In this document: positions 1-64,000 of the stretch, piece after piece | How the letters are laid out: each line of letters opens with the position of its first letter | Position numbering within the stretch: the first letter of the stretch is position 1 | Source of the DNA: Candidatus Aenigmatarchaeota archaeon | Lineage (GTDB): Archaea > Aenigmatarchaeota > Aenigmatarchaeia > Aenigmatarchaeales > Aenigmatarchaeaceae | NCBI GenBank assembly: GCA_021163145.1 | Contig: JAGGXH010000064.1 | Span: 2,197 to 66,196, forward strand | Direction of reading: 5' to 3' | DNA length: 64,000 nucleotides | Notes under the pieces: generated by a model | What the model was told of the DNA's origin: nothing | The model's database searches: none | Seen by the model: only the letters and a program-made list of their open reading frames with translations | Translations under genes and position numbers: made by a program

Positions 1-837
1 ATAGATGATAGAACATTAAAAGAAGTAAAAGAATTAATTGAAGATATAAAAATTGAAGAAAATGGATCATTCAAAAGTAGGATTAGTAGAATTAGTGGTT
101 CTCAAATAGATAATAAATATGGAGTTCTTTTATTAGGAAGTATAACACGTTACGGACAAACACAACAAGTTGTGCTTCTCCCAAAAAATATTACTAATAA
201 ATTTAAGCCAATAAACCTTTTATATCCTTATTTAAAATATTTTGGTTTTGGTTCAGAGTTTGAATATGGCGAATATTATATTCGTTTTAATGAAAGAGAA
301 GACAAAAAAGATACAATAATTAATAGAGTTGCTGATAAAATTATAGATAACTATTCCTTAATACTTACACATTATGAGGGCTCTAAAATAAGAGAATCAG
401 ACGGTAGATTGATGGGTCATGAACATATAACAATAATTCCCACACAAGAATTTGAAGAAATGTATAACAATAATCCAGATAATATTGGAGAGGATGTTTC
501 ACTATTTTATAAGAAACTTGCTCAGGAAGATGATGTAATGGAAGCACTAGCTAAAATAAGATTAAGTTTTAGAAATGCATTTGATTATGATAAATTAGAA
601 GACCAAATTTTATTAAAACATGCATTTGCATTATTGGCAAGAGATGGACCAAAAGCAGAACCATTAATAACAATAAAAAACTTAGAAGAATTAGCACTAC
701 AAAATGAACAACAAAAGACAAAAGAAAAATATTCATATAAACAATTGGAAACAATATATCAAGAATTAGAGAAAATATTAGAATCAAAAGATAGTGTTTC
801 TAGAGAAGAATTTGAAGCTATAAAGAAAAAAATCTAA
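1..837 (+). CDS. hypothetical protein, 5'-truncated by window edge (frame open from nt 1; listed ORF 172..837 is its C-terminal part)
   Basis: Frame 1 is open from position 1 through the stop at 837; no recognisable motifs. Confidence 0.45.
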   Translation: MDDRTLKEVKELIEDIKIEENGSFKSRISRISGSQIDNKYGVLLLGSITRYGQTQQVVLLPKNITNKFKPINLLYPYLKYFGFGSEFEYGEYYIRFNEREDKKDTIINRVADKIIDNYSLILTHYEGSKIRESDGRLMGHEHITIIPTQEFEEMYNNNPDNIGEDVSLFYKKLAQEDDVMEALAKIRLSFRNAFDYDKLEDQILLKHAFALLARDGPKAEPLITIKNLEELALQNEQQKTKEKYSYKQLETIYQELEKILESKDSVSREEFEAIKKKI

Positions 838-898
838 ATATAAATAATAATAAATGATTAAGAGCATTTATCTGAATTTAGACAATAATAAAATATTA

Positions 899-1837
899 TT
901 AAATTATTCCTGTTTGTAGCAATATTAACAATATTCCAAATCCAGATGCAGTCATTATAACACTATGTTTAAATCCAGCTAAAACAGAGTTCTCACTTAT
1001 TTGCCCTGCAACTAATCCACTAAATATACCTTGTATTACAACCATCATTAAAAATAATGAATGATAATAACACAATGTTCCTGTACCTAAGCTAAACATC
1101 TTACAAACAAATCCAAATACAGAACATGAAATACAAAATATATGCTTTGCTCCAATGCAAGAAACACAAGGATCTTCAAATATCAATATTCCTCCAAATG
1201 TACCACCAGTACTTATATTAAGCATTGGAACAATGGTTTTTGATAAACCAATTATAATACCAATAAATATGAAATAAATAACATACATTACCGTAATATG
1301 TTGAATCATCATTGCTTTTCTTTCTTTTTCTATTTCTTTTAACTCAATTATATCATTTGCAGTTGATTCCATAGTCTTTCCTATATCTCCCCCAGATTCA
1401 TAAGATTCTACAATGATTCTTACTATTCTTTTTATTATTATAGAATCTTTCATTCTTTTTGAAAATCTTTCAAATACTTCTTTAACAGGAATGCCCCATG
1501 AAATTTGATTATTCATTTTTTTAATCTCTTTTGTAAGTACACCATAATCTTTTTTTGAAATTGTCTTAAGAGCACTAGGCAATGTCATACCTGTTTTCTG
1601 AGCTTCTGATAAATCTAATAAAAATCCAGGAATTTGATCTTCAATTGCTTTTATTTTTTGATACCTAAGATATGATATCATAATATATGGAATTGTTCCA
1701 ACAACAGATCCAAATAATATAAAGTTTCCAATTAGTGCTGCATTACCCCAGAAAACAATTATACCAAAAAATATTATTAATGCTGCAACTATCAGTGGAA
1801 TGTGCTGATAACTTATTTTTTTGAAATCAAATTTCAT
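899..1837 (-). CDS. TadC/FlaJ-like type II/IV secretion system F-domain membrane protein (second of tandem pair)
   Basis: Hydrophobic N-terminus, cytoplasmic T2SSF-like segment, C-terminal TM helices; start ATG follows the stop of the upstream paralog; downstream of the pilus ATPase on the same strand. Confidence 0.55.
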   Translation of the reverse strand: MKFDFKKISYQHIPLIVAALIIFFGIIVFWGNAALIGNFILFGSVVGTIPYIMISYLRYQKIKAIEDQIPGFLLDLSEAQKTGMTLPSALKTISKKDYGVLTKEIKKMNNQISWGIPVKEVFERFSKRMKDSIIIKRIVRIIVESYESGGDIGKTMESTANDIIELKEIEKERKAMMIQHITVMYVIYFIFIGIIIGLSKTIVPMLNISTGGTFGGILIFEDPCVSCIGAKHIFCISCSVFGFVCKMFSLGTGTLCYYHSLFLMMVVIQGIFSGLVAGQISENSVLAGFKHSVIMTASGFGILLILLQTGII

Positions 1838-2722
1838 TTATACACCTGGTGATATTGATTTTAATATTGCAATGAAAATTATTGATGCAGCAGGTAATCC
1901 AATAAATATTACTACAAATTGTAAAAATGAAAGCAAAAGATTTAACTCACCAGCTCCAAATATAGACATAAGTGCTGACATTATTATAAAAAATATAGAT
2001 CCAACCACTACTACAGTTAAATACATTTCAATCATTAAAGATAATGTTTCTGAATAAGATTTTAATTTTCTTCGATGTTCAGCCATGAACATTTTTGATT
2101 TTTCATGTAAAAAGTCACTTAAATTACCACCAGCTCTTATAACAGTATCTAATCCCCAAAGCAATTCCCTTAATTGTGAAGATGGAGTTTTATCAGCAGC
2201 TCTTTTTATTGAATTTAAAATATCCATGCCAAATGCTTCTACATCTCTTGTTATTTTTTCTGCTTCTTTACTTATTTCTCCATATTCTTTAAATTTTGCA
2301 AGAAGTTTAAACATTGTAACAGGCGGTGCTCCTGAAGAAGCTATTGTTGCCATATATGTTGTTGCAAATGGAAGTGCAGCATCAATATTTTTTTGTCTTT
2401 TCTTTGCAATAATATTAGGATATGTATAAAACATTAAAAATAATCCTAATTCAATAAATATACTTATTGTTAAAGAAAAAATAAGTGCAATTAATGCTTT
2501 ATGAAATATTAATGCTGATATTAAAACCAATAAAGGAAATTCTATTATAAAAATAATTAACATAACAAAGAATGTAACATAAACATATTCAATTAAGCTA
2601 AGACCAATATCTGATTTTGGTAAATCAGATCTTACACTTTCAAAATATTTTTCAAATGATTCAAGACTTTTACCAAAAAATTTAAATGAAGCATCTCTTA
2701 ATTTATTCCACATTAATATCAC
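1838..2722 (-). CDS. TadB/TadC/FlaJ-like T2SS F-domain membrane protein (first of tandem pair)
   Basis: Polytopic membrane protein with cytoplasmic helical domain typical of GspF/TadC; ATGA overlap with the upstream ATPase gene. Confidence 0.55.
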   Translation of the reverse strand: MILMWNKLRDASFKFFGKSLESFEKYFESVRSDLPKSDIGLSLIEYVYVTFFVMLIIFIIEFPLLVLISALIFHKALIALIFSLTISIFIELGLFLMFYTYPNIIAKKRQKNIDAALPFATTYMATIASSGAPPVTMFKLLAKFKEYGEISKEAEKITRDVEAFGMDILNSIKRAADKTPSSQLRELLWGLDTVIRAGGNLSDFLHEKSKMFMAEHRRKLKSYSETLSLMIEMYLTVVVVGSIFFIIMSALMSIFGAGELNLLLSFLQFVVIFIGLPAASIIFIAILKSISPGV

Positions 2723-5700
2723 TGAATTGAGCTCAATAAGTCTTCTGGACGAGTATAATATAATTTTACTATTTTTGCAAAATCTTTATAATTAGTTATA
2801 TCATGTTCAACAACCCAATTTAATATTTTTTCTCTTCTTGATAATTCTAATTTTAGAAAATCTTCTTTAACACCATATTGTTCAGATATTCTTTTGAAAA
2901 CAATAGATGGACTAACTGCCTTATAAGTGTCTGTAGATGGATCCCACTTAAATACCTCATTTATTATTGGTCTATTTTCTTTTCTATCATAACCTACTAT
3001 TTCATAAACATTACTTACTTTTCTAACATATCTATTCTTATATTTTATTTTTACTAAAAATATGATTACATCAAGAGCTTCTATTAGATTTTTTGGCAAA
3101 CTTATAGGTGGTGTTGTTAATCTATCTATTAATCTATCCATTGTATCTGCATGTATTGTTGCCATAGATGGGTGACCAGTATTATGTAATAAAACTCCTC
3201 CAAATCCACCAATGAATGTATTTATTCTTGGCACATATAAGTCATATACTGGTTCAGGATTCTTTAATTCAATAACTTCTATTGATTTAACCTTATCTCT
3301 ATAATAATCATCTTGATGTATTTTACCATAATGCTTATTCAATTTTGTATTATTTTTACATTTTACATACTTAAGAAATTTTTCTTGGAATTGTTTTGTA
3401 TAAAATCTAATTTCATATTCTATTTTATTTTGTTTTCTTAGTTTTTTAGCAATCCTTGCAACAATTCCAAATTTTAATAAAAGATAACATATATCATTTA
3501 TAAGTTCTTTTGATGAGCTTGAATAATAAAATTTATCTTTTTTAAATGATCCATCACCAGCCCATAATGCAGTCAAAAAATGACCGATTTCCTTATTTGG
3601 TAAATTAAATATGAAATCAGGGATTTTTTTATTTTTTGATCCATGTTTACAATATTTTTTCAATAATTCAAATATAATTCTATGATTAAATGTTAATTCT
3701 GTACACTTCCCCCATCCATAAATTATACGTTCTCTAGCTTTCTTTCCAGTTACTTTTTCAATACATTTTCTCATATCTTCGAGTATTTTTTTATTAGAAT
3801 TATATAAGCTAATTGAACAATTTCTTTTTTCAGTATTTAAACTTCCTTCTGAAATATAATAACCTATTAATCTTAATAATTCAGGAGTTGGTTTTAATTT
3901 GGCTGGTAGCATTGGAGAATTACCGCCTCTGAATTTGACTTTGATATTTTTTAATTCCTTTCTCCAATCTATGTTAGCTTTTTTCATAAGTTTTATAAAT
4001 TTCTCAGATTTAATTGCACAATTATTTACACCATAATAATGAGAAATACATGAAACATTTGCAATCTTACTAGCTTCTTTAAAACCAAGTTTTTTACTAG
4101 CTTTTTTAATTAGTTCTGGAGAATATACTCTGATATTTTTAAACATTTTAATTAAATCTAAATCTTTAATCTCATTAGAGCTTGGCAATTTAGCAGGTAT
4201 TATAATTTCACTTCCAACTTTTAAATCTTGAACCATAATTGGAATAATTTTACCATCATATGTAAATACGGAATGTGCAGATGTTGCTATAATTTCTCTT
4301 CCTGATTTTGTTATAATTTTATATAATTTATCTACAGCTCTATGTTTTATTTTATATTTTATAGGTAATGTGCTCACTTTACCTGTAAATGGATCTAAGG
4401 TTGGTATGTTATATTGAATGCCAAATTTAAGGTTTTCTATAGCAGTTTTCTTTAAACAATTATTATCAAAATATAATACAGTTTCATATCCTGGTATTGA
4501 AGCAATTTGCTGGAATAATACATATGCTTCTTTACCTCTTACTTCACCAACAATCAAATAATCAGGTCTTTGTCTTAAGGATTCTTTAAGTAAATCAAAT
4601 AAGTCAACTTCTCCAATCTTTTTAGCACCAACTTCACTTATAGAAGTTCTAGCAACAGTTGGTACCCAATGTGGTAAAGGTAGTGATAATTCTGGTGTAT
4701 CTTCTATAGAAACAACCTTTAAATTAGGATTAATAAATAGTGATAATGCATTTAATAAAGATGTTTTACCAGAAGCAGTTCCACCTGATATTAATATTGA
4801 TCTTCCATATTCAATTAAAATCCATAAATATGATGTAAGCTTTTTATCAAGTGTACCAAAGTTTATAATATGTGTTGGAGTTAAAGGTTCTTTTGTAAAT
4901 TTTCTAATTGTTATATTGCTTCCTCTTCTTGCAATATCTGTTCCTAGTGTTGCTTGAACTCTTGATCCATCTGGTAATGCACCTTGTAACAATGGATTTG
5001 CAACAGATATTGACTTTCCACATCTTTGTGCAAGTTTATTTACAAATGTATCTAATTCATCAGCAGTTTCAAACATAATATTTGTTTTAACACTTCCAAC
5101 TAATGGATTTCTATGATAAATATATATTGGTATTCCAACTCCATCACATGATATATCTTCTATATCAGGATCTTGCATTAATGGTTCTATTTTACCCAAT
5201 CCTATAAAATCTCTTTCAATATAGTATAATAATGCATTTTGTTTTTCAATAGGAAGATCTTTGGCCATTAGCTTTACCATTTCTTTAAATTTTTCAACAA
5301 GATATTCTTTTGCTTCACCTTTTTTTAGAGTTGTAAAATCAACATCAAGCTTTTCTACTAATTCTTGTTTTATTTTTTCTAATAATTTTTTCTCTTGTTC
5401 AGTAAGTTCAGGCTCATAAACATAATAAACTAAAGAAGAATCTGCAATAGACCACTTTATATGTGCCCATGCATATGGATTTTTAGAATTTCTTGGTATT
5501 AATGCATATTTTATATTTACTTTTGTTAAATCTTCTTCCATATCTTTAAGCTTAGGCATTCTTATTGCTGAAGGCGCTTCTATTAATGATATTCCTTTTT
5601 CTATTGTTTCTGATGGTTTTGGCTTAACTTCTTCTCTTCTAAACCCTTCTTGTTGCACTTGTTGTATAATTATAGGTTGCTGAATAGTTTGTTTTTGTAT

Positions 5701-5787
5701 TACTGGTTTCTCTTCTTTTTCTTTCTTTTTCTTTGCACCTACAATAGCTTTTCTAATGACCTTTTTCATTGAAATTTTTTTCTTCAA
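2719..5787 (-). CDS. FlaI/TadA/VirB11-family type IV pilus assembly ATPase, intein-containing (1022 aa; extein ~582 aa)
   Basis: Walker A GGTASGKTS, IEDTPEL (Asp box), VGEVRGKEAYVLFQ...TGHPSMATIHAD His box; the conserved LFQA[IM]xTGH motif is interrupted between QIA and TGH by a 440-aa insert with LAGLIDADG motifs. Confidence 0.85.
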   Translation of the reverse strand: MKKKISMKKVIRKAIVGAKKKKEKEEKPVIQKQTIQQPIIIQQVQQEGFRREEVKPKPSETIEKGISLIEAPSAIRMPKLKDMEEDLTKVNIKYALIPRNSKNPYAWAHIKWSIADSSLVYYVYEPELTEQEKKLLEKIKQELVEKLDVDFTTLKKGEAKEYLVEKFKEMVKLMAKDLPIEKQNALLYYIERDFIGLGKIEPLMQDPDIEDISCDGVGIPIYIYHRNPLVGSVKTNIMFETADELDTFVNKLAQRCGKSISVANPLLQGALPDGSRVQATLGTDIARRGSNITIRKFTKEPLTPTHIINFGTLDKKLTSYLWILIEYGRSILISGGTASGKTSLLNALSLFINPNLKVVSIEDTPELSLPLPHWVPTVARTSISEVGAKKIGEVDLFDLLKESLRQRPDYLIVGEVRGKEAYVLFQQIASIPGYETVLYFDNNCLKKTAIENLKFGIQYNIPTLDPFTGKVSTLPIKYKIKHRAVDKLYKIITKSGREIIATSAHSVFTYDGKIIPIMVQDLKVGSEIIIPAKLPSSNEIKDLDLIKMFKNIRVYSPELIKKASKKLGFKEASKIANVSCISHYYGVNNCAIKSEKFIKLMKKANIDWRKELKNIKVKFRGGNSPMLPAKLKPTPELLRLIGYYISEGSLNTEKRNCSISLYNSNKKILEDMRKCIEKVTGKKARERIIYGWGKCTELTFNHRIIFELLKKYCKHGSKNKKIPDFIFNLPNKEIGHFLTALWAGDGSFKKDKFYYSSSSKELINDICYLLLKFGIVARIAKKLRKQNKIEYEIRFYTKQFQEKFLKYVKCKNNTKLNKHYGKIHQDDYYRDKVKSIEVIELKNPEPVYDLYVPRINTFIGGFGGVLLHNTGHPSMATIHADTMDRLIDRLTTPPISLPKNLIEALDVIIFLVKIKYKNRYVRKVSNVYEIVGYDRKENRPIINEVFKWDPSTDTYKAVSPSIVFKRISEQYGVKEDFLKLELSRREKILNWVVEHDITNYKDFAKIVKLYYTRPEDLLSSIQ
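3181..4500 (-). mobile_element. Intein (Ser1...His-Asn, +1 Thr) with LAGLIDADG homing-endonuclease domain inside the pilus ATPase
   Basis: Residues S430-N869 of the ORF: block A-like SIPGYETV, LAGLIDADG motifs LIGYYISEGS and FLTALWAGDGSF, C-terminal VLLHN then T; removing it restores LFQQIA|TGH matching FlaI/GspE consensus; N869 codon at 3181..3183 verified in the DNA. Confidence 0.7.
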
Positions 5788-6203
5788 CTTAATACAACCC
5801 CATCTTTATTTGCAATAATATTGATTTTACCTCTTGTACTATAAATAATTCCATCTGATTCTATATTTATGTTATATAAATTTAGAATTTTACCAATATT
5901 ATAATTATCGGTAGAATTGATATTAAGGCCATTTTCCAGTATTCTAATTGTATAAATACTACCAGATAATTTTGGAGGTATATTAATTTCATATTTTATA
6001 TTACTATTTGTATTTTTAGCTCCATAATATATTCTAATAATATTGCTTCTTATCATTTCAGATACTCTATCTATTTGTCCTTGAAGTGCTGTATCCTTTA
6101 ATTTTGAATTTATATCATTAAATGTAAAATATATCCCTATTACAAGTGATATACCAATTGCAAAGAATATTACATATTCAACTGTTAAATACTGACCTTT
6201 CAT
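5784..6203 (-). CDS. type IV pilin-like protein (class III signal peptide)
   Basis: N-terminus MKG|QYLTVEYVIFFAIGISLVIGIYF (short charged leader then hydrophobic helix); immediately upstream of the ATPase. Confidence 0.5.
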   Translation of the reverse strand: MKGQYLTVEYVIFFAIGISLVIGIYFTFNDINSKLKDTALQGQIDRVSEMIRSNIIRIYYGAKNTNSNIKYEINIPPKLSGSIYTIRILENGLNINSTDNYNIGKILNLYNINIESDGIIYSTRGKINIIANKDGVVLS

Positions 6204-6236
6204 ATAACATTAATTATTGTTACCTTATTATTAAAG

Positions 6237-6734
6237 TTATTCAAGGATAACCTTTATTTTAATAATAAAATTTGGATCATATATTACTTCACTTTTCTGA
6301 ATTTTTATTTTTCTAGGATTAGCTAATGTTGGACCATCAGTAATAAATTTAATAGAATAATCATTTTCTGGATATTCTATCTTTATTAATATTAAATTCC
6401 CTTCTTTTTTTTCTCTTATAACACCATCTTCAGTTATATTTATCCATTGTTCAGGAATATCTATATTTATAGTATCTTTAAATTCAATTGCATAATCATC
6501 TAAGATTATAACAGTTGCCGGATAATTATATTCAAGTTCAGCTTCACCACCAAATTTTATCACATCTTTTATTACAGAATCTAATTTAATTGCAAAATTT
6601 TCCAATTCATTTAACTTGTTTATATCTTGGTTTTTTTGTATAATTCCCTGGCTCCATATAAATGATGATATAAATAACACTAATCCAATTAAAAAAAGAG
6701 AAACAAAAATAATAATTTCGCTTTGTGCTTTCAT
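6237..6734 (-). CDS. type IV pilin-like protein
   Basis: N-terminus MKAQSEIIIFVSLFLIGLVLFISS, class-III-signal-like. Confidence 0.45.
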   Translation of the reverse strand: MKAQSEIIIFVSLFLIGLVLFISSFIWSQGIIQKNQDINKLNELENFAIKLDSVIKDVIKFGGEAELEYNYPATVIILDDYAIEFKDTINIDIPEQWINITEDGVIREKKEGNLILIKIEYPENDYSIKFITDGPTLANPRKIKIQKSEVIYDPNFIIKIKVILE

Positions 6735-6765
6735 GATAAATTATTCACAGACTTTGTATATAACT

Positions 6766-7227
6766 TTATACTCCTGCTTCTGGACATTCAAGTGTTTCTG
6801 ATTTATCAAGTCCTGTTTCTGTTGTTAGTTTTATTGTATGTGTTCCTGTACAACCTTCATAATCTGTTGTTAATGTAGCTACTTCTCCTGCTCTAATAGA
6901 TGTAATTTTTTCTTCTGTTTCCTCATCTACAGGAAGATTAAAATCAGTTATTTCACCATCAATATACATAGCTATTTTAGTTAAATCAATATCAGTTGTT
7001 CCTATATTTCTTATTGTTACTGATATTTGTCCTTTATCACTGTTGTATGTTGCAACTTCTATGTCAAAATCTGTTGCAATTTTCTCTGAAACACCTTCTG
7101 CAGCTTTTCCAACACCTTTAGTAATGCTTCCAAATACATCACTAAACCACACATAAGCTGCAGCTGCCAATGCTACAGTTATCATTAATATTAAGACAAC
7201 TGCAATTACAGCTGATACTGCTTTCAT
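6766..7227 (-). CDS. archaeal type IV pilin (archaeal pilin N-terminal domain)
   Basis: MKA|VSAVIAVVLILMITVALAAAAYVWF is typical of archaeal class III signal / pilin N-domain. Confidence 0.6.
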   Translation of the reverse strand: MKAVSAVIAVVLILMITVALAAAAYVWFSDVFGSITKGVGKAAEGVSEKIATDFDIEVATYNSDKGQISVTIRNIGTTDIDLTKIAMYIDGEITDFNLPVDEETEEKITSIRAGEVATLTTDYEGCTGTHTIKLTTETGLDKSETLECPEAGV

Positions 7228-7233
7228 ATTATA

Positions 7234-7737
7234 TCAACCTCTTTTTTTTAATTTTATGTTTGGATAAGATGATAATAAAGCTGAAACAGGTGTACCTCTT
7301 TTTATTTTCTTATTAATTGTTTCAAGTGCTTCCATAATAGCAGTATTATTTTCAATTAGTTTTTTATTTTCTTCAGACAGTTTTTTAATTTCTTCAATTA
7401 ATGGTTTAATAGATTCAGTACCAGGACCAACAATTTCTTCTGATCCAGCTGTTTCAATAAGATCCATAAAATCTTTCATTGTTTCAATTAATTCATCAAT
7501 TTTTTTAGGTATCTTAGATAATTCAATTCTTAAATCAGAATTTGCTTTTACTATTTCATTTATAATATTTTGATTTGTTTTTACAAGTTCAATTATTTGA
7601 GTTATTAATGATTGTAATTGTGGTATTGTACCTGCTTTTTCCAATACTTCTACTCTTTTTTGAAGTCTTCTTAAAGGGGTTACTGGTATTATCTCATAAC
7701 CTTCTTTAGTCTCTGAAAGTTCTACTTCATCTTTCAT
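7234..7737 (-). CDS. hypothetical coiled-coil protein
   Basis: Heptad-rich sequence, no catalytic motifs; sits between pilin genes and thermosome. Confidence 0.35.
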   Translation of the reverse strand: MKDEVELSETKEGYEIIPVTPLRRLQKRVEVLEKAGTIPQLQSLITQIIELVKTNQNIINEIVKANSDLRIELSKIPKKIDELIETMKDFMDLIETAGSEEIVGPGTESIKPLIEEIKKLSEENKKLIENNTAIMEALETINKKIKRGTPVSALLSSYPNIKLKKRG

Positions 7738-7800
7738 AACTTAATTTTTAATAATCCTTCTATATAAATCTATCTAAAAAACACTATTTAGAAAATAAAA

Positions 7801-9432
7801 TTAATATGGTGGCATACCACCCATACCAGACATGCCACCAGATGAACCAGAATCTTTATTTAATTTACTTGCAGCTATTATATCATCAATTCTCAATATC
7901 ATTTCAGCTGCTTCTGATGCTGATTTTATTGCCTGAGTCTTTATTTTCAAAGGCTCAATAACACCTCTTTCTTTCATATCAATAATTTTTCCATTATAAA
8001 CATCTATACCAGCATTTACATTTCCTTTTTCATGCTCAGCTCTTAAGTTTACTAATATATCAATTGGATCTAGTCCTGCATTTTCTGCAAGTGTTCGTGG
8101 GATTATTTCCATTGCATCTGCAAATGCTTGTATTGCTAGTTGTTCTCTACCAGAATATTTTTGTGAGAAATCTCTTAAACCTTTTGCAACCTCTTCTTCA
8201 GGTGACCCACCACCTGCTAATATCTTTCCTACCTCAATTGCTGATGCTATTCCACCAATTGCATCTTTTAGTGCTCTTTCAACTTCTTCAGTGTTGTGTT
8301 CAGTTCCACCTCTTATTAATATAGATACTGCTTTTGGATCTTTACATTCTCTTACAAAAATCATATTATCTCCAGCAATTTTCTTTTCTTCAACTAATCC
8401 TGCAAAACCTAAATCATTTTCAGATATATCTGATAGATTTGACAGTATTTTTCCACCTGTTGCTCTTGCAAGTTTTTCCATATCAGATTTCTTAACTCTT
8501 CTTGCTGTTAATATATCAGCTTTTGCAAGGTAATGTTGTGCAACATCATCAATACCTTTTTGACATAATAATACATTACATCCAGAATCAATTACCTTAT
8601 CTACCATATTTTTTAACATTTTCTCTTCTTGTTCCATGAATTTTTGCAATTGTTCTGGTGATGTTATTTGTATTTGAGAATCAGTTTCCATTTTTTCAAT
8701 TTCTAATGATTTATCTAATAGCAATATTTTTGCATTTTCAACTTTTCTTGGCATAGATGGATGAACAATTTCTTTATCTATTATAATTCCTTTTATTAAT
8801 TCTGTGTCTTCTGAGCTTCCACCTTGCTTTTTTTCTAATTGAATATTGTCTTGATTTACTTTATTATCAGAGATAACAGATTTAACAGCTTCAACAGCTA
8901 TTGATGCTAAATGTTCTGAAGCTTTTTCAGTTCCTTTTCCTGTCATTGCTGTTATTGCAATTTTTTTAAGTGTCTCTGTATCATCAGGTGTTATTTTTTC
9001 TGATATATTTTCTAATATTTTTAATGCTTCTTTATTTGCTAATTTAAATCCTTTTGTAATAATAGTTGGATGAACATTTTGCTCAATTAACTCACCTGCT
9101 TTTTTCAAAAATTCTCCTGCTAATACTGCTGCAGTTGTTGTTCCATCTCCTACTTCTTCATCTTGTGTTTTTGCAACTTCTAGCAGCATTTTTCCAGCAG
9201 GATGTTCTATCTGCATTTCTTCTAATATAGTAACACCATCATTTGTAATTACTATATCACCTAATGAATCAACAAGCATTTTATCCATACCTTTTGGTCC
9301 TAATGTTGTTCTAACAGCATCTGCTACTTGTTTAGCTGCAGCTATATTTGCAGCTTGTGCACCTTTTCCTAATGTTCTTAATGTTCCTTCTGGTAGAACC
9401 AAAATAGGTTGGTTAGCTTGTTGAGTATTCAT
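7801..9432 (-). CDS. ths: thermosome subunit (group II chaperonin)
   Basis: [26 protein letters not shown]-repeat C-terminal tail. Confidence 0.9.
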
Positions 9433-9507
9433 TACATCACCTCATAAATGTCATATTATTGAAATAGCTATTATAAATCTATTAAATCTAACCTTTTTAA
9501 ACTTTAA

Positions 9508-9888
9508 TTATTGTCCTAGAATTTCTCTTGCTTTTGCAAGATTATCAACTTTAAAAGCTATATTAACTGTTCCTTTATTTCGATCCAGAAGAAATATAGA
9601 TTGTATATTGATTCCAAGATTTGCTAATATTCTTGAAAATTTTGCTAATTCACCTGGTTTATCTAATAATTTTGCAGGAATTATTTCAAATTCGTTGAAA
9701 TCATGTCCTGCTTTTTTTAAAGCTTCTCTTGTTAAATCTTCATTATCTGTTATAAATTTTATTATACCATGATCACCCCTCTCTTCTGTAGCAATTGCTT
9801 TTAGACTTACACCTGCTGCTGCAATTGCTTCTGTTACATTTGCTAAATCACCAATATTATTTTTTACTTTAACTTCAAATTGTCTCAT
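9508..9888 (-). CDS. ACT-domain protein
   Basis: Two short ACT-like beta-alpha-beta-beta-alpha-beta repeats (IGDLANVTEAIAAAGVSL...; PGELAKFSRILANLGINI). Confidence 0.5.
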   Translation of the reverse strand: MRQFEVKVKNNIGDLANVTEAIAAAGVSLKAIATEERGDHGIIKFITDNEDLTREALKKAGHDFNEFEIIPAKLLDKPGELAKFSRILANLGINIQSIFLLDRNKGTVNIAFKVDNLAKAREILGQ

Positions 9889-9982
9889 AATAATAATTGA
9901 TTAAAAAGATATTTAAATTAAAAATTCTTAAGATATTGATAATTTATAAGTGATTATATTTTCTGAATTATTATTAAATCTT

Positions 9983-9996
9983 TTTAAAGATATAAT
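9983..9996 (+). promoter_or_regulatory. putative TATA box for tRNA-Ile(UAU)
   Basis: tttaaagatataat about 20-33 nt upstream of tRNA position 1; background is AT-rich so specificity is low. Confidence 0.2.
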
Positions 9997-10015
9997 ATAT
10001 TAATAATTAATACAT

Positions 10016-10133
10016 GGGCGGGTAGCTTAGCTTGGTTAGAGCGCTAGTCTTATAAATTAGCATTTAGCTAATTTTTTTGGCTATGCTCAATAAAAACTAG
10101 AGGTCGGGAGTTCAAATCTCCCCTCGCCCACCA
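10016..10133 (+). tRNA. tRNA-Ile (anticodon UAU) with ~40-nt canonical-position (37/38) intron
   Basis: Acceptor GGGCGGG/CUCGCCC+ACCA, D-arm GCUU/GAGC, anticodon stem CUAGU/ACUAG, loop CUUAUA|A (anticodon TAT at 10051..10053), intron ~10055..10094 forming hairpin attagc/gctaat, variable AGGUC, T-arm GGGAG-UUCAAAU-CUCCC. Confidence 0.75.
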
Positions 10134-10136
10134 TTT

Positions 10137-10162
10137 GGGCCGGTGGTCTAGTCTGGTATGAC
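10137..10162 (+). repeat. tRNA-Val 5' fragment (acceptor + D-arm, 26 nt), imperfect direct repeat of 11061..11086
   Basis: gggccggtggtctagtctggtatgac vs gggccggtggtctagcccggcatgac; no anticodon arm follows; contains the ATG of the downstream endonuclease ORF. Confidence 0.6.
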
Positions 10163-11075
10163 TATTAGAACGATTGGAAACAATATATGTAATGGAAATA
10201 AAAATAATTCTATGAAACAACTTGATAATCAAACAGTTAAAAAAATAAAAAATATGCGAAATTCCGGATACTCTTATTTCGAAATATCATCTAAGTTAAA
10301 AATAACAAAATCAACTTCATATAAATATGCAAAAAATGTTAGATTACCAGTAAAATCTAAGAAAAAAATAAGCAGAAAAATATACAAAAGGCAGAAGAAA
10401 TTTATTGAAAATTATGCAAAAACTAAAAAATTACCAAAGAATATTAAATGGAATATCAATAAAGCTAGAATAATTGGGCACTGTATTTTTGATGGGAGTG
10501 TTACTGATTTTAATGTTAATTATACCAATAGTTCTAAAAAAATAATTGACCAATTTATTAAAGATATCGAAATTGTTTATGGTTTAAAATATACAAACAT
10601 ATACATAAAAAAAGGAAGCGTGTTCGATAAATATACTGTTGCATATTCTTCAAAAAAACTATGTGAAGATTTGAAAAAATATAGTAAATCATATAATTCC
10701 ACATCAAATATGACAAAAGCTCCCAAAAAAGTTTTTATATCTGATAAAAAAATAATAAAGGAATTTATAAGAACATTTTGGGAAGATGAGGGTTGCATTA
10801 CAATTAATGGCGAGATACTTGGAAGAATAAAGAATAAAGGGCTTAGAGACGATTTATTAATACTTCATAGAAAAGTTGGAATTGCTTGTAGCCCATATAA
10901 TTGTTCAGATGGAGCATTTGGAATACGGATTATTATAAATAAGGAAAATTTAAATAAGTTTAAATCAGTATCATTTAAAGAAGCTATGATAGTTCGTGGC
11001 AACAACAAAGGAATGTTAAAGAAAAAGTTGTTAGAGAGGATATATAGACATTATTTAAATGGGCCGGTGGTCTAG
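10158..11075 (+). CDS. LAGLIDADG homing endonuclease-like protein with N-terminal HTH
   Basis: HTH-like IKNMRNSGYSYFEISSKLKITKSTSYKY; LAGLIDADG motifs ARIIGHCIFDGSV and FIRTFWEDEGCI; start codon in the tRNA-Val 5' fragment, stop TAG (11073..11075) inside the D-loop of the intact tRNA-Val. Confidence 0.6.
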   Translation: MTIRTIGNNICNGNKNNSMKQLDNQTVKKIKNMRNSGYSYFEISSKLKITKSTSYKYAKNVRLPVKSKKKISRKIYKRQKKFIENYAKTKKLPKNIKWNINKARIIGHCIFDGSVTDFNVNYTNSSKKIIDQFIKDIEIVYGLKYTNIYIKKGSVFDKYTVAYSSKKLCEDLKKYSKSYNSTSNMTKAPKKVFISDKKIIKEFIRTFWEDEGCITINGEILGRIKNKGLRDDLLILHRKVGIACSPYNCSDGAFGIRIIINKENLNKFKSVSFKEAMIVRGNNKGMLKKKLLERIYRHYLNGPVV

Positions 11076-11170
11076 CCCGGCATGACGTCACCCTTACATC
11101 CTTTCTTATGATTTATTAAGAAAGGTATGATAGGTGGATATCGCCAGTTCGAATCTGGCCCGGCCCACCA
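11061..11170 (+). tRNA. tRNA-Val (anticodon UAC) with ~33-nt anticodon-loop intron
   Basis: Acceptor GGGCCGG/CCGGCCC+ACCA, anticodon stem UCACC/GGUGG, loop CUUACA (TAC at 11095..11097), intron ~11099..11132 with hairpin cctttctta/taagaaagg, T-arm GCCAG-UUCGAAU-CUGGC. Confidence 0.75.
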
Positions 11171-11183
11171 TTTTTATTTTTAA
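11171..11183 (+). terminator. oligo-T tract after tRNA-Val
   Basis: tttttattttt immediately 3' of CCA; archaeal termination at T-runs. Confidence 0.3.
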
Positions 11184-11200
11184 TATACATAATTCTTATC

Positions 11201-12640
11201 ATGTATACTATACTAGATTGTTATACAGATGAACCATCTGGTTTAGGTGTACCACCATATATTGGAACATATCCAAGATATTTAGCAGGTGCACTTTCTA
11301 TATTAGGTAAAGAAATTGCTTATATAACAATTGATGATTTAAGATATCCGAAAAAATCAAAACTAAAAACAGATATAGCAACTTATAATAAAACAAATCA
11401 AGATATTAGAAAAATTATTTCTAATACAAAGAAATTAATTGTTGTTGCAGGTATTCATACATCTGGGAAATATTTATCAGCAATACCTGCAACTCTTAAG
11501 GAAATAATAAGAATAATTAAACCATTTAAATTCAGAAAAATATTAACAGGTCCAGCTGCATCAGTTTATGGATCTGGTATCCATGGAGGTAAGTTTTCAG
11601 AGAAAGTTGATTTGTCTGTATTTGATGAGATAAATGAAAATTATCTTGGGATTAATGACTATAACAAAATAAGAAGATATTCTATAGAAGGAGCATTTAT
11701 AGTAAAAAATAATCCAAGATATCCAAATTGTATTGTAGAAATTGAAACATCTAGGGGATGTCCTAGAAAAGTTGGATGCTCTTTTTGTACAGAATCTCTG
11801 AGAAAATTTGAAAAGAGGAATATAAATGATATTATTAATGAGGTTAAAGCGTTGTCAGATCAAGGTATTAAGTATTTTAGATTAGGAAAGCAAAGTGATT
11901 TTTTTGCTAGAAATAAAAATGAAATTGAAAAACTATTGAGATCAATAAAAGAAGATGTTTCTCCTGATGTATTGCATATTGATAATATAAATCCATCAAG
12001 TGTTACAGAAAATAAAGTTAAGATAGTAACAAAATATTGTACACCTGGAAATGTCGCAGCACTTGGTGTTGAAAGTTTTGATAAAAATGTTATAGAACAA
12101 AATAATTTAAATTCTGATCCAGATATAACAATGAATGTAATAGAAATTATAAACAAGTTTGGATCTATTAGAGGAGATAATGGGATGCCATTATTTTTAC
12201 CAGGAATAAATATTTTATTTGGATTAAAAGGAGAAACCAAAGAAACACATAAAATAAATATGAGATATCTTAAAGAAATTTTAAATAGAAAATTATTATT
12301 AAGAAGAATAAATATTAGACAAGTTGTTCTTTATCCTTATACTAAATTATATGAAACCACTAAAACCAAATTTCTTAGAAAAAATAGAAAATATTATTGG
12401 AAATGGAGAAATGAGATACGACACTCAATTGATCTTCCAATGTTAAAAAATCTGTGCCCAAAAGGAACTATTCTTAGAAATGTTTTAACTGAAATACATA
12501 ATGGCAATACTACTTTTTGCAGGCAAATAGGAACTTATCCTTTAATAATTGGGATAAAAGAGAAACTTCCATTAAACCAATTTATTAATATTGAAGTAAC
12601 TGATCATATGTTAAGAAGTCTGGTTGGTAGAAAAATCTAA
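11201..12640 (+). CDS. radical SAM domain protein with N-terminal Rossmann/B12-binding-like domain (non-canonical Cx5Cx2C cluster)
   Basis: IETSRGCPRKVGCSFCTE followed by a glycine-rich SAM-binding region; N-terminal IVVAGIHTSGKY domain; spacing checked in the DNA. Confidence 0.55.
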   Translation: MYTILDCYTDEPSGLGVPPYIGTYPRYLAGALSILGKEIAYITIDDLRYPKKSKLKTDIATYNKTNQDIRKIISNTKKLIVVAGIHTSGKYLSAIPATLKEIIRIIKPFKFRKILTGPAASVYGSGIHGGKFSEKVDLSVFDEINENYLGINDYNKIRRYSIEGAFIVKNNPRYPNCIVEIETSRGCPRKVGCSFCTESLRKFEKRNINDIINEVKALSDQGIKYFRLGKQSDFFARNKNEIEKLLRSIKEDVSPDVLHIDNINPSSVTENKVKIVTKYCTPGNVAALGVESFDKNVIEQNNLNSDPDITMNVIEIINKFGSIRGDNGMPLFLPGINILFGLKGETKETHKINMRYLKEILNRKLLLRRINIRQVVLYPYTKLYETTKTKFLRKNRKYYWKWRNEIRHSIDLPMLKNLCPKGTILRNVLTEIHNGNTTFCRQIGTYPLIIGIKEKLPLNQFINIEVTDHMLRSLVGRKI

Positions 12641-13644
12641 TTTATTTTATATCTTAAAAATCCACCAATTCCACCAAGGTTCATAAATTTTTCACCAGCT
12701 TCATGTTCATGATCAATTATTTTTATTTCTGTTCCTATTTTTTCAGCTGTTTTTAGTAAATCTTCAAGTTCTCTTACTTTAGAATCAGAAATTATTAGTA
12801 GTTTTAATGCGCCCATTTCAAGTGCTTTTTTTGTTTCATCTAGTCCATAAACAACATTTCCCTCTTTCATTATTTCTTTTAAAAATTCTTCTATTATCTT
12901 TGTTTCTTCTGTTATTCTATTTGTTTTTACTATTTTCTTTAATATACCTCTTCTTAATAACTCATTTAATCCAGGCTTCCCTATATGATTTAATTTGTCA
13001 AAAAATATACCATCTAACAATTGTTTATATTTTTGTTCTAAAATACTTTTCAAATCATCTTTTGTAAACCCTGGTCCTGCGATTACTATATTTTTATATT
13101 TTTCTTTTTTCCTTTCTAATTCATTTATTATTTTTCTAAAATATTCTGGTTTTTCAGATTTTTCACCTTGTTTTCCAGATGGCCCACCTCTAATATGTAA
13201 TAGATGCTTTATTCTATCACCTATTAAATAAAAATCACATTCTCTGTCATCTAATATAATTGCTACTATAGGATGCTGTGGCTTTTCAGCAGCTTTTATT
13301 TTATTTACTTCCCAAGATTTCCATTCTCTTTGGATTGTTAATGTATCTCCTGATTTAATGTTAAAGGAATGATAAGAATGTTCTATGTCTTCAGGCCCTT
13401 TTACTATTTTTCCATTTATCTTTAAAATATCTGATAATTCTACTTTTTCTACTAATAATGTTAGAACAACAGGTTTTTTACCTACTTTTTCTTTTCTTTC
13501 TCCTCTTTCTACTTCTATTGTTCTCAATGTTCTAGTTGTTACAAGATCACCTGGTCTTATTATATTACTAAGAATAAATAAATCATCATTATTTTCAGGA
13601 GTAATTTTTGCAATATTATGCTTCAGATCAAAGTATGATTTCAT
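12637..13644 (-). CDS. pelA: Pelota/Dom34 mRNA surveillance factor
   Basis: eRF1-like domain architecture; C-terminus FMNLGGIGGFLRYKIN parallels the aRF1 C-terminus; N-terminal DDLFILSNIIRPGDLV. Confidence 0.8.
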   Translation of the reverse strand: MKSYFDLKHNIAKITPENNDDLFILSNIIRPGDLVTTRTLRTIEVERGERKEKVGKKPVVLTLLVEKVELSDILKINGKIVKGPEDIEHSYHSFNIKSGDTLTIQREWKSWEVNKIKAAEKPQHPIVAIILDDRECDFYLIGDRIKHLLHIRGGPSGKQGEKSEKPEYFRKIINELERKKEKYKNIVIAGPGFTKDDLKSILEQKYKQLLDGIFFDKLNHIGKPGLNELLRRGILKKIVKTNRITEETKIIEEFLKEIMKEGNVVYGLDETKKALEMGALKLLIISDSKVRELEDLLKTAEKIGTEIKIIDHEHEAGEKFMNLGGIGGFLRYKIN

Positions 13645-13687
13645 GATAATAGTAATATTTAATACTTAATAAATTCATTCTGTTTTT

Positions 13688-14695
13688 ATGAAGAAAATAT
13701 TAGATAATTATGTTAATGGTGCATATTGTCTTGAAACATTTACTGGAAATGAAAATGATGTATATCATATATTAAGGCAATATACTAACAAAGATTTAGT
13801 AATTGCAAGAATATTTGTATATGGAATATTAAGAAGATATGGTGCATCAGATGAAGGATTAAATGCACTTCTTCCTGTTTCACAGCATAATATTATAGGT
13901 CCAATTGCTGTTACATGGAAAAAAATATTGTTTGGAAAAAATATAATAATAACTAAGGGTGGTATAAGAAGAACAAAATATGAACCTGGTTCTACAACAG
14001 ATCCAGGAGATTATTTAGAAGTATTCACTATTATTGGTTCAAAAAAAGATGTTGATAAATTTGTTTCTGATTGGAATAATCTAGAGATATCATTTGGATA
14101 TGTGGTAGCTCCATGCACAGTACAAGTTGGGCCACCTAAAGATAAAAATTATTTGAGTTGTTCATTATACTTAGATTCAGAAAGTAAAATACCAGCAAAT
14201 AAAACAGATATAATTATTGTTGTACCAAAGAAACCCACAGAATGGTTTATTTTATCAAGCAAAAGATTAAATAAAATTAATGAACCAAAAATTGCTAAAC
14301 CAGAAATCATTAAAGAAGAAATAACTAAAGAAGAACAAGTTGAGAAAAAAACATTTTATGATAGAATTGAGCAAGAATTGGAATCAGATAAACCAAAATT
14401 AGGTAAAATGAAGCAAATATTATATGAAAAATTATTTAATATATTTACAAGTGCTGGAATAGATCAAAAAAATGCTATTAATTTGTGTAGAGAAATAACA
14501 CAAGAATTTACAATTGATCTTTTTTCAGAGCTTGTGCTTGCAATGAAAACCATTTCATCTAGAATATCTATTGATGGTAACATTGTATCAGAAGGAAGAG
14601 AAGTAACAACTAGTGATCTTATTAATTGGATAATAGAAAATCTTGATATAAATCCAAAAATTAAAGACATATTAGCAGAAATTAAAACTTATTAA
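13688..14695 (+). CDS. hypothetical protein
   Basis: No recognised motifs. Confidence 0.35.
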   Translation: MKKILDNYVNGAYCLETFTGNENDVYHILRQYTNKDLVIARIFVYGILRRYGASDEGLNALLPVSQHNIIGPIAVTWKKILFGKNIIITKGGIRRTKYEPGSTTDPGDYLEVFTIIGSKKDVDKFVSDWNNLEISFGYVVAPCTVQVGPPKDKNYLSCSLYLDSESKIPANKTDIIIVVPKKPTEWFILSSKRLNKINEPKIAKPEIIKEEITKEEQVEKKTFYDRIEQELESDKPKLGKMKQILYEKLFNIFTSAGIDQKNAINLCREITQEFTIDLFSELVLAMKTISSRISIDGNIVSEGREVTTSDLINWIIENLDINPKIKDILAEIKTY

Positions 14696-14724
14696 TGTAA
14701 ATTAACATATATTAAGTGATATAA

Positions 14725-15513
14725 ATGCCTGATTTCATTCCTGTATTAACAGCTGCATTGATAATATTATTAGTATTGTTTATAGCAGTTGGTGGGTTAC
14801 CTGTATCAGAAGAAAAGGAAACTTCTCCTAGTAGTTTAACTTATTATTATCCTGATATATCTGGAACAATAATGCTTGGATCAAATTTTACTATATCTAA
14901 TTATGCAGATACAAAATTTTTAGCAAAATTAGATGGAAGAGTTTCTCAAGGTTTAATCTCAGGTGAAAAGAAAACCATATCATTTAAAGCACAAGATTAT
15001 CATAATTTTGATACAGGAAAAATAGTTGTAAATATAATAAACACAAATCTTTATGGAAATTTAATTGTAAAAATAAATGGAAAAACTGTTCTAAATGAAA
15101 GACCTAATATTGGTAAGCATGAATATTATTTTGATAATAATGTATTAAAAACAGAAAATACAATTACTGTATTTACAAGTGGTTCTGGATGGAGATTCTG
15201 GGCACCATCAATTTATGATTTAAATCTAAGTTTATATATGGAGACATTGGATATTAATAAAAAGTCATTTAAATTTGATCTAGATGGTAAGCCTGAAAGA
15301 GCAAGAATTGCTATTTTTGGAGACAGAATTAAAGGTGAAGGAGAAATAGTAATTAAGATTAATGATATAAAGGTGTACAAAGGTTATTTAAATGCTTATA
15401 AATATTTTGATCCAGATATTTTAAATATAGGTGAAAATTATGTTGATATATATTCTGAACAAAATTCAGAATATAATATATATTCAGCTAAAATAATATT
15501 GTGGGATGAATAA
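14725..15513 (+). CDS. membrane-anchored secreted protein (N-terminal TM helix)
   Basis: MPDFIPVLTAALIILLVLFIAVGG then a hydrophilic domain with NxS/T sequons. Confidence 0.4.
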   Translation: MPDFIPVLTAALIILLVLFIAVGGLPVSEEKETSPSSLTYYYPDISGTIMLGSNFTISNYADTKFLAKLDGRVSQGLISGEKKTISFKAQDYHNFDTGKIVVNIINTNLYGNLIVKINGKTVLNERPNIGKHEYYFDNNVLKTENTITVFTSGSGWRFWAPSIYDLNLSLYMETLDINKKSFKFDLDGKPERARIAIFGDRIKGEGEIVIKINDIKVYKGYLNAYKYFDPDILNIGENYVDIYSEQNSEYNIYSAKIILWDE

Positions 15514-15515
15514 TA

Positions 15516-17864
15516 ATGGCAGATGAAAGCAATGAAAAGAAAAAAGAAGGTTATTTAGAAAACGATGAGTTAGAGGAACCAAAAGAGAAAGTACCATCAA
15601 GATTAGCTGCTATTGGTAAACAAATCTGTCCAAAATGCGGAGCAATAAATCCTAGAAATAAACTTGTTTGTATAAAATGTGGTGCATTTCTTCCAAAAGC
15701 TTATAAAAAAGCTTCAGAAGCAAGATATGAATCTGCAGAAAAATGGAAATCTAGGTTTGGTGGTTTTGGAGAAAAAATAAAAGAATATATGCATATCATA
15801 ATCATACCAATCATACTTGGTATAATAGCTATATTATTTGGCTTTATATTTTTTGGTTCAGCATTATTTTTAATAGGATTTTATTTTGCTGCACCATATT
15901 CAAGTTATGCAAGAGGGCCATTAAAATTATTTATTTTATCTTTAATATATTTAGAATTTACAATTTTACATCCTCAAATATTAATAACTTTAATTGTTTT
16001 ATTTATAGGATATTTTTCAATGCCAACTGGTTATAGAGAATCAAGAAAATATAAAGCAGCAGAAGCATGGGGAAGAATATTTATAGGATATCTTGTGGCT
16101 ATTACCTTATATTCAGCATTGGGTGGAGCAACATCATTATATGTAATTCCATTATTAACATTATCACCAATTCAGGCGCCTTTATTTTTAATTTCATTTG
16201 CATTTTTCTTTGTATTGCCTGAAGTGAAGCCTGAAGGAGGAAGCATCAATATATATATGGGTCTTAAAGGAATTCCCCAAACTGTTGCTGGAAAAAGCAT
16301 TGGTGCAATAATATTTGTAACAATAATGTCAATAGCATTGTTATTTATATTAAATTCGTGGAAATTAGCAGAAACATCAACATTTACAATATCTATTTTC
16401 TGGATATTATCATTGATAATGGGTTTATTATCTGGTAGAGAAGGAAGACCATATACAGGAATAATAATGTTGGGAATTGCATTGCTCATGTTTTCAGTAC
16501 AATTTACAGGTGTTGTTGGAACAAATATATTTGGTCCATATTGGCCAACTGTTGAGCACTATACATCAGCAATAATAGAACCTATTAATAATGCAATTGA
16601 AAATGCTGCAAGTGGTGCAGAAGATGCATGGCTAATGATAACTTGTCCTCAATGTTATCAAGCTAAACAACAAAAAATGCAACAAATTGGAACAGGAAGA
16701 GTAAAACCAAGAGGAACTGTAAGATCAATAGAATTATCTAATTTTAATGCAATAAACTATGGAAGTGCAACACCAATAATAGATCCAGCACTTCCTTTAA
16801 TTGGAACAATAGAATTATCAAATAAAGGAGAATTTACAGGAAGAAACATTAAAGTTAAATTAGGTAAAGATGGTTCTGGTTATGTTTTATTAAAGGATCC
16901 TCAAAAAACAGGTGCAGCATATGATACATCTGTTTATTGCGATCCTAATAAAGGAAAAGAGTGTACATACACAGAACTTGAACATGATTTATGTACATTT
17001 ACATCATGTTTAGATTCAAATGAATATTATGACAATGTATTTGAAAAAAATAATCTAGTAACATCTTGTACATGGGATGAATCATTACCAGGAGATTTAA
17101 AAATGATGACATTTAAATGTGGTGATCCAAGCAAAGATTATTCTAAATGGACAGATCTTTCAATATTTGATCCAAATGCACCACCTGGATATGAAATATA
17201 TTTATATGGTCAAATGTTTGCAACAATTTTAATGGAGTATGAATTTGATTATGATGTAAATACATCTCTTGGAATAACTATAATGGATACACAATTGTTT
17301 ATAGATAAATTATCAAGAAAAGAAATAATACCAAAAGAAGAAACATCTGTATATACAGGTGGTCCAGTTCAATTAAATATATGGACACCAAAACAACCAT
17401 TAAGAGACATGGAAGAATCATATATAAGAATATCTGGAATTAATAAAGAAGATGGTGTTGTAGAAAAAGGAAGTGAACTTATTATAAAAATACCTGCAGA
17501 AAATATACCATTTGAATCTAGACCATTAATAGTAAGTAATACAGGTTTAGAAACTACAGAAAATAAATTGATTTATATCTGTAATGATAATACAGAAGTA
17601 GAAGTAAGTTCTATTCAAGAAGAAGAAAGTGCGTGTAGTAATAATGGTGGTGTAAAAGAATCATATTATGAAATAACAGGAACATTATCAAATGACTTAA
17701 ATAAAAATGACTTATTTACAATATTATTATCATTTAAATATTATTTGCCAGATCAAGTAGATGAAAAATCATTTATTCCTGTAGCAACATTTACTTATAC
17801 ATATAAAACAGATAAAAAAATTGAATTGCAAATAGCGAATGCACCAATAACAGGTGCTGGCTAA
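15516..17864 (+). CDS. large membrane protein: N-terminal cytoplasmic zinc ribbon, multi-TM core, Cys-rich extracellular C-domain
   Basis: CPKCGAINPRNKLVCIKCGA; several long hydrophobic segments; C-terminal ~450 aa with paired Cys and NxT sequons. Confidence 0.45.
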   Translation: MADESNEKKKEGYLENDELEEPKEKVPSRLAAIGKQICPKCGAINPRNKLVCIKCGAFLPKAYKKASEARYESAEKWKSRFGGFGEKIKEYMHIIIIPIILGIIAILFGFIFFGSALFLIGFYFAAPYSSYARGPLKLFILSLIYLEFTILHPQILITLIVLFIGYFSMPTGYRESRKYKAAEAWGRIFIGYLVAITLYSALGGATSLYVIPLLTLSPIQAPLFLISFAFFFVLPEVKPEGGSINIYMGLKGIPQTVAGKSIGAIIFVTIMSIALLFILNSWKLAETSTFTISIFWILSLIMGLLSGREGRPYTGIIMLGIALLMFSVQFTGVVGTNIFGPYWPTVEHYTSAIIEPINNAIENAASGAEDAWLMITCPQCYQAKQQKMQQIGTGRVKPRGTVRSIELSNFNAINYGSATPIIDPALPLIGTIELSNKGEFTGRNIKVKLGKDGSGYVLLKDPQKTGAAYDTSVYCDPNKGKECTYTELEHDLCTFTSCLDSNEYYDNVFEKNNLVTSCTWDESLPGDLKMMTFKCGDPSKDYSKWTDLSIFDPNAPPGYEIYLYGQMFATILMEYEFDYDVNTSLGITIMDTQLFIDKLSRKEIIPKEETSVYTGGPVQLNIWTPKQPLRDMEESYIRISGINKEDGVVEKGSELIIKIPAENIPFESRPLIVSNTGLETTENKLIYICNDNTEVEVSSIQEEESACSNNGGVKESYYEITGTLSNDLNKNDLFTILLSFKYYLPDQVDEKSFIPVATFTYTYKTDKKIELQIANAPITGAG

Positions 17865-17905
17865 CATTTATAATTAAATTATACTAAATAATAGTAGGTG
17901 ATGAT

Positions 17906-19741
17906 GTGAATATTAAATATTTGATTCCAATTTTTGCAATAGTTTCAATTGTTTTTGTTTCAGGTTGTATTGAAGGTTTTGATCTTTCTAGAATGGGTTT
18001 TGAAACATCAGGACCATTATCAGAACAATCTGCAGATATATTAGTAACAAAAAATATTCAGACAATCCCATCATCACCTATTTTAGCTGGAAATGAATTT
18101 TCAACAATATTTGAGCTTAAAAATAATGATAATATCAAAACAATTGAAAATGCACAAATAAAATTATTTGATTGGGGTGCATGTACACCATTAATAGATG
18201 AATTTGTTCCAAGTGGATGGGAAAAACCAGGTTCATATTATATTTACACATATGATAGTTTAGCACCAACTCAAGAAGAAAGAATTGAAATGGTATTTAA
18301 AGCACCTGACAATCAAAGAATAGGATATTTAGATGCTGATTGTAATATAAAATGGGAAACATCATATAATTTTAAAGCAATATCACAAGATGATTTTACA
18401 ATAATTTCAAAAACAAGATTAAAAGAATTGCAAAGAGCAGGTCAATCTTGGCAAGGAACAGATCAACCACAATATGTTGGTATAGGTCCAATTAAACTTT
18501 ATTTTGATTTTAAAACACCAATGCCTGTACAAAGTAAGGGCTCTATTCAATTTTCTGTAAAAGCAGTTGATAAAGGTTCTGGAACATTTGCAACTATACC
18601 AAAAGGTTTATTGCAAATAAGAGTTCCTGAAGACTGGTTAGAATATGATGAAAACGGGAACTTATTAAGTGGCTGTACAAGATTTGAACAAGCTTCTGGT
18701 GCTACTGGTGATGTTTTATTGCAAAAAACAGGAAGCTTTGTAATAATGCCAATGGCAGAATTGCAAACAGAAGAAGCTGGTGGAAAATATTGTGTATATT
18801 ATCCAATTGACACAAATCCTAATGCAGAAACAATTTTACAAAATGGTGAAACAAAGACATATTTATTAGAGACAAGTGATTTATCTAATATAAATAGTAT
18901 TACTCTTTCAGTAAAGAAACTTAGTCATAAAATCCGTAAATCTATTATTATTAAAATATTAGAAGATGGTAGAGAAATACATTACCAATCTTATATCTTG
19001 CCATTAGAAGGAGATGCAAATATTGAGTTAAATAAAAATATAGTATTAGTAAAAGGAAGAAAATATGAGCTATCAATTGAAAATCCTTATACACAATCTA
19101 AGACAGATGTTTATTTCTACAATGGAAAACAATATACACCATATTATAAATTATGTGGATCTGCAAGAGCAAAATATTTTGCTCAATCAGAGGCAAAAAC
19201 ATGGATAATTTCAGGAACAGAATATACTATAAATATGGTAGAGATATCATCTCCTAATGAAATAACATTTTATATAGATCCAAGTATAAATAATAAAAAT
19301 ATTATTACACTAAATCTTGGAGATGAAATTTCTATTGATGAAAGCAATAAATTAATATTTAGTGAATATGATAAGGCAACTGGCAAAGTTAAATTAGAAT
19401 TATTTGAAACAGGCACAGAAGTATCAGTAGTAGAATGCCAAACAAATGAAGATTGTGAAGAAGGATTTGAATGTAAAGATGGTCAATGTGTTGAAATATC
19501 AGCAACAACGCCAAGTGAAGTACCAGTTACAATAGAACAAGGATATGTAACATTTGTAAATTCTGTTCCAATAAATCTAATACAAGGTAAAACACCAGAA
19601 ATATTATGTAAATTTAAGGCACCTGATTTAGATGAGGAACAAATACCAGAAAAAACATATACTGTATTTGCAGAAATACCTGAGTATACATATAAAATAA
19701 CAAATTCAAAAACAGTTAGAATAAAACCAACAGTTGAATAA
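17906..19741 (+). CDS. secreted lipoprotein-like surface protein
   Basis: Signal peptide ending in lipobox-like VSGC (IPIFAIVSIVFVSGCIEG); Cys-knot-like CQTNEDCEEGFECKDGQC. Confidence 0.45.
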   Translation: MNIKYLIPIFAIVSIVFVSGCIEGFDLSRMGFETSGPLSEQSADILVTKNIQTIPSSPILAGNEFSTIFELKNNDNIKTIENAQIKLFDWGACTPLIDEFVPSGWEKPGSYYIYTYDSLAPTQEERIEMVFKAPDNQRIGYLDADCNIKWETSYNFKAISQDDFTIISKTRLKELQRAGQSWQGTDQPQYVGIGPIKLYFDFKTPMPVQSKGSIQFSVKAVDKGSGTFATIPKGLLQIRVPEDWLEYDENGNLLSGCTRFEQASGATGDVLLQKTGSFVIMPMAELQTEEAGGKYCVYYPIDTNPNAETILQNGETKTYLLETSDLSNINSITLSVKKLSHKIRKSIIIKILEDGREIHYQSYILPLEGDANIELNKNIVLVKGRKYELSIENPYTQSKTDVYFYNGKQYTPYYKLCGSARAKYFAQSEAKTWIISGTEYTINMVEISSPNEITFYIDPSINNKNIITLNLGDEISIDESNKLIFSEYDKATGKVKLELFETGTEVSVVECQTNEDCEEGFECKDGQCVEISATTPSEVPVTIEQGYVTFVNSVPINLIQGKTPEILCKFKAPDLDEEQIPEKTYTVFAEIPEYTYKITNSKTVRIKPTVE

Positions 19742-20597
19742 AATGAAAAAAATATTTTTTCCTTTATTATTGTCAATTGTAGTTATTTCAGGATGTATTA
19801 GTATTCCTGGTATTGGAAAGGCAAGTATAGGTGAGCAAGGAATATTTAATATCCAAAATCCTGATATTAGCATAGATATAAAACCATCTACAACTGAAGT
19901 TAAATCAGGAAGACAAATAAGTTTAAAATTTCATTTAACAAGTAATCAAAATGATTTGTTTAATATTTTACTTAATGTATATGATCAATGTATATTTACT
20001 GGTGATAATTTATATTCAATAGATAGTTTAAAGCATGGTAGATCAAAATCATGGATATGGAGATGGAAAGCTGGAAGCACAGAATTTCCTATGAATTGTA
20101 AAATAAAATATAGAGTATCATATATATCTAATTTCACATTATTTCATGATATAATATCAATGAAAGAATCTGAATATTATTCAAGACAAGAAAGAGGAAC
20201 TTTAAATGAAATAAAACTATTATCAAATAGTACAACCAATCCTTTAGACATTAAAATAAGATTCTCAGAACAACAACCATTTATTGAAGGAGAAGAATAT
20301 AATATGTATATTGATTATTCTTATTCAGGTAATGGATATATTGAGAAATTAGAAAATGTTACTATAAAAATTCCAGATTTCATAAATGATATAAAATGCA
20401 GTGGTTATGATTATGATAAAGAAACCCATACACTTAAATTAAATAGAGATCTTAATTTTTATAATAAAAAAGGTCCACAAACAACATGCACATTTACAAC
20501 ACAATTATCAGATCCATTGGAAATACAAAAAATTACATTAACAGCAAACTATATATATAAGTTTGACAATTCATTATTAATAAATGTAAAACCTTAA
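19734..20597 (+). CDS. secreted lipoprotein-like protein
   Basis: Signal peptide with ISGC motif (FFPLLLSIVVISGCISIPG). Confidence 0.45.
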   Translation: MNKMKKIFFPLLLSIVVISGCISIPGIGKASIGEQGIFNIQNPDISIDIKPSTTEVKSGRQISLKFHLTSNQNDLFNILLNVYDQCIFTGDNLYSIDSLKHGRSKSWIWRWKAGSTEFPMNCKIKYRVSYISNFTLFHDIISMKESEYYSRQERGTLNEIKLLSNSTTNPLDIKIRFSEQQPFIEGEEYNMYIDYSYSGNGYIEKLENVTIKIPDFINDIKCSGYDYDKETHTLKLNRDLNFYNKKGPQTTCTFTTQLSDPLEIQKITLTANYIYKFDNSLLINVKP

Positions 20598-20609
20598 ATG
20601 TGATTAAAA

Positions 20610-21521
20610 ATGAAAAAAATTATAATATTGATGTTATTGGTTTCAATTATATTTGTTTCAGGTTGTATTGGAGGAGGTAATAAACAAATACAACCACAAA
20701 AAGAAACAGGCCAAGGTTTAGAAATAGTTGATTTTTCATCATCTGTTTCAGATGTATATAGTGGAAAGCTAGTATCTATTCAAATGATGGTTGAAAACAA
20801 AGGTGATTATAAGATAAATAAAGATTATGGTTTAGTATATCTAATAACTGGATCTGATTGGGCATTAACTCAAGATGCAAATAAATCATATACTAAAGAC
20901 TTAAAACCAGCTGATCCTGTTTCAGGTGCACCACCAGGAAGTGCTATATTTAGATGGTCAGCAAAAGCACCTATTTTACCAGCAAGTCAAAAAAGAACAG
21001 ATACATTTATAGCAAGAGCATATTATGATTATCAAACAAAATCATTAGGAAATGTTTGGTTATATCCTGAAGTTGAAGCAACTGCAGCAAGAGATAAAAA
21101 AGAGACATTACCTTCTTCAGAATTTTCTTGTACAAAAGCACCAATAAGTTTAGATGTGAGTGTAGTACCTGATCCTGTTATAGTTGCAGAATCAGGAGAA
21201 TTGTTTTCACTTGTAATAGATATAAAAAACAATGGAAATGGAGTAGTATATAAAAATGGAACAATAACACCATATAATCATGAATTAACAGAGAATGATC
21301 TAAATAAAATTTCATTGCAAATAGAATTACCAAATGATATTATAATAACAGATCCTTCATGTTATCAAGATGTTGAATTAATTGGTGGAGAAGCTAATAT
21401 AATATGTGATTTAGAAGTTATTGACATGCCTACAACAAAGAAAACAATACCAATAACAGTCAAAGCTGATTATGGATATTATACAGATAAAACTCTTAAT
21501 ATAAAAATTCTTGGAAAATGA
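20610..21521 (+). CDS. secreted lipoprotein-like protein
   Basis: Signal peptide with VSGC motif (LMLLVSIIFVSGCIGGG). Confidence 0.45.
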   Translation: MKKIIILMLLVSIIFVSGCIGGGNKQIQPQKETGQGLEIVDFSSSVSDVYSGKLVSIQMMVENKGDYKINKDYGLVYLITGSDWALTQDANKSYTKDLKPADPVSGAPPGSAIFRWSAKAPILPASQKRTDTFIARAYYDYQTKSLGNVWLYPEVEATAARDKKETLPSSEFSCTKAPISLDVSVVPDPVIVAESGELFSLVIDIKNNGNGVVYKNGTITPYNHELTENDLNKISLQIELPNDIIITDPSCYQDVELIGGEANIICDLEVIDMPTTKKTIPITVKADYGYYTDKTLNIKILGK

Positions 21522-21522
21522 T

Positions 21523-22767
21523 TTACTTTATAAAAGCTGATAATCCTTTTTGCCTGTATTTATATATTTCCATATTTATTTTCTTTCCTGGTGGAACAGG
21601 TATCCCATAAACTCCTGCACCACCTGGAATATATTTAAATTTATCTTCTCTAAATAGCTTAATTAATTCAGCAGTTTTTTTATGAACTTTTTCAAGTTCA
21701 TTAATAGAAATATTTAATAGAACATTAGTTTCATTTTCAAATTTATTAACAAATTCTTTCCATAAATCTTGAACCCTATTTGACCAAACCTGTTTAATAT
21801 TTAAGGCAATAGCAATAATTTCTGATAATGGTATTATATGTATATATTTTGGTCTATGCTTAGGATGAATACCTTCTTTTGTGTCAGAAAGTTCCTTAAT
21901 TCTATAATCAACACCTTTTTTAATATAATTTTTACATTTTGGACATCTCCAGTTAAGTTTTTCGGCTTCTCTTGGACTAAAAAACATTAAGCAACCTCTG
22001 CATCTTGTTCGGTTATATTTGCCTTCAAGTGGATTAAGTCCAACATTTAATATACATTTTCTATTAGCTTCTCTTTTTAATGCCTTAGATATCTCATTAA
22101 AGCTAATTTCTTTTATCTTAAGTTTATTAAATTCTCTTCCCATCTTATTTGGCCAAGGACTATGAGCATCACTATTGCTAAGAAATGTTAATTTATGTAA
22201 TTCGCTAATCCTATCAGCCATATTTGTATCTGCTGATAATCCTAATTCTAGAAAATGAATTTTATTCCAGTATTTTCCATAACAATCTTTATATGAATCA
22301 AACTTAGAATATAATGAAAAATATGGAGTAAAAGCATGCGCGAATCCTATTAAACAATCTGACTCTATACACATTTCAGCTATTTGTTCAGCACTTAACC
22401 ATAATTTAGGTCTGCCATCTGTATCTAGATTTTTACAATGTTTTTTTATTTTTTCTCTTAGTTCATATACTTTTGATAAACTAGGAAATAATATAATATG
22501 ATGAACTCTGTTATTGTCTTCAACTTCAGTCTGTAAAATAAATTTTGTTCCATTTGGATGTTCAAAAATATCTTCAGTAACTGGTTTTAATTGCTGTTTT
22601 ATTAATTTGATCCATCTTTCATTTAATATATCAGCTGTTCCAACCAGTTGTAAACCTTTTAATAGAGCTTGTTCTCCGATTACTTTTGGGATCATCTTTT
22701 GACTAACTGCACCAGAATAAAGCCCATGTACATGGAGGTCGCAATTAACTTCTATAAAATCAGACAT
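21523..22767 (-). CDS. PHP-domain nuclease with C-terminal zinc ribbons, EndoQ-like
   Basis: N-terminal CDLHVHGLYSGAVS (PHP metal-binding His cluster); C-terminal CRGC...CPKC; size ~414 aa fits archaeal endonuclease Q; assignment from memory of family features. Confidence 0.4.
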   Translation of the reverse strand: MSDFIEVNCDLHVHGLYSGAVSQKMIPKVIGEQALLKGLQLVGTADILNERWIKLIKQQLKPVTEDIFEHPNGTKFILQTEVEDNNRVHHIILFPSLSKVYELREKIKKHCKNLDTDGRPKLWLSAEQIAEMCIESDCLIGFAHAFTPYFSLYSKFDSYKDCYGKYWNKIHFLELGLSADTNMADRISELHKLTFLSNSDAHSPWPNKMGREFNKLKIKEISFNEISKALKREANRKCILNVGLNPLEGKYNRTRCRGCLMFFSPREAEKLNWRCPKCKNYIKKGVDYRIKELSDTKEGIHPKHRPKYIHIIPLSEIIAIALNIKQVWSNRVQDLWKEFVNKFENETNVLLNISINELEKVHKKTAELIKLFREDKFKYIPGGAGVYGIPVPPGKKINMEIYKYRQKGLSAFIK

Positions 22768-24194
22768 TTTTTATACACCTTATACCAATTTTTATCTAAT
22801 AAATCAAATTTTCTTAGAGTTCTACAGAAATTTAGAAATTCCTTTCTAATCATAGGATAATAGTTATTCTGAAATTTTAAAATTATATTTCTTATTTCTC
22901 TACCTTCTTTTGTAAATATAATTTTATATTTTTTATTTGGTTTTGGACTTATTTGCTTTAATTTTATTAGCTCATATTTCTTGAAAACATTTATATATTT
23001 TTTTTGACCTCTTGCAATGTCAATACCCTTAATAATGTAACCGTCTTTGATTTTCATAAAAGCTTTTGTATACTGTAAATTTAAGAACAAATATATAAAT
23101 TTTAATCTATTAATCAGATTGAATTTATAAATATCATTGATTATAAGATTTATATTTTTGAACCAATCTGAATAAATTATCAATTTAGCTGTAGTAGGAT
23201 AATTACAGCATTTGATTTTTATATTTTCATTTTTAAATATTTTTTCTAATAATAAGAAATCTGAATTTAGCGTTTTTTTATTTAAGCTAATATGATGAGT
23301 TAAAAATGTTTTTGTCTGCTTTATAGGACTTCCGTCACCTGACAAAACACCTCTAATAAAATTATTATTGTCATATGGAATATTCACATCTAATAATTTT
23401 AAAAATAGTTCTTTTAGAATAATGCTACCAATATTCATTTCAAGTGTACCGCATGGTGATCTCGATTTTCTGCTTAAATGAAGCTTTGTGAATTTTTCTA
23501 TACCGGTTTGAGTTTTCCAAAATGCCTTTAATTGTTTTTCTTTTTTCTTTAGTTTGGGGTGACAATATATAGAAGCACTAATATCTTTTCTTCTTAGGTT
23601 TGATATGCTTTCTATAAAATCTAAAATAATATTAATTGTACTAGGGTCAGAATTTGTAAATGATGGTGCTTTCTTCCCACCTTCAGCGAAATATAAACCT
23701 AATGCAGCAGATGCCAATTCAGTAATTCTTATTTTTTTGTTAAAAATAATATCTTTTTTATAATATCCTCCAACTAATACTTTTAAATTGTTTAGTTGAT
23801 ATGCATAAATTGGAGTTAATCCTGTAGATTTCGGCATAATAGAAAGAATAGATATCTCGGAAGATTCTTTCTTATTTTCTCTAATTAAAGCCTCCTTTTC
23901 TGGAATTATATCTATAATCTTAATCTTCGGATTTTTAATCAACTTTTCCTTTTTGTATGAAATAATATAACTGTTTTCTGTTCTATGCATTTTTTTGAAT
24001 CTTATTGATTTATTATCTTTATTTGAAACTTCAACAACAGTTATTAAATTATTACAAGGTTTAGAAATAAAATTTTTAATGATACTCATTGGAATTGATG
24101 TAGTAAAATTAGATCTTATATGCGGTTTATATGTATTATTATTTATAATGCTATACTTGCTTCGATCCAAATTTAACTCACTAATATTTACCAC
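22752..24194 (-). CDS. LAGLIDADG homing endonuclease-like protein (free-standing)
   Basis: Motifs LGLYFAEGGK and FIRGVLSGDGSP; 3' end overlaps the start of the EndoQ-like gene by 16 nt. Confidence 0.55.
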   Translation of the reverse strand: MVNISELNLDRSKYSIINNNTYKPHIRSNFTTSIPMSIIKNFISKPCNNLITVVEVSNKDNKSIRFKKMHRTENSYIISYKKEKLIKNPKIKIIDIIPEKEALIRENKKESSEISILSIMPKSTGLTPIYAYQLNNLKVLVGGYYKKDIIFNKKIRITELASAALGLYFAEGGKKAPSFTNSDPSTINIILDFIESISNLRRKDISASIYCHPKLKKKEKQLKAFWKTQTGIEKFTKLHLSRKSRSPCGTLEMNIGSIILKELFLKLLDVNIPYDNNNFIRGVLSGDGSPIKQTKTFLTHHISLNKKTLNSDFLLLEKIFKNENIKIKCCNYPTTAKLIIYSDWFKNINLIINDIYKFNLINRLKFIYLFLNLQYTKAFMKIKDGYIIKGIDIARGQKKYINVFKKYELIKLKQISPKPNKKYKIIFTKEGREIRNIILKFQNNYYPMIRKEFLNFCRTLRKFDLLDKNWYKVYKKCLIL

Positions 24195-24253
24195 CTAATA
24201 TCTATAACAATTCAAAGTTTATATTGATTTCTACTCATAAACTAAGAAAAGTA

Positions 24254-24300
24254 AATGGGACAACTGTCCCATTAAAAAATGACGGTGCAACTGTGCCATT
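24254..24300. repeat. two tandem hairpins sharing a CAACUGU core
   Basis: aatgggaca-ac-tgtcccatt (perfect 9-bp stem) and ggtgca-ac-tgtgcc (pairs with two G-U wobbles only as plus-strand RNA). Confidence 0.4.
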
Positions 24301-24347
24301 ATAAATAATGTGAATGAATATGTAAATCAGCAATTATTTTCATTACA

Positions 24348-24542
24348 TCACGAATTATCTTCTATAAATTTTTCAAAACTTCTATCAAATGTTTTTTCAG
24401 CTTCTTTAGAAAAGCAACAAGCAGGTAGCTCATTTCTACTTAAATGAAATCGTAAACATTCACAACATATTACTTTTTTATCACATCCAGAATATGTACA
24501 AGGGCATTTTTCTAAATTTTTTTGAAAATTTGGACAGTGCAT
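24348..24542 (-). CDS. small Cys-rich protein (zinc-ribbon-like), short form of listed ORF 24348..24647
   Basis: MHCPNFQKNLEKCPCTYSGCDKKVICCECLRF...; the longer listed ORF reads into the tRNA gene so the internal Met at 24540..24542 is taken. Confidence 0.3.
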   Translation of the reverse strand: MHCPNFQKNLEKCPCTYSGCDKKVICCECLRFHLSRNELPACCFSKEAEKTFDRSFEKFIEDNS

Positions 24543-24553
24543 GAAAATCACAA

Positions 24554-24663
24554 TGGTGGGCGAGGAGAGATTTGAACTCTCGACCTCTACGTTATCAGCT
24601 ACGCCTCTATTGTATTGGAAAATACAAAGATGTAGCGCTCTAACCAAGCTAAGCTACCCGCCC
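24554..24663 (-). tRNA. tRNA-Ile (anticodon GAU) with 32-nt intron at a non-canonical position (anticodon-stem 30/31)
   Basis: 5' 31 nt identical to tRNA-Ile(UAU) at 10016; joining ...gagcgctac + gctgataacgtagaggtc gives stem CUACG/CGUAG, loop CUGAUAA (GAT at plus 24594..24596), variable AGGUC, T-arm GAGAG-UUCAAAU-CUCUC, acceptor CUCGCCC+ACCA; intron 24600..24631. Confidence 0.65.
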
Positions 24664-24720
24664 ATGTATTAATTATTAATATATTATATCTTTTTATAGT
24701 TTTGGTTTTAAATAGTTTTC

Positions 24721-24963
24721 ATGTCTCGTGAAGAAGTTCTTAATATATTAAGAAAAATAAAGGATCCTCATTTAGGTGAAAATATAGTAGATGCTAATAT
24801 GGTTAAAGATTTAGAAATTAATGATAAATTAGTAAAGTTCAAATTAATTGCACCTGCAATAGGATGTGTTGGTTGTCCAGCTGTTCAAATTATGGTAGAA
24901 GAAATAAAAGAAGAATTAAATAAACATGGCTATAAAAGTGACATAGAAGTTGTGTTTGAATAA
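24721..24963 (+). CDS. DUF59/MIP18-family Fe-S cluster assembly protein
   Basis: ILRKIKDPHLGENIVDANMVKDL...CVGCPA pattern. Confidence 0.55.
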   Translation: MSREEVLNILRKIKDPHLGENIVDANMVKDLEINDKLVKFKLIAPAIGCVGCPAVQIMVEEIKEELNKHGYKSDIEVVFE

Positions 24964-25158
24964 CTTATTTTACTGGAACCAAATCATATCCTTCTTCTCT
25001 TTCATGATTTGGTCGCTTGAAATACCACACACCCTCTACTTTTATATAATTTGGGTCATTTTCATACTTACTTGTGCACATTAAAATAAATAATTATAAT
25101 TAAAAATTTAAAAAACTTTATATGCTTAAGAATATTTATTTTCAATAGAGATGATAAT

Positions 25159-27525
25159 ATGGAAAAAAGATACGATGCAAAGCAAGTTGAGCAAAAAATA
25201 CAGAAATTTTGGTCAGATAATAATATCTTTAAATTTGATCCTAGATCCAATAAACCTATTTTTTCAATAGATGTTCCACCACCATATGCTTCTGCTGGGC
25301 ATTTGCATGTAGGTCATGCATTGCATTATACCCAATTTGAATTTATCGCAAGATACAAGAGAATGAGAGGATATAATGTGTATTTCGCTCCATGTTTTGA
25401 TAATAATGGTTTACCAACTGAAAAATATGTTGAAGAAAAATATAAAATAACAAAATCAGATATAACAAGACCAGAGTTTATTAAACTTTGTAGAGAAGAA
25501 GCATCAAAGGTTGAAAAAGAATATTCAGAAAAAGTCTTTAAGAGACTAGGACATTCATATGATTGGAGTTTATTATATACAACAATAGATCCAGAATCAC
25601 AAAGAGTTGCACAAACATCATTCTTAAGATTAATAAAACAAGGAGATTGCTATAGAAAAGAGGAGCCAACCTTATGGTGCCCTTATCATCAAACAGCATT
25701 AGCACAAGCAGAAGTAGAAGATTTGAAGAGAACTACAAAATTAAATTATATTTATTTTAAGTTAAAAGATTCTGATAAAAAAATAGAAATTGCAACAACA
25801 AGACCAGAACTATTACCTGCATGTGTTGGTATATTTGTTCATCCAGAAGATGAAAGATATAAGGATATCATCGGAAAAAAAGCAATTGTCCCTCTATTTA
25901 ATTATGAAGTAGAGATAATGACAGATGAAAAAGTAGACAAAGAATTTGGTAGTGGAATTGTTATGGTCTGTACATTTGGTGATAAGACAGATATAGAATG
26001 GTGGAAAAAACACAACTTAGATCTGAAAATTATTGTAACAAAGGATGGAAAATTAAATGAATTAGCAGGAAAATATAAAGGCAAGGATTTTTCAACAGCA
26101 CGACAAGAAATATTAGAGGATTTAGATAAACAAGGCTTTTTAATTAAACAAGAACCATTAGAGCAGACAGTTGGTGTTTGTTGGAGATGCTCTACACCTA
26201 TTGAATTTATAGTTACAAAACAATGGTTCATAAAAACAATAAAATATAAAAAAGAGTTAATTGAACAAGGAAGAAAAATTAATTGGTATCCTGAATTTTA
26301 TAGAAAAAGATATGAAGATTGGATAAATAACTTAGGATGGGATTGGTGTATATCTAGACAAAGATTTTATGGTGTTCCAATACCTGTATGGTATTGTAAA
26401 AAATGTGGTACACCAATTTTTCCAGATGAATCAGAATTACCTGTAGACCCAGTTGAGAAATCTCCGAATAAAAAATGTAAATGTGGGTCAGATGAATTTG
26501 AACCAGAATATGATGTCTTTGATACATGGATGACATCTTCTATGACACCACAAATCACAATAAGATGGTTAGAAAAACCTGATCAATTTGATAAACTATT
26601 TCCTTTATCATTACGACCACAAGCACAGGATATAATTAGAACATGGGCATTCTATACTATATTAAAATCATATTTACATTTCAAAAAAATTCCATGGTAT
26701 GATATTGCCCTTGGAACATTTGTTTTAGATGAAAAAGGAAGAGGAATGAGCAAATCCAAAGGAAATGTTGTATGGGCAGATGAATTATTAGATAAATATG
26801 ATGTTGATAGTTTTAGATATTGGGCAGGAAATGCAACATGGGGAACAGATTTATCATTTAAAGAAAAAGAGCTTATTGCAGGTAAGAAATTTATTACAAA
26901 ATTGTGGAATGCATCAAGATTTGTAATAATGAATCTTAAAGATTACAAACCACAAAAAACAGAACTATATCCAATAGATAAGTGGATATTATCAAAATTA
27001 GATGATATAATAGAACAAGCAACTGACCTAAATGATAGATATGAAACAGGAAAAGCAAAAAGATTAGTAGAACAATTTTTCTGGAAAGATTTTTGCGATA
27101 ATTATATTGAAATTGTAAAACATAGATTATATAATGAAGATCATTCTACACTAGCAGCAAAATATACGTTGTATACAGTATTACTAAAAACATTAAAATT
27201 ATTTGCACCAATTGTTCCTCATATTACAGAGGAAATATATCAAAATTACTTTAAACAGCATGAAGGAGACATTTCAATTCATGTTTCAAAATGGCCAGAA
27301 AAAGAAAATGTTGAAAAAACAAATGGAGATATTGTTATTGAAGTAATATCTAAAATAAGAAAATATAAACATTATAACAAATTACCACTAAATTCAGAGC
27401 TAAATAAGGTTATAATAATATCTAAGGAAGATATTTCTGAATTTAAAGATGATATTAAAGGCGCATTAAAAATAAAAGAAATAGAGTTTAAAAAAGGAGA
27501 AGAAACAAATATAGAAATTATTTAA
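25159..27525 (+). CDS. valS: class I aminoacyl-tRNA synthetase of the Val/Ile/Leu family, most likely valyl-tRNA synthetase
   Basis: HIGH-type motif PPPYASAGHLHVGHA, ARYKRMRGYNV...DNNGLPTE, zinc knuckles CWRC/CKKC with QWF, KMSKS (GMSKSKGN); 788 aa is closest to ValRS but Ile/Leu not excluded. Confidence 0.65.
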   Translation: MEKRYDAKQVEQKIQKFWSDNNIFKFDPRSNKPIFSIDVPPPYASAGHLHVGHALHYTQFEFIARYKRMRGYNVYFAPCFDNNGLPTEKYVEEKYKITKSDITRPEFIKLCREEASKVEKEYSEKVFKRLGHSYDWSLLYTTIDPESQRVAQTSFLRLIKQGDCYRKEEPTLWCPYHQTALAQAEVEDLKRTTKLNYIYFKLKDSDKKIEIATTRPELLPACVGIFVHPEDERYKDIIGKKAIVPLFNYEVEIMTDEKVDKEFGSGIVMVCTFGDKTDIEWWKKHNLDLKIIVTKDGKLNELAGKYKGKDFSTARQEILEDLDKQGFLIKQEPLEQTVGVCWRCSTPIEFIVTKQWFIKTIKYKKELIEQGRKINWYPEFYRKRYEDWINNLGWDWCISRQRFYGVPIPVWYCKKCGTPIFPDESELPVDPVEKSPNKKCKCGSDEFEPEYDVFDTWMTSSMTPQITIRWLEKPDQFDKLFPLSLRPQAQDIIRTWAFYTILKSYLHFKKIPWYDIALGTFVLDEKGRGMSKSKGNVVWADELLDKYDVDSFRYWAGNATWGTDLSFKEKELIAGKKFITKLWNASRFVIMNLKDYKPQKTELYPIDKWILSKLDDIIEQATDLNDRYETGKAKRLVEQFFWKDFCDNYIEIVKHRLYNEDHSTLAAKYTLYTVLLKTLKLFAPIVPHITEEIYQNYFKQHEGDISIHVSKWPEKENVEKTNGDIVIEVISKIRKYKHYNKLPLNSELNKVIIISKEDISEFKDDIKGALKIKEIEFKKGEETNIEII

Positions 27526-27601
27526 ACTTTGTAATATAATTTTAATTGTGAATAAAATGAAATACATACAAGTTTTAAACAATTGACAAACTTTTTCTAG
27601 T

Positions 27602-28801
27602 GTGAACTATATGTCAAATGATACAAATTATAAGCTAAAGAAACTATTAAAAGAACTTGAAAGTAAGAGAGGAAGGCACACAGAATTGATTAGTCTTTAT
27701 ATTCCTAAGGGATATTCTTTAAATGAAATAATGACACTGCTGTCAAATGAAATTTCATTAACACAGAACGTAAAATCTAAAACAGTTAGAAAAAATGTTA
27801 CAGATGCATTAACAAAAATAATGCAACATCTTAAGACATATAAAAAGACTCCTGAAAATGGTTTAGCTATTTTCTGTGGAAATGTTTCTGAGCAAGAAGG
27901 TAAAACAGATATTGAACTCTGGGCTGTTGAGCCACCAGAACCACTTGGTATAAAATTATATTGGTGTGATCAAAAATTTGAATTACAACCATTAAGAGAC
28001 ATGGTTAAAGAAAAAGATGTATATGGATTAGTTGTATTAGATGCAAATGAAGCAACAATTGGAATTTTAAAAGGAAAGCAAATACAAGTTAAGAAACATC
28101 TTAAATCAATTGTTCCTGGAAAGTTTATTAAAGGTGGGCAATCACAAATGAGATTTCAAAGAGTTAGAGAAGGTTTATTAAATGATTGGTTAAAAACTGT
28201 TGCAGAAAATGTTAAAAAATTCTTATCAGACACAAAAGGCATTATTATAGGTGGAGGAGGACCTGTTAAAGATAATTTTTATAATAAGCATTATCTTCCA
28301 ACAGAATTAGAAAAAAAAGTTATTGGTATAAAAGATGTTGGATATACAGATGAGCATGGCTTACAAGAACTTTTAAATAGATCAGAGGATTTATTACAAG
28401 AAGCAGCAGTTTCTAAAGAAAAAAAGATATTGAAGAAATTCTTTGATAATTTAAACACAGATAGCGGAATGGTGGTATATGGATTAGATGCTGTTATAGA
28501 TGCATTGCAAAAAGGTGCAGTGGAAACAATTCTTATATCAGAAGATCTAGATTATTTTGAAGGAGAATTTATTTGCGAATGTGGAAATTCTTTTAAAAAA
28601 ATTGTAAAAAATGAAAATATCAAATGTCCAAAATGTGGAAGTAACATGAAATTGATTGGAAAAGAAGATATAATAGATGCTATAGAAGAAATTGTTAAAA
28701 ATTATGGAACAGAAGTTATTATTATTTCTAGAACAACATCAGAGGGAGAACAATTTTATAACATTGGTGGAATAGGAGCTATCTTAAGATATAAAATATA
28801 A
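27602..28801 (+). CDS. prf1: peptide chain release factor aRF1
   Basis: GGQ motif (FIKGGQSQMRFQR), NIKS-like TQNVKSKT, C-terminal GGIGAILRYKI; contains a CxxC...CxxC insertion in domain 3. Confidence 0.85.
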   Translation: MNYMSNDTNYKLKKLLKELESKRGRHTELISLYIPKGYSLNEIMTLLSNEISLTQNVKSKTVRKNVTDALTKIMQHLKTYKKTPENGLAIFCGNVSEQEGKTDIELWAVEPPEPLGIKLYWCDQKFELQPLRDMVKEKDVYGLVVLDANEATIGILKGKQIQVKKHLKSIVPGKFIKGGQSQMRFQRVREGLLNDWLKTVAENVKKFLSDTKGIIIGGGGPVKDNFYNKHYLPTELEKKVIGIKDVGYTDEHGLQELLNRSEDLLQEAAVSKEKKILKKFFDNLNTDSGMVVYGLDAVIDALQKGAVETILISEDLDYFEGEFICECGNSFKKIVKNENIKCPKCGSNMKLIGKEDIIDAIEEIVKNYGTEVIIISRTTSEGEQFYNIGGIGAILRYKI

Positions 28802-28812
28802 AAAATGTAGAG

Positions 28813-29319
28813 TTATAAAAACTCTACAAAATCAGCTGCATGTTTTAAAGAGACAGCCAATCCTGGCTTTGCAGCAACTAAAAGTGTTTTTTTACCTTTT
28901 TCTTTTGCTTTTTGAATAAGTGCAAAAAAATCTGCATCACGACTTGCAAGAGCAATGATATCTATATTTGGATTATATATTGCCTCCATTGCATGAACAG
29001 CAACAGCAACATCTACATCTGTTTTTTGTTCAGGGTCACCAAGTGCAATTATTGTTTCAAGACCCTCATTTGTGACAGCTTCTATAAGCTTTTCAGATGC
29101 AAATTGATTTAAAAAAACTTTTCCTACCACAATTCTTCCATATTTCTCTACTTTCTTTCTCATTGCTCTTAAATCTACATTGAATTCTTTCCTAATTATA
29201 TTTGGCCCATCTACAAAAAATGCTATCCTGTTCTTTTTCTCACTAATTTTTTTAATTGCACTGAAACCCTTTTTTACATTTTCTAACATAGAAAAACACC
29301 TGTTATTAATTAGTAGCAT
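28813..29319 (-). CDS. NYN/LabA-like (PIN-fold) domain protein
   Basis: IAFFVDGPNI...LASRDADF pattern. Confidence 0.55.
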   Translation of the reverse strand: MLLINNRCFSMLENVKKGFSAIKKISEKKNRIAFFVDGPNIIRKEFNVDLRAMRKKVEKYGRIVVGKVFLNQFASEKLIEAVTNEGLETIIALGDPEQKTDVDVAVAVHAMEAIYNPNIDIIALASRDADFFALIQKAKEKGKKTLLVAAKPGLAVSLKHAADFVEFL

Positions 29320-29325
29320 TACTTT

Positions 29326-30093
29326 TTATATTGGTAGGTTAAAGAAATTTATTGCATTCTTTGTAGTTTGTTCTATTACTTGCTCTACATCTATTTTTTT
29401 AATTTCTGCGATTTTATTAGCAACAGTTTTTACAGTTGTTGAATCATTTATTACATCTTTTCCTTCTAATATTTTTTCAGGTGCTAACCATGGTGCATCT
29501 GTCTCTAGCATAATGTTTTCTAATGGCATATCTCTTATTATTTTTTTATGCTTTTTTGATCTAAGTATAATAGCATTTATTGAGATACTCCAATTATTCT
29601 CAATGACAATTGGTAATTGCTTCCATCCACCCCACATGTGTAAAAGAACATTTTTTTGATCATATAATAAATCTAAAGTATCTTCATATGCTTCTCTGCA
29701 ATGTATAATAATTGGTTTATTTAAAGTATTTGCTAAATCTAACATTTTTTCAAACAAAATCTTTTGTTTTTCTATTAAACTAGGCTCTTTTACCCAAAAA
29801 TAATCAAGACCAATTTCTCCTATACCAACTATATTGTTTTGATAATTCTTTATTTTTTCTATAAAAACATCTATTTGATTGTCTGATAAATCTTTAACAT
29901 ATTCTGGATGTATACCAACTGTAGCAAAAACAAATTTTTTATATTGATTTACAAGTTGCATTGTTAAATTAAAATCATGCGGATGGGCACAAGAAGTTAT
30001 TATAGCTTTTAATCCAAAATTCTTATATTTCTTAATTAATTTATTTCGATCTTTGTATACAGATTGTTCTAAATGGCAATGGCTATCTATCAT
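29326..30093 (-). CDS. tatD: TatD-family metal-dependent hydrolase/DNase
   Basis: MIDSHCHLE N-terminus, GEIGLDY, HCR and D motifs of TatD TIM-barrel. Confidence 0.8.
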   Translation of the reverse strand: MIDSHCHLEQSVYKDRNKLIKKYKNFGLKAIITSCAHPHDFNLTMQLVNQYKKFVFATVGIHPEYVKDLSDNQIDVFIEKIKNYQNNIVGIGEIGLDYFWVKEPSLIEKQKILFEKMLDLANTLNKPIIIHCREAYEDTLDLLYDQKNVLLHMWGGWKQLPIVIENNWSISINAIILRSKKHKKIIRDMPLENIMLETDAPWLAPEKILEGKDVINDSTTVKTVANKIAEIKKIDVEQVIEQTTKNAINFFNLPI

Positions 30094-30222
30094 AACATAA
30101 GATTAGAGAAATAGTTTAAATATTTAATTCTTATATAAGCAGAGATTATTTTTTAGCTTTCTTTTTCTTTGCTTTATTTTTACAATATTTATATTGTGCT
30201 TTTTTAACACCAAAAGGATTTC

Positions 30223-30651
30223 TCATTTTCTCACCTTTAATGCATACTTTAATGCTTTTTTATGATTATTAAAAGTTAGCAGTCTTAAAGCTTCTTCTGA
30301 ACTTACCCACTTATATTCTGTGTGTTCATATCTATCTATTTTAACATTTTCATTTGGAAGTTCAACTATAAATAATCTGTTTTCTCCACCATAATACTTA
30401 TATCCATCTTTTATAAAAGACCTTGGCCATTTATATTTAAACATATATTTTGTTCTTTTTAACTTAAATTTATTATGACCAGTTTCTTCTTTTATTTCTC
30501 TTTTTGCAGCATCTATTATTCTTTCTCCTTTTTTAACACCACCTTTCATTAATTCCCATCCTCTCCAATTTCTATATCTGTGGAATATTAATACTTTGTC
30601 TTTATGAAATATTGCTGCACACACATATTTTCTATATTTTGACTGATCCAT
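30223..30651 (-). CDS. NUDIX hydrolase
   Basis: Nudix box GGVKKGERIIDAAKREIKEETG. Confidence 0.75.
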   Translation of the reverse strand: MDQSKYRKYVCAAIFHKDKVLIFHRYRNWRGWELMKGGVKKGERIIDAAKREIKEETGHNKFKLKRTKYMFKYKWPRSFIKDGYKYYGGENRLFIVELPNENVKIDRYEHTEYKWVSSEEALRLLTFNNHKKALKYALKVRK

Positions 30652-30688
30652 AAACAGTTTAATACTATAAATAATATATAAATTTTGT

Positions 30689-31030
30689 ATGAAAATAATG
30701 TTAGATACAAGCTTTTTGATAACAGCATTAAAGTATAAAATAGATATAATATCAGAGTTAAGAGGTCATCAATTATATACAAATACTAATGTTATTAGAG
30801 AATTAGAAGGCTTATCTAAAGGTAAGGGAAAAAATGCTATGTTTGCAAGGATAGCCTTAGAACGAACTAAAAAATTTAAAATATTAACCCCTAAAATAAA
30901 AGATACTGATAAGTCACTTGTCAATTATTCAAAAAATGCCTATATTATAGCTACCCAAGACATGAAACTTAAAAAACAGCTTAAAAAATCTATTTATATT
31001 AGACAAAAGAAATATTTAGTGATGCCATGA
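30689..31030 (+). CDS. PIN-domain protein, Fcf1-like
   Basis: MLDTSFLI N-terminal Asp; YIIATQDMKLKKQL C-terminal acidic motif. Confidence 0.5.
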   Translation: MKIMLDTSFLITALKYKIDIISELRGHQLYTNTNVIRELEGLSKGKGKNAMFARIALERTKKFKILTPKIKDTDKSLVNYSKNAYIIATQDMKLKKQLKKSIYIRQKKYLVMP

Positions 31031-31485
31031 ATATAGATAATCTTTATGTGCTTATTGAAAATTTAAAAGGTTCAAAGCACCTTTACAAATATAAAGAGGA
31101 AATTGATAAGCTTATATTAGTTAAAAAGATAAAAGAACCATTTCCTGCTGCATATGGACATATACCACGAACTCATATTGATGCAGAAGCATTGGATGTA
31201 GTTGTGCTTTCATCAGAACCATTAGAAAGAGGAACACTTGTATCTATAAGAATTTTAGGTGCTATGAGACTTGAAGGAAAAATAACTGATTATATTATAA
31301 TATCAGTTGTAAATGATGATCTTAAAAACATAGAAGATATAAATGATTTATCACAAAAAGAATTTAATGATATAAAGAACTTTTTTGAAACCTTTAAAAA
31401 CCTTAAATACAAGAAATGTTTTAATGTTAGAGAAGCAAAAAAGATAATAAAAAACTCGATGGAGTTATATGAGAGGGTTGTTTAA
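31027..31485 (+). CDS. ppa: inorganic pyrophosphatase (family I)
   Basis: AAYGHIPRT...DAEALDVVVLS...GAMRLEG matches YPxNYGxIP/DGDPLDVLVL/pattern. Confidence 0.6.
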   Translation: MNIDNLYVLIENLKGSKHLYKYKEEIDKLILVKKIKEPFPAAYGHIPRTHIDAEALDVVVLSSEPLERGTLVSIRILGAMRLEGKITDYIIISVVNDDLKNIEDINDLSQKEFNDIKNFFETFKNLKYKKCFNVREAKKIIKNSMELYERVV

Positions 31486-32049
31486 ATGTATCAGATTGTA
31501 ACAATTGAAGATACCATTGCTGTGCCTCCAGAAAAATTTGGTGATAATCTTAAAAAATCAATTTCAGAATCAATTTCAGAAAAATTTGAAGGAAATATCA
31601 ACAATGAAATAGGTATAATACTATCTGTAGTTGATATTATTGAAGTAGGTGAAGGAATAGTATTACCAGGAGATCCTTCAATACACTATTCAGTAAAATT
31701 TAGTTTACTTACATGGATGCCAAAATTACAAGAAATTGTAGAAGGTTTAATTGTTGATATAACTGAGTTTGGTGCATTTGTAAGAGTTGGTGGATTTGAT
31801 GGTTTAATACATATTTCACAAGTTATGGATGATTTTGTTAGCTATGATGATAAAAATTCACAATTAGTTGGAAAGCAAACTCACAATATCTTAAAAGAAG
31901 GAGATAAAGTAAGAGCAAGAATAATTTCAATAAGTTTTAAAGAACAATCTAAATTAGGATTAACAATGAGGCAGCCATTTTTAGGAAGCTTTAAATGGTT
32001 ATCAAAGCCAGCTGAAGTAAAAAAATCTAAAAAATCAAAGAAAAAGTGA
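31486..32049 (+). CDS. rpoE: DNA-directed RNA polymerase subunit E' (Rpo7)
   Basis: N-terminal Rpb7 fold plus S1 domain (EGLIVDITEFGAFVRVGGFDGLIHISQ). Confidence 0.85.
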   Translation: MYQIVTIEDTIAVPPEKFGDNLKKSISESISEKFEGNINNEIGIILSVVDIIEVGEGIVLPGDPSIHYSVKFSLLTWMPKLQEIVEGLIVDITEFGAFVRVGGFDGLIHISQVMDDFVSYDDKNSQLVGKQTHNILKEGDKVRARIISISFKEQSKLGLTMRQPFLGSFKWLSKPAEVKKSKKSKKK

Positions 32050-32055
32050 TGAAAC

Positions 32056-32241
32056 ATGGCAACTGAAAAAGCATGTAAAATATGTAGAAGATTAGTTACT
32101 GGAAATACTTGTCCAGCATGTAAAACAAGTGATTTGAGCAAGAATTGGAAAGGTATTTTAGTAATTTTAGATTCTGATTCTGAGATTGCGAAAAAAGCAG
32201 GTATATTAGCACCAGGAAGATATGCGGTGAAGGTAAAATGA
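32056..32241 (+). CDS. spt4: transcription elongation factor Spt4 (RpoE'')
   Basis: CKICRRLVTGNTCPACKT zinc ribbon; conserved position after rpoE. Confidence 0.8.
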   Translation: MATEKACKICRRLVTGNTCPACKTSDLSKNWKGILVILDSDSEIAKKAGILAPGRYAVKVK

Positions 32242-32582
32242 ATATGGAAATATTGAATGAAAAGGAAAACAAATTGCTAAAAAGAAAAGAATATTTAATT
32301 TATGTTAAATATGAAAGTGCAACACCAAGTAAAGAACAAATGCAAGAATTAATTTCAAAATTCTTAAATGTTAATAAAGATAATATTGAAATCCATAAAA
32401 TTATTTCTGAGATAGGAAAATGTGCTGGTAAAGTATGGGCAAGAGTATGGGAAGATAAGACATTTTCATATGGAAAACCTAAGAAAGAAGAATCTAAAGA
32501 AGAAGCAGCAACTGAAGAAAAAACTTCAGAAGAAGCTTCTCAAGAACAACAGAAAAGCGAAGAAACTAAAGAGGGAGAATAA
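32238..32582 (+). CDS. rps24e: 30S ribosomal protein S24e
   Basis: N-terminal NPLLKRKE-like motif; conserved operon position; acidic C-tail. Confidence 0.8.
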
Positions 32583-32791
32583 TGGGTAAGAAAAGAAAGC
32601 AAAAAGTAAGAAAAGGAAAAAAGAAACCATCAAAATCAAAGCATAGAGTTAATAAATTATGGCAATTGTTTAAAGATAATAAAAAACCAAGATCATGTCC
32701 TAGATGTGGTCCAGGGTTTTTCATGGCAAAGCACAAAGATAGATATACTTGTGGAAAATGCGGTTATTCAGAAAAACAAGTTAAAAAATAA
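32582..32791 (+). CDS. rps27ae: 30S ribosomal protein S27ae
   Basis: [24 protein letters not shown] zinc ribbon. Confidence 0.85.
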
Positions 32792-32930
32792 AATTTATTT
32801 AAATTTTGAAAGATAGGTTCTTTTTATGATATGCTTAGGTATAGAATCAGGTTGTTCTCACTTGAACTTATTTTTAGCGTTCACTTACGCTGTTTAGAAG
32901 TGGAACTCGGTAGGTTAATAAAAATTTAGA

Positions 32931-33356
32931 GTGATGGTAGTTATTTACAAAAATGCAAAAACTTATAAATCCAAACAAATAATTAATTTCATGGCAGGTA
33001 TGAAAATAATAATACCACTTGCTTTGATATTTTCAGTAGTTCTTATTAGTGGCTGTATTCAGAGTCAAGAGACACAACAAACTCAATTTAAAGTATTTGA
33101 TCAAGCATTAAACGAAGTTGGTACATTTAATTCTGATGTTACTATTCCTTTAGACGATAGTGAAGCTTGTGAAGTCGCTAAAGATGCTGCTCAAGTTTAT
33201 GGTCAAACATCTTTTAAGGACTGTGATGAAATACAAAGGATAGAAAATATCGAAATTAATGTAATAGATAGTACTTCTATTGATGATTATACCTATGCAG
33301 AGATAGCAAAAATTGATGAAAACTTGAAGACAGTTACATTCTATAGTTCGCCTTAA
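32931..33356 (+). CDS. small secreted lipoprotein-like protein
   Basis: Signal peptide with ISGC (LALIFSVVLISGCIQSQ). Confidence 0.4.
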   Translation: MMVVIYKNAKTYKSKQIINFMAGMKIIIPLALIFSVVLISGCIQSQETQQTQFKVFDQALNEVGTFNSDVTIPLDDSEACEVAKDAAQVYGQTSFKDCDEIQRIENIEINVIDSTSIDDYTYAEIAKIDENLKTVTFYSSP

Positions 33357-33550
33357 TATTATTTCTCCAACATTCTCCTAATCCTCTCTTCAATCTCAGG
33401 AACATATTTATAGAAAGCTGGCCTGAAATGTGGTCTTGGACCATTTTGATTGTTCCAGACTCTAAAAAATAATGGCTCAACTGAACCGTTATTTTCATCA
33501 CTCATTCAAGATAAGAAAGATTTAAGTTGCTTGAGAAACAATAGATAGAT

Positions 33551-34828
33551 ATGAATACAAAGGGAAAATATATGCAACAAAAATCTGTAAAATTTGCTAA
33601 TGATTTTCTAAATAATTATAGTCATTATAAATTAGATTTTATTAATGATTTTTATGGCATAGAGCCTATTGATAAGGATTTAGAAGATTTCAAAAACTTT
33701 TTCAAAGTTATGCAGTTGAAGGCAAAAGCATTGTCGCTTAAAATTATATCTAAAAAAACTGGCCTATCCAAGTCTTCTATTGGAAAGTGGGTATTTAACA
33801 TAAGTATACCACCAATAATCCAACTTCTCAATTATCACAATAAACTAACAAAAAAATGTAATAAGAAATGGTTATCTATTAACTCTACAAGAGGCGGAAA
33901 ATTAATTGGACAATGGATAGCTGTTCCTGAAACAATTGATAATTATCAAACTATAGTGAATTTTCTAGAACAGATAAAACCATTACAAATTGCATATGAA
34001 AGAGCTAAAAAATTTAAGATAAACTTAGAAAAACAAAGAACATTACTATTTGCTTATTTACTAGGCATAATGTTGGGTGATGCGAGTAAACATGGTATTA
34101 AGAGAAGAAACAGAACTTCAAGGCGTGTACAATTGGCATTAACAGGAGCACATAAATCAAATGAGAGAATTGGTAACTTTACATCTCTATGTGCAAATTC
34201 AATAGGATTAAGAATGAATAGAATTAAAGATATGCCAGCTGGTAAAATGAACATTAAACCATTTTATAGATGGAGTTCACAGTCTTCTTTGTTAGTTCAA
34301 TGGATATTTGATGTTTGTATGGGGCTTAACAATGATCAGACAACAACATATGATAATGTTAAAATGGGCTGGCTACTAAAGATGCCTAAACAATTTAAAA
34401 TATGGTTTTTACAAGGTTTAGCAGACTCTGATGGTTATGTAGATTTCAATTCTTTTCAAGTTGGAATAATCTCTCAACCTAATACTGATTTAATTAAGAA
34501 GATTATTGAAAGTTTTGGAGTCAAATGTTCCATAAAAATTTTCAGAGAAAACAATTTAGAAGCAGTTATTGTTTCTGTTGAAGATGCATATAAATTGCAA
34601 TTATTTAACCCAATTGTAAAGAGTTACAGATATTTTGAAATGCAACGTCTTGCTACAGCAAAAAAATTATCTTGGCATATGTCAGAGGATTTAAATCTTA
34701 AAATCGTAGAATTATTGCAATCAGGATTAGATGGAACTAAATTAATTCGGAAACTCATACAAGCAGAAAATATAAGAGTAAGACCAAATGTTATAAGAAG
34801 AATAAAGAGGGTGAACAAAATTGAATAA
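33551..34828 (+). CDS. LAGLIDADG homing endonuclease-like protein with N-terminal HTH (free-standing)
   Basis: HTH-like LKIISKKTGLSKSSIGKWV; LAGLIDADG motifs LLGIMLGDASKHG and FLQGLADSDGYV; ends 17 nt before the Kae1 N-terminal remnant. Confidence 0.6.
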   Translation: MNTKGKYMQQKSVKFANDFLNNYSHYKLDFINDFYGIEPIDKDLEDFKNFFKVMQLKAKALSLKIISKKTGLSKSSIGKWVFNISIPPIIQLLNYHNKLTKKCNKKWLSINSTRGGKLIGQWIAVPETIDNYQTIVNFLEQIKPLQIAYERAKKFKINLEKQRTLLFAYLLGIMLGDASKHGIKRRNRTSRRVQLALTGAHKSNERIGNFTSLCANSIGLRMNRIKDMPAGKMNIKPFYRWSSQSSLLVQWIFDVCMGLNNDQTTTYDNVKMGWLLKMPKQFKIWFLQGLADSDGYVDFNSFQVGIISQPNTDLIKKIIESFGVKCSIKIFRENNLEAVIVSVEDAYKLQLFNPIVKSYRYFEMQRLATAKKLSWHMSEDLNLKIVELLQSGLDGTKLIRKLIQAENIRVRPNVIRRIKRVNKIE

Positions 34829-35829
34829 AAATAATATAAATAAAATTTGTCTTGGTATCGAGAGTACCGCACAATATATTTAGCGGAAATACTCTTGGTA
34901 TAGGAATAGTAAGAGGTGATAAAGTTCTAGCTAATATTAATAATATGTATAGACCTGAAGAAGGTGGGATACACCCAAGACAAGCAATGGATCATCATAT
35001 TAATGTAGCTAAAAAATTATTACAAGATGTTCTAGAAGAAGCAAAAATATCTATAAATGATATAGATTTAATTGCATTTTCAAAAGGTCCTGGATTACCA
35101 CAATGTCTAAGAGTAGGTTCAGTAATTGCAAGAACTTTATCATTAAAATTAAATAAGCCACTAATACCAGTTAATCATTGTATTGCACATATTGAAATTG
35201 GAAAACTCTTAACAGGATCAAGTGATCCAGTTACATTATATGTATCTGGTGGAAATACACAAATTATTGCTTATACAGAAAAGAGATATAGAGTATTTGG
35301 AGAAACACAAGATTTGCCAATTGGAAATGCTTTAGATATGTTTGCAAGACATGCTGGTTTTCCACACCCAGGAGCACCTGAAATAGAAAAATTAGCATTA
35401 AAGGGAAAATATATTAAAATGCCTTATGTTGTAAAAGGAATGGATGTTTCTTTTTCAGGAATAATAACACATGCAATAAAATTAATGAAAGACCATAAAT
35501 TAGAAAATATTTGTTATTCATTGCAAGAAACTTGTTTTGCAATGCTAACTGAAGTTACTGAAAGAGCAATGGCACATACTAATAAAAATGAAGTATTATT
35601 AACAGGTGGTGTTGCAGCTAATAAAAGATTAACTAGTATGCTAGATACTATGTGTAAGCAAAGAAATGCCAAATTATATGTTTGCCCAATGAAATATTCT
35701 GGTGATAATGGTGCTATGATTGCATGGACAGGTTTGCTACAATATAAAAATGGATATAAAACTACTTTGGATAATACTAAAATAGATAGATATTGGAGAA
35801 CAGAAGATGTTGAAATAAATTGGTTATAG
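34821..35829 (+). CDS. kae1: Kae1/TsaD tRNA t6A synthase, N-terminus disrupted by an apparent frameshift (listed ORF 34852..35829 lacks the GxEGTA motif, which lies upstream in another frame)
   Basis: Main ORF: HPRQAMDHH, DLIAFSKGPGL, PVNHCIAHIEIGK; upstream frame (34845..34883) encodes ICLGIESTAQYI* = Kae1 N-terminal motif, while the main frame resumes with NTLGIGIV; 16 nt (34872..34887) separate the two in-frame pieces. Confidence 0.8.
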
Positions 35830-36113
35830 ATAAGGTGAATTATAAGATGGATCATCAAATATTTTATATGCTAGTGCTGTAAGACTAGTAAAACCAAGTA
35901 CAGCACCAGTAGCAGCAAATTTTACATAACGACCATAATCACTAATAATTATCTAATGTCTCATTTGTTGATATATCATATAAAATTGAGCCAAGCATCC
36001 CTCCCATACCAGCTCCAAAAAGACCACCTGTGACTAAAGACATTGTTAAAATATCTAATTTAAGTTTGTATTTCATATTATTAGTATAAAACAAAAATAT
36101 TTAAATACATTTT

Positions 36114-37556
36114 TTAATAAGTAATAGCTATATAAACCTTTTCAACAGCTTTTTTATTACAAATAGCACATCTTGCTTTAATTTTTTCTTGTTTTCCAAA
36201 TAAAGTACCACAAACTTCTGCTCCTGTTTGTTTTTCAATTTTTTCAGCACATTTCTCATTACCACAAAAGTCAATTCTTGCAAACCCACCTTTTTTCATA
36301 ATCTCTTTAATTTCATCAATGTTCTTTGCATCTTCAATTGTTAGATATTCTCTTGCTCTTTTCAATAATTGGAATCCTATTGAATCCATTATTTCTAATA
36401 ATTGTTCTTGTAATTTATCTTCAGGAACAGTTATTCTTTCTAGAAAATCTCTTCTAACAATAGTAACTTCTCCTTTTTCAATATCTCTTGGTCCAATTTC
36501 AATTCTAATAGGAACACCTTTTAATTCCCATTCATGGAATTTATATCCAGGTGTATATTGTAATCTATCATCTAGATCAACTCTAAATCCTTTTTCTGCT
36601 AATGATCCTAGTAGTTCACCAGCTTTTTTCATTACTACAGCATTTACTTGTGCAGTATAAATTGGAACAATTACTATTTGTACTGGTGCAATTGCAGGTG
36701 GTAATATTAATCCTTTATCATCGCCATGAATAGCAATTATTGCACCTAAAATTCTTGATATACCTGGACCAAAGCATGTTTGATAAACATATTTTTTCTT
36801 ACCATCTTTATCAGTATATTTAATATTAAATGCTTTTGCAAATCTTTGTCCTAAATCATGAGTAGTTCCTATTTGTAGTGTTTTTCCATCAGGAGTTATT
36901 GTTTGAAATGCATATGTATCATCTGCACCTGGGAACTTATCCCATTCTGGTTTTTTAATTAAAATAAATGGTATGCAACAAGCTTTTTCAACAATCTTTC
37001 TAAATATTTCCATATCTTCTTTTACTTGTTCTAATGCTTCTTGCTTTGATTTAAATGCATTGTGAGCTTCAAACCATCTAAATTCTCTTGGTCGTATTAA
37101 TGGTCTTGTCATTTTAGTTTCATATCTATAAACTCTACCTTGCTGATAAAATTTCATTGGTAATTGTAAATGAGATCTTAACCATATAGAATACAATGGA
37201 TACATTGCTGTTTCAGATGTAGGTCTTAATGCTAATCTTTCATCTAATTTGTTTTTTCCAGCATGTGTTATCCAAAAAACTTCTGTTCCAAATCCTTTAA
37301 TATGCTTTTCCTCTGTTATTAAATTACTTTCTGGAATTATGTTTGGAAACATTAATGGCTTATGACCACTTGATTCTAATTCAGCTATGAACAAATTATC
37401 TATCTCTCTTATTGTTCTTACTGCAGTTGGCATATAAACATCAAATCCTTTTGTTTTAAATCTGATATCTACTACTTCTGCTTTTTTAATTACTTCTAAA
37501 TACCATTTCCAAAAATCTTCTTTTTTCTTTATAGTTAAACCAAGCTCTTCTGACAT
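36114..37556 (-). CDS. proS: prolyl-tRNA synthetase (archaeal/eukaryotic type)
   Basis: Class II motifs, anticodon-binding domain, C-terminal zinc-binding CGNEKCAEKIEKQTGAEVCG...CAICNKK. Confidence 0.9.
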   Translation of the reverse strand: MSEELGLTIKKKEDFWKWYLEVIKKAEVVDIRFKTKGFDVYMPTAVRTIREIDNLFIAELESSGHKPLMFPNIIPESNLITEEKHIKGFGTEVFWITHAGKNKLDERLALRPTSETAMYPLYSIWLRSHLQLPMKFYQQGRVYRYETKMTRPLIRPREFRWFEAHNAFKSKQEALEQVKEDMEIFRKIVEKACCIPFILIKKPEWDKFPGADDTYAFQTITPDGKTLQIGTTHDLGQRFAKAFNIKYTDKDGKKKYVYQTCFGPGISRILGAIIAIHGDDKGLILPPAIAPVQIVIVPIYTAQVNAVVMKKAGELLGSLAEKGFRVDLDDRLQYTPGYKFHEWELKGVPIRIEIGPRDIEKGEVTIVRRDFLERITVPEDKLQEQLLEIMDSIGFQLLKRAREYLTIEDAKNIDEIKEIMKKGGFARIDFCGNEKCAEKIEKQTGAEVCGTLFGKQEKIKARCAICNKKAVEKVYIAITY

Positions 37557-37632
37557 AAGAAATACTTGATATTTTTATTATTTATAGATTATAGCAAGTT
37601 AAAATAAAAGAAAAATGGTGTCTTTATGACAC

Positions 37633-37767
37633 CTATTCTTCATCTTCTTCATTTTCATCTTCAAAAATGTCATCATCTTCAGAAGGACCTTTTTCTTCTT
37701 CCTCTTCTTCATCAAGATCTTCTTCTGGAAATTCATCTTCAGTTATTGGTTCTTCTTCAAATGCCAT
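37633..37767 (-). CDS. small highly acidic protein (44 aa), not in the supplied ORF track
   Basis: MAFEEEPITEDEFPEEDLDEEEEEKGPSEDDDIFEDENEEDEE* read from the DNA between aCPSF1 and proS, same strand. Confidence 0.3.
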   Translation of the reverse strand: MAFEEEPITEDEFPEEDLDEEEEEEKGPSEDDDIFEDENEEDEE

Positions 37768-37897
37768 ATAATGACACCCCCTGATAACCAACTTAATTAC
37801 AGTAAAATCATGAAGTATTTAAAGCTTTATTTTACTCGATTATAATATAAAAATCAATAGAAAACTTTAAATATTAGAAAATATCATAAATTAGGGC

Positions 37898-39790
37898 TTA
37901 TTTAAACCTTAATGTTTCTAATAATCTAGGTGCATATGTTTCACATCTAATTGTTTTATGCACATTTCTTGCAAAATCGATACATTTTGCAGCTTCTCCA
38001 TGTACAGTAATAACTCTTTCAGGTCTTTGTTTTAATCTCTTTAAATAATTTATTAATTGCTTAACATCAGAGTGTCCAGACAATCCTTCAATTGTTTTTA
38101 TTTGACATTTTATTGGAACAGAAACAGTTTTACCATTTATTTGCATAGGAACTTCTTTCCATCCTTTTTGTATTCTTCTACCTAAAGATCCTTCTGCCTG
38201 ATAACCAATAAAGCATAAAGTGCTATTAGGATCTTCAGCTATTTGTTGTAACCACCAAACAGATGGTCCACCTACTAACATACCAGATGTTGCAATTACA
38301 ACACATGGTTCTTTTGATTGAATTATTTTTTCTCTTTCTTTCAAAGAACCAATTCTCTTAAACATAGGATTAATAAATGGATTATCATCTTGTTGCAATA
38401 TTCTATTTCTTAAGTTTTTGTTAAAATATTCTGGATATGCAGTATGTATTGCAGTTGCATCCCATACCATACCATCTAAATATACATTTCCTTTAAATCC
38501 CATTTTTTCTAATATAACCATTACATCTTGTGATCTTTCAACTGCAAATGATGGGAATAAGCATATTCCTCCTCTTTCATATGTTGATTTTGCAATTTCA
38601 AATAATTGTTTCTCAGATTCATCTCTTCTTGGTTGGATATCTTCTTTATGACCATATGTTGATTCACATATTACTGTTTCAGCTCTTGTAAAGTTTAATG
38701 ATGCAGGGTCAAATAAAGCAGTTCTATCAAATTTTATATCACCTGTATATAAGACATTGTGTAAACCATTTCCAATGTGTAAATGACAAATGCTTCCACC
38801 CAATATATGACCAGAATTTATTAAAGTCAATCTAATATCAGGAGTAATATCTGAAACTTCATTATAATCCAAGCAAATAGTATGTTTAATTGCTTGTTTA
38901 ATGTCTTTTGTTTCAAATGGTGGATCTCTACCTTCTTTTTGTGCTAATTTCATATAATCCATCCATAATAACACCATTAAATCTCTTGTAGGTGTTGTGC
39001 AATATAGTGGCACTTTACAACCAATTTTATAAAGAATAGGCACAGCTGCACAATGATCCATATGACTATGAGATATTATTATTGCATTTAATGAATTTAT
39101 ATCAAATTCAGGAACATCTAAATAAGGAAATTCATTTGTAGATGGCTTTATACCACAATCTAACAAAACTTTAGATTCAGGAGTTTGTAATAATATACAA
39201 GATCTTCCAACTTCTCTTGCACCACCTAAAAATGTTGCTCTGACCCATTTTGTTTCTTTCCATCCACTATGAATTGCTCTACCTACTTTATCTAAGAAGT
39301 TTTTCCTCCATTCAGATTCTTTGTATAAAATTTCTCTTAATACCTTTATAATATCTGAAGGTATTGCTGGTGATCTTTTTATTAATGGTGACCATAAAGT
39401 TTTTCTCTTTATTTCTTGCAATAATTCTCCTTTTTTTCCAATTACTAATCCAGGCTTATCTGCTTCTATAATAACTCTTCCAAATGCAGGTTCAAATGAT
39501 ATATTTTGCAACCCAGCTTCTTTTGGAATAATTTTCTTAAGAATTTTTTCTGCATCAGACATATCTAGGCATATTGATGGATCTGGCCTTACTTTTATTC
39601 TTTTTTTAAATTCATTTACTAGTGATTTTATAAGATCTGAATTGTTTAAGAAAAAATCTTTTGATTTTGTATATAATACTATTTCACAACCTTCAAATTT
39701 TATATCAGATATCTTACTACCTCTAGGAATATGTTTTTTAATTTTATCAAATAATTCAGTTGTTCTTTCTTCTACCATTCTAAAACACAT
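37898..39790 (-). CDS. aCPSF1 beta-CASP/KH ribonuclease (archaeal CPSF73 homolog)
   Basis: Two N-terminal KH domains, metallo-beta-lactamase HSHMDHCAA, beta-CASP and C-terminal motifs; 630 aa. Confidence 0.85.
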   Translation of the reverse strand: MCFRMVEERTTELFDKIKKHIPRGSKISDIKFEGCEIVLYTKSKDFFLNNSDLIKSLVNEFKKRIKVRPDPSICLDMSDAEKILKKIIPKEAGLQNISFEPAFGRVIIEADKPGLVIGKKGELLQEIKRKTLWSPLIKRSPAIPSDIIKVLREILYKESEWRKNFLDKVGRAIHSGWKETKWVRATFLGGAREVGRSCILLQTPESKVLLDCGIKPSTNEFPYLDVPEFDINSLNAIIISHSHMDHCAAVPILYKIGCKVPLYCTTPTRDLMVLLWMDYMKLAQKEGRDPPFETKDIKQAIKHTICLDYNEVSDITPDIRLTLINSGHILGGSICHLHIGNGLHNVLYTGDIKFDRTALFDPASLNFTRAETVICESTYGHKEDIQPRRDESEKQLFEIAKSTYERGGICLFPSFAVERSQDVMVILEKMGFKGNVYLDGMVWDATAIHTAYPEYFNKNLRNRILQQDDNPFINPMFKRIGSLKEREKIIQSKEPCVVIATSGMLVGGPSVWWLQQIAEDPNSTLCFIGYQAEGSLGRRIQKGWKEVPMQINGKTVSVPIKCQIKTIEGLSGHSDVKQLINYLKRLKQRPERVITVHGEAAKCIDFARNVHKTIRCETYAPRLLETLRFK

Positions 39791-39817
39791 TTTAATTTAA
39801 CTAAAAACTTAGAACAA

Positions 39818-40423
39818 TTATTTCAATGGTTCAGGTGGTAACAATCTAAACCCATTTTTATCAATAACAGCAATTTCAATTTCTTTTCCTCCAGAAGCAA
39901 TATCTCTTTCAACTGCTGCTTTTATTGCTCTTTTTACTAATTCAACTCCTTGCTCAACTGACATGTTTGGCTTATATTGATCTTCTAATACACCATATAC
40001 AAATGGTGATCCAGAACCAGTTGAGTGGAAGCTTTCTCTTTCATCAAATGCTCCTAAAGGATCAAATGAATAAACATGAGGCTTATTATCATAACCAGCT
40101 AAAATAAATTGATTTAAATAAGGAAAATACTTGCTTCCATGTAAAATATTTGATAATAATGTAGCAGCTGCTTTTAATGTTATTGGTCCTCTTTCTAATT
40201 TATATAATTTAAATTGTGCTCTTAATATTCTAACTATTGCTAATGCATCTGCAGCTGTTCCTGCAATTGTCATTCCGATATGATCATCTAGTTGGAATAA
40301 TTTTTGTGATCTTTTAGATGCAACCATATATCCCATAGATGCTTTTTGATCTGTTGCAATTATTACAGCATCTTTTACAAGTATTCCAACTGTAGTTGTT
40401 CCTGTTTTTTTGTTTTCACTCAT
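39818..40423 (-). CDS. psmB: proteasome subunit beta
   Basis: Propeptide then TTTVGILVKD active-site Thr. Confidence 0.9.
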   Translation of the reverse strand: MSENKKTGTTTVGILVKDAVIIATDQKASMGYMVASKRSQKLFQLDDHIGMTIAGTAADALAIVRILRAQFKLYKLERGPITLKAAATLLSNILHGSKYFPYLNQFILAGYDNKPHVYSFDPLGAFDERESFHSTGSGSPFVYGVLEDQYKPNMSVEQGVELVKRAIKAAVERDIASGGKEIEIAVIDKNGFRLLPPEPLK

Positions 40424-40504
40424 TATTTCACCAGAATTAATATCTAATATGAGTTATTAATTATAATTTATAAAGGTTATGGTTATTATATATTATAAAT
40501 AACC

Positions 40505-41260
40505 TTAAGCTATTTTTCTAGGTTCTTCTCTTTTCAAAGCAGCGATGCTACAGACAAGCCTGCCCACTGGTTTACTTGCATATATATTGGGGCAAATTTT
40601 ATCCTTGTCCCAGGCTAGCATAATAAAAGCTATCTTCGTTGGAATTAATATAGCTGGTTCAACTTGTACAGTATTTAAATCATTATCAGTTAGTTTAAGA
40701 CCAATTTTTGATTGTTCAACTAGTTTCTGTAAAACCTCTGAATCAAATTGGTGATAATCATTCATTATAGCTCTATATCGATCATCAGAATATATTAATT
40801 CAACTGCTTCTTGTGTTTTAAGATGTCTTACAGGAAAATCTAAACCAAACTCATCAGGTATTTTCTGATAAACCAATTCTTGGATTATTCTATCTGTTCC
40901 TGCTATAAAGTTTTTATCGCGACCATCTCTAAAATCTTTAGGAACATCACCATTATGCATTAAAAATGCATAATCATTTTCTTCAAGATCTTTCTTTAAT
41001 CTATTTCCATCAATAAAAGTTAATACTTGATCAACTTCTTCTTCTAATCTTTTTCTTGATTTAGAAAAACTAGGATAAAAATTAACAAATCCATTATAAA
41101 CATCTTTATCTGAATTATAAACACCTGCTTCTTTCAAATGATCTAGTGCTTTATAATCATCAGTAGGGTGAACTTCTATAGCTTTCCCAGTAAACCAAAA
41201 TTTTCCATCTTTTATTTCTAATTTGGGTTCAGGCATTACTATTGTATATTTCTTGTTCAT
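40505..41260 (-). CDS. hypothetical protein (divergent from mre11)
   Basis: No confident motif match. Confidence 0.35.
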   Translation of the reverse strand: MNKKYTIVMPEPKLEIKDGKFWFTGKAIEVHPTDDYKALDHLKEAGVYNSDKDVYNGFVNFYPSFSKSRKRLEEEVDQVLTFIDGNRLKKDLEENDYAFLMHNGDVPKDFRDGRDKNFIAGTDRIIQELVYQKIPDEFGLDFPVRHLKTQEAVELIYSDDRYRAIMNDYHQFDSEVLQKLVEQSKIGLKLTDNDLNTVQVEPAILIPTKIAFIMLAWDKDKICPNIYASKPVGRLVCSIAALKREEPRKIA

Positions 41261-41361
41261 TAATTAACACCTTATTATTATTTACTACCGAAAAATATTT
41301 AAACACAGCTTTTTCACTAGAATGCGACAATCTTATTAATTTTAGCATTACATATCATTAT

Positions 41362-42570
41362 ATGCAAATTTCTATATTTTCAGATACTCATTGTGGATTT
41401 GGATATGGTACAGAGCGAGAAGAAGATTCATTTATTGCGTTAGAAGAAGCAATAGAAAAATCATTAGATTCAGATCTAATATTAATTGCTGGTGATGTTT
41501 TTGATACAAAAATACCTAAACCAGAAATATTTGCAAGAACAGCAAGGATATTGTCAAGAGCACAACATATTCCATCAAAAACAAGATTAATTGAAATAAT
41601 AAATAAAGATAAAAAACAAATATCTCCTCTTGCATTAAGAGGAATACCTATTGTATCTATACATGGTACACATGAAAGAAGATCTCCTTATAATATAAAC
41701 CCAATACAACAATTAGAACATACAGGATTATTAATTCATTTAGATAGATCTACTGTAGTATTTGAGATTGATAATCATAAAGTTGCTGTTCATGGAATGT
41801 CTGGTGTTCCAGAACAATATGCTAAAAAATATTTAGAAGAATGGAATCCTCAACCAATTAAAGATGCAATAAATATTTTAATGATTCATCAATCTATAAC
41901 ACCATATATTTATTCTCCTAAAGATCCTCCTTCATTACATATAGATGACTTGCCAGATGGATTTGATTTATATGTTTTAGGTCATATTCATTGGCATGAA
42001 TTAAGACCATTTAAATCTGGAAATTTGTTGTTAACAGGATCAACTATTTCAACTTCTTCACATAAAAGAGAAGCTGAGTCTGAAAAATACATATTCAAAT
42101 TAGACAAAGATCATTTGAGAAAAATTCCATTAGAAAAACAAAGAAAAATAATAATAGAGGAATTTAAAATAGAAGGTGATATAAAAACTAAGATTGATAA
42201 CTTTTTAGCTACACTAGCAAAACAGCCTATAAAACCAGTTGTTATTATTAAAATTACTGGTAAAGCTCCTAAGCATGTTACATTACCAAATCTAAATTAT
42301 CTTGTTGAAAAATACAAAGATAAGTTAATAGTAAATATAAAAAAGGATTATGAAATAGAAGGTTTTGAAGAACAAGTTGAAATGTTGAGAAAATTAAGAG
42401 AAAGAAAACTTTCTCCTAAAGAACATGGATTAGAAATATTAAAACAAAAATTAGCTGAAGTAGGTTTATCAATAAATATTGATGATATTTTTGATGTATT
42501 AGCTGAAGGAGATTCAGAAATGGCTTTCAATATATTAACTGGTAAGCAAAAAACTTTGGTGAATATATGA
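41362..42570 (+). CDS. mre11: Mre11 DNA double-strand-break repair nuclease (start revised from listed 41242 to internal ATG 41362)
   Basis: Phosphoesterase motifs MQISIFSDTHCG, ILIAGDVFD, HGTHE, GHIHWHE; the listed N-terminal 40 aa overlap the divergent gene and lack homology. Confidence 0.8.
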   Translation: MQISIFSDTHCGFGYGTEREEDSFIALEEAIEKSLDSDLILIAGDVFDTKIPKPEIFARTARILSRAQHIPSKTRLIEIINKDKKQISPLALRGIPIVSIHGTHERRSPYNINPIQQLEHTGLLIHLDRSTVVFEIDNHKVAVHGMSGVPEQYAKKYLEEWNPQPIKDAINILMIHQSITPYIYSPKDPPSLHIDDLPDGFDLYVLGHIHWHELRPFKSGNLLLTGSTISTSSHKREAESEKYIFKLDKDHLRKIPLEKQRKIIIEEFKIEGDIKTKIDNFLATLAKQPIKPVVIIKITGKAPKHVTLPNLNYLVEKYKDKLIVNIKKDYEIEGFEEQVEMLRKLRERKLSPKEHGLEILKQKLAEVGLSINIDDIFDVLAEGDSEMAFNILTGKQKTLVNI

Positions 42571-44915
42571 TAACATCATTAAAATTAAAGAATTGGAGAT
42601 CTCATTTAGACACATCTCTAAAATTTGGAAAAGGAACAAATTGTTTTATAGGAAACATTGGAACTGGAAAATCTTCAATCTTATCTGCATTATGTTTTGG
42701 TTTATTTGGAACATTTCCAGAGCTTCAAAGTAAAAAAGTAAAACTAGAAGACTTAATAATGAAGAAGCCTGAGCAAAAGCAAAAAGCTGAAATAGAAGTT
42801 GGTTTTGAATTAAATGGAGACAAATACTTAGTAAAAAGAACAATTACTCCAGGAAAAACAACTGCAGAATTAAGAAAAAATAATGAATTAATAGAATCAC
42901 AAACAAGTAAAGTTACTTCTGAAATAGAAAACATCTTAAAAGTAGATTATGATTTATTTACAAGAGCTATTTATTCTGAACAAAATAATTTAGATATGTT
43001 TCTTACAATTCCAAAAGGACAAAGGATGAAAAAAATGGATCAATTATTGGCAATTGATAAATTTGAAAAAGCAAGAGCAACAGTTGGTCAAGTTAAAAAT
43101 AGATTATCTATTTTAATTAATGAAAAATATCAATTAATTAAAAACATTGAGCAAAGTGAAAATATAGAAAAATTAAATGTTCTAAAACATGAGATACATC
43201 AATTGAAAGAACAAGAACAAAAAATGATAGAAAAATTAGAATTAGTTATAAAAAGAAAAACAATAACTGCTCAGAAAATAGATGAATTAAAAGTTAAAGA
43301 AGAAAAACTTAATCAAGTAAATGTTAAAATTGAGACAAATAGAAATTTAATATCAAATTTATCAAAAGATATAGAAAAATTAAAAGAAGAACTAATGGAG
43401 CATGCTGAAAAAACAACTGATGATTTAAAAATGCATTTACAAATGTTATTAGAAGAAACAAATAAATTAAAAGAAAATAAAAAAGAAGAAGAAGAAAATT
43501 TAGAAGTTTTGACAGGATCACATAGTAAAGAAGAATTAAAAATAAAAATATTAGAAGAAGAGACCATACCAAAATTAAAAGAACAAGTAAAGGAATTTGA
43601 GAAAATACAGAAAGATTTGAAAAAACTCCCAACATTAAAAAAGAAATTAAAAGAAAAGGAAAAATTATATGATACTCAGAGAAAATTAATTGAAAAAAAT
43701 GATGCTAAAATAACTGAATTAACAGAAAGCATAGAAGAAATAAAGAAAGCAGGTTCATCTTGTCCAATATGCGATAGCAAGTTAGATGCAAAGAAGAAAT
43801 TATCTTTACTAGCTAAAAAAAGAAATCTAATAAAAAAATTAAAAGAAGAAATGAAAAAAATTAATCTAAACTCAATAAAAACTTATATTGATAAATATAA
43901 TTCAGAAATAAGAGAACTTGAATTACTTGAACAAAAAGTTAGTAATATAAAAAATTCAAAAAAAGAGCTTCTAAATGCAGAAAAACAATTAAAAGAAATA
44001 AAGGCTCAATCTTCATTTTATTTGAGAAAGAAGAAAATGTTTGAAAAAAATATAGAATTAATTCAAAAGAAAATTGATGAATTTTTGATTGAACAAGAAA
44101 GAACAAGACAATTGATTTCTAAAAGAATTGATATTGAAGAAAAAATCGAAAAACAAAAAAATCTTGTTAAAGAAATAGAACTTCTTAGAGAACAAAAATT
44201 ACAATTACAACAAATGTTCACACCATCTATGATAGAAACATTAAGGCAAGAATATAGAGATTTGATTGCAACTGAAAGAGAACTAAAAACAAGAATTGAA
44301 ACAAATAAAACAATAATTGAACAAAAATCATCTATTGTAGCTGAATTAGAAAGAACAAAGCAAATAATAGAAAAATATAAAGATGAGATAAATTACCTTG
44401 AGAACTTATCATCACAATTAGCTATACTAAAAGATGCATTAGTATTTACACAAGAACAATTAAGAATAAACTTTATAGATGCAGTAAATCAAGCAATGCA
44501 AACAATATGGAACAATATTTATCCATATAATGATTATACAAGTATAAAATTAGAGATTGAAAATGGAGATTATGTTTTAAAGCTTCAAGATATAAATGGA
44601 TGGGTAAATGCAGATGGAATTGTTTCAGGTGGTGAGAGAACAATTGCTTGCCTTGCATTAAGAATAGCATTTTCATTGGTTTTAGTTCCAACATTAAGAC
44701 TATTAATACTTGATGAGCCAACAGCTAATTTAGATGCAAATGGGGTTAAGACATTAGCAGAGGTTCTTAAAAACAATGTTGATAATATTGTTGATCAAGT
44801 ATTCTTAATTACTCACAATCCTGAAATGGAAGCAGCTGTTAGTGGTAATTTGTATAAATTAGAAAGAGATAAAAATAACAACGGCTTTAGTATAGTTAAT
44901 TTATATAATGAATAA
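42567..44915 (+). CDS. rad50: Rad50 SMC-like ATPase
   Basis: Walker A GNIGTGKSS, long coiled coil with zinc-hook CPICDSK, signature SGGERTIACLALRIAFS, Walker B LLILDEPTANLD; ATGA overlap with mre11. Confidence 0.85.
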   Translation: MITSLKLKNWRSHLDTSLKFGKGTNCFIGNIGTGKSSILSALCFGLFGTFPELQSKKVKLEDLIMKKPEQKQKAEIEVGFELNGDKYLVKRTITPGKTTAELRKNNELIESQTSKVTSEIENILKVDYDLFTRAIYSEQNNLDMFLTIPKGQRMKKMDQLLAIDKFEKARATVGQVKNRLSILINEKYQLIKNIEQSENIEKLNVLKHEIHQLKEQEQKMIEKLELVIKRKTITAQKIDELKVKEEKLNQVNVKIETNRNLISNLSKDIEKLKEELMEHAEKTTDDLKMHLQMLLEETNKLKENKKEEEENLEVLTGSHSKEELKIKILEEETIPKLKEQVKEFEKIQKDLKKLPTLKKKLKEKEKLYDTQRKLIEKNDAKITELTESIEEIKKAGSSCPICDSKLDAKKKLSLLAKKRNLIKKLKEEMKKINLNSIKTYIDKYNSEIRELELLEQKVSNIKNSKKELLNAEKQLKEIKAQSSFYLRKKKMFEKNIELIQKKIDEFLIEQERTRQLISKRIDIEEKIEKQKNLVKEIELLREQKLQLQQMFTPSMIETLRQEYRDLIATERELKTRIETNKTIIEQKSSIVAELERTKQIIEKYKDEINYLENLSSQLAILKDALVFTQEQLRINFIDAVNQAMQTIWNNIYPYNDYTSIKLEIENGDYVLKLQDINGWVNADGIVSGGERTIACLALRIAFSLVLVPTLRLLILDEPTANLDANGVKTLAEVLKNNVDNIVDQVFLITHNPEMEAAVSGNLYKLERDKNNNGFSIVNLYNE

Positions 44916-45305
44916 GTTAAAATTTTTCTAAATATTTATTCATAGGATGATTATCAGATATATTATAATCTATTCTTTTTGAATTATATTTTATATTAAG
45001 TTCCTTTTGTATTAGTTTATCAGCTGGATGTATTGGATCTATCATTGTTCTCACCATTAGCGAAATATTACATAAAGTGGAATATTTCTCTTTCTAAGCT
45101 CTTTTCTAATTGAGTCATATGCTCCTTTAACAAATTCCATACCACTGTACATTGCATATAATTCTGCTTTGTCACTGTCCATATCTTTCACCTCTTAACT
45201 CACTATCAAGAGTAATATATATAATATTAACCTTTTTAAAGCTTTCGATTTTTATGATTTCTCTAAGATTTAGTATTTACTTACCCTAAAGAATGTTAGA
45301 TAATT

Positions 45306-45491
45306 TTAAATATAACCAGTAATTTTACTATATTTTTTAGCAGCTTCTTTAGTAAAAATTGTTATTCTACCTTTACCAACACATATTTGTCCTATATATT
45401 CGCCCCTCGCATCTTCTTTAGCTTGATTTAAAACATTTCTATTATTTGTTTTATAAACATATGGTTTTTCTAAATAAGTTATATCTTCCAT
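45306..45491 (-). CDS. small hypothetical protein
   Basis: Preceded by ggtggtga RBS-like sequence; no motifs. Confidence 0.3.
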   Translation of the reverse strand: MEDITYLEKPYVYKTNNRNVLNQAKEDARGEYIGQICVGKGRITIFTKEAAKKYSKITGYI

Positions 45492-45899
45492 TAAATCACC
45501 ACCTTATGCATATTCTAACATTCCAGGTCCCCAAGGAGATTTATAACTAGCTGCTTCTTCTTGTAATTTTCTCAATTCAGCAGCTTTCCTTTTTTCTTGC
45601 ATTTCTTCAATTTGTCTATATAATTCACCTACTATACTTGACATATAATTATCACCTCTTTACTACCTAATAGTAATATGTCATTACTAGTATTTAAATC
45701 TATCGGTTTTTAATCACTTATAAGTGAAAACATATAATTTATTAAAGAAACCCAATAACAAATATTTATGCTAGAACAGATTTTAAGTATATTTATAATA
45801 ATAATCTTAATTATTCTTGGATTTAAATTATTGAAAAATATTTTACATGTTATTATTTTAGTAATTATTATAGCAATTATTCTTTATTATTTTGGATGG

Positions 45900-46865
45900 T
45901 TAATATAATTTCTTAATTTTTTTATTTAATTTTTTAGAAATAGTATTTAATATAAATTTTTCAACCTCTTCAATATTTTTGCTTTTTCCATTTGCAGATC
46001 CAGCTAAATCATGACCCCCACCACTTCCATCTATAATATGTCCAATCTCTTTAAATATCTCAGATAAGCTTATTCCAAGGTCTAATATCCTTTTTTTACC
46101 TCTAGAAGATATTCTAAGCTCATTTTTCTTTATTGCAAATACTATTGCTATGTCAACACCGTATTTAATGAATAATCTGCAAGAATAGGCTTCATGAGAA
46201 CCTATTTTTGAAAAAGAAATAAGTAAATCACCTATTTTATATAAATTGGAGTTTTTAATTGCTTTTAGGCCAGCTATAACCTCAGATACATCTTGTGGTG
46301 TTTCTAGCAACTTAAGAACATCAGAAAACATTACTCCAGTCTCCAGAAGCTCTAATATGACCTTAAATTGCTCCTTTTCTGCTAATTTAAGATGTGCAGT
46401 GTCAGCTACCATACCTGCTAAAATTATTTTAGCTATTTTCTTATTTATATTGATTTTTAATTTTTTAAGTAGAGCATAAATAAGTTCAGAACAAGATTTT
46501 TTGTTAGGATCTATTAAACTTATATTATTATTAACCAAATCTCCTTTAGGATGATGATCTATTATTATATCTGCTCTTAGATTTTTAATTGTTTTTAATT
46601 GTTCTGATACAGATGTATCTACCAATATAATATTTTTAAATTTTGAGCAATCAGGATCTATTAAAATATTATAATCATTAGCTATTTTTTTAGCAGGTCT
46701 TGATATTGACTCAGATACACCAATTGATACTGGTATTTTTAATTGCTTTAATCCAAGATACAAGGCAATTGCAGAACTTATTGCATCAATATCTGCATTA
46801 TGATGAGTTATTATTAGAGTTTTTTCATTACTAATTTTTTTGATTTTTTCAACTAATCTTTGCAT
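45900..46865 (-). CDS. DHH-family phosphoesterase (NrnA/RecJ-like, DHH + DHHA1)
   Basis: ITHHNADIDAISSA, IIIDHHP, C-terminal DGSGGGHDLAGSA (DHHA1 GGGH). Confidence 0.7.
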   Translation of the reverse strand: MQRLVEKIKKISNEKTLIITHHNADIDAISSAIALYLGLKQLKIPVSIGVSESISRPAKKIANDYNILIDPDCSKFKNIILVDTSVSEQLKTIKNLRADIIIDHHPKGDLVNNNISLIDPNKKSCSELIYALLKKLKININKKIAKIILAGMVADTAHLKLAEKEQFKVILELLETGVMFSDVLKLLETPQDVSEVIAGLKAIKNSNLYKIGDLLISFSKIGSHEAYSCRLFIKYGVDIAIVFAIKKNELRISSRGKKRILDLGISLSEIFKEIGHIIDGSGGGHDLAGSANGKSKNIEEVEKFILNTISKKLNKKIKKLY

Positions 46866-46992
46866 AATATTGCATATTCTTTATTCTTAATAAAATAATT
46901 TTTAACTCTATAACATGGGTTAAAAAACGATAAATTTAAATATATTAATTGCCAATTTTATTTTAAGTTTTTTAATTTAGGAGGTAAGAAAA

Positions 46993-47397
46993 ATGCATAT
47001 TAATGAACAATATATCATAGAAAATATACTAAAATCACTTAAAAAACAAGTAAATACCTTAGTTCCAGAAAAAATGTTAATTGAATATTTTATGAATAGA
47101 AATAATTATGATGATAATGGTAGAGTTATAGATGTATATAAAAATGAAGCAAAAGTTCTTATTGAAGCGTTTGATTTTAATATGTATAGAGGTTATAGAA
47201 CAAATGAAAATGGAGAAAAATATATTGGTAAACAATTAGGATTAATTTCAAATATTATATTTAATTCTGGCTTAAATGAAACTGAAATTATAAATAAGGC
47301 AATTGATGAAATTGAAAATTATTTAATTGAACTTGAAGAAAAAAATAAAGGGGATATGCTTTATTATCCACAAGGCGATGAAGTAGCTACGAACTAA
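46993..47397 (+). CDS. hypothetical protein
   Basis: No motifs. Confidence 0.3.
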   Translation: MHINEQYIIENILKSLKKQVNTLVPEKMLIEYFMNRNNYDDNGRVIDVYKNEAKVLIEAFDFNMYRGYRTNENGEKYIGKQLGLISNIIFNSGLNETEIINKAIDEIENYLIELEEKNKGDMLYYPQGDEVATN

Positions 47398-47753
47398 CCA
47401 GCACTAGGTTTTTCACTAGATTTTAAAAATTCTTGTAATTTTTCTTGTTGTGCTTCTATTCTTTCTTTTATTTGTTTTTCTTGATTTTCCAATGATTTTA
47501 ATCTTACATTTATTGTTTCTTGCCTTTCTTTTAATTCTTTTATCAAATCTTTATTGTTTGTTTTTATTAAAATTGGTCCAACAGCTTTGTAAACATCATC
47601 TGTTTTAGATTTTTCAAGTTCTTCTAATGCTTTTTCAATTTCCATTTTTTGTACATTTAGAGCATCTCTTTGCATTATTATTCCTTGAATTTGTTGTTGA
47701 CTTGCTTGTAATGTCATTAATGCTTGTTGTGCTTCTGGGGACATTTGTGTCAT
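47394..47753 (-). CDS. pfdB: prefoldin subunit beta
   Basis: Coiled-coil/beta-hairpin/coiled-coil; conserved position after pcc1. Confidence 0.75.
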   Translation of the reverse strand: MTQMSPEAQQALMTLQASQQQIQGIIMQRDALNVQKMEIEKALEELEKSKTDDVYKAVGPILIKTNNKDLIKELKERQETINVRLKSLENQEKQIKERIEAQQEKLQEFLKSSEKPSAG

Positions 47754-47755
47754 AT

Positions 47756-47977
47756 TTATTCAACCTCCTGAATTTCGATTGATGTTCTTATTAATTTCAA
47801 ATATGAATTTATGCCAGCTAATAATCCTGATATTTCAGGTGATTTTATTTCTATAATTATTTTATCTTTGTCATTATTAATATTAACATCAAATTTTTGA
47901 TTTTGATCAATGTCTGGTTTAATAGACTTTATTATAATATCTGGATTTTTACATTCTATTTCTATAAATGCTCTCAT
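47756..47977 (-). CDS. pcc1: KEOPS complex subunit Pcc1
   Basis: ~73 aa, conserved rpl37ae-rpoP-pcc1-pfdB context; weak sequence signal. Confidence 0.5.
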   Translation of the reverse strand: MRAFIEIECKNPDIIIKSIKPDIDQNQKFDVNINNDKDKIIIEIKSPEISGLLAGINSYLKLIRTSIEIQEVE

Positions 47978-48108
47978 TTTGATTCTACTCTTACTATTTT
48001 TTTACCAGGTATTTTAGTTATAACCCTATATCCACAATGAGGACATCTTATTTTTTCTTTTACATCTTCATCTTTAATCAATTCTTTACATTGTAAGCAT
48101 TTATACAT
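47974..48108 (-). CDS. rpoP: RNA polymerase subunit P (Rpo12), 44 aa, not in ORF track
   Basis: MYKCLQCKELIKDEDVKEKIRCPHCGYRVITKIPGKKIVRVESK* read from the DNA; CxxC...CxxCG zinc ribbon; ATGA overlap with pcc1. Confidence 0.7.
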   Translation of the reverse strand: MYKCLQCKELIKDEDVKEKIRCPHCGYRVITKIPGKKIVRVESK

Positions 48109-48342
48109 TTATTCACCTTTAGCAATATTTGATCTAGGAAAATATGCACCACCAGCAAATTTAACCCCACATTTTTTACATTTCCATATTCCTGCACAAA
48201 CTCTTTTTAATGTGTGCCTTTCACAATAAGGGCATATTTGCTTTTGCTTTTGTTTTTCTTCTATTGCAGCAATTATCTTTTTTGTTCTTCTTCCATATCT
48301 TGGACCATATCTTCCTACAGTTTGTTTTTTCTTACTAGTCAT
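48109..48342 (-). CDS. rpl37ae: 50S ribosomal protein L37ae
   Basis: GRYGPRYG...CPYC...CKKCG zinc ribbon. Confidence 0.9.
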   Translation of the reverse strand: MTSKKKQTVGRYGPRYGRRTKKIIAAIEEKQKQKQICPYCERHTLKRVCAGIWKCKKCGVKFAGGAYFPRSNIAKGE

Positions 48343-48373
48343 ATTAATCAGTTTATATATATATTTATAAAGC

Positions 48374-49150
48374 TTATAAAATTTTCCTTAATTCTTTTCC
48401 ATATTTTATTGCAAAATCAACTGCTTTTTTAATCTCATCTAATGTAAAATATCCTTCTCCTCCTTTTTGAACAGCACAAATATCTCCATTATTATTTGTT
48501 GTTATTGTTAAACGTGCATCTAATGAATCCCATTCATCTGCAGTTGTATCTAACATAAGTGTGTTACTTATTTTTACTGTTGTTATTGATATTGGTTTAT
48601 CTACTACTGGCACATTTCCAATTTTCTCATCTAAAATTATCTTTCCATCTTCAACTTTAGGCAATTTTGCATCTATTAAAGCAGCAATAGCTGCAAGTCC
48701 TGCTGCATCAATTAAATTACCATCGTGATTTAGTATATGAATATCAATATTTATCATGTAAACTTGCTCACCTTCTTTAATAACTAATTTATTTAATTCT
48801 ATACAATGACTTTCTCTTATTCCCCGATCTACAATTCTTGCTAATTCTATTGCATCTGGTCCTGGTGGACCTGGTTCAAATTCAGGAGATGCAACAGGTG
48901 ATAATTCTGCACCAACCATTAATATACCTTCGTCTGGAGTATCTGGAAATGGTTCTCCTATACCAATTTTTACTCCTGCCAATACAACAGTATTACCAAT
49001 TGTAACTTTTGCTGAGCCTTCTGCAGATTTTATCACATCTTTTTCGATTTTAATTTCCCTAAATTCATCTAATTTTCTTCCATCTACTCTTATTTGATCT
49101 TCAGCCATTTTCTTAACATAACTTTTATTTCTCAGTAACATTTTCTTCAC
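48374..49150 (-). CDS. rrp42: exosome complex component Rrp42
   Basis: RNase PH-like fold without the full catalytic motif; third gene of the rrp4-rrp41-rrp42 order. Confidence 0.8.
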   Translation of the reverse strand: MKKMLLRNKSYVKKMAEDQIRVDGRKLDEFREIKIEKDVIKSAEGSAKVTIGNTVVLAGVKIGIGEPFPDTPDEGILMVGAELSPVASPEFEPGPPGPDAIELARIVDRGIRESHCIELNKLVIKEGEQVYMINIDIHILNHDGNLIDAAGLAAIAALIDAKLPKVEDGKIILDEKIGNVPVVDKPISITTVKISNTLMLDTTADEWDSLDARLTITTNNNGDICAVQKGGEGYFTLDEIKKAVDFAIKYGKELRKIL

Positions 49151-49871
49151 CTATTATACCATATTTTTCTTTTAATGCTCTTTTTTGTTCATCATATATC
49201 TTATAACAACCTTGTCTTCCCATTTCAAGTATTTTGAAAAATTCTTCTTTTGTTACAATACCATCCATTTGCAATAACACAAATTTATCTGTTTTTCCAA
49301 TTACAGCCATTGCACAATCAACTTCTCCATAATTATCTTCTAAACCAAAAACATCTAATACTAATTTTCCATCAACTTTTCCAACAGCACAACTACTAAT
49401 AAGATCTCTCATTTCAATACCAGCATCTGCTAATGCTAAGGATGCAGCATTTATTCCAGCACATCTTGTTGATGCATCTGCTTGCAATATTTCAATAAAA
49501 ACATCAATTGCTGTTTTTGGCGAACTACTAAGATAAACAACAGAAGAAAATGCTTCTGTTATAACTTTAGATAGTTCAGTACTTCTTCTACTATGTCCAG
49601 GTCTTGCTCTTTCTTTTGTAGAAAATGGTAACAAAGAATATTTACATCTTAACACTGTTCTTGTTGGGTCTTGTAAATATCTTGGATGCATTATTTTTGG
49701 ACCATATGCTGCTGCTTGTGCTTTTGTATTTCCAAATGCAAATATAGCTGAGCCTTGTGCTCGTTTTAGATTTCCAACATCAATCATAATTGGTCTCATT
49801 TCATCTAATTTTCTTCCATCTAATCTTTTATTATCAACAATTAATTTCTCTGGTGCTCCTACCTTACTCAT
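49125..49871 (-). CDS. rrp41: exosome complex exonuclease Rrp41
   Basis: RNase PH motifs DGRKLDEMRP, GSAIFAFGNTK, RRSTE. Confidence 0.85.
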   Translation of the reverse strand: MSKVGAPEKLIVDNKRLDGRKLDEMRPIMIDVGNLKRAQGSAIFAFGNTKAQAAAYGPKIMHPRYLQDPTRTVLRCKYSLLPFSTKERARPGHSRRSTELSKVITEAFSSVVYLSSSPKTAIDVFIEILQADASTRCAGINAASLALADAGIEMRDLISSCAVGKVDGKLVLDVFGLEDNYGEVDCAMAVIGKTDKFVLLQMDGIVTKEEFFKILEMGRQGCYKIYDEQKRALKEKYGIIGEENVTEK

Positions 49872-50550
49872 TTAAATCTCCCTCCAGTAACTTTGTAACT
49901 TTATCTGTAAGACCTTCTATATGTGCTTCACTTTCAATTAATTTAATTGCTTTAGATGCAAGACTCTCTTTTTCACCCTTTATCCATACAACACCATTTT
50001 GTCCAACAACTATTTGGCAATTTGTTTTTGTTTTAATAAGTTCTATCATAGAACCCATCTTACCAATTAATCTAGGAACTTTTGATGGTGTAATAGTCAT
50101 AATTTTTCCACTTATTAATTTTTTTGTTTTTCTATCTTTCATAGTTAATGCAATGTGCTTTGATTTTGTTACAGATAAAATTTTTGCATATATTATATCT
50201 CCTATATCATAATAAGAAGATAGATCTCTTCTTCTGGTATCAATAAAATCATTTGATGCTTCTGATATTAATAATATAGCATCATATGGACTATTGATAT
50301 CAACTATCCACATATTTGGTTGAAGATCAGTTATCACACCGATTATACCATCTCCTTGACGTGGAGAATATACACCAGCTAATGGTATTATAGATATATA
50401 TCTTTCCTTTAATTTAACTAGTCCCAATAATTTTGATTTTATTTCATCTTTTTCTCTATAACATCCATTACCAGGTAAATAATCTAAACCTGTAGCTAAT
50501 ACATCTCCAGGAGTAACAAGTTGCCTATCTTTAACTAATAATTCACTCAT
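49864..50550 (-). CDS. rrp4: exosome RNA-binding subunit Rrp4 (S1 + KH)
   Basis: N-terminal domain, S1 (GDGIIGVITD), C-terminal KH (GQNGVVWIKGE). Confidence 0.75.
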   Translation of the reverse strand: MSELLVKDRQLVTPGDVLATGLDYLPGNGCYREKDEIKSKLLGLVKLKERYISIIPLAGVYSPRQGDGIIGVITDLQPNMWIVDINSPYDAILLISEASNDFIDTRRRDLSSYYDIGDIIYAKILSVTKSKHIALTMKDRKTKKLISGKIMTITPSKVPRLIGKMGSMIELIKTKTNCQIVVGQNGVVWIKGEKESLASKAIKLIESEAHIEGLTDKVTKLLEGDLNE

Positions 50551-51245
50551 TTAACCACCTTAATTTCATTATCACCATGTGTAATTGTATTTATTTTATC
50601 AACAAGAGATTTTTGCGAACCAGCATCAATTTCAATTATACATGAATAACTTCCATCAGAATTCCATTGTTCATGTATAATCTTTCCATAAGTTCTTACT
50701 ATATTAGAAATTTTTCCAGAAAATCTTGGTGCAACCATAATAGAAAGCTTCATTTTTTCAATCTTTATTGGCATTATTGATTGAATAGATTTTATTACAT
50801 TTTCAACTTGTGATTCAGCACTTGTATTTATATCTACTTTTACTTTAGCTTCTTCCATTGCTCTTAATACTCTTTCAATTGGATTAGGTAATCCTGTTTG
50901 AGGATTTATACCTCTTTTAGAAATTATAGTTGCAATTTGTTTCTTTTTATTTTCTAACATCTCATGTCTTTGTTCTGTTGTTAATTGTACATCACCTTTC
51001 AGAATAATAATTTTACATATTTCTTCAATGTTATTTGTACCAAATGCTTTGTTTAAATCTTCTTCAGATACTCTTTTTCCTTTTCTCGAATCTTCATATA
51101 CTTCTCTAGAAGCAATAAGATCATCAATTGGAATATCTTTTCCACTTCTAAACATAAAAGCTTTTTCTGGATCAACAAGAATTTCAAATTTTTTTCCATT
51201 CCTATTTATTCTAGCTACTACAGCTTTTTCTACTGAAATTACCAT
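50547..51245 (-). CDS. sdo1: SBDS/Sdo1 ribosome maturation protein
   Basis: FYSH N-domain (ARINRNGKKFEILVDPEKA) and C-terminal domain; conserved position after psmA. Confidence 0.85.
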   Translation of the reverse strand: MVISVEKAVVARINRNGKKFEILVDPEKAFMFRSGKDIPIDDLIASREVYEDSRKGKRVSEEDLNKAFGTNNIEEICKIIILKGDVQLTTEQRHEMLENKKKQIATIISKRGINPQTGLPNPIERVLRAMEEAKVKVDINTSAESQVENVIKSIQSIMPIKIEKMKLSIMVAPRFSGKISNIVRTYGKIIHEQWNSDGSYSCIIEIDAGSQKSLVDKINTITHGDNEIKVVK

Positions 51246-51258
51246 AACAATCGTCCTT

Positions 51259-51990
51259 TTACCAATACTTCTTTATAAACTTTAATGATTTTTCCCCGTA
51301 ATATTTATTAAATCCTTTATTGTTAATTATGACAAGTTCTATATCAGATGGTTTTATACCAGCTTCTGCTGCTTTTAATGCAGCTATTGCAAGACTAATT
51401 GCATCTTCTTGTTTCATACCAGATTTCCATTTCTTTTCAAGAACTTTAAGTGCTTCTGCTGCACCTCTACCAATAACTTGTGCTTTCCATCCATAATATG
51501 TTGATGATGGATCAATTTCAAATAATTGAGGACCTTTTTCATCAATTCCTCCTAATAAAAATGAAACACCAAATGGTCTTACACCGCCATATTGAGTATA
51601 TAATTGCATTTTATCTGCAATTTCCTTTACTACACCTAAAACATCAATTGGCTCATCATATGTTAGTCTATAAACCTGTGCTTTTATTCTAGCATCATTT
51701 ACTAATATTCTACCATCTGCAATAAATCCTGACATTACTAATCCTAAGTGCGAATCAATTTCATGTGTCTTGTCACTGCCTGAACATGGAACAGATAAGG
51801 AAGTCATTGGCTTTATTGCAGCCAATATAACACCATTTTCAAATATTAGTCCAAGAGATGTTGTTCCTCTTTTTACAGCTTCTCTTGCATATTCTACTTG
51901 AAACAATCGTCCATCAGGAGAAAATGTTACAATTGCTCTATCATAACCACCCATTGCTCCAATATCAGGTAATGCTTCGATAATAATCAC
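51259..51990 (-). CDS. psmA: proteasome subunit alpha
   Basis: YDRAIVTFSPDGRLFQVEYA N-terminal signature. Confidence 0.9.
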   Translation of the reverse strand: MIIIEALPDIGAMGGYDRAIVTFSPDGRLFQVEYAREAVKRGTTSLGLIFENGVILAAIKPMTSLSVPCSGSDKTHEIDSHLGLVMSGFIADGRILVNDARIKAQVYRLTYDEPIDVLGVVKEIADKMQLYTQYGGVRPFGVSFLLGGIDEKGPQLFEIDPSSTYYGWKAQVIGRGAAEALKVLEKKWKSGMKQEDAISLAIAALKAAEAGIKPSDIELVIINNKGFNKYYGEKSLKFIKKYW

Positions 51991-52418
51991 CTCAAAATGT
52001 ACTAAAGTTTAATGGAATTTCTAAGTTTATAAATGTTTTATTAGTCTTTATCATATCTTATTTTATAAATTCTTGGACCATATGGGAGCACTTTATGTTT
52101 TTTAATTTGCACACAAAAGGGGCATTTTTTCAAATACAATGATTTCAGTAGGAAAAGGCATTGACACTTTTATAAATTTGACTATCCCAGGGGCGTCGAT
52201 TTTGAAAGATCAAAGAACAAACATTGCGAATCTATTTACATATACGCTTTCTACATGACATAATATAAGGAAAGTAATGTATATTTAAAGAGGATGCATG
52301 AGAGATTAAATAATGGAACTTATGTCCCAATTTTCTTTATTTTTTGGTAATTAATTACCTTAAATTATAAAACTGATATTACCATAATCTTTATAAATAT
52401 TGGATTATAACTATAGTT

Positions 52419-53216
52419 ATGCCTAATAATGATGACACATCAAAAAAGAAGAAGTATGTAGCAAAGAATCTAGTGAAGGAATTGAATTATCCGGCAATAG
52501 GGATAAAGGAAGCGGTTAAATTGATCAAAAAGGCAGCTAAACATGGTAAAGATAAAGTAATGACATTTGATGAGATATGTAGATATATGGGTATTAAAGG
52601 AGGATCTAGATCTCGATACATGGCCTCTCTAAGATTATATGGACTTGTTGAAAAAATTGGTACAGGGTGGATATTAACAGATATAGGTAAAGGTGTGGCC
52701 GATGAGAATAAACAATGTATAATTGATTCATTCCTTACTCCCAGGATTAACAAACTTATTAGAGAAAACTTCAAAATGTCACCATCTCTTGCCTCACTTA
52801 TATCATTCTTAAATAAACAACATTTAAAGATAAATTCTAAAATAATAGCAAAACGATATCTAGAAGGCATGGAATTTATTAAGGATCTACTTTCTTCAGA
52901 AGAACTTAATATTCCAAGAGATGAGCAAATTGAAATAAAAACATATATGGATATATTCAAAGCAGTCAGAATTATAGGTTGTTTTTCCCCCGTTGAAGAT
53001 ATGAAAGATGAAAAAATAGCTGCAAATGCATTATACAAATTAGCAAAGAAGAATAATTGGCAAAGGTTAACTTGGCTACTAGAAGCTCTTAAGGATCAAG
53101 AATCTGAAATAATTAAAAAATCCTCACAGAAAATTATTGAAGCATTTGAAAAGGATTCGAAAATAAAAATTAGCGATATTGATATTACTGAGAATAATAA
53201 AAATGCAGAAACCTAA
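52419..53216 (+). CDS. hypothetical protein (island gene)
   Basis: No motifs; locally higher G+C than neighbouring genes. Confidence 0.35.
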   Translation: MPNNDDTSKKKKYVAKNLVKELNYPAIGIKEAVKLIKKAAKHGKDKVMTFDEICRYMGIKGGSRSRYMASLRLYGLVEKIGTGWILTDIGKGVADENKQCIIDSFLTPRINKLIRENFKMSPSLASLISFLNKQHLKINSKIIAKRYLEGMEFIKDLLSSEELNIPRDEQIEIKTYMDIFKAVRIIGCFSPVEDMKDEKIAANALYKLAKKNNWQRLTWLLEALKDQESEIIKKSSQKIIEAFEKDSKIKISDIDITENNKNAET

Positions 53217-53234
53217 CTGATAAAGGCGTTTTTA

Positions 53235-53480
53235 ATGGGAAAAAAGTATAAAAGACCAACCTGGTTGGAAATTCGGAAGGTTTTAATCAAGGAATTTGGT
53301 TTTAATGAGATAAAGGGAACAAAGCATATATTATTAGAGAAGAAAGTTGGGAATAAGACGCGTCCTCTAGCTCTTGAAAGAAAAAATCAAATTCTTGGTA
53401 AAAAGGCATTAGGAATAATAATAAGAGAACTCAGACAAGATTTTGGTATAGACAAAGATGAATTCCTTTCTAAATTTTAA
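53235..53480 (+). CDS. hicA: HicA-like mRNA interferase toxin
   Basis: LEIRKVLIKEFGFNEIKGTKHILL (HicA dsRBD-like with His) and C-terminal LGKKALGIIIRELRQDFGI. Confidence 0.5.
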   Translation: MGKKYKRPTWLEIRKVLIKEFGFNEIKGTKHILLEKKVGNKTRPLALERKNQILGKKALGIIIRELRQDFGIDKDEFLSKF

Positions 53481-53793
53481 TTCTTTGTGGCTCTAGAATA
53501 TGGTTATAATTTTCTCTTATTAGGTTTATTGATATTTTTGGTCTTGGCATTTTCCTCTTTATTACATCATCTATATTTTTGTGCTTGAAATAATCATTGC
53601 ACATTTCTTTTAAGATTTTTACTGCTTGTTCTTTTGTTCTTGCTTGCGATACTATTGGGAATATTGGGATGAATGCTACAAAAAACTCATCCTCTTTTTC
53701 GATAAATATTGGCAACTCTAAATAAGACTTGAAATTTCTTCTATTGATACTAATTTGAATTCTTTCTGTTGAACCTTCCTTTATATTAGCCAT
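53470..53793 (-). CDS. hicB: HicB-like (UPF0150) antitoxin-domain protein
   Basis: EKEDEFFVAFIPIFPIVSQARTKEQAVKILKEMCNDY resembles the HicB N-domain; no C-terminal DNA-binding domain seen; convergent with hicA and overlaps it by 11 nt. Confidence 0.4.
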   Translation of the reverse strand: MANIKEGSTERIQISINRRNFKSYLELPIFIEKEDEFFVAFIPIFPIVSQARTKEQAVKILKEMCNDYFKHKNIDDVIKRKMPRPKISINLIRENYNHILEPQRIKI

Positions 53794-54054
53794 GTGCTTT
53801 TACCTCTTTTTCAGCTTTCATAGGATATATTGAAAATCCAATATACCCTTGAAATTAATTGGATTCTAATATTTTTAAGACTTTTGTAGTATTTATTTGT
53901 TTCCCTTTTCAACTGTGTGTAGTAGTATACATTTTACTAAAACAGATACAAATAGTTTATTGACTGATTTTATAACGAAGGAATTCAATAAATAATATTA
54001 ATTGTCTTATTAGACACGTTAAATTTATAAATATAGAAATACTACTATATAGTA

Positions 54055-54864
54055 GTGGTATATATGGAAGGTACTAATGCTTCAGAGCAAATGCAACAAA
54101 TTAGACATGAAAATATAGGAGAGCAGAGATCTATAAGTTGCTGTTATAAAAGAAGATTTATAAGCAATGATTCAGTCGACACTGCATTAGAATGGGGTAT
54201 TTGGAAAAGAGGAAAAAGTGGTACATTAGAGTTTATTAATAGTGATGATGAGAAAATCCCAGAAAAAGAGAAGGCACGATTATCTCAATTCGCAGAGCAG
54301 TATATATTATACAATGGAACAAGACAACATCCATGGATAGGCACAGATGATAAAGGTTGGGGGTTATGGTGGAAGAAAGAGGAAAATGATTTATATTTAG
54401 GCACTATTTATATCAAAGAAACTGATTTATCATTGTTATGGGAATGTTCATGCATTAAGGATTATAGAAAATCATCAACAAAATTAATGAAAGATCTTTA
54501 TCTTAGTATGAGGGAGCATTTATCAGAAGTAAATAATTTAAACGATACTCCAGGTAAAATAGAAAATTCTCATATAAGTAATGCATCTATATTTATAAAG
54601 CATATGATTGATAGTTTTGAAAGATTACGACTTCGGACTAAGAGAAAAGATAATAATCTACTCTTCGAGGCGGTTCTGAAAATGTTAGATTATTTTGATT
54701 TAGAAACGCTCCCTAATTCATTAACAACTTATAGTGAAAGAAATGATCAAGTTTTTCAATATGAAATTGGTGAATTTTCAGATTATGATTTAAGAATAAA
54801 TAATTTTACTAAATTACCAAAATTAAAAAGACATAAGATAAATTATTCTCTTTATTCTAAATAA
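54055..54864 (+). CDS. hypothetical protein (island gene)
   Basis: No motifs. Confidence 0.35.
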   Translation: MVYMEGTNASEQMQQIRHENIGEQRSISCCYKRRFISNDSVDTALEWGIWKRGKSGTLEFINSDDEKIPEKEKARLSQFAEQYILYNGTRQHPWIGTDDKGWGLWWKKEENDLYLGTIYIKETDLSLLWECSCIKDYRKSSTKLMKDLYLSMREHLSEVNNLNDTPGKIENSHISNASIFIKHMIDSFERLRLRTKRKDNNLLFEAVLKMLDYFDLETLPNSLTTYSERNDQVFQYEIGEFSDYDLRINNFTKLPKLKRHKINYSLYSK

Positions 54865-54961
54865 ATTGTTAAGGTATTAAAAGATGATTAAGAATCCTTC
54901 CCGCAATCTTTAAATACTTTAATATTAATTAATAGGTAAAGCTCGAAGACCTGAGGTCGAT

Positions 54962-55501
54962 GTGAGAATGGGACTTACAAAATACTTAAAAAAACTTTAT
55001 AGAAGCAAAGAATATAAGCAAGAATTAAAGAAAAAACTAATTCTATGGAGAAAAGAAAATGTAATTACAAAAATAAAGAGACCAACAAGACTAGATAGAG
55101 CACATGCACTTGGTTGGAAAGCAAAACAAGGATTTATATTAGTACGAACAAAAATAGGAAAAGGTACTAGTAAAAGAGAAACTCCTTCTGGAGGAAGAAA
55201 GCCTTTAAGAGCAGGTAAGACAAAGCATACTCCAAAAATGAATTTACAACATATTGCTGAAATGAGAGTTGCTAGAAAATTCCCAAATTTAGAAGTATTA
55301 AATTCATATTATGTTGCAGAAGATGGTAAGCATAAATGGTATGAAGTTATATTAGTTGATCCTAATCATCCTGCAATTAAAAAAGATAAGACAATAAATT
55401 GGATCAAGAATCAGACAAGAAGAGTATTTAGAGGTTTAACATCTGCTGGTAAACGTTCAAGAGGATTAGGCAGAGGCATGGGATTTGAGCATAAAAAATA
55501 G
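54962..55501 (+). CDS. rpl15e: 50S ribosomal protein L15e
   Basis: HALGWKAKQGFILVRTKIGKG...RAGKTKHTPK pattern. Confidence 0.85.
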   Translation: MRMGLTKYLKKLYRSKEYKQELKKKLILWRKENVITKIKRPTRLDRAHALGWKAKQGFILVRTKIGKGTSKRETPSGGRKPLRAGKTKHTPKMNLQHIAEMRVARKFPNLEVLNSYYVAEDGKHKWYEVILVDPNHPAIKKDKTINWIKNQTRRVFRGLTSAGKRSRGLGRGMGFEHKK

Positions 55502-55769
55502 ATAAATTATAGACTAAAGGAATATCGTTCTTCATTTAAGAAACCATTTCTTTCAGCATATTCTATTATTCCTCTACATAAATCTATGCTGGTATTATCT
55601 TTAACAGGCTTACCATTTATATAATACTCTTTTTCAAATTGTGTTGAAATACATTCTACAGTTTTTCCTAAAGGAGTTTTTACTGTTTGTATCAATGTAC
55701 CATTACACATATTAATTACCTAATAATAGTATAACATTAATCTTTAAATATTTAATTATTTTAAAACTT

Positions 55770-56480
55770 TTGAATCTAATTATAATTATGAAGTTTTATG
55801 ACATGCATATTCAGCCAGTAGAAGCATCAATAGATGAAATAATTAATACTGCTATTGAAATGAAATATGAGGGAATTTGCATAGTTGTAAAACCAGAAAA
55901 TTTTGAAAGATTAGAAAAAGCAAAAAACAATCAAAAACCAATAAAATTATATACAGGAATATTAATTGATACAGATAATATAGATAATATGAAAAAGCAA
56001 ATAAATGCTTATAGAGAAAAAGTAGATATTATAATTGTAGCAGGTGGAAATTATAAGATAAATAGAGCTGCTTGTGAAAATCCAAAAGTGGATATATTAG
56101 CTCATCCAGAAAAAGATAGAAATGATAATGGATTAGATGAAATTTGTTTAAGAGCTGCTAAAGAAAATAATGTTGCTATTGAAATAAATTTTAGAGAAAT
56201 ATTATATTCATATAGAAGATTAAGAGCTTCTTTGATACAAAGAATATCTAAAAATATACACTTATGTAATGAACTAAAAGTCCCAATGATAATAACTTCA
56301 GGTGCTAAAACAAGCTGGGATATGAGACAGCCTAGAGAGCTAATATCAGTTGCAAATTTATTAGGTGTTGAACTTGGTCATGCATTTAATATGATTACTA
56401 TTATTCCTGAAGAAATATTAAAGACAAATAAAATGAAACTTGAAAATAAAATTATTTCAGATGGTGTTGAAATTGTCTGA
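55770..56480 (+). CDS. rnp3: RNase P protein component 3 (Rpp30)
   Basis: PHP/TIM-barrel fold; conserved rpl15e-rnp3-rnp2 context; DMHIQP start. Confidence 0.65.
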   Translation: MNLIIIMKFYDMHIQPVEASIDEIINTAIEMKYEGICIVVKPENFERLEKAKNNQKPIKLYTGILIDTDNIDNMKKQINAYREKVDIIIVAGGNYKINRAACENPKVDILAHPEKDRNDNGLDEICLRAAKENNVAIEINFREILYSYRRLRASLIQRISKNIHLCNELKVPMIITSGAKTSWDMRQPRELISVANLLGVELGHAFNMITIIPEEILKTNKMKLENKIISDGVEIV

Positions 56481-56853
56481 TAAACCAAAAACACTTTCAC
56501 CAACATTAAGATCTAAACATAGGTATATAGCATATAAAGTAAAATCAGAAAGAGAATTAACATATGATGATTTAGTTAATTCTATTTGGCATTCTGTAAT
56601 GAATTTTTTAGGAGAATTAGGAGCATCAAAAACAAATCTTTGGGTAATTAAAAATACATATAATGAGAAAAATAAAACAGGACTTATTAGATGTGATCAT
56701 ACTCAAGTAGAACAAGTTAGAGCTAGTTTAGCTTTAATACAAAGAATTGGTGATGTAAGAGTTATAATAAATGTTTTAGGAGTTTCTGGAACAATAAAAG
56801 CTGCAAGAAAGAAGTTCTTTAATGATGTAGATCTAAAAGATTTTACTCAATAA
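56440..56853 (+). CDS. rnp2: RNase P protein component 2 (Pop5)
   Basis: RSKHRYIAYKV motif; true start probably downstream of the listed overlapping ATG. Confidence 0.65.
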   Translation: MKIKLFQMVLKLSDKPKTLSPTLRSKHRYIAYKVKSERELTYDDLVNSIWHSVMNFLGELGASKTNLWVIKNTYNEKNKTGLIRCDHTQVEQVRASLALIQRIGDVRVIINVLGVSGTIKAARKKFFNDVDLKDFTQ

Positions 56854-57027
56854 TTTAATTAATTTTATGCATTTAACTATGATGGGTTTTTGAAGATTCT
56901 TCAACAATAAGTTTATTTGAAAATATTAGGAAAAACTATTTATAATTAAGAATTGTGATAATATGGTTCCTATCCTTTTATATACATACTCTTGAACATT
57001 TAAATTCATATAAATAATACAATAATT

Positions 57028-58371
57028 ATGAAAAAAGAGACTACAAACAAAGCACTAAAGAATTTAACCTTAGATGGAATATTTTCTCAAGCAAGAATAG
57101 GTATTACAGCTAATTATTTAATACCATTAGCACTTATGTTAGGAGCTACAAATGAATTTATAGGAATATTAAATGCAATACCTCATTTAATGGGAATGGT
57201 ATTTCAACCAATGGCAGCAAAGATAAATAGATTTTTTAATAATAAGAAATTTGTTACTGTATTTTTTTCCTTGCTACATAGATTATTTTGGATCCCATTA
57301 GTTATTGTTCCATTTGTTGTTCCTAATGGATTAATTTGGCTATTATTATTCTTAGCAATATCAAGTATATTTAGTCATATTGCTACAACAACATGGACAT
57401 CTTGGATGATGCATTTAGTACCAAAGAAAATAAGAGGAATATATTTTGGTAAAAGAAATATGATTTCTAATTTAAGTGCATTTGTAACAAGTTTATTAGC
57501 AGGATGGTATCTTGGAATTATAGATGGAGCATTTGGATTTATAACATTGTTTATTTTTGCAACATTTCTTGGTTTGATATCAAGTTATTATCTATCAAAG
57601 ATACCAAATATAAAATCAAAAGCAAAACCATATTTTCATTTTAGTTTTAAAAAATTCTTTAAAGGATATGTGGATCATGAAAATTATTCTAATTTTGTAA
57701 TATTCATGTCATTAGCATATTTTTCAATAACAATTGCTTCGCCATTTGTTGTAGTATACATACTAAGAGATCTAAATCTTAGTTATTCTTTATTTGCTAT
57801 TGCAATAGCTATTCAAGCATTATTTGACATGATATCGCAACCATATTGGGGAAAGTTTTCAGATAAATTTGGAGATAGGACAACATTAATTATTTGCTTT
57901 TCAATGGCACCATTTAGCATACTTGCATGGGCATTTATTTCTTCATTTTGGCAAATTATAATACTTCAAGTATTTACTGGTTTTATCTGGGCAGGATTTA
58001 ATTTATCTGTATTTAATTATCTTTTAGATAGTACACCAAGTATTGATAGTGTAAGGTTTATAGGAAACTATAGAATGTTTACTGCATTTGGTAATTTCTT
58101 TGGTCCATTAACAGGTGGATTATTAGCAACATATTTTGCATCTCAAACATTTTTCATTTTCTCTGGATTACAATTATTATTTATTCTTGCATTTGTTATG
58201 AGACTCTTATTGGCAATTTATATGATTCCACGAGTAAAAGAAATAAGAGTTAAAGCAAAAACAAGAGATTTCAAAAATATTTATTTAAAAGCTCTTGTTA
58301 AATATCCTTTACATTCAGTATCAAGAGAAATTCTTCATATTATACAACATGTGCATTATGAAAAGAAATAA
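57028..58371 (+). CDS. MFS-type transporter (~12 TM)
   Basis: Alternating hydrophobic helices over 447 aa; GxxxxR-type inter-helix loops. Confidence 0.5.
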   Translation: MKKETTNKALKNLTLDGIFSQARIGITANYLIPLALMLGATNEFIGILNAIPHLMGMVFQPMAAKINRFFNNKKFVTVFFSLLHRLFWIPLVIVPFVVPNGLIWLLLFLAISSIFSHIATTTWTSWMMHLVPKKIRGIYFGKRNMISNLSAFVTSLLAGWYLGIIDGAFGFITLFIFATFLGLISSYYLSKIPNIKSKAKPYFHFSFKKFFKGYVDHENYSNFVIFMSLAYFSITIASPFVVVYILRDLNLSYSLFAIAIAIQALFDMISQPYWGKFSDKFGDRTTLIICFSMAPFSILAWAFISSFWQIIILQVFTGFIWAGFNLSVFNYLLDSTPSIDSVRFIGNYRMFTAFGNFFGPLTGGLLATYFASQTFFIFSGLQLLFILAFVMRLLLAIYMIPRVKEIRVKAKTRDFKNIYLKALVKYPLHSVSREILHIIQHVHYEKK

Positions 58372-59577
58372 TTATTTCGCAGTTGAAACAATTTCTATGA
58401 TATCCCTATGCTTTAATTTATAATCACCTTTTACTTTCATTTTTGTTCTAACATCAATTGCATAAAGAAATCCTTTTGCAAGATCAGTATGTATTTTTCT
58501 TGCGAAATCTAATACAGTTGATCCAGGTGGCATTAAGAATACATCTGGTAATATTCTTCCTTCTTTATCAGCAAGTTTATTTACTCCACCAGGAAATACA
58601 GCAATATATTTTAGAAAATCAAATACTGATGCATCTAAAGTTGACTGAACACCTGTTGATCCATATTTCTTAAGAACATTTTCTCTTATAAATTCTAATG
58701 CTTTTAATTGCTTTTCATTCATTGCTTCTTTATTAATAATCTTAAAATCAGAATCACCTGGATTATATTCAATCCAGCCTTTTTTAGCAGCTTCTCTTAA
58801 TGCTAATTCAGACTCAGCTGAGCATGGTGTAAAATAATAATTTGGAAACTCTTTTTTTAATCTTTCGTAATTTTCAGATGCACCTGGAATATCAATTTTA
58901 TTGCATGCAATTAATATTGGTTTTGTTTTCTTTCTTAAAGAAATTGCTATTTGCTTTAATTGATCTTCTGTCCATTTAGTTGGATCACTTTTATCAATAT
59001 TTAATCCATTTAATGTATCTTTTATCATTTCAGGTTTAATATTAAAAACATCCATTTGTTTGGATAATTGTTCTTCTATTTCTATTTCTTTATTTTGCTT
59101 TAATTTTCTTGCAAATTTATCCCATCCTTTTTTTAATATTCCAAAATACCACATATCTAACTCATTTTCTAAAAACCTTACATCATTTGCTGGATCATAT
59201 GACCCTGGTTTTGATATTTCCCCTTTTTCATTTGCTGATCCTGAAATATCTACAATATGAATAAGAACATCAGCCATGTTCAGATCATTAAGAAATTGAT
59301 TACCTAATCCTTTTCCTTCATGTGCTCCAGGAACTAGACCAGCAACATCAATTATTTTAACAGGAACATATCTTATACCATCTTTACAATATCCTTGTCT
59401 TGGATTACATTGAACATTAAATTCTTTATCTACACATTCTACTCTTACAAAACCAACGCCATGATTTGGTTTTATAGTTGTGAATGGATATGCAGCTATT
59501 TCTATATCTACTAATGTTGCTGCTTTAAAAAATGTCGATTTTCCACATGAAGGTTTTCCTACAATACCTATTAGCAT
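58372..59577 (-). CDS. Obg-like ATPase/GTPase of the YchF/OLA1 family with C-terminal TGS domain
   Basis: G1 GIVGKPSCGKST, G3/G4 motifs, C-terminal TGS-like beta-grasp. Confidence 0.6.
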   Translation of the reverse strand: MLIGIVGKPSCGKSTFFKAATLVDIEIAAYPFTTIKPNHGVGFVRVECVDKEFNVQCNPRQGYCKDGIRYVPVKIIDVAGLVPGAHEGKGLGNQFLNDLNMADVLIHIVDISGSANEKGEISKPGSYDPANDVRFLENELDMWYFGILKKGWDKFARKLKQNKEIEIEEQLSKQMDVFNIKPEMIKDTLNGLNIDKSDPTKWTEDQLKQIAISLRKKTKPILIACNKIDIPGASENYERLKKEFPNYYFTPCSAESELALREAAKKGWIEYNPGDSDFKIINKEAMNEKQLKALEFIRENVLKKYGSTGVQSTLDASVFDFLKYIAVFPGGVNKLADKEGRILPDVFLMPPGSTVLDFARKIHTDLAKGFLYAIDVRTKMKVKGDYKLKHRDIIEIVSTAK

Positions 59578-59686
59578 ATTATCACTATTAAAATAATAGA
59601 ATTTAAACTTTAATAATCAATGTAATAGAAATTTGATAAAATATTTTCAGTAAAACTTTTAAACTTTATTTGATTTATATACTTGT

Positions 59687-60187
59687 ATGAAAGCACCTAT
59701 ATGTGAAAATTGTTTGCAAAGTGAATCATTGTGTGATCAATGCAAACAAAAATTAGATGATAACATAATTACACAAAAAGATATAGAAGTATCTAGATTT
59801 ATTAATACACTTTCTCAAAAAATAAAGAGTCTAAAAAATGTAACTATTGTTAAAGCAATAGATGCTACTATATTAACAATTGTATGCGGGTTAGGAGATG
59901 GGCCAATGTTAGTTGGTAGAAATGGGTCAGTTGTTAAAGTATTGGCAAAAAAATTTAAGAAAAATATAAAGATAATTGAATATTATGATAATTTTGAAGA
60001 ATTTGCACGAAAGTTATTAGAACCAGCTGAAATAACAATTTCATCTGTATTCTCTCCTGAGGGACAATATTATAAGATAAAAATACCTTCTCAGCAAGAA
60101 TCAAACATTGGTTTTACTAATCAATGTCTTGAAAAAATATTCAAGGATGTGTGCAATAAGAATGTGAAGGTTGTTTTTGAAAATTAG
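59687..60187 (+). CDS. zinc-ribbon + KH-domain RNA-binding protein
   Basis: CENCLQSESLCDQC then KH-like IVCGLGDGPMLVGRNGSVVKVLAKK; immediately upstream of ABCE1. Confidence 0.4.
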   Translation: MKAPICENCLQSESLCDQCKQKLDDNIITQKDIEVSRFINTLSQKIKSLKNVTIVKAIDATILTIVCGLGDGPMLVGRNGSVVKVLAKKFKKNIKIIEYYDNFEEFARKLLEPAEITISSVFSPEGQYYKIKIPSQQESNIGFTNQCLEKIFKDVCNKNVKVVFEN

Positions 60188-61910
60188 TGATTATATGAGA
60201 ATAGCTGTTATAGATAAAGAATTATGTAAGTCAGACAAATGTCAGAAAGAGTGTATTGCAGTTTGTCCAATAAATAGGACAGGAAAAAGGTGCATATATT
60301 TAGGAGAAGATACAAAATCAGTGATAGATGAAACTCTTTGTATTGGTTGTGGTATATGTGTTAAGAAATGTCCATTTAAAGCAATTAGTGTTGTCAATAC
60401 CCCTGAAAAATTAAAAGAAGATCCTGTTTATAGATATGGACAAAATGGTTTTACATTATTTAGATTACCTTTTCCTATCAAAGGAGAAGTTGTTGGATTA
60501 CTTGGACCAAATGGTGTTGGTAAAACAACTGCACTTAATATTCTTTCTGGTAAGATAAAAATCAAAGAAGATATAATAAAAGCATTTAGAGGAACAGAGC
60601 TACAATCGCATTTAGAGAAGATAAAGCATAATGAAATAAAGAGTGTAATAAAACCACAACAAATTGAAATATTCTCAAAAATAGATAAAACAGTAAATGA
60701 AATTTTAGATGATAATGATGAAAAAAATATAAAACAAGATATTATTGATAAATTACATTTATATAATTTCTTAAATAGAAAATTATCACAATTATCTGGT
60801 GGAGAATTGCAAAGGGTTGCAATTGCAACTACAATAATGAAAAAAGCAGATATATATTATATTGATGAACCAACATCTTATTTAGATGTTTATCAAAGAT
60901 TAAATGTTGCAAAAATAATTAGAGAATTAAGTAAAGATGCTGCAGTTTTAGTAGTTGAACATGATCTTGCAACACTTGATTTTCTAGCAGATAGAATACA
61001 TATTTTCTATGGAGTTCCTGGTGTTTATGGGATTGTTTCAAAACCATATGGAGTAAGAGTTGGTATAAATACGTTTTTAGATGGTTATATTAAAGAAGAT
61101 AATGTAAGAATAAGAGATAAAATTGATTTCAATATAGGAAAAACAACAGAGATAACAGAACATACAATAATACTGCAATGGCCTGAAATAGAAAAAAAGC
61201 TTGATGGTTTTGAACTAAGAGTGGAAAAAGGACACATATATGATTCTGAGGTATTAGGGATATTTGGATCTAATGCATTAGGTAAAACAACATTTGCTAA
61301 AATATTAGCAGGTGAGATAAAGCCTGACAAAGGAAATATTGATAAAGAAATAAAAATTGCTTATAAACCTCAATATATTCAAAATAATTTTGATACAATT
61401 GTAAAAGATGTTATATCATCTGTAACAAAAATAGATAATGATTTTATGAATATTATTGGAAAGCCACTTAATTTGGAAAAAATTTTTGAGCAAAATATAA
61501 GAAATCTATCTGGTGGAGAATTACAAAGAGTTGCAATTGCAATTGCATTATCAAGAAAATCAGATATGATTCTGATGGATGAGCCATCTGCATTTTTAGA
61601 TGTAGAACAAAGACTTCATGTTGCAAAATTAATAAGACATATATCTGAAATGAGAAAATGCCCTATTATAATTATTGATCATGATCTTCTATTTTTAAGT
61701 TATTTAGCAGATAGAGCAATGTTATTTTCTGGTGAACCATCTAAAAAAGGTTTTGCAATTCAAACAACTCTACAAGATGGATTTAATAAATTTTTGAAAG
61801 ATCTTAATATAACATTTAGAAAAGATGAAACTGGAAGACCAAGAGCAAATAAACCTGGTTCTGTAAAAGATAATGAGCAAAAACAAAAGAACATTTACTT
61901 TTATATTTAG
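60171..61910 (+). CDS. abcE1: ABCE1/Rli1 ribosome-recycling ATPase
   Basis: N-terminal 4Fe-4S ferredoxin (CIGCGICVKKCP), two ABC cassettes with Walker A GPNGVGKTT/GSNALGKTT and signatures LSGGELQRVAIA x2. Confidence 0.9.
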   Translation: MFLKISDYMRIAVIDKELCKSDKCQKECIAVCPINRTGKRCIYLGEDTKSVIDETLCIGCGICVKKCPFKAISVVNTPEKLKEDPVYRYGQNGFTLFRLPFPIKGEVVGLLGPNGVGKTTALNILSGKIKIKEDIIKAFRGTELQSHLEKIKHNEIKSVIKPQQIEIFSKIDKTVNEILDDNDEKNIKQDIIDKLHLYNFLNRKLSQLSGGELQRVAIATTIMKKADIYYIDEPTSYLDVYQRLNVAKIIRELSKDAAVLVVEHDLATLDFLADRIHIFYGVPGVYGIVSKPYGVRVGINTFLDGYIKEDNVRIRDKIDFNIGKTTEITEHTIILQWPEIEKKLDGFELRVEKGHIYDSEVLGIFGSNALGKTTFAKILAGEIKPDKGNIDKEIKIAYKPQYIQNNFDTIVKDVISSVTKIDNDFMNIIGKPLNLEKIFEQNIRNLSGGELQRVAIAIALSRKSDMILMDEPSAFLDVEQRLHVAKLIRHISEMRKCPIIIIDHDLLFLSYLADRAMLFSGEPSKKGFAIQTTLQDGFNKFLKDLNITFRKDETGRPRANKPGSVKDNEQKQKNIYFYI

Positions 61911-61931
61911 GAAAAAACGCAATATATATAG

Positions 61932-64000
61932 GTGTTAACCCTGAAAAAAGCAATATTATTCATATTAGTATTTTTGCTTATAATTCCAATGAGTTTGGCA
62001 GCTAAAACTATCGTGTATGTTTCTCAGTTTAATGAATGTTATTTATCTGATTGTGAATGCTTAAATGGAAAAGGAGAAGATTATTATTTTTGTAAAGAAC
62101 TAGAAGATCTTGGGTATGACATAAAAATACTTTCTGGAGCAGATGCAGCTGCAAATAACAGTGCATGGGTATCTGCTTATAAAGATGCTGATATGATATT
62201 TTTAGGAAATATTTCACAAGATTTATTTTCTACTCAAATGTGTGACTATATAAATAAATCTTATAATGTAAATACAGGCAATATTAGCATATTTGCAGCT
62301 CTTACAAATGTTAATAAAACAAATAATATTATTGGATGTATATTCCATATGTTAAATGAACAAATAACCTATGATAGCACACAAGAAAATACATGTAGTG
62401 GCCCATTTGTGATTCTTCAAGGAAGTTCATATATCACTTATGGATATAGTGGAACAGTTTCATTATATGATGAAAACGGTGCTATAAGCATTTATGATAC
62501 TGGAACTACTCCAGGCTTTATAGGAGTACATTGTGAACCAAATGGAAAAACAATTGATGATTATCCTTTATTAACAATTTATACAAATGAGACAGGTGAG
62601 CATAAATATGCTTTCTGGGGTCTTGGAACACCTTCTAATTTTACATCATTGGCATGGAATTTTTTTGATAGAACAGTATTTATGATGATGGGTGATATTC
62701 AAGAAGAAATAACAGGAGAAGTAATAACTGATAAAGAAACATATAAGCCTCATGATACAATTGAAGTTAGTTTTACTACAGATTCCTATGTTACTGATGT
62801 TGAATTTGAATTATTTTTAGGAGAAAATGAGATAGCATCAATTCCATTTGATGAAACTAAAAAAGATGGAAATACGTGGAAATTAAATTATTCTATACCA
62901 GGTAATTCATTAAATGGCACTTATTCTATAAAAGTATTGGCTAAATCTGGATATGTAGAAGAAGAATTTGAAAAGACAGTTGATATTATTCCTTATAATA
63001 TATTTTATACTCTTGATAAAACAAATTATATTGTCGGAGATAATATAATAGTTAATTTATATATAATAAATCCATATTCTGATGAAATTAATTATACTGC
63101 AAATATTACAATACCTGATATAGGAGAAATAGTTAGTGATATTAATAAAACATTTAATTATACTTTTATAATTCCAGAAGATGCTTATGGTGGTAAATAT
63201 AATCTTTATATAAATCTTAATGATTCAGATGGTAGAACATTTGTTCTTAGAAAAGATTTCTTAATAAAAACAATAGGTGCTTTAGATGTAATACCACCAG
63301 AATGGAATATTCAAACCCCAACAGATGGATCATATGAAAAAATGTTTACTATCACCAACATTGGCCAAACAGATTTATATAATATTTCTATAGAAGCAAT
63401 AGGTGATTTGAACATACTGATATCAAACAATACAATAGATAAATTAGAACCATCTGATTCTGCATCATTTGTTGCAAGTGTTTCAATAGACCAAGAAGGA
63501 AGTTATAATGCAACAATTGTAATAAGCTCAGAACAAACAGCTTATAATATTCCTGTAAGTATTGAATATAACAAAGAAGTCATTAAAGATAATCTAGAAA
63601 TAACCCCATCATACTTAAATATAATATCTATACCAGGAAAAGAAATTGAAAAAATTATAACATTAACAAACAAAGGAGATTATGATATAACATCATTATC
63701 ATATAATATGGATGATAATCTATTAGGTATAATATCATTTGAATTGCCATCTATAATTAGTGCACATTCAGAAGAAGAGACTAGTGTTGTGATAGATACA
63801 AGTGCATTACAACAAGGAACATATACTGGTAAATTAAATATATCAAGTAGTTTAGGATATGGTATTGTTATATTTAACATAGAAATAATAGGAGATTTGA
63901 CAATTGATGCAAATCAAAAACTAAGCGAATTAAGCTTACTTGAAGAAAAAATAAATAATTTAAAGAAAAAAAGAAAAGATACGTCATCATTAGAAGCATC
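61932..64000 (+). CDS. large secreted surface protein, 3'-truncated by window edge (GTG start inferred; ATG at 61989 is in frame)
   Basis: Frame open from 61932 to window end; signal-peptide-like LTLKKAILFILVFLLIIPMSLA|AKT; many NxT/NxS sequons. Confidence 0.5.
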   Translation, partial: MLTLKKAILFILVFLLIIPMSLAAKTIVYVSQFNECYLSDCECLNGKGEDYYFCKELEDLGYDIKILSGADAAANNSAWVSAYKDADMIFLGNISQDLFSTQMCDYINKSYNVNTGNISIFAALTNVNKTNNIIGCIFHMLNEQITYDSTQENTCSGPFVILQGSSYITYGYSGTVSLYDENGAISIYDTGTTPGFIGVHCEPNGKTIDDYPLLTIYTNETGEHKYAFWGLGTPSNFTSLAWNFFDRTVFMMMGDIQEEITGEVITDKETYKPHDTIEVSFTTDSYVTDVEFELFLGENEIASIPFDETKKDGNTWKLNYSIPGNSLNGTYSIKVLAKSGYVEEEFEKTVDIIPYNIFYTLDKTNYIVGDNIIVNLYIINPYSDEINYTANITIPDIGEIVSDINKTFNYTFIIPEDAYGGKYNLYINLNDSDGRTFVLRKDFLIKTIGALDVIPPEWNIQTPTDGSYEKMFTITNIGQTDLYNISIEAIGDLNILISNNTIDKLEPSDSASFVASVSIDQEGSYNATIVISSEQTAYNIPVSIEYNKEVIKDNLEITPSYLNIISIPGKEIEKIITLTNKGDYDITSLSYNMDDNLLGIISFELPSIISAHSEEETSVVIDTSALQQGTYTGKLNISSSLGYGIVIFNIEIIGDLTIDANQKLSELSLLEEKINNLKKKRKDTSSLEA

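Follow-up and report, generated by a model that had tools for sequence, protein, structure and literature searches.

Inteins of archaeal secretion ATPases and their structural relatives

The KlbA inteins, with that of Methanocaldococcus jannaschii (MJ0781; PDB 2JMZ/2JNQ) as the founding class 2 example, lie in an archaeal FlaI/VirB11-like ATPase and interrupt its His box. In class 2 KlbA, the N-terminal junction is attacked directly by Cys+1 (PMC2807308). The M. jannaschii KlbA intein is a mini-intein of 168 aa without an endonuclease, and used as a query it found only two relatives. The KlbA site was located on the PDB chain, with guessed flanks added to the query, and in the homologues P0140 and P0141. 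The 2JMZ chain runs from TGHDG into ALAY, and KlbA-like homologues continue after ...SN with CSGTLHAN or CLGTIHAN, which align with TGHPS-MATIHAD in the gene described below. Two other placements of the KlbA site, before the Cys of EDISCDG and in the Walker A loop, were ruled out by comparison with the PDB chain.

A further known system is PI-PkoII, the second Pol intein of Thermococcus kodakarensis (PDB 2CW7), in which the splicing (HINT) domain is split by a double LAGLIDADG endonuclease and an accessory region. Cys1 is the first residue in most of the group comprising PI-PkoII, PI-PfuI, the VMA inteins and PI-SceI.

The window analysed here is a stretch of 64,000 nucleotides from a Candidatus Aenigmatarchaeota archaeon. 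It almost certainly contains a class 1 intein of 440 aa, which carries a two-motif LAGLIDADG endonuclease and divides the His box (LFQQIA/TGH) of a FlaI/ArlI-like ATPase between Ala429 and Thr870. The host and the interrupted box are thus like those of KlbA, but KlbA is inserted about 5 residues farther downstream, following TGHxG, whereas the window intein precedes TGH. KlbA has Ala1 and Cys+1; the window intein has Ser1 and Thr+1 and is of full length. Its assignment to KlbA (class 2) was rejected on these residues and on the insertion before TGH. The window intein resembles PI-PkoII in the arrangement of its domains, though PI-PkoII, PI-PfuI, the VMA inteins and PI-SceI occupy other hosts (DNA polymerase, RNR, V-ATPase) and are only 11-20% identical to it.

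The interrupted ATPase gene and its neighbours

The features of the gene, all on the minus strand, are as follows.

2719..5787 (-): precursor gene with one intein, 1022 aa; FlaI/ArlI-like (COG0630, T2SSE) type IV filament assembly ATPase
4501..5787 (-): N-extein, aa 1-429; N-terminal tail rich in K/Q/E, then N-terminal domain
4759-4785 (-): Walker A, GGTASGKTS, aa 335-343
aa 358-367: Asp box, VVSIEDTPEL (SIEDTPEL = 360-367)
aa 409-418: Walker B, DYLIVGEVRG
4501-4518 (-): first half of the His box, LFQQIA, ending the N-extein (...YVLFQQIA)
3181..4500 (-): intein, aa 430-869, 440 aa; assigned to class 1, Ser1, ending His868-Asn869
4462..4500 (-): block A, SIPGYETVLYFDN, with Ser430 as N-terminal nucleophile
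4264..4311 (-): block B, TKSGREIIATSAHSVF, with Thr502 and His505 (intein T73, H76)
3895..4176 (-): helical middle region, intein aa ~109-202 (helices 116-185), linking the first half of the splicing domain to the endonuclease core
3367..3894 (-): LAGLIDADG homing-endonuclease core, intein aa ~203-378
3841-3879 (-): LAGLIDADG motif 1, LLRLIGYYISEGS, with Glu647 (E218)
3544-3579 (-): LAGLIDADG motif 2, FLTALWAGDGSF, with Asp745 (D316)
3181..3312 (-): C-terminal half of the HINT domain; block F, EPVYDLYVPRINTFIGG, with Asp849; block G, GGVLLHN
2719..3180 (-): C-extein, aa 870-1022 and stop codon, starting at Thr870 and ending in a PilB3_C-like tail
3148-3180 (-): second half of the His box, TGHPSMATIHA, with Thr870 as +1 nucleophile

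The reading frame, proposed earlier from the sequence alone, was confirmed to the base. Translation may start from TTG at 5787 or from ATG at 5769; the JGI gene call on an identical contig uses the ATG, six codons inside the TTG, and gives 1016 aa. Walker A, Asp box, Walker B and His box are all present and in this order, as in type II/IV secretion-family ATPases (T2SSE, COG0630), and Pfam T2SSE matches the precursor (E 1.5e-25). The spliced sequence is matched in a single stretch, residues 77-570, by the NCBIfam FlaI model. For NF058587, the equivalog for the archaellum motor ATPase FlaI/ArlI, the curated cut-off is 550 bits; both the spliced extein (420.9 bits) and the precursor (396.6 bits) fall short of it, and the protein is therefore filed as FlaI-like/COG0630 rather than as a true archaellum ArlI.

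Two groups of genes flank the ATPase.

899..2722 (-): FlaJ/TadC-type (T2SSF) membrane platform protein split over two genes, downstream of the ATPase
5784..7227 (-): three small genes upstream of the ATPase

Within the first, 1838..2722 encodes the N-half, with a 4-nt overlap at the stop codon of the ATPase gene, and 899..1837 the C-half; a T2SSF pair split in like manner is found at L002, an orthologous locus free of the intein. Upstream, ORF 6766..7227 matches the archaellin/type IV pilin N-terminal domain, and ORFs 6237..6734 and 5784..6203 have hydrophobic pilin-like N-termini and no family match. The ArlH model had no match among the neighbours scanned (172..7737); beyond these, a thermosome-like gene was recognised from its translation at 7801..9432. 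The locus resembles a type IV pilus-like one more than an archaellum operon, and the best explanation has the ATPase heading a pilin, ATPase and split-FlaJ operon.

Splicing and endonuclease domains of the insertion

The insertion is in frame and splits a His box of the FlaI/GspE/VirB11 type. Its coordinates, 3181..4500 between LFQQIA and TGHPSMATIHA, are exactly those of the sequence-only reading, and the ends described there were located at residue 430 (SIPGYETV) and residue 869 (VLLHN, followed by Thr870). The junctions were supported by alignment: both Archaeoglobus fulgidus GspE (2oap) and Sulfolobus acidocaldarius FlaI (4ii7) break at query 428/869, with chain residues contiguous across the break (354/355 and 349/350, respectively). 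As that reading had anticipated, intein models match the segment; the Pfam Intein_splicing match (E 5.8e-19) has exactly Asn869 as its last residue, and there are further matches to NCBIfam intein-containing models and to intein_Nterm. Block B has the form Thr-x-x-His (T73-S-A-H76), with H76 invariant in an alignment of 47 sequences, and VYD849 of block F is invariant in the alignment of the allele family. Intein position 428 is Thr here vs Asn in at least 90% of the family, which may be a mere alignment shift, Asn427 being next to it. The AlphaFold model of the intein is of high quality (pLDDT 93.5, pTM 0.92), and its best Foldseek matches are intein structures, showing the HINT fold. Every class 1 feature that can be checked on sequence or model, namely Ser1, blocks B, F and G, the +1 residue, the site and the HINT fold, is present.

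PI-PkoII is the best Foldseek match (E 1.9e-29, TM 0.73), and TliVMA/PhoVMA (7QSS/7QST), PI-PfuI (1DQ3) and PI-SceI (1VDE) are also matched, the whole range running from E 1.9e-29 to 1e-12. The 2cw7 sequence is matched at E 1.1e-18. Both LAGLIDADG motifs noticed earlier are real and were placed at intein residues 208-220 and 308-319, in agreement with two stretches of Pfam LAGLIDADG_3 (E 2.2e-21). The spacing from GYYISE218G to WAGD316G is 98 residues, and the catalytic acids are kept in the allele family (E218 in at least 90%, D316 invariant). Residues 203-378 of the AlphaFold model have a secondary structure consistent with a pseudo-dimeric alpha-beta-beta-alpha-beta-beta-alpha core, which matches I-DmoI, I-Tsp061I and I-SceI in Foldseek (target-normalised TM ~0.5-0.7). 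The helical middle region is conserved across the family and is presumed, from the fold match to PI-PkoII/PI-PfuI, to have a role in DNA recognition.

That the segment is instead a domain inserted specifically in this host, or an artefact of fusion or assembly, has practically no probability. Support for it was not found, and the HMM matches to inteins and LAGLIDADG, the structural match and the fully conserved Ser1, His-Asn and +1 nucleophile all argue against it, as do an identical gene in an independent JGI contig and a like architecture in dozens of independent assemblies. The segment is accordingly treated below as an intein.

A search of all six frames of the window with the allele-family HMM gave no second intein. 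The three free-standing LAGLIDADG genes also claimed for the window were not borne out by Pfam and PDB: ORF 33551..34828 has a borderline Hom_end match (21.8 bits against a Pfam cut-off of 21.1), and ORF 22752..24194 contains motif-like strings only, with no Pfam or PDB match. The intein is 24.6% G+C vs 28.5% for the extein (GC3 11.6% vs 10.5%), a difference too small for a foreign origin to be argued from it.

The same-site allele family

An intein is present at the identical site in 77 of the 120 best homologues, a sample ranked by total score and thus biased toward distant hosts with the intein and close hosts without it. Where the source names the organism, the hosts are mostly DPANN archaea. 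All 77 have Ser1, all end in His-Asn and all have Thr (39) or Ser (38) at +1, the conservation expected in the sequence-only reading. The DPANN inteins in FlaI-like ATPases (e.g. P0002-P0027, P0102, P0121) share with the window the host family, the insertion point between FQxxA/S and T/S-GH, the splicing blocks and the two-motif LAGLIDADG core, are 426-450 aa long and have 40-55% intein identity; some are labelled by JGI as 'VirB11/archaellum biosynthesis ATPase/intein/homing endonuclease'. They differ in that about half have Ser at +1 where the window has Thr, and in that the sub-clade of the window extein is otherwise free of this intein among the members sampled. This host range comes from an exhaustive representative search; a word-indexed search with the intein alone gave only 20 proteins, and a scan of genome contigs with the family alignment was swamped by the extein pattern IEDTxE, confirming 5 loci and giving no useful taxonomic census.

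The same ATPase family also holds inteins at the Walker B site (P0152, P0153, P0158), where VGEVRG is followed by S...HN and then SEA. They are among the closest relatives of the window intein (E 4e-71 to 2e-58) and have very similar ends (SIRGDEE... and ...NFIGGFGGLILHN), but lie 11 residues upstream in a different +1 context, and the His box of these three proteins is unbroken. At least six insertion sites are used in the family, with up to three inteins per gene, and 21 inteins in archaeal VirB11/COG0630 ATPases are listed by Novikova et al. 2016 (PMC4760082). With the KlbA inteins and the 77 same-site alleles added, the earlier description of inteins in secretion ATPases as rare proves wrong for archaea. 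A published description of the Ser1 allele at x/TGH was not found in the literature on inteins in FlaI, archaellum and secretion ATPases and in DPANN.

Homologues without the insertion have an unbroken LFQQIA-TGH, and the DNA of the window is colinear across the junction with the intein-free allele L002/P0076. None of the 25 closest exteins (69-74% identity) has this His-box intein, and homologues that have it are at most 63% identical to the window extein. Judged from these sequences, such a patchy distribution among relatives is the pattern that would be expected of a mobile element. Two mini-inteins at this site, P0072 and P0092 (169-170 aa), are sisters of a host with a full-size intein, which fits loss of the endonuclease domain in the intein life cycle.

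It is unlikely, though by no means far-fetched, that the intein is real and still splices but has an immobile endonuclease, being an old, vertically inherited passenger that can be removed only by a precise deletion restoring the essential His box. The nearest sampled intein is only ~55% identical to that of the window, leaving no trace of recent transfer; intein and extein identities are correlated across hosts (r = 0.55); and Thr or Ser at +1 tracks the host groups (FQQ..TGH vs FQG/FQA..SGH), suggesting long co-residence. Against this, conservation across the 77 alleles extends to both LAGLIDADG catalytic acids and to the entire endonuclease core, and the 440-codon frame is unbroken in AT-rich DNA, where the chance of so many stop-free codons is ~1e-17 (our own estimate, for a base composition of ~27% G+C). 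The absence of the His-box intein from the closest exteins would moreover require either a gain in the window lineage or many independent precise losses.

Proposed splicing and homing and their meaning

The window intein probably splices and cleaves DNA along the following lines. Translation would give the 1022-aa precursor, which should be inactive because its His box is split. An N-O acyl shift at Ser430, aided by Thr502 and His505 of block B, would be followed by attack of Thr870 on the ester to form a branched intermediate; cyclisation of Asn869, aided by His868 and Asp849 of block F, would release the intein; and an O-N shift would leave a normal Ala-Thr peptide bond in a 582-aa ATPase with a predicted intact His box, LFQQIATGHPSMATIHA. 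The freed intein could then act as a site-specific endonuclease, cutting intein-free alleles around the junction of TTCCAGCAAATWGCW and ACWGGTCAY, with TTCCAGCAAATTGCTACTGGTCACCC and its flanks as the putative target, and the cut allele would be filled by recombinational repair (homing).

Since a catalytic motif is split, ATPase activity would depend strictly on splicing, and the intein might be a conditional switch, responding to temperature, redox, metals or host contact, that gates pilus-like filament assembly after translation. The unusual richness of this ATPase family in inteins also favours a switch, and conditional splicing is reportedly seen in other archaeal inteins, as in the RadA intein attributed to Lennon et al. 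2018. A switch is nevertheless very improbable here. Both nucleophiles are oxygen (Ser, Thr), so the usual cysteine-based redox switch is unavailable, close relatives function without the intein, and insertion in conserved catalytic motifs is a general rule for selfish inteins (PMC4760082).

In annotation, the gene should be given as a FlaI-like ATPase that contains an intein and has a mature product of 582 aa, and not as an oversized or fused protein; the precursor being below the NCBIfam FlaI cut-off, calls based on length or HMM cut-offs would otherwise miss it. The window intein is a typical case and not a rarity, given that dozens of related archaea share the insertion and its site, and it leaves the current understanding of inteins unchanged. 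It enlarges an already big allele family by another full-length, all-oxygen (Ser1/Thr+1) member and, with L002, offers a filled and an empty target site as a natural pair for tests of homing. As this family adjoins the classic KlbA site, the His box of archaeal secretion ATPases is a two-allele hot spot. A broader proposal is quite improbable: that the Ser1 allele at x/T/S-GH is formally undescribed, widespread mainly in DPANN and separate from the adjacent KlbA allele, that the ATPase is an exceptional hot spot for inteins and that the window lineage represents a recent gain in an otherwise intein-free clade. If true, the hot spot, which counts two sites within the His box and, 11 residues upstream, another occupied by a close relative of this intein, would point to frequent DNA exchange between episymbiotic DPANN cells, or to splicing being used to gate filament assembly post-translationally.

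The ATPase gene and its junctions

The gene interrupted by the intein lies on the minus strand, directly before a platform protein that is read as two ORFs:

899..2722 (-): FlaJ/TadC-type platform protein as two ORFs of 294 and 312 aa, matching the N- and C-halves of the ArlJ/FlaJ models
2719..5787 (-): intein-containing ATPase ORF from the ORF listing, 1022 aa

The intein occupies 440 residues of the precursor, from SIPGYETV beginning at residue 430 to VLLHN ending at residue 869 (nt 3181..4500), exactly the segment that had been delimited by the sequence-only reading. It is flanked by ...KEAYVLFQQIA on the N side and by TGHPSMATIHADTMDR... on the C side. Pfam places T2SSE at residues 236-422 of the precursor and a PilB3_C-like tail at 952-1019. 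Alignment to A. fulgidus GspE (2oap) paired residues 116-428 and 869-1018 with chain residues 51-354 and 355-504, and alignment to S. acidocaldarius FlaI (4ii7) paired 120-428 and 869-1003 with 55-349 and 350-491. As the chain numbering is contiguous in both structures, the host protein is unbroken across the intein site, and it is in the His box, FQAM-x|TGH, that the alignments break. Once the 440 residues were taken out, the extein matched the NCBIfam FlaI model in one stretch, residues 77-570.

The start of the ORF is ambiguous: it could be TTG at 5787, where TTGA overlaps the stop codon upstream, or, six codons on, ATG at 5769. The JGI contig Ga0187538_161235 (sample 3300017593), the DNA of which is contained in the window (one 40-nt probe taken from this contig was located at window position 719), takes the ATG, giving a protein of 1016 aa (P0001). 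This choice is without effect on the intein finding. The N-terminal extension (aa 1-75, window 5560..5787 (-)) is K/Q/E-rich and of low complexity, and lies outside the aligned part of the GspE and FlaI solved structures.

The spliced ATPase scored 420.9 bits against the NCBIfam FlaI equivalog, below the cut-off of 550, and none of the scanned neighbour genes matched the ArlH model. It is therefore named a FlaI-like (COG0630) type IV filament ATPase rather than a proven archaellum motor. The original label of type IV pilus ATPase is reasonable. Along the minus strand the operon comprises first a coiled-coil ORF that matched no family, then a gene whose product has an archaellin/type IV pilin N-terminal domain, a pair of small ORFs whose N-termini are hydrophobic and pilin-like, the ATPase and the two FlaJ-like halves. 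An intein-free orthologous locus (L002) shows the same FlaJ/TadC split at 5344..7177 (T2SSF genes of 291 and 317 aa), so the division into two genes seems to be conserved rather than the result of a frameshift. The best-named homologues are from MAGs of Aenigmatarchaeota, Woesearchaeota, Nanoarchaeota and Nanohaloarchaea.

Conserved residues, fold and predicted splicing

The segment matched Pfam Intein_splicing (E 5.8e-19), the match ending exactly at residue 869, and LAGLIDADG_3 in two stretches (E 2.2e-21). NCBIfam matches were to intein_Nterm and to models for proteins that contain inteins (RNA polymerase A'', PolII large subunit, Tes, RFC and GyrA). From the homologues 77 same-site inteins were extracted, all of which have Ser1 and a C-terminal His-Asn; the +1 residue is Thr (39) or Ser (38) and the -1 residue Ala (66) or Ser (11). 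Conserved positions were read in an alignment of 47 sequences, where block B His76, Gly213-Tyr214, Gly219, Gly315-Asp316 and block F Asp420 do not vary and at least 90% keep Glu218. Numbered along the precursor, the catalytic residues are Ser430, Thr502/His505, Asp849, His868, Asn869 and Thr870, with Glu647 and Asp745 as the acidic residues of the endonuclease.

An AlphaFold2 model of the intein, built with the same-site alignment, had a mean pLDDT of 93.5 and a pTM of 0.92, and divides as follows:

intein aa about 1-108 (N-terminal) and 397-440 (C-terminal): beta-rich splicing halves
intein aa about 109-202: helical region
intein aa about 203-378: alpha/beta core

The top Foldseek match in the PDB was PI-PkoII (2cw7, E 1.9e-29, TM 0.73), followed by TliVMA, PhoVMA, PI-PfuI and PI-SceI. 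The core matched the free-standing LAGLIDADG enzymes I-DmoI, I-Tsp061I and I-SceI, and the splicing domain matched mini-inteins. As a class 1 intein of full length the element is a textbook case, and the Pfam matches, host alignment, conserved residues and fold all bear out the core of the earlier interpretation, a Ser1/Thr+1 LAGLIDADG intein in the His box.

The class 1 pathway is established, comprising an N-O shift, transesterification, Asn cyclisation and an O-N shift (also PMC2807308). Here Ser430 would undergo the N-O shift, Thr870 would carry out the transesterification, Asn869 would cyclise and the O-N shift would end splicing. The product would be a 582-aa ATPase with LFQQIATGHPSMATIHA restored, its ligated extein junction reading ...VLFQQIATGHPSMATIHADTMDR, and the freed intein would be a LAGLIDADG endonuclease aimed at the empty allele. 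We infer both the splicing and the endonuclease activity from the residues and fold observed here.

Empty sites, mobility and other LAGLIDADG candidates

Intein-free orthologues of about 575-590 aa carry YVLFQQIA-TGH uninterrupted. The ATPase of L002 (P0076), which precedes the same T2SSF gene pair as in the window, is identical to the window extein at 370/559 positions in a local alignment and at 71% over a 475-column core. Its junction DNA aligned without gaps to the joined extein ends of the window, giving the empty site as TATGTTTTGTTCCAGCAAATAGCAACAGGTCATGCCTCACTC, with the intein junction position at GCW|ACW. A neighbour-joining tree of extein cores groups the window protein in a clade where the His-box intein is missing from every other sampled member; it is likewise missing from the 25 exteins closest to that of the window (69-74% identity). 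Intein-bearing homologues have exteins at most 63% identical to that of the window and inteins 40-55% identical, in a sample of homologues biased by scoring and containing no close donor. Such a patchy distribution is what a homing cycle would predict, either by gain in the window lineage or by repeated precise loss. Mini-inteins of 169-170 aa occupy the His-box site in two homologues (P0072 and P0092) that are sisters of a third with a full 441-aa intein (P0007), which illustrates loss of the endonuclease in place.

Three free-standing LAGLIDADG genes had also been claimed for the window. This claim was not confirmed. A motif scan flagged two ORFs, one of them borderline in Pfam:

22752..24194 (-): motif-only ORF, 480 aa, with LGLYFAEGG at 166 and, 116 residues further on, IRGVLSGDGS at 282
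33551..34828 (+): possible homing endonuclease ORF, 425 aa, just upstream of the Kae1/TsaD gene

The second gave Hom_end at 21.8 bits (cut-off 21.1), LAGLIDADG_3 at E 0.0062 and a weak HTH_3, with a single motif seen (LQGLADSDGY), and may represent a free-standing homing endonuclease that has diverged or degenerated. For the first, neither Pfam (at E <= 1) nor the PDB sequences gave a match; the PDB yielded no convincing sequence relative for either ORF. A family HMM found no other member of this intein family in the six-frame translation of the window. Elsewhere in the window, an aRF1/eRF1 homologue at 27602..28801 (+) has a domain 3 of 129 residues against a 106-position profile and weak zinc-ribbon matches at about 322-349, suggesting a small zinc-ribbon insertion. 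For the large ORFs in 15516..19741 (+) and 21523..22767 (-) (782, 611 and 414 aa), Pfam was significant for a short zinc ribbon only.

Intein sites in the ATPase family

An intein is present at exactly this His-box site in 77 of the 120 best homologues. Mapping long homologues onto the spliced reference located further sites:

between residues 274 and 275: LPDG|S
about 292/293: RGSNx|T (TIRKFT), in P0058, P0085, P0100 and P0142
341/342: GK|T, Walker A
363/364: IED|T
418/419: VGEVRG|x, Walker B (VGEVRG|S in P0152, P0153 and P0158)

Inteins at the RGSNx|T site have Cys first and Asp last (..LHD|T, ..IFD|T, ..VFD|T) instead of His-Asn; this Asp end is atypical, and some also lack the penultimate His. 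Some ATPase genes (about 1450-1670 aa) hold two inteins, and in P0142 (2011 aa) three are traceable, with junctions read at the ~293, 364 and 430 sites. Gap lengths alone suggest three or more in P0160 (2140 aa) and P0163 (2097 aa). An exhaustive representative search with the intein only gave 56 clusters at E <= 1e-30, rising to 976 when the threshold was E <= 1e-10. The best-scoring matches were overwhelmingly to the FlaI-like ATPase family, which carries inteins at unusual density. Published counts are 21 inteins in archaeal VirB11/COG0630 and 5 in CpaF (Novikova et al. 2016, PMC4760082). Given these 21, the 77/120 at the same site, the other occupied sites and the nearby KlbA intein, the view that inteins are rare in secretion ATPases is unsupported for archaea.

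The Walker B site precedes the His-box site by 11 residues. Since the inteins there (P0152, P0153 and P0158) are among the closest other-site relatives of the His-box inteins (E 4e-71 to 2e-58) and have nearly identical ends, SIRGDEE... and ...NFIGGFGGLILHN, the comparison hints that one intein lineage may have moved ectopically between these neighbouring sites.

The KlbA intein of M. jannaschii MJ0781 is described as the class 2 prototype, with Ala1 and a Cys+1 that attacks the N-junction directly (PMC2807308). In PDB chain 2jmz TGHDG directly precedes ALAYDEP..., and KlbA-like environmental homologues read ...SN followed by CSGTLHANSCDEAILRLKSPPMNVPE... or CLGTIHAN..., sequences that align with the window C-extein (TGHPS)MATIHADTMDRLIDRLTTPPISLPK. 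The KlbA insertion is therefore in the same His box, within one and the same family of proteins. However, its site is about five residues downstream, and it is an Ala1/Cys+1 class 2 intein of 168 aa without an endonuclease whereas the present intein is Ser1/Thr+1, class 1 and 440 aa with one. As site, class and size all differ, identity with KlbA was rejected. No paper describing the His-box allele was found in the literature searched, and the allele is known from database annotation. The window intein adds one to a large allele family, found mainly in DPANN archaea, that adjoins the KlbA site.

Follow-up and report, generated by a model that had tools for sequence, protein, structure and literature searches.

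How does a gene for a homing endonuclease come to lie between a partial and a complete copy of the same tRNA gene? The question is raised by one locus in the 64,000-nt stretch of contig analysed here (the window), and its layout was confirmed in full. Along the plus strand, tRNA-Ile(UAU) is followed by a 3-nt spacer (TTT), a 26-nt copy of the 5′ end of tRNA-Val, a 305-codon ORF, a complete tRNA-Val(UAC) and an oligo-T tract. The reading that we favour, with a probability of about 0.6, is that positions 10163..11060 are a small free-standing homing-endonuclease cassette placed in the 5′ flank of tRNA-Val(UAC), after tRNA-Ile(UAU), and that the 26-mer is a remnant displaced when the cassette was inserted. 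The cassette probably consists of one gene and its own promoter. The host is a DPANN archaeon.

Both complete tRNA genes contain introns, and ARAGORN at default settings consequently missed them, reporting 0 tRNAs in the window; Rfam and ARAGORN with introns allowed were used instead. The tRNA-Ile(UAU) gene (10016..10130, with an encoded CCA extending to 10133; Rfam RF00005, 57.6 bits) has a 40-nt intron at 10055..10094. ARAGORN also offered Leu(UAA) for 10016..10133, a call that we rejected because the short variable arm is incompatible with it. The tRNA-Val(UAC) gene (11061..11167, encoded CCA to 11170; Rfam 48.1 bits, and called by ARAGORN) is complete and functional-looking, and has a canonical bulge-helix-bulge (BHB) intron of 33 nt at 37/38 (11099..11131), in which the BHB scan found an outer helix of 5 bp, a central helix of 3/4 bp and an inner helix of 8 bp. 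Splicing 11061..11170 in silico gives a normal tRNA-Val with normal folding. The initial annotation had described the two intron-bearing tRNA genes, the 3-nt spacing, the 26-nt copy and the oligo-T tract, and all of them lie where it had placed them. Other, weak Rfam matches in the region (YrlA, HPnc0260 and others) are tRNA-derived or due to chance.

A scan for sigma-70 promoters and intrinsic terminators does not apply to archaea and told us nothing. The oligo-T tract (TTTTTATTTTT, 11171..11183) is a probable archaeal transcription terminator, and the 30 nt at 9986..10015 are probably a TATA-rich archaeal promoter of tRNA-Ile(UAU), from which read-through into the cassette may occur as well. 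The same 30 nt recur at 24664..24693 on the minus strand, upstream of the paralogous tRNA-Ile(GAU) gene. The tRNA-Ile(UAU) gene is a recent duplicate of tRNA-Ile(GAU), and tRNA duplication thus occurs in this genome. The tRNA-Ile(GAU) gene carries a non-canonical intron at about 30/31, from which it follows that the host splicing endonuclease is probably of the broad-specificity type.

The upstream copy (10137..10162) corresponds to nucleotides 1-25/26 of tRNA-Val, that is, the 5′ strand of the acceptor stem and the whole D arm, and is identical to the 5′ end of the complete gene at 23/26 positions. All three differences are C/T and lie in the D loop (AGTCTGGTA in the copy versus AGCCCGGCA in the complete tRNA-Val), which bears out the earlier observation that the two copies diverge there. 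Dinucleotide shuffles of the window gave a second match to the 26-mer in 0/100 cases, and the local alignment score of 37 compares with a null maximum of 26. A metagenome scan for the 26-mer returned 27 matches, every one an ordinary complete tRNA-Val gene, which supports the copy as a genuine tRNA-Val 5′ end; the endonuclease gene was present at 0/27 of these other loci, and the scan gave no second example of the arrangement. In L113, another AT-rich contig, the 26-mer forms the exact 5′ end (26/26) of a complete tRNA-Val(UAC) gene, and a tandem of a tRNA, 3 nt and tRNA-Val occurs in a further contig (L097), so that the copy plausibly marks the native position of tRNA-Val. Neither Rfam nor ARAGORN detected anything tRNA-like after it. 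The copy is best read as a non-functional, dead remnant of a tRNA-Val 5′ end, and the gene at 11061..11170 as the working tRNA-Val, with splicing confined to its canonical 33-nt intron.

The longest ORF between the two copies (10158..11075, plus strand) encodes a protein of 305 aa with an HTH (residues 24-58) and two LAGLIDADG helices, at residues 100-111 (motif IIGHCIFDGS) and 197-211 (motif FIRTFWEDEG). The acidic residues that close the two helices are D112 and E211. Across 51 family members D112 never varies and E211 shows a conservation of at least 90%, and K225 is invariant in the 11 close homologues. The match to Pfam LAGLIDADG_3 is marginal (23.3 bits against a cutoff of 22.5), and a PDB profile search retrieves intein endonucleases at 3e-6. 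The AlphaFold2 model (pLDDT 89.6) has the tandem alpha-beta-beta-alpha-beta-beta-alpha core, and Foldseek matches it to LAGLIDADG endonucleases of inteins and archaeal introns at 1e-10 to 1e-6, the top matches including the TliVMA intein endonuclease (1e-10), I-DmoI (2e-7) and I-Tsp061I (4e-7), with sequence identities to solved enzymes below 20%. Pfam, PDB profiles, AlphaFold2 and Foldseek thus agree with the protein class first assigned, and as modelled the product is a monomeric double-LAGLIDADG endonuclease with an extra N-terminal HTH. Its sequence suggests endonuclease activity, with the tRNA-Val gene as the putative target. A WhiA-like domesticated regulator was ruled out by the conserved catalytic acidic residues together with the patchy distribution of the family.

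The initial annotation had set both the start and the stop codon of this ORF inside tRNA sequence, and only the stop has held up. The ATG at 10158, inside the D-arm copy, is simply the start of the longest ORF. Most homologues with an intact N-terminus begin within 1-2 residues of the position aligned to M18 (ATG 10212), and AlphaFold gives residues 1-18 a pLDDT below 50, so the D-arm start is probably an artefact of ORF calling and the true start is probably ATG 10212. In alignments the conserved body of the gene begins at M18 and ends with the codon immediately preceding tRNA-Val +1 (10212..11060). A TATA-like 11-nt motif, TATATGTAATG (10184..10194, plus strand), stands 17 nt before ATG 10212 and recurs in the closest homologous locus, L001, 16 nt before the homologous ATG (p about 0.008, for a shared stretch of only 11 nt in AT-rich DNA). 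On its sequence and placement it is a candidate promoter of the endonuclease gene, which would then yield a leaderless mRNA. At the other end, the TAG stop (11073..11075) coincides with U13-A14-G15 of tRNA-Val, and a stop codon within the tRNA is found again in L001 and L006. We found no well-placed TATA box belonging to tRNA-Val itself, so that the tRNA is probably transcribed together with the endonuclease gene and forms the 3′ end of that mRNA. Transcription of the endonuclease gene would either begin at the gene's TATA-like element or arrive as read-through from tRNA-Ile, and RNase P cleavage at 11060|11061 would separate the mRNA from tRNA-Val, taking away the ORF stop codon in the process.

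We used the homologues to ask where else such genes reside. The family is rare and archaeal and comes mostly from DPANN-type genomes: among 5.8 billion proteins searched there were 11 close homologues, and viral contigs gave no match to the family. Members at an E-value of 1e-30 or better number 79. In 12/12 loci examined, the window included, the gene lies no more than 150 nt from a stable-RNA gene, several of these loci being on contigs of 1-2 kb. It adjoins tRNA-Val at 6/12 (the window, L001, L002/3/4, L009, L011 and L012), adjoins a tRNA 3′ end at L010, abuts tRNA-Arg(CCU) at L006, and is found at 5S rRNA in 2/12 (L007 and L121). In the remaining two, L005 and L008, the gene is inside canonical BHB introns of tRNA-Arg(CCU) of ~0.85 kb. 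Both introns have a canonical BHB at 37/38 (helices of 4/5/4 bp in L008 and 3/5/8 bp in L005), and the in silico spliced products are called as tRNA-Arg(CCU); a group I intron was considered for these two and rejected, given the clean BHB and the lack of any Rfam match. At the other loci (the window, L001, L002, L006, L007, L009-L012 and L121) the gene is free-standing, meaning outside any intron or intein and beside a conserved gene that could act as both target and homology arm. The patchiness of the distribution, with 11 close homologues and none at the 27 other tRNA-Val loci that share the 26-mer, is typical of a selfish element.

Another way to view the homologues is as a guide to the limits of the cassette. 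In the closest of them, L001 (47% identical), the end of the ORF likewise overlaps tRNA-Val by 15 nt (+1..15), and there is no tRNA fragment. Since L001 shares the junction and the 11-mer with the window but lacks the fragment, the bounds of the cassette can be set at about 10163 and 11060, and the 26-nt fragment is not part of it. Upstream of the L001 cassette the sequence is unrelated, and an upstream tRNA fragment was sought without success in L001, L006 and L009. Displaced partial tRNA copies are present at up to three loci (the window, L008 and L002), the case of L002 being weakly supported. In L008, an 18-nt 5′ copy whose D arm differs precedes the real 5′ exon by 50 nt. In L002, a piece resembling a T arm and acceptor lies 250 nt past the gene; its acceptor strand is the same, its T stem differs, and by covariance model it is weak (E = 0.032). 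At L001 and L006 the ORF abuts a tRNA and no such fragment accompanies it, so insertion need not leave one behind.

How, then, might the window's arrangement have been produced? In the scheme that we propose, the endonuclease would cleave, near position 25/26, a tRNA-Val gene still lacking the cassette. The right-hand end would be repaired by homologous copying from the donor allele, bringing in tRNA-Val and then the endonuclease gene, while the left-hand end, finishing at nucleotide 25, would be joined without homology. Resident nucleotides 1-25 would in this way be left upstream, and the complete tRNA-Val would have acquired the 5′ part of the donor, hence its different D loop. Repair with homology on one side is taken by analogy from other systems. 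A related tRNA-Val locus lacking the ORF, the comparison put forward in the initial annotation, was sought among 80 genome loci carrying relatives of the flanking radical-SAM gene; none is a syntenic cassette-free allele and none keeps tRNA-Ile/tRNA-Val upstream. In the nearest of these relatives (L013, 67% identity) synteny is lost and a different gene occupies the place, and above 67% identity the radical-SAM protein search returned only the window's own population. As no cassette-free allele was found, the insertion event and its direction are inferred rather than observed. Of the earlier suggestions, the one that we favour is an endonuclease-carrying element, devoid of an integrase, that inserted at tRNA-Val and left the 5′ part of the gene regenerated or duplicated, with the insertion itself as its inferred component; it draws on the association of homologues with tRNA-Val, tRNA-Arg and 5S genes, on displaced copies in L008 and weakly in L002, and on a published integrase-type case that matches it in geometry (PMC3293823).

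The same anatomy could arise in other ways. It is conceivable, if rather unlikely, that the 26-mer is a truncated tandem paralogue, the cassette having entered the first of two adjacent tRNA-Val genes (isoacceptors, say, or duplicates) at 25/26 and deleted the rest of that gene, with the downstream gene pre-existing. Val isoacceptors within one genome are nearly identical over their 5′ 26 nt, the adjacent tRNA-Ile(UAU) arose by recent duplication, L009 and L012 (endonucleases 59% identical) have near-identical tRNA-Val genes on opposite sides of the gene, and in L002 the gene is flanked by a complete tRNA-Val and, on its opposite side, by a 3′ piece of different sequence. However, two complete tRNA-Val genes surround the cassette at none of the loci examined, L001 has its cassette against tRNA-Val with unrelated sequence upstream, and an extra deletion ending exactly at the cassette boundary would be required. 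Very unlikely, in our estimation, is the scar of a plasmid or virus that used the 5′ part of tRNA-Val as its integration site, in the manner of the pNOB8/SSV type, and was later mostly deleted to leave a passenger endonuclease. The direct repeat of the tRNA 5′ part around the insert (26 nt, 23/26) would fit such an origin, as would an adjacent gene that shares its strand with the reconstituted tRNA, the geometry of pNOB8-type cases and of Caldiarchaeum tRNA-Thr (PMC3293823). Against it, a single ORF fills the 898 bp between the repeats with no integrase, recombinase or other element gene, the homologues sit at RNA genes in a dozen unrelated contexts with no integrases nearby, and the repeats differ at 3/26 positions. 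The proposal of a split or redundant half-tRNA, in which the 26-mer would be expressed and united, by trans-splicing or otherwise, with a 3′ piece encoded separately (implying a chimeric tRNA-Val with a AGUCUGGUA D loop), gained no support and we regard it as extremely unlikely. The fragment does end at 25/26, a position at which splits and introns of archaeal tRNAs are reported, and the host has non-canonical introns; but complementarity of a leader is at chance level in the sequence after the fragment (6 matches, 2.9 expected), the 64-kb window holds no orphan tRNA-Val 3′ piece, and a complete tRNA-Val lies 0.9 kb away. Hardly any weight falls on an assembly artefact, which the initial annotation had named as a potential pitfall, or on chance resemblance. 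One population was sampled and both available records may come from related read sets; yet a separately deposited JGI metagenome contig (L120) is 100% identical over window positions 7201..13203, a 26-nt repeat is shorter than usual assembly k-mers and reads, and the shuffles gave no second match. At 6,499 bp against 71,913 bp, the JGI contig and the NCBI MAG contig are different records.

A further possibility, which we consider distinctly unlikely, is that the whole locus is a single tRNA-Val gene with a 924-nt ORF-bearing BHB intron at 9/10. Cuts at 10145|10146 and 11069|11070 would join exons 1-9 and 10-76 into an exact tRNA-Val, and the excised circle would carry the whole ORF with its stop regenerated as GUC-UAG. 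The quasi-palindromic 5′ end (GGG-CCGG-UGG-UCU) is present twice, and its copies can pair with each other as helix-bulge-helix-bulge-helix, in a formally possible symmetric BHB whose 5′ side (CCGG plus the bulge UGG, 10140..10146, plus strand) holds the would-be splice site 10145|10146 and has 11064..11070 as its partner. The motif is formally canonical. Its central helix consists of 4 G-C pairs, its two bulges are of 3 nt each, and the helices on either side measure 5 and 4 bp; the motif ranks top of 28,800 scanned site pairs, in the exact register for the correct tRNA. The host splicing endonuclease, probably of broad specificity, and the two homologues truly within BHB introns of tRNA-Arg also speak for it. 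However, the register is automatic for any duplicated quasi-palindrome, with an estimated chance of roughly 5% for a random 26-nt duplicate, and equal scores (13) arise by chance in scans of the AT-rich L002. The flanking helices are mostly G-U, and minimum-free-energy folds lack the 9/10 pairing, which loses to the 7-bp G-C acceptor stem. Moreover, the duplication runs 11 nt past what the motif needs, and removal of the intron is neither required nor beneficial, since a complete tRNA-Val lies downstream. L001 and L006 have no second copy, and a search for an equivalent BHB in L001, L002 and L006 gave chance-level matches only. As the 5′ end of tRNA-Val is quasi-palindromic, we regard the 9/10 BHB as a by-product. 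The intron in the D loop that the initial annotation had entertained is not borne out in that form: there is no BHB at the D-loop (25/26) junction, and the symmetric motif, with its score of 13 and G-U-rich flanks, lies at 9/10. Were the 924-nt intron real, it would be an archaeal tRNA intron arising from target-site duplication around a mobile endonuclease gene; the cassette would be cut out of some transcripts, and the free-standing copies would be linked to the intron-borne copies in tRNA-Arg (L005, L008).

Returning to the free-standing cassette, its parts have parallels in several known systems. Homing endonucleases of archaea have been described in rRNA introns and as parts of inteins. 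With the LAGLIDADG enzymes of archaeal rRNA introns (I-DmoI, I-Tsp061I) the family shares the monomeric double-motif fold and the domain of life, and L005 and L008 share the residence in BHB introns. It differs in its host genes, which are tRNAs and 5S rRNA rather than 16S/23S rRNA, in its extra N-terminal HTH, and, for the window copy, in a position in the 5′ flank of a complete tRNA instead of an intron. In phage T4, SegB is a free-standing GIY-YIG endonuclease whose gene lies in a tRNA gene cluster, a case of 'intronless homing'. The gene in the window likewise stands outside introns beside tRNA genes and probably spreads by cutting cassette-free alleles, with co-conversion of the flanking tRNA; unlike SegB, it encodes a LAGLIDADG enzyme in a cellular archaeal chromosome, its ORF overlaps the tRNA, and a displaced tRNA fragment accompanies it. 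The mitochondrial atp6 of Allomyces has a free-standing endonuclease ORF that brings a duplicate of the end of the host gene. There too a complete host gene lies on one side and a displaced, divergent partial copy on the other, which is explained by homologous repair at one end and illegitimate repair at the opposite end, as proposed for the window; the Allomyces host, however, codes for a protein and the ORF is fused to it in frame, whereas here the host is a tRNA and its 5′ end is duplicated. Like the split and permuted tRNAs of Nanoarchaeum equitans and Caldivirga maquilingensis, the window has a stand-alone 5′ piece ending at a known intron or split position; unlike them it has no complementary leader, no orphan 3′ piece, and a complete gene.

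Transfer-RNA genes are also known targets of integrase-bearing viruses and plasmids. In Caldiarchaeum subterraneum, a fragment of tRNA-Thr(GGU) comprising nt 1-27 is followed by a 1.8-kb recombinase element and a complete tRNA-Thr (Sugahara et al. 2012, PMC3293823). The window resembles this case (PMC3293823) in having a 5′ fragment of about 26 nt upstream of the insert, with a boundary near 24-27, and an element gene beside the complete tRNA on the same strand. Unlike the Caldiarchaeum and pNOB8/SSV elements, the insert has no integrase or recombinase and consists of 0.9 kb with a single endonuclease gene, and the presumed mechanism is double-strand-break repair in place of site-specific recombination.

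In the searchable literature, whose coverage is incomplete, we found no description of such elements or of archaeal homing endonucleases tied to tRNA or 5S genes. Our analysis suggests that this LAGLIDADG family uses tRNA and 5S rRNA genes as its home, a third mode of tRNA-gene use, with members that appear to sit in canonical tRNA introns or as cassettes fused to a tRNA 5′ end. It also suggests that the displaced tRNA fragments resemble those that integrases leave. If confirmed, L005 and L008 would be the first ORF-bearing tRNA BHB introns of which we found any record, and the family would provide a set of compact enzymes presumably recognising tRNA-gene DNA. Confirmation would also make double-strand-break repair a concrete source of three puzzling features in the evolution of archaeal tRNAs, namely orphan fragments, additional introns and split genes.

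In the window, a LAGLIDADG endonuclease gene runs directly into the 5' end of a complete tRNA-Val gene, and a dead tRNA-Val 5' remnant lies on its far side. Inspection of the sequence confirmed the order of parts across 10016..11185 that the initial annotation had described. The source is a DPANN archaeon with the NCBI MAG label Candidatus Aenigmarchaeota, its flanking genes being closest to those of Nanoarchaeia and Woesearchaeota. The segment is bounded by tRNA-Ile(UAU) (10016..10130; Rfam, 57.6 bits; 40-41-nt insertion at 37/38) and tRNA-Val(UAC) (11061..11167; Rfam, 48.1 bits; 33-34-nt insertion at 37/38), both of which encode CCA and are detected by ARAGORN solely with introns allowed. 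The intron of tRNA-Val (11099..11131) forms a good bulge-helix-bulge (BHB) of the canonical type. ARAGORN calls the tRNA-Ile gene Leu(UAA), an identity ruled out by its short variable arm. The remnant, GGGCCGGTGGTCTAGTCTGGTATGAC (10137..10162), starts 3 nt past the tRNA-Ile CCA. It corresponds to nt 1-26 of the tRNA-Val gene string (standard positions 1-25), from which it differs by three C/T changes, all within the D loop (23 of 26 identical). Dinucleotide shuffles of the window gave no second match to this fragment, the alignment score is well over the null, and there is no tRNA-like sequence directly 3' of it. A 6.5-kb JGI contig is identical to window 7201..13203, so that, with the 71.9-kb NCBI MAG contig, the arrangement occurs in two separately deposited records; a repeat of 26 nt is also too short to produce an assembly artefact.

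The fragment has 26/26 identity with the 5' end of a genuine tRNA-Val(UAC) on another contig (L113), and a further contig (L097) carries a tight tandem in which a tRNA is followed, after 3 nt, by tRNA-Val. Thus, the fragment can mark an original tRNA-Val site right after tRNA-Ile. On contig L105 (140..about 290), a tRNA-Val(UAC) with the same 26-mer seems to be interrupted twice, first by a canonical intron and then in the T loop, after GGTTCAAA; the T-loop interruption may be another intron, of non-canonical type. The tRNA-Ile(UAU) region (9986..10135) is itself repeated at tRNA-Ile(GAU) (24552..24693, minus strand): the 30-nt upstream region and nt 1-31 are identical, and the sole difference between the 3' parts is one compensatory T-stem pair, a pattern that points to recent duplication or gene conversion as the origin of the AUA-reading tRNA. 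The duplicated block stops 1-2 nt short of the tRNA-Val fragment.

The longest ORF of the segment (10158..11075, 305 aa) has a marginal Pfam match to LAGLIDADG_3. An alignment of 11 sequences contains both LAGLIDADG motifs with their acidic residues, HCIFDGS (D112) and FWEDEG (E211), and conservation across 51 more distant members is complete for D112 and at least 90% for E211. The AlphaFold2 model (pLDDT 89.6) consists of an HTH with three helices (residues 24-58), a long helix that acts as linker, and a pair of alpha/beta LAGLIDADG domains; Foldseek matched it to intein endonuclease domains (1e-10) and, at about 1e-7, to I-DmoI and I-Tsp061I, enzymes from archaeal rRNA introns, and a profile search against PDB sequences agreed. 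In its motifs, fold and profile matches the protein is a LAGLIDADG family member, and it is probably active. Elsewhere in the window, a 1022-aa secretion/archaellum-type ATPase (T2SSE/FlaI-like; 2719..5787, minus strand) has an inserted LAGLIDADG-type segment (~3334..3963), probably an intein that carries a homing endonuclease domain, with weak similarity to the window endonuclease family (tblastn 2e-8).

The start codon had been placed inside the D-arm copy, and this is probably wrong. Most N-terminally intact homologues begin within 1-2 residues of the position aligned with M18, so the true start is probably ATG 10212 and the ATG in the D arm most likely incidental. Residues 1-18 and 303-305 are modelled with pLDDT <50. 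The 11-mer TATATGTAATG lies 17 nt 5' of ATG 10212 and recurs 16 nt 5' of the homologous ATG in L001, the locus of the closest homologue (p about 0.008); it may be a TATA box that gives rise to a leaderless mRNA. At the other end, the conserved protein finishes with '...YL', 1-2 codons ahead of tRNA +1, and the C-terminal GPVV and stop of the window ORF are encoded by tRNA-Val nt 1-15.

The gene is rare: a search of 5.8 billion proteins gave 11 close homologues, and an exhaustive profile search returned 79 cluster representatives with E of 1e-30 or better. We scanned the DNA of all close homologues and one distant member for RNA genes, which with the window makes a sample of twelve loci, several on very short contigs. 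The whole family resides in or beside conserved stable-RNA genes, and the ORF frequently extends into the RNA gene. The window gene (P0001) lies between Val nt 1-25 and a complete Val(UAC). In L001 (P0002, 47% identity to the window ORF) the gene ends against a complete Val(UAC), which it overlaps by 15 nt as in the window, and there is no upstream fragment. It lies 100 nt ahead of Val(UAC) in L009 (P0003, 44%), 70 nt after a Val 3' end near-identical to that of L009 in L012 (P0004, 41%), 150 nt after a tRNA 3' end in L010 (P0006, 42%) and 68 nt after Val(CAC) in L011 (P0007, 46%), the last called Leu by ARAGORN, which a short variable arm excludes. In L002 (P0005, 45%; grouped with L003 and L004) a complete Val(UAC) is followed after 120 nt by the gene and, 250 nt further on, by a T-arm and acceptor-like piece. 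This piece (~3768..3792) comprises a T-arm-like hairpin and then CAGACCCA (GGGAGTTCGACTCTCCCCAGACCCA); it shares its acceptor strand with the upstream tRNA-Val but has a different T stem, and it is a possible displaced 3' tRNA fragment, with weak covariance-model support (E = 0.032).

The association includes true tRNA introns and reaches beyond tRNAs to 5S rRNA. The gene abuts a complete tRNA-Arg(CCU) in L006 (P0008, 34%), where its stop is U8-A9-G10, and it sits within canonical 37/38 introns of tRNA-Arg(CCU) in L005 (P0009, 36%; 848-nt intron 2989..3836 of tRNA 2947..3880) and L008 (P0010, 34%; 877-nt intron 135..1011 of tRNA 95..1050). Both BHB motifs are clean, that of L008 being CUCC/GGAG with bulges UAU and UAA, of which the 3' bulge is itself the UAA stop codon and spans the splice site. 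In-silico removal of either intron gives a normal tRNA-Arg(CCU), and no group I intron model matched them. L008 also has an 18-nt tRNA-Arg 5' copy (TCCTCGTAGCTCAGCTTG, 28..45), which precedes the real 5' exon by 50 nt and has a D arm unlike that of the functional exon, a second displaced tRNA 5' piece near this endonuclease family. Displaced partial tRNA copies thus occur at up to 3 of the 12 loci (the window, L008 and, weakly, L002). In L007 (P0011, 31%) the gene (680..1480) lies 5 nt from a 5S rRNA gene (1485..1599) on the opposite strand, and in L121, the distant member (P0298), it lies at 2001..2810 and follows a same-strand 5S rRNA gene (1804..1917) after 84 nt. The C-termini of three other distant members, P0027 (...GAIAQSGRAPE), P0045 (...PGSSVGIERSP) and P0049 (...RSSAWEST), are plain translations of tRNA D arms, so the junction of ORF into tRNA recurs with other tRNAs. 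The C-terminus of P0044 (...GGFEPSTLGL) resembles a T arm read in antisense.

Of the readings initially proposed, an element that regenerated the 5' part of its tRNA fits best, and we favour it. Similarity upstream of the genes in the window and L001 starts directly after the fragment, and both cassettes end at tRNA +1; these shared boundaries place the cassette at ~10163..11060 with the fragment outside it. A giant intron in a single tRNA-Val gene can formally be drawn, but not at the position claimed, since a BHB scan of all 28,800 site pairs (5' site 10120..10300, 3' site 10980..11140) found no canonical BHB at the 25/26 junction. The top match is a symmetric motif built from both tRNA-Val 5' copies, with CCGG/CCGG pairing, a UGG bulge on each strand and flanking helices of 5 and 4 bp, mostly G-U. 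Cuts at 10145/10146 and 11069/11070 would splice the cassette out to give, in silico, an exact tRNA-Val, and circularisation of the excised RNA would restore the stop codon; however, duplicating any quasi-palindrome yields exact register automatically, and an equal score is reached by chance in AT-rich scans. Moreover, the motif is absent from RNAfold and RNAcofold structures, in which the G-C acceptor stem forms with the tRNA 3' end instead, the downstream tRNA-Val is complete, and L001 and L006 lack the second copy. From tRNA-Ile(GAU) (24554..24663, minus strand; miscalled by standard tools as Leu or with the anticodon unresolved), however, the host removes a 32-nt non-canonical BHB intron at about 30/31, which implies a broad-specificity splicing endonuclease and makes a giant intron not impossible, if very improbable. 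The suggestion that the fragment is a half-tRNA of a split gene is unsupported: a complementary leader is not above chance, and the window holds no orphan 3' half.

Under the favoured reading of a regenerated tRNA 5' part, the enzyme would cut tRNA-Val genes without the cassette. In this lineage the break would have fallen near 25/26, the right-hand end copying the donor tRNA-Val 5' part along with the cassette, and the left-hand end, terminating at nt 25, being joined without homology. The D loop of the complete gene (AGCCCGGCA) would then be donor-derived and that of the fragment (AGTCTGGTA) resident. The main rival is that the cassette truncated a pre-existing tandem tRNA-Val paralogue. The tRNA-Val(UAC) of L002 (2542..2625) has a 12-nt insertion (2567..2578), identical in L003 and L004, at 25/26, where the window fragment ends. 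ARAGORN calls this tRNA solely after the insertion is taken out, and no BHB could be drawn around it; it may be a target-disrupting scar, an unusual intron or a pseudogene, and the shared position may be a coincidence.

Because the endonuclease coding sequence reaches tRNA-Val +1, no TATA-like element is found at the usual distance (about -27) within 11026..11060, whereas L001 has TTTAATAAA inside the ORF, about 29 nt upstream of its tRNA-Val. The window tRNA-Val is hence probably co-transcribed with the endonuclease gene, and its expression may depend on transcription through that gene; RNase P cleavage would take away the ORF stop codon.

The locus has the geometry known from integrase-type insertion into tRNA genes. 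In function, the cassette would resemble T4 SegB, which lies in a tRNA cluster, and other free-standing homing endonuclease genes, as well as the mitochondrial endonuclease ORFs that can carry a duplicate of the end of their host gene. The layout is almost identical to that of Caldiarchaeum tRNA-Thr, where a fragment (1-27) is followed by a 1.8-kb recombinase element and then by a complete tRNA that bears an additional intron at 24/25 (PMC3293823), but the window cassette lacks a recombinase. LAGLIDADG genes in archaeal rRNA BHB introns are already known (PMC6125680). Our literature search, of incomplete coverage, found no account of archaeal LAGLIDADG genes that occupy tRNA introns or neighbour a tRNA or 5S gene and no published ORF-bearing tRNA BHB introns, and a 2014 tRNA-intron review does not mention homing. 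The locus brings together a homing endonuclease and the kind of mobile DNA that associates with tRNA genes and leaves a duplicated piece of tRNA, and the wider family, ORF-bearing tRNA introns included, is the more interesting by-product.

Follow-up and report, generated by a model that had tools for sequence, protein, structure and literature searches.

The window analysed here, 64,000 nt from a Candidatus Aenigmatarchaeota archaeon (GCA_021163145.1, contig JAGGXH010000064.1, positions 2,197–66,196, forward strand), contains three open reading frames (O1, O2 and O3) that are probably three independent free-standing LAGLIDADG homing endonuclease genes, set in the 5′ ends of tRNA-Val, EndoQ (endonuclease Q) and Kae1. 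None of the three lies within an intron or intein in the window.

Three LAGLIDADG genes

In every LAGLIDADG motif of the three frames, position 8 is acidic. The coordinates given for the frames by a first-pass annotation of this DNA were confirmed, as was its description of two such motifs in each:

10158–11075, plus strand: O1, 305 aa; N-terminal HTH and double-motif LAGLIDADG core, motifs IIGHCIFDGSV and FWEDEGC
22752–24194, minus strand: O2, 480 aa; double-motif LAGLIDADG, motifs LGLYFAEGG and IRGVLSGDGS
33551–34828, plus strand: O3, 425 aa (418 aa if the start is at 33572); motifs LLGIMLGDAS and LQGLADSDG

In the family alignments of all three, the catalytic acidic residues show no variation, or almost none, in either motif. 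O1 is a predicted LAGLIDADG endonuclease on the basis of profile matches to intein endonucleases: its family profile matches 7qsu and PI-PkoII (E 3e-6) and the window's own intein (E 1e-12), the protein matches Pfam LAGLIDADG_3 (E 8e-5), and its motif residues are invariant in family alignment A3. O2 has an all-beta N-terminal domain (residues 14–156), a LAGLIDADG core (about 159–352) and a winged helix (about 387–427), and its structure model (pLDDT 89.9) confirms the LAGLIDADG fold. In O3 an N-terminal HTH precedes the double-motif LAGLIDADG core, and the C-terminal tail is helical or HTH; the protein matches Pfam Hom_end (E 2e-4), and the top Foldseek match of its AlphaFold model (pLDDT 94.9) is I-DmoI (E 4e-7, TM 0.71). 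The best structural matches of the O2 and O3 models are I-DmoI, PI-PfuI, I-Tsp061I and PI-SceI. The O3 motif aspartates, D170 and D287 (alignment A1 numbering), are invariant in 50 homologs. The N-terminal HTH that had been ascribed to all three proteins is thus present in O1 and O3 but not in O2. Nor do they form one lineage-specific selfish-gene family, as had been supposed; when the three were compared with each other, no mutual similarity was detectable, so they represent separate families, each of which extends across several DPANN phyla.

Host genes, orphan stubs and a proposed homing cycle

The placement at the 5′ edge of a gene holds for O1 at tRNA-Val, O2 at EndoQ and O3 at Kae1. An orphan 5′ stub of the following gene precedes each of the three frames, in each case on the correct strand and directly upstream of the matching endonuclease gene, and each cassette therefore consists of an endonuclease gene and a replacement 5′ end. 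The host genes (tRNA, EndoQ and Kae1) are essential or repair genes. At the O1 locus the features are:

10016–10130, plus strand: intron-containing tRNA that directly precedes the O1 cassette (57.6 bits with the Rfam tRNA model; also called by ARAGORN when introns are allowed)
10137–10162, plus strand: tRNA-Val orphan 5′ stub, a copy of nt 1–26 (23/26 identical)
11061–11167, plus strand: complete tRNA-Val(UAC) (Rfam 48.1 bits); a 33-nt intron follows the anticodon (about 11099–11131)

The 5′ end of tRNA-Val overlaps O1 by 15 nt, including the O1 stop codon, and the O1 start codon (10158) falls within the stub, which has only two matches in the window (none in 100 shuffles). In its default mode ARAGORN misses tRNA-Val(tac); when introns are allowed it calls the gene, with a 33-nt intron at position 39. 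The upstream tRNA, whose 3′ end lies 6 nt before the stub, is tRNA-Ile(UAU) according to the Infernal alignment, an identity that is uncertain because ARAGORN reads a different anticodon. Across DPANN, the address of the O1 family is intron-bearing tRNA genes, and one relative (locus L047) is truly intron-encoded, within an 848-nt tRNA-Arg(CCU) intron. At the O2 locus we find:

21523–22767, minus strand: intact EndoQ, the host gene of O2 (matches P. furiosus EndoQ 5zb8 in phmmer at E 3.7e-117)
24299–24343, minus strand: EndoQ orphan 5′ stub, MKIIADLHIHSHY; ATG and 13 codons, MKIIADLHIHSHYL, then stop
24557–24663, minus strand: intron-containing tRNA upstream of the EndoQ stub (Rfam 49 bits)

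O2 overlaps the start of EndoQ by 16 nt and has no adjoining intron; EndoQ residues 7–392 align to residues 3–383 of 5zb8 with no insertion. The stub lies ~105 nt upstream of the O2 start. In a six-frame translation of the window, DLH[IVM]H[SG] occurs only in EndoQ and its stub (shuffles give 0.005 per window), and the O2 homolog at locus L122 also has a stub of this kind, MFADLHIHG, ahead of it. The body and 30-nt upstream region of the tRNA at 24557–24663 are near-identical to those of the tRNA at 10016–10130; it is not a conserved O2-family neighbour, and L043–L045 have no tRNA at that position. The O3 locus comprises:

32826–32897, plus strand: Kae1 orphan 5′ stub, MICLGIES, immediately following the S27ae gene; 5′ UTR-like sequence, then MICLGIESGCSHLNLFLAFTYAV and a stop
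32931–33356, plus strand: small lipoprotein-like ORF between the Kae1 stub and O3, 141 aa, signal peptide and Cys
34821–34872, plus strand: Kae1 exon 1, TTG start, MNKNNINKICLGIESTA and the first base of a His codon; overlaps the O3 stop codon
34873–34888, plus strand: Kae1 bulge-helix-bulge mini-intron, 16 nt; central helix CCGC/GCGG, 3-nt bulges ACA and AAA
34889–35829, plus strand: Kae1 exon 2 (Pfam TsaD, E 2e-86)

O3 ends 17–20 nt before the sequence ICLGIESTA, which had been taken for an N-terminal remnant of Kae1. This was a misreading: it is exon 1 of an intact Kae1 split by the 16-nt intron, and the real remnant is the stub at 32826–32897, 2 kb upstream. Spliced in silico, Kae1 gives a full-length, gap-free alignment with M. 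jannaschii Kae1 (E 3.7e-123). The stub matches the Kae1 starts of the empty-site alleles L098, L102 and L115, and the Kae1 downstream of O3 has an N-terminal extension of 4–8 residues that is missing in empty alleles. Kae1 and the stub are the only places in the window with the pattern [CIL]LG[IV]E[SG] (shuffles give 0.04). Equivalent stubs are found in L010, L011, L059 and L101; a stub is recognisable in only 5 of about 26 O3-bearing loci, which counts against the homing reading. The 141-aa ORF, which has no Pfam match and no tBLASTn match in any related locus fetched, is probably a passenger or a later insertion.

The Kae1 intron (RNAfold −20.6 kcal/mol, z −3.7) is present in 17 of 17 distinct O3-linked genome loci and in all 18 O3-linked Kae1 genes. 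The same interruption, varying in length, occurs in about 55 distinct Kae1 sequences from independent samples; in a covariation test, 95% of cells are paired (30–41% in slid controls) and five pairs show compensatory changes. The serine codon is TCA in three of the five stubs, whereas all 17 intron-bearing genes compared, which were sampled without regard to RNA, use AGY or GGT, as the intron helix requires, which is codon evidence that the stubs pre-date the intron.

We suggest that the 3′ end of a cassette supplies the new 5′ end of the host gene and that the original 5′ end is stranded upstream as the stub; the host promoter probably stays with the stub, and from there it would transcribe the endonuclease gene together with the rebuilt host gene. 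The enzyme would cut an uninvaded allele in a highly conserved motif near the gene start, and repair would then copy the cassette from the invaded allele, with the stub as left arm and the host-gene body as right arm. Both the cleavage of DNA at these presumed targets and the transfer of cassettes from cell to cell are what we infer. The rebuilt gene would evade re-cutting because its 5′ end is recoded, and Kae1 and tRNA-Val have, in addition, a short bulge-helix-bulge intron 10–11 nt downstream of the duplication boundary; that the Kae1 intron protects against cutting is our conjecture. Immunity needs explaining, since the duplicated 15–26 nt rebuild much of the presumed target beside the cassette; the explanation can only be guessed at, which counts against the homing reading. 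Finally, the endonuclease gene would decay or be deleted, leaving resistant endonuclease-free alleles, which for Kae1 would be intron-only alleles. Most Kae1 loci without O3 still carry the intron, and this too counts against homing.

Distribution of the cassettes and other readings

O3 homologs lie directly upstream of Kae1 in 18 of 18 DPANN genome loci with downstream sequence, and O2 homologs adjoin EndoQ in six of six cases. Such conserved adjacency had been proposed as the mark of a stable operon. It is formally present, yet homing to a specific site would produce the same fixed address, so adjacency cannot tell the two apart; patchy presence at that address, stubs, decay products and retained catalytic residues can. 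Its extent across phyla still counts against the homing reading, for which the empty-site evidence comes from Kae1 loci, as does the occurrence of O3 relatives in Nitrososphaerota, where they adjoin EF-1alpha in a conserved neighbourhood that appears stable.

Of the intron-bearing Kae1 loci, 45 have 1.3 kb or more of sequence upstream. A full O3 is present in 14 of these, 28 have none and three are of other kinds (14–17 of the 45 are counted as present): two are contigs with an identical ORF, a different LAGLIDADG gene in the O3 slot, and the third retains no more of O3 than its last 50 residues. The same neighbours without the insert, which the first-pass annotation had proposed to seek in related genomes, were found for O3 in L098, a close relative with an empty site and the same flanks (S24e–S27ae–Kae1). 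The O3 copies of L007 and L059 are truncated N-terminally. In several pairs O3 is more similar than Kae1 (L001/L118, 60% versus 50%); at shallow depth, O3 similarity tracks that of Kae1 (Spearman 0.46; the nearest neighbour is the same for 8 of 25), which counts against homing. The O2 family is rare: in a set of 1.84 billion representative proteins, only 15 clusters reach E<1e-30. O2 does not co-diverge with EndoQ: identity between the window and L045 is 68% for EndoQ and 48% for O2, and across the two EndoQ clades it is 37% for EndoQ and 41–45% for O2. The stubs, empty sites, truncated or fragmentary copies and discordant endonuclease and host-gene similarities support the suggested likeness to intronless homing by free-standing endonucleases.

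Conservation is good in all three families (37–50% mean column identity, many invariant residues outside the active site). This conservation and the tracking of Kae1 by O3 are compatible with long vertical residence and purifying selection, but a host function would do likewise. The proteins could be LAGLIDADG DNA-binding proteins that have been domesticated as WhiA-like regulators or partners and share stable operons, and hence transcripts, with Kae1, EndoQ or tRNAs; the stubs would then be scars of an ancient, now immobile insertion. Adjacency kept over several phyla, overlaps of 8–20 nt between ORF and downstream gene that suggest coupled expression, the strong conservation together with extra DNA-binding domains, and the concordance of O3 and Kae1 among close relatives all fit this proposal. 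We nevertheless think it unlikely, most clearly for O3, given the stubs, the retained catalytic acidic residues, the lack of O3 in about 60% of Kae1 loci that are equivalent in other respects (the close relative with the same flanks among them), and the truncated copies, 50-residue remnant and different LAGLIDADG gene at the O3 slot. In addition, O2 and EndoQ do not co-diverge, and one contig has EndoQ on the strand opposite the O2 homolog.

It is much less probable that O3, and perhaps O1, is a maturase-like RNA helper or splicing regulator, with unspliced mRNA giving the LAGLIDADG protein and spliced mRNA giving Kae1. Such a role would account for the intron in every O3-linked Kae1 gene and for the several genomes in which the O3 frame enters Kae1 exon 1 and ends at a stop codon within the intron; the LAGLIDADG maturase bI3 is also among the structural matches. 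However, Kae1 splicing cannot depend on O3, because about 28 of 45 intron-bearing genes have none. The tRNA splicing endonuclease is known to cut bulge-helix-bulge introns unaided by helper proteins; O2 has no intron beside it, and the residues for DNA cleavage are conserved. An origin of the stubs and of the Kae1 interruption by artefact or accident, unlinked to the endonuclease genes (assembly chimeras, frameshift errors, random short duplications), is scarcely credible: all sequences do come from metagenome-assembled contigs and the stubs have only 21–45 nt of clear similarity, but the interruption recurs with variable length and compensatory changes in independent samples, stubs recur in independent assemblies (L010, L011, L059, L101 and L122), and those in the window lie on the correct strand upstream of the matching gene only, against a chance expectation of 0.005–0.04.

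Comparison with known systems

Our preferred reading, free-standing homing endonucleases, has its closest parallels in T-even phages and cyanophages, whose free-standing enzymes adjoin their presumed targets and include the collaborative pairs F-CphI with the psbA intron and mobE with I-TevIII (PMC6083498, PMC2790892, PMC3984707). There, as here, the gene lies outside any intron or intein beside its presumed target gene, which for O3 and O1 has an ORF-less intron near the cassette boundary. The phage enzymes, however, are HNH, GIY-YIG or EndoVII-like rather than LAGLIDADG, reside in phages rather than archaeal chromosomes, and accompany group I ribozyme introns rather than a 13–30 nt protein-spliced bulge-helix-bulge intron. 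Unlike them, our cassettes sit within the 5′ end of the host gene, bring a replacement 5′ end and leave a stub, and their target cleavage is predicted.

I-DmoI, I-Tsp061I and I-PorI, from archaeal rRNA bulge-helix-bulge introns, share the monomeric two-motif architecture and the association with such introns. The window ORFs differ in lying outside an intron, in having a tRNA and two protein-coding genes as hosts rather than rRNA, and in carrying extra DNA-binding domains. Archaeal tRNA introns range from 11 to 129 nt (2014 review, PMC4090602). No report of a bulge-helix-bulge tRNA intron with an endonuclease gene was found in the literature searched. As O1 and O3 adjoin genes with archaeal mini-introns, they suggest a possible route of intron spread.

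In fungal mitochondria, homing endonuclease genes, whether free-standing or fused, can also duplicate a segment of the gene they enter, atp6 being one case; the duplication is mostly of the 3′ end or an intron-internal exon copy. A partial example is available (PMC7902536). Those insertions likewise bring a copy of the adjoining gene segment and leave an intact gene and a partial relic, but here it is the 5′ end with the start codon that is duplicated, the relic keeps its native upstream region, and the setting is archaeal chromosomes, a tRNA gene included.

The bulge-helix-bulge intron of cbf5 pre-mRNA belongs to Crenarchaeota, that of Kae1 to DPANN. The Kae1 intron is much shorter (13–30 nt), lies at codon 10–18 within the ATP-binding hairpin motif, has an adjacent LAGLIDADG gene in about a third of cases and is predicted to be spliced. 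WhiA, a bacterial LAGLIDADG-derived transcription factor and a structural match for O2 and O3, likewise joins a LAGLIDADG scaffold to an HTH domain. It is generally described as lacking the catalytic residues and as universal and vertically inherited in its lineages, whereas O1, O2 and O3 keep these residues, and O3 is patchy with decay products.

The LAGLIDADG genes and their families

The window (G+C content 27%) belongs, by an exact protein match (J7K26_03830), to a metagenome-assembled genome of Candidatus Aenigmarchaeota (DPANN). The three free-standing genes exist where the first-pass annotation had placed them, and each carries two LAGLIDADG motifs in which position 8 is acidic:

10158-11075, + strand: O1, motifs IIGHCIFDG and FWEDEG
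24194-22752, - strand: O2, motifs LGLYFAEGG and IRGVLSGDG
33551-34828, + strand: O3, motifs LLGIMLGDA and LQGLADSDG

In all three, each motif ends in the Asp or Glu expected of two-motif, monomeric LAGLIDADG enzymes, and across the three family alignments these positions are either fully conserved or hold only D or E. The tandem alpha-beta-beta-alpha-beta-beta-alpha fold of LAGLIDADG endonucleases, with a predicted DNA-binding saddle, is seen in the models of O2 and O3 and supported for O1 by profile matches. Pfam recognises O1 (LAGLIDADG_3, E 8e-5) and O3 (Hom_end, E 2e-4) only weakly and O2 not at all. The AlphaFold model of O3 (50 homologs, pLDDT 94.9) has as its top structural match the archaeal rRNA-intron endonuclease I-DmoI (E 4e-7, TM 0.71), followed by intein endonucleases and then, lower, by WhiA and a maturase. 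The structural matches of O2 (scores in brackets) are PI-PfuI (10.8), I-Tsp061I (10.3), the Thermococcus VMA intein (10.3), WhiA (10.0), I-DmoI (8.3), MarR-type winged helices (7.7) and PhS018 (7.4). We assign the MarR-type match to an insert (residues 387-427) and that of PhS018, a swapped-hairpin barrel, to an N-terminal all-beta domain (residues 14-156), so that O2 has no N-terminal HTH; the earlier assignment of such a segment to all three proteins fails for this one.

With the O1 family profile, the PDB yields matches to intein endonuclease domains (E 3e-6), and the window itself a match at E 1e-12 to the endonuclease part of its own intein. This intein lies in a PilB/T2SSE-like ATPase (5805-2722, - strand) and has a LAGLIDADG_3 endonuclease domain at residues ~479-875. 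Pairwise BLAST detected no similarity among the O1, O2 and O3 proteins, and the single lineage-specific family envisaged at first was therefore dropped in favour of three families, O1 being closer to the intein endonuclease than to O2 or O3. None of the three is an in-frame insertion with Hint splicing blocks: they are separate from their host genes, in another frame and with their own start and stop codons, and no splicing-block residues were seen by eye among the conserved columns of the three family alignments. The O3 alignment conserves VCLGL(K/E) at residues ~251-258, resembling the Kae1 start ICLGIE, which is probably a coincidence. A small ORF at 47397-47759 with weak profile matches is prefoldin, not an endonuclease relative.

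The families differ in size. O1 has 10 relatives in the database (its own exact copy excluded) and O2 ~25, with 15 clusters at E<1e-30 among 1.84 billion representative proteins; scans with both found no relatives in viral contigs. O3 has >120 relatives (28-62% identity) in Aenigmarchaeota, Woesearchaeota, Pacearchaeota, Nanoarchaeota and Iainarchaeota, and more distant ones in Nitrososphaerota. Literature searches found no reports of these protein families or of endonuclease genes in archaeal tRNA introns.

Orphan host-gene starts and the patchy occurrence of O3

The neighbouring genes are also real. tRNA-Val(UAC) (11061-11167), which has a 33-nt intron, shares its first 15 nt with the end of O1; its detection required Rfam models and ARAGORN with the intron option, default ARAGORN reporting no tRNA anywhere in the window. 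EndoQ (22767-21523) is genuine (E 3.7e-117 against P. furiosus EndoQ), and its first 16 nt are also the last of O2; a hidden intron in this gene was rejected, as the alignment to the P. furiosus protein is gap-free and five homologous loci have no frame break. Kae1 follows right after O3.

The main new observation is that the start of the following host gene is copied, in short form, upstream of each window ORF. We call these orphan 5' copies stubs, and the endonuclease gene together with the replacement 5' end of the host gene a cassette.

10137-10162: tRNA-Val stub, matching nt 1-26 of tRNA-Val at 23/26 positions
24343-24299, - strand: EndoQ stub, reading MKIIADLHIHSHYL and then a stop codon
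32826-32897: Kae1 stub, reading MICLGIESGCSHL and on to a stop codon

The tRNA-Val stub starts 6 nt past the preceding tRNA and contains the start codon of O1; no further match to it was found elsewhere in the window, nor in shuffles (0/100). The EndoQ stub, ~105 nt upstream of O2, is the canonical start of EndoQ, PHP metal-binding motif included. Across all six translated frames of the window, the pattern DLH[IVM]H[SG] occurs exactly twice, in the real EndoQ and the stub (shuffles, 0.005 per window), and [CIL]LG[IV]E[SG] likewise exactly twice, in the real Kae1 and its stub (shuffles, 0.04 per window). The sequence upstream of the Kae1 stub, ttctttttATGATATG, matches the Kae1 starts of alleles empty of O3 (related loci L098, L102 and L115; aattctatttATGATATG). 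Kae1 stubs also precede O3 homologs in four fetched loci (L059, MICLGIE; L010, MNCLGIES; L101, MALILGVESTA; L011, MTIILGIESTCH), and L122 has the stub MFADLHIHG ~62-90 nt upstream of an O2 homolog; no stubs were found upstream of the O2 homologs in L043-L045 or the O1 homologs in L046 and L048. Stub and functional copy differ at 3/26 positions for tRNA-Val and 5/15 for Kae1, and as DLHIHS versus DLHVHG for EndoQ. The Kae1 downstream of O3 begins with an extension (MNKNNINKICLGIE in the window, MDRKNKLICLGIE in L007, MVDELVCLGIE in L059), whereas empty alleles begin MICLGIE; the cassette therefore supplies a new start and first codons.

Two further genes lie beside the stubs. A small Cys-rich ORF (containing CPCTYSGCDKKVICCECLRFHLSRNELPACCF) is found at 24348-24560 (- strand), between a tRNA and the EndoQ stub. 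At 32931-33356 (+ strand), a lipoprotein-like ORF of 141 aa with a signal peptide ending in Cys separates the Kae1 stub from O3; because no counterpart was found in any related locus examined, it may be a cassette passenger or a later insertion. The tRNAs at 10016-10130 (+ strand) and 24557-24663 (- strand) have near-identical bodies and an identical 30-nt upstream region, and differ in intron position and anticodon. Read by us as Ile(UAU) and Ile(GAU), they are called Leu(TAA) and Leu(CAG) by ARAGORN with the intron option, despite a short variable arm.

A scan of species-representative genomes with O3 gave 36 loci, and Kae1 is directly downstream in 18/18 DPANN loci having downstream sequence. 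The Nitrososphaerota relatives are tail-to-tail with EF-1alpha in at least 13 of 18 loci (L003, L026-L042), the neighbourhood being conserved. In four of these (L036, L039, L041 and L042), the gene is broken into 2-3 ORFs, these being pseudogenes or products of errors in long-read assembly. The presence of O3 at its site was assessed in metagenome loci.

Table. Occupancy upstream of Kae1 in 45 metagenome loci with intron-bearing Kae1 and at least 1.3 kb of upstream sequence
Full-length O3: 14/45 loci
No O3: 28/45 loci
Different HTH-LAGLIDADG gene in the O3 slot: 2/45 loci (L079, L088; identical ORF)
Last 50 residues of O3 only: 1/45 loci (L119, 6272-6460)

Presence and absence at one fixed site, as expected of a mobile gene, is thus found for O3. 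The 50-residue piece looks like a deletion remnant, and in L059 and L007, the O3 copy (325-329 residues) lacks the N-terminal HTH. The substitute in two loci (L079, 944-1894; L088, 1955-2905) is a 317-aa gene with Pfam LAGLIDADG_3 and HTH_23, directly upstream of the intron-bearing Kae1, which suggests that endonucleases of more than one lineage are drawn to this site. The first-pass annotation had proposed a search of relatives for the same neighbours without the insert, and L098 provides this: a close Aenigmarchaeota relative with the same flanks, it has S24e-S27ae-Kae1 with a ~20-nt spacer and no O3. Of the other close Aenigmarchaeota relatives with these flanks, L059 and L007 have the truncated copies, and L102 and L115 different small genes in the slot; in the window it holds the lipoprotein-like ORF and O3. 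Two neighbours of the O3-Kae1 pair were seen on the other side: just downstream of Kae1 in L007 (5930-6469), a 179-aa ORF with a LAGLIDADG-looking motif, LFEALKVEG, and no Pfam match, and directly downstream of the pair on an Iainarchaeum contig (L006, 6287-7420), an IS605 OrfB/TnpB-type gene.

Bulge-helix-bulge introns in Kae1 and tRNA genes

What had been taken for a Kae1 N-terminal remnant is exon 1 of an intron-split Kae1. The frame after O3 reads NKICLGIESTAQYI to a stop codon, and the main Kae1 frame begins ...NTLGIGIV. The RNA folds as GAGAGUA-CCGC-ACA-(loop)-GCGG-AAA-UACUCUU (-20.6 kcal/mol, z -3.7), which has the 4-bp central helix, two 3-nt bulges on opposite strands and outer helix of a bulge-helix-bulge intron. 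Cuts made in silico after the second nucleotide of each bulge remove 34873-34888 (16 nt) and give ...GIESTAHTLGIGIV...; the predicted 330-residue spliced product, residues 9-330, aligns without a gap to residues 5-327 of M. jannaschii Kae1 (E 3.7e-123).

The structure is supported by comparison. In 17/17 distinct genome loci, chosen through the O3 protein and blind to RNA, there is an intron of 13-28 nt, and the same cutting rule restores Ala-His-Thr. Across these 17 sequences, 95.3% of cells pair, against 30-41% in slid-column controls, no shuffle of 500 reached the observed covariation score, and five pairs show compensatory (double) changes. At the second central-helix pair, the third base of the Thr codon pairs with an intron base as U-A in 8 sequences, C-G in 7 and A-U in 2; Glu GAG/GAA covaries with Leu CUN/Phe UUY. 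A metagenome pattern scan gave 73 loci, of which ~65 are true Kae1 genes. After pooling and removal of redundancy, with ~6 non-Kae1 matches left in the set, the same Thr-codon pair is U-A in 33, C-G in 14, A-U in 7, U-G in 4 and mismatched in 3, and ~55 sequences share the bulge-helix-bulge layout, many with an inner helix. An explanation by frameshift or by sequencing errors was rejected, as the interruption varies in length (13-30 nt) and covaries. The mini-intron, with predicted splicing, is widespread in DPANN Kae1 genes at 13-30 nt, and gene callers annotate the genes bearing it as truncated, frameshifted or fused to the upstream ORF. Our literature searches found no earlier report of it; in the papers searched, cbf5 of Crenarchaeota was the only protein-gene case of a bulge-helix-bulge intron (PMC2738675, PMC5829648), and Kae1 would be the second such family.

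In the window, O1 is upstream of tRNA-Val (intron of 33 nt) and O3 upstream of Kae1 (16 nt), and EndoQ is intron-free. The tRNA-Val duplication ends at nt 26/27, 11 nt before the 37/38 intron; that of Kae1 ends at GAA|AGT, 10 nt before its intron, and that of EndoQ directly after DLHIHSHY. The outer helix of the Kae1 intron needs AGY or GGT at the Ser codon, which is what 17/17 of the intron-bearing genes sampled blind to RNA have, whereas 3/5 Kae1 stubs have TCA, incompatible with that helix. The difference hints at an origin of the stubs in intron-less alleles, whose 5' region, built from stub sequence, would read …TGCTTAGGTATAGAATCA ACN GCN CAY ACN….

The position of O1 homologs relative to the tRNA varies. 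In L048, the ORF extends 10 nt into a tRNA-Arg(CCU) with a short intron, and in L046, the homolog lies 120 nt downstream of a tRNA-Val(UAC) (2542-2625) that has a 12-14-nt insertion directly after the D arm, at ~nt 26, the position where the window's tRNA-Val stub ends. Only in L047 is the ORF intron-encoded: the O1 relative lies within a tRNA-Arg(CCU) gene, with tRNA halves on both sides, in an 848-nt intron closed by a 13-bp helix, and ARAGORN calls the joined exons tRNA-Arg. This far exceeds the 11-129 nt of archaeal tRNA introns in a 2014 review (PMC4090602). A group I intron was rejected here, as no group I model or Rfam family matches the locus. In the window itself, O1 would be intron-borne if a bulge-helix-bulge formed between the tRNA-Val stub and the downstream tRNA; folding produced no convincing structure of this kind, and the idea is unsupported.

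Homing, regulation and known systems

We suggest, with reasonable confidence, that O1, O2 and O3 are three free-standing homing endonuclease genes, with cleavage predicted from sequence, each placed in the 5' end of a conserved host gene that it provides with a replacement for that end. In this account, the stub would represent the start that the host gene first had, promoter included, and would act as the left homology arm for copying, and the recoded 5' end would spare the rebuilt gene from being cut again. The mini-introns next to the Kae1 and tRNA cassettes may protect further, which the 10-11 nt between cassette boundary and intron site and the TCA codons of the Kae1 stubs hint at indirectly. 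Alleles that lost the endonuclease gene would be resistant and keep only the intron, as do the majority of those seen. The selfish-type genes of the first-pass annotation agree with the catalytic residues, the stubs, and the empty sites and decay products of O3.

The main rival, also raised there, is that the genes are domesticated regulators in stable operons, and the conserved adjacency to host genes and good sequence conservation speak for it. EndoQ adjoins O2 or a relative in 6/6 contexts seen, with the O2 relative upstream on the same strand in 5/6 (gaps of -20 to +12 nt) and convergent in 1/6. However, in the convergent case, on the contig of the O2 homolog P0140, EndoQ is inverted, lying on the opposite strand, tail-to-tail, with an 11-nt overlap, and similarities of endonuclease and host gene are discordant: that of O2 is flat (41-48%) whatever that of EndoQ (36-69%), and that of O3 correlates only moderately with Kae1 (Spearman 0.46), some pairs being more similar in O3 than in Kae1 (L001/L118, 60% versus 50%). 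A WhiA-like regulator would show catalytic loss and uniform vertical inheritance, whereas all three ORFs retain their catalytic residues, and O3 has empty sites, truncated and fragmentary copies, and a slot taken elsewhere by another LAGLIDADG gene. We regard domestication as unlikely.

Returning to homing endonuclease genes, one could speculate that endonuclease gene, replacement 5' end and mini-intron form a single composite mobile cassette, a possibility we hold only tentatively. The enzyme would cut an intron-less Kae1 or tRNA allele at the future intron site, repair would install endonuclease gene, new exon 1 and intron together, and later recombination between stub and new 5' end would delete the endonuclease gene, leaving a resistant intron-only allele. 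If this is true, tRNA and protein genes would gain archaeal bulge-helix-bulge introns, and these would spread, by a mechanism acting at the DNA level; homing endonucleases would also have a third way of living in an essential gene, beside introns and inteins.

The original observation was largely right, with three corrections, and its interpretation is supported in part; the anatomy is richer than first described, comprising a stub, an endonuclease gene, a rebuilt host gene and, in two of the three, a neighbouring bulge-helix-bulge intron. Homing endonuclease genes survive inside essential genes within self-splicing introns or inteins. In a single small archaeal genome, three unrelated ones appear to take another route, entering the host gene at its start, supplying a new start and leaving the old one as a stub. 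The loci make the gain and movement of bulge-helix-bulge introns among tRNA genes, and occasionally into protein genes, testable, and should be of high interest to researchers on mobile elements and archaeal introns.

O1-O3 differ from WhiA in that their motif acidic residues are invariant or only D/E. Some mitochondrial endonuclease genes duplicate host-gene ends, and the window cassettes resemble these in mirror image; PMC7902536 gives a partial example. The arrangement of O1-O3 is also similar to intronless and collaborative homing in phages (PMC6083498, PMC2790892, PMC3984707). As in collaborative homing, an endonuclease gene lies beside a gene with an ORF-less intron, for O3 with Kae1 in 18/18 loci and for O1 with tRNA-Val in the window and tRNA-Arg in L048.
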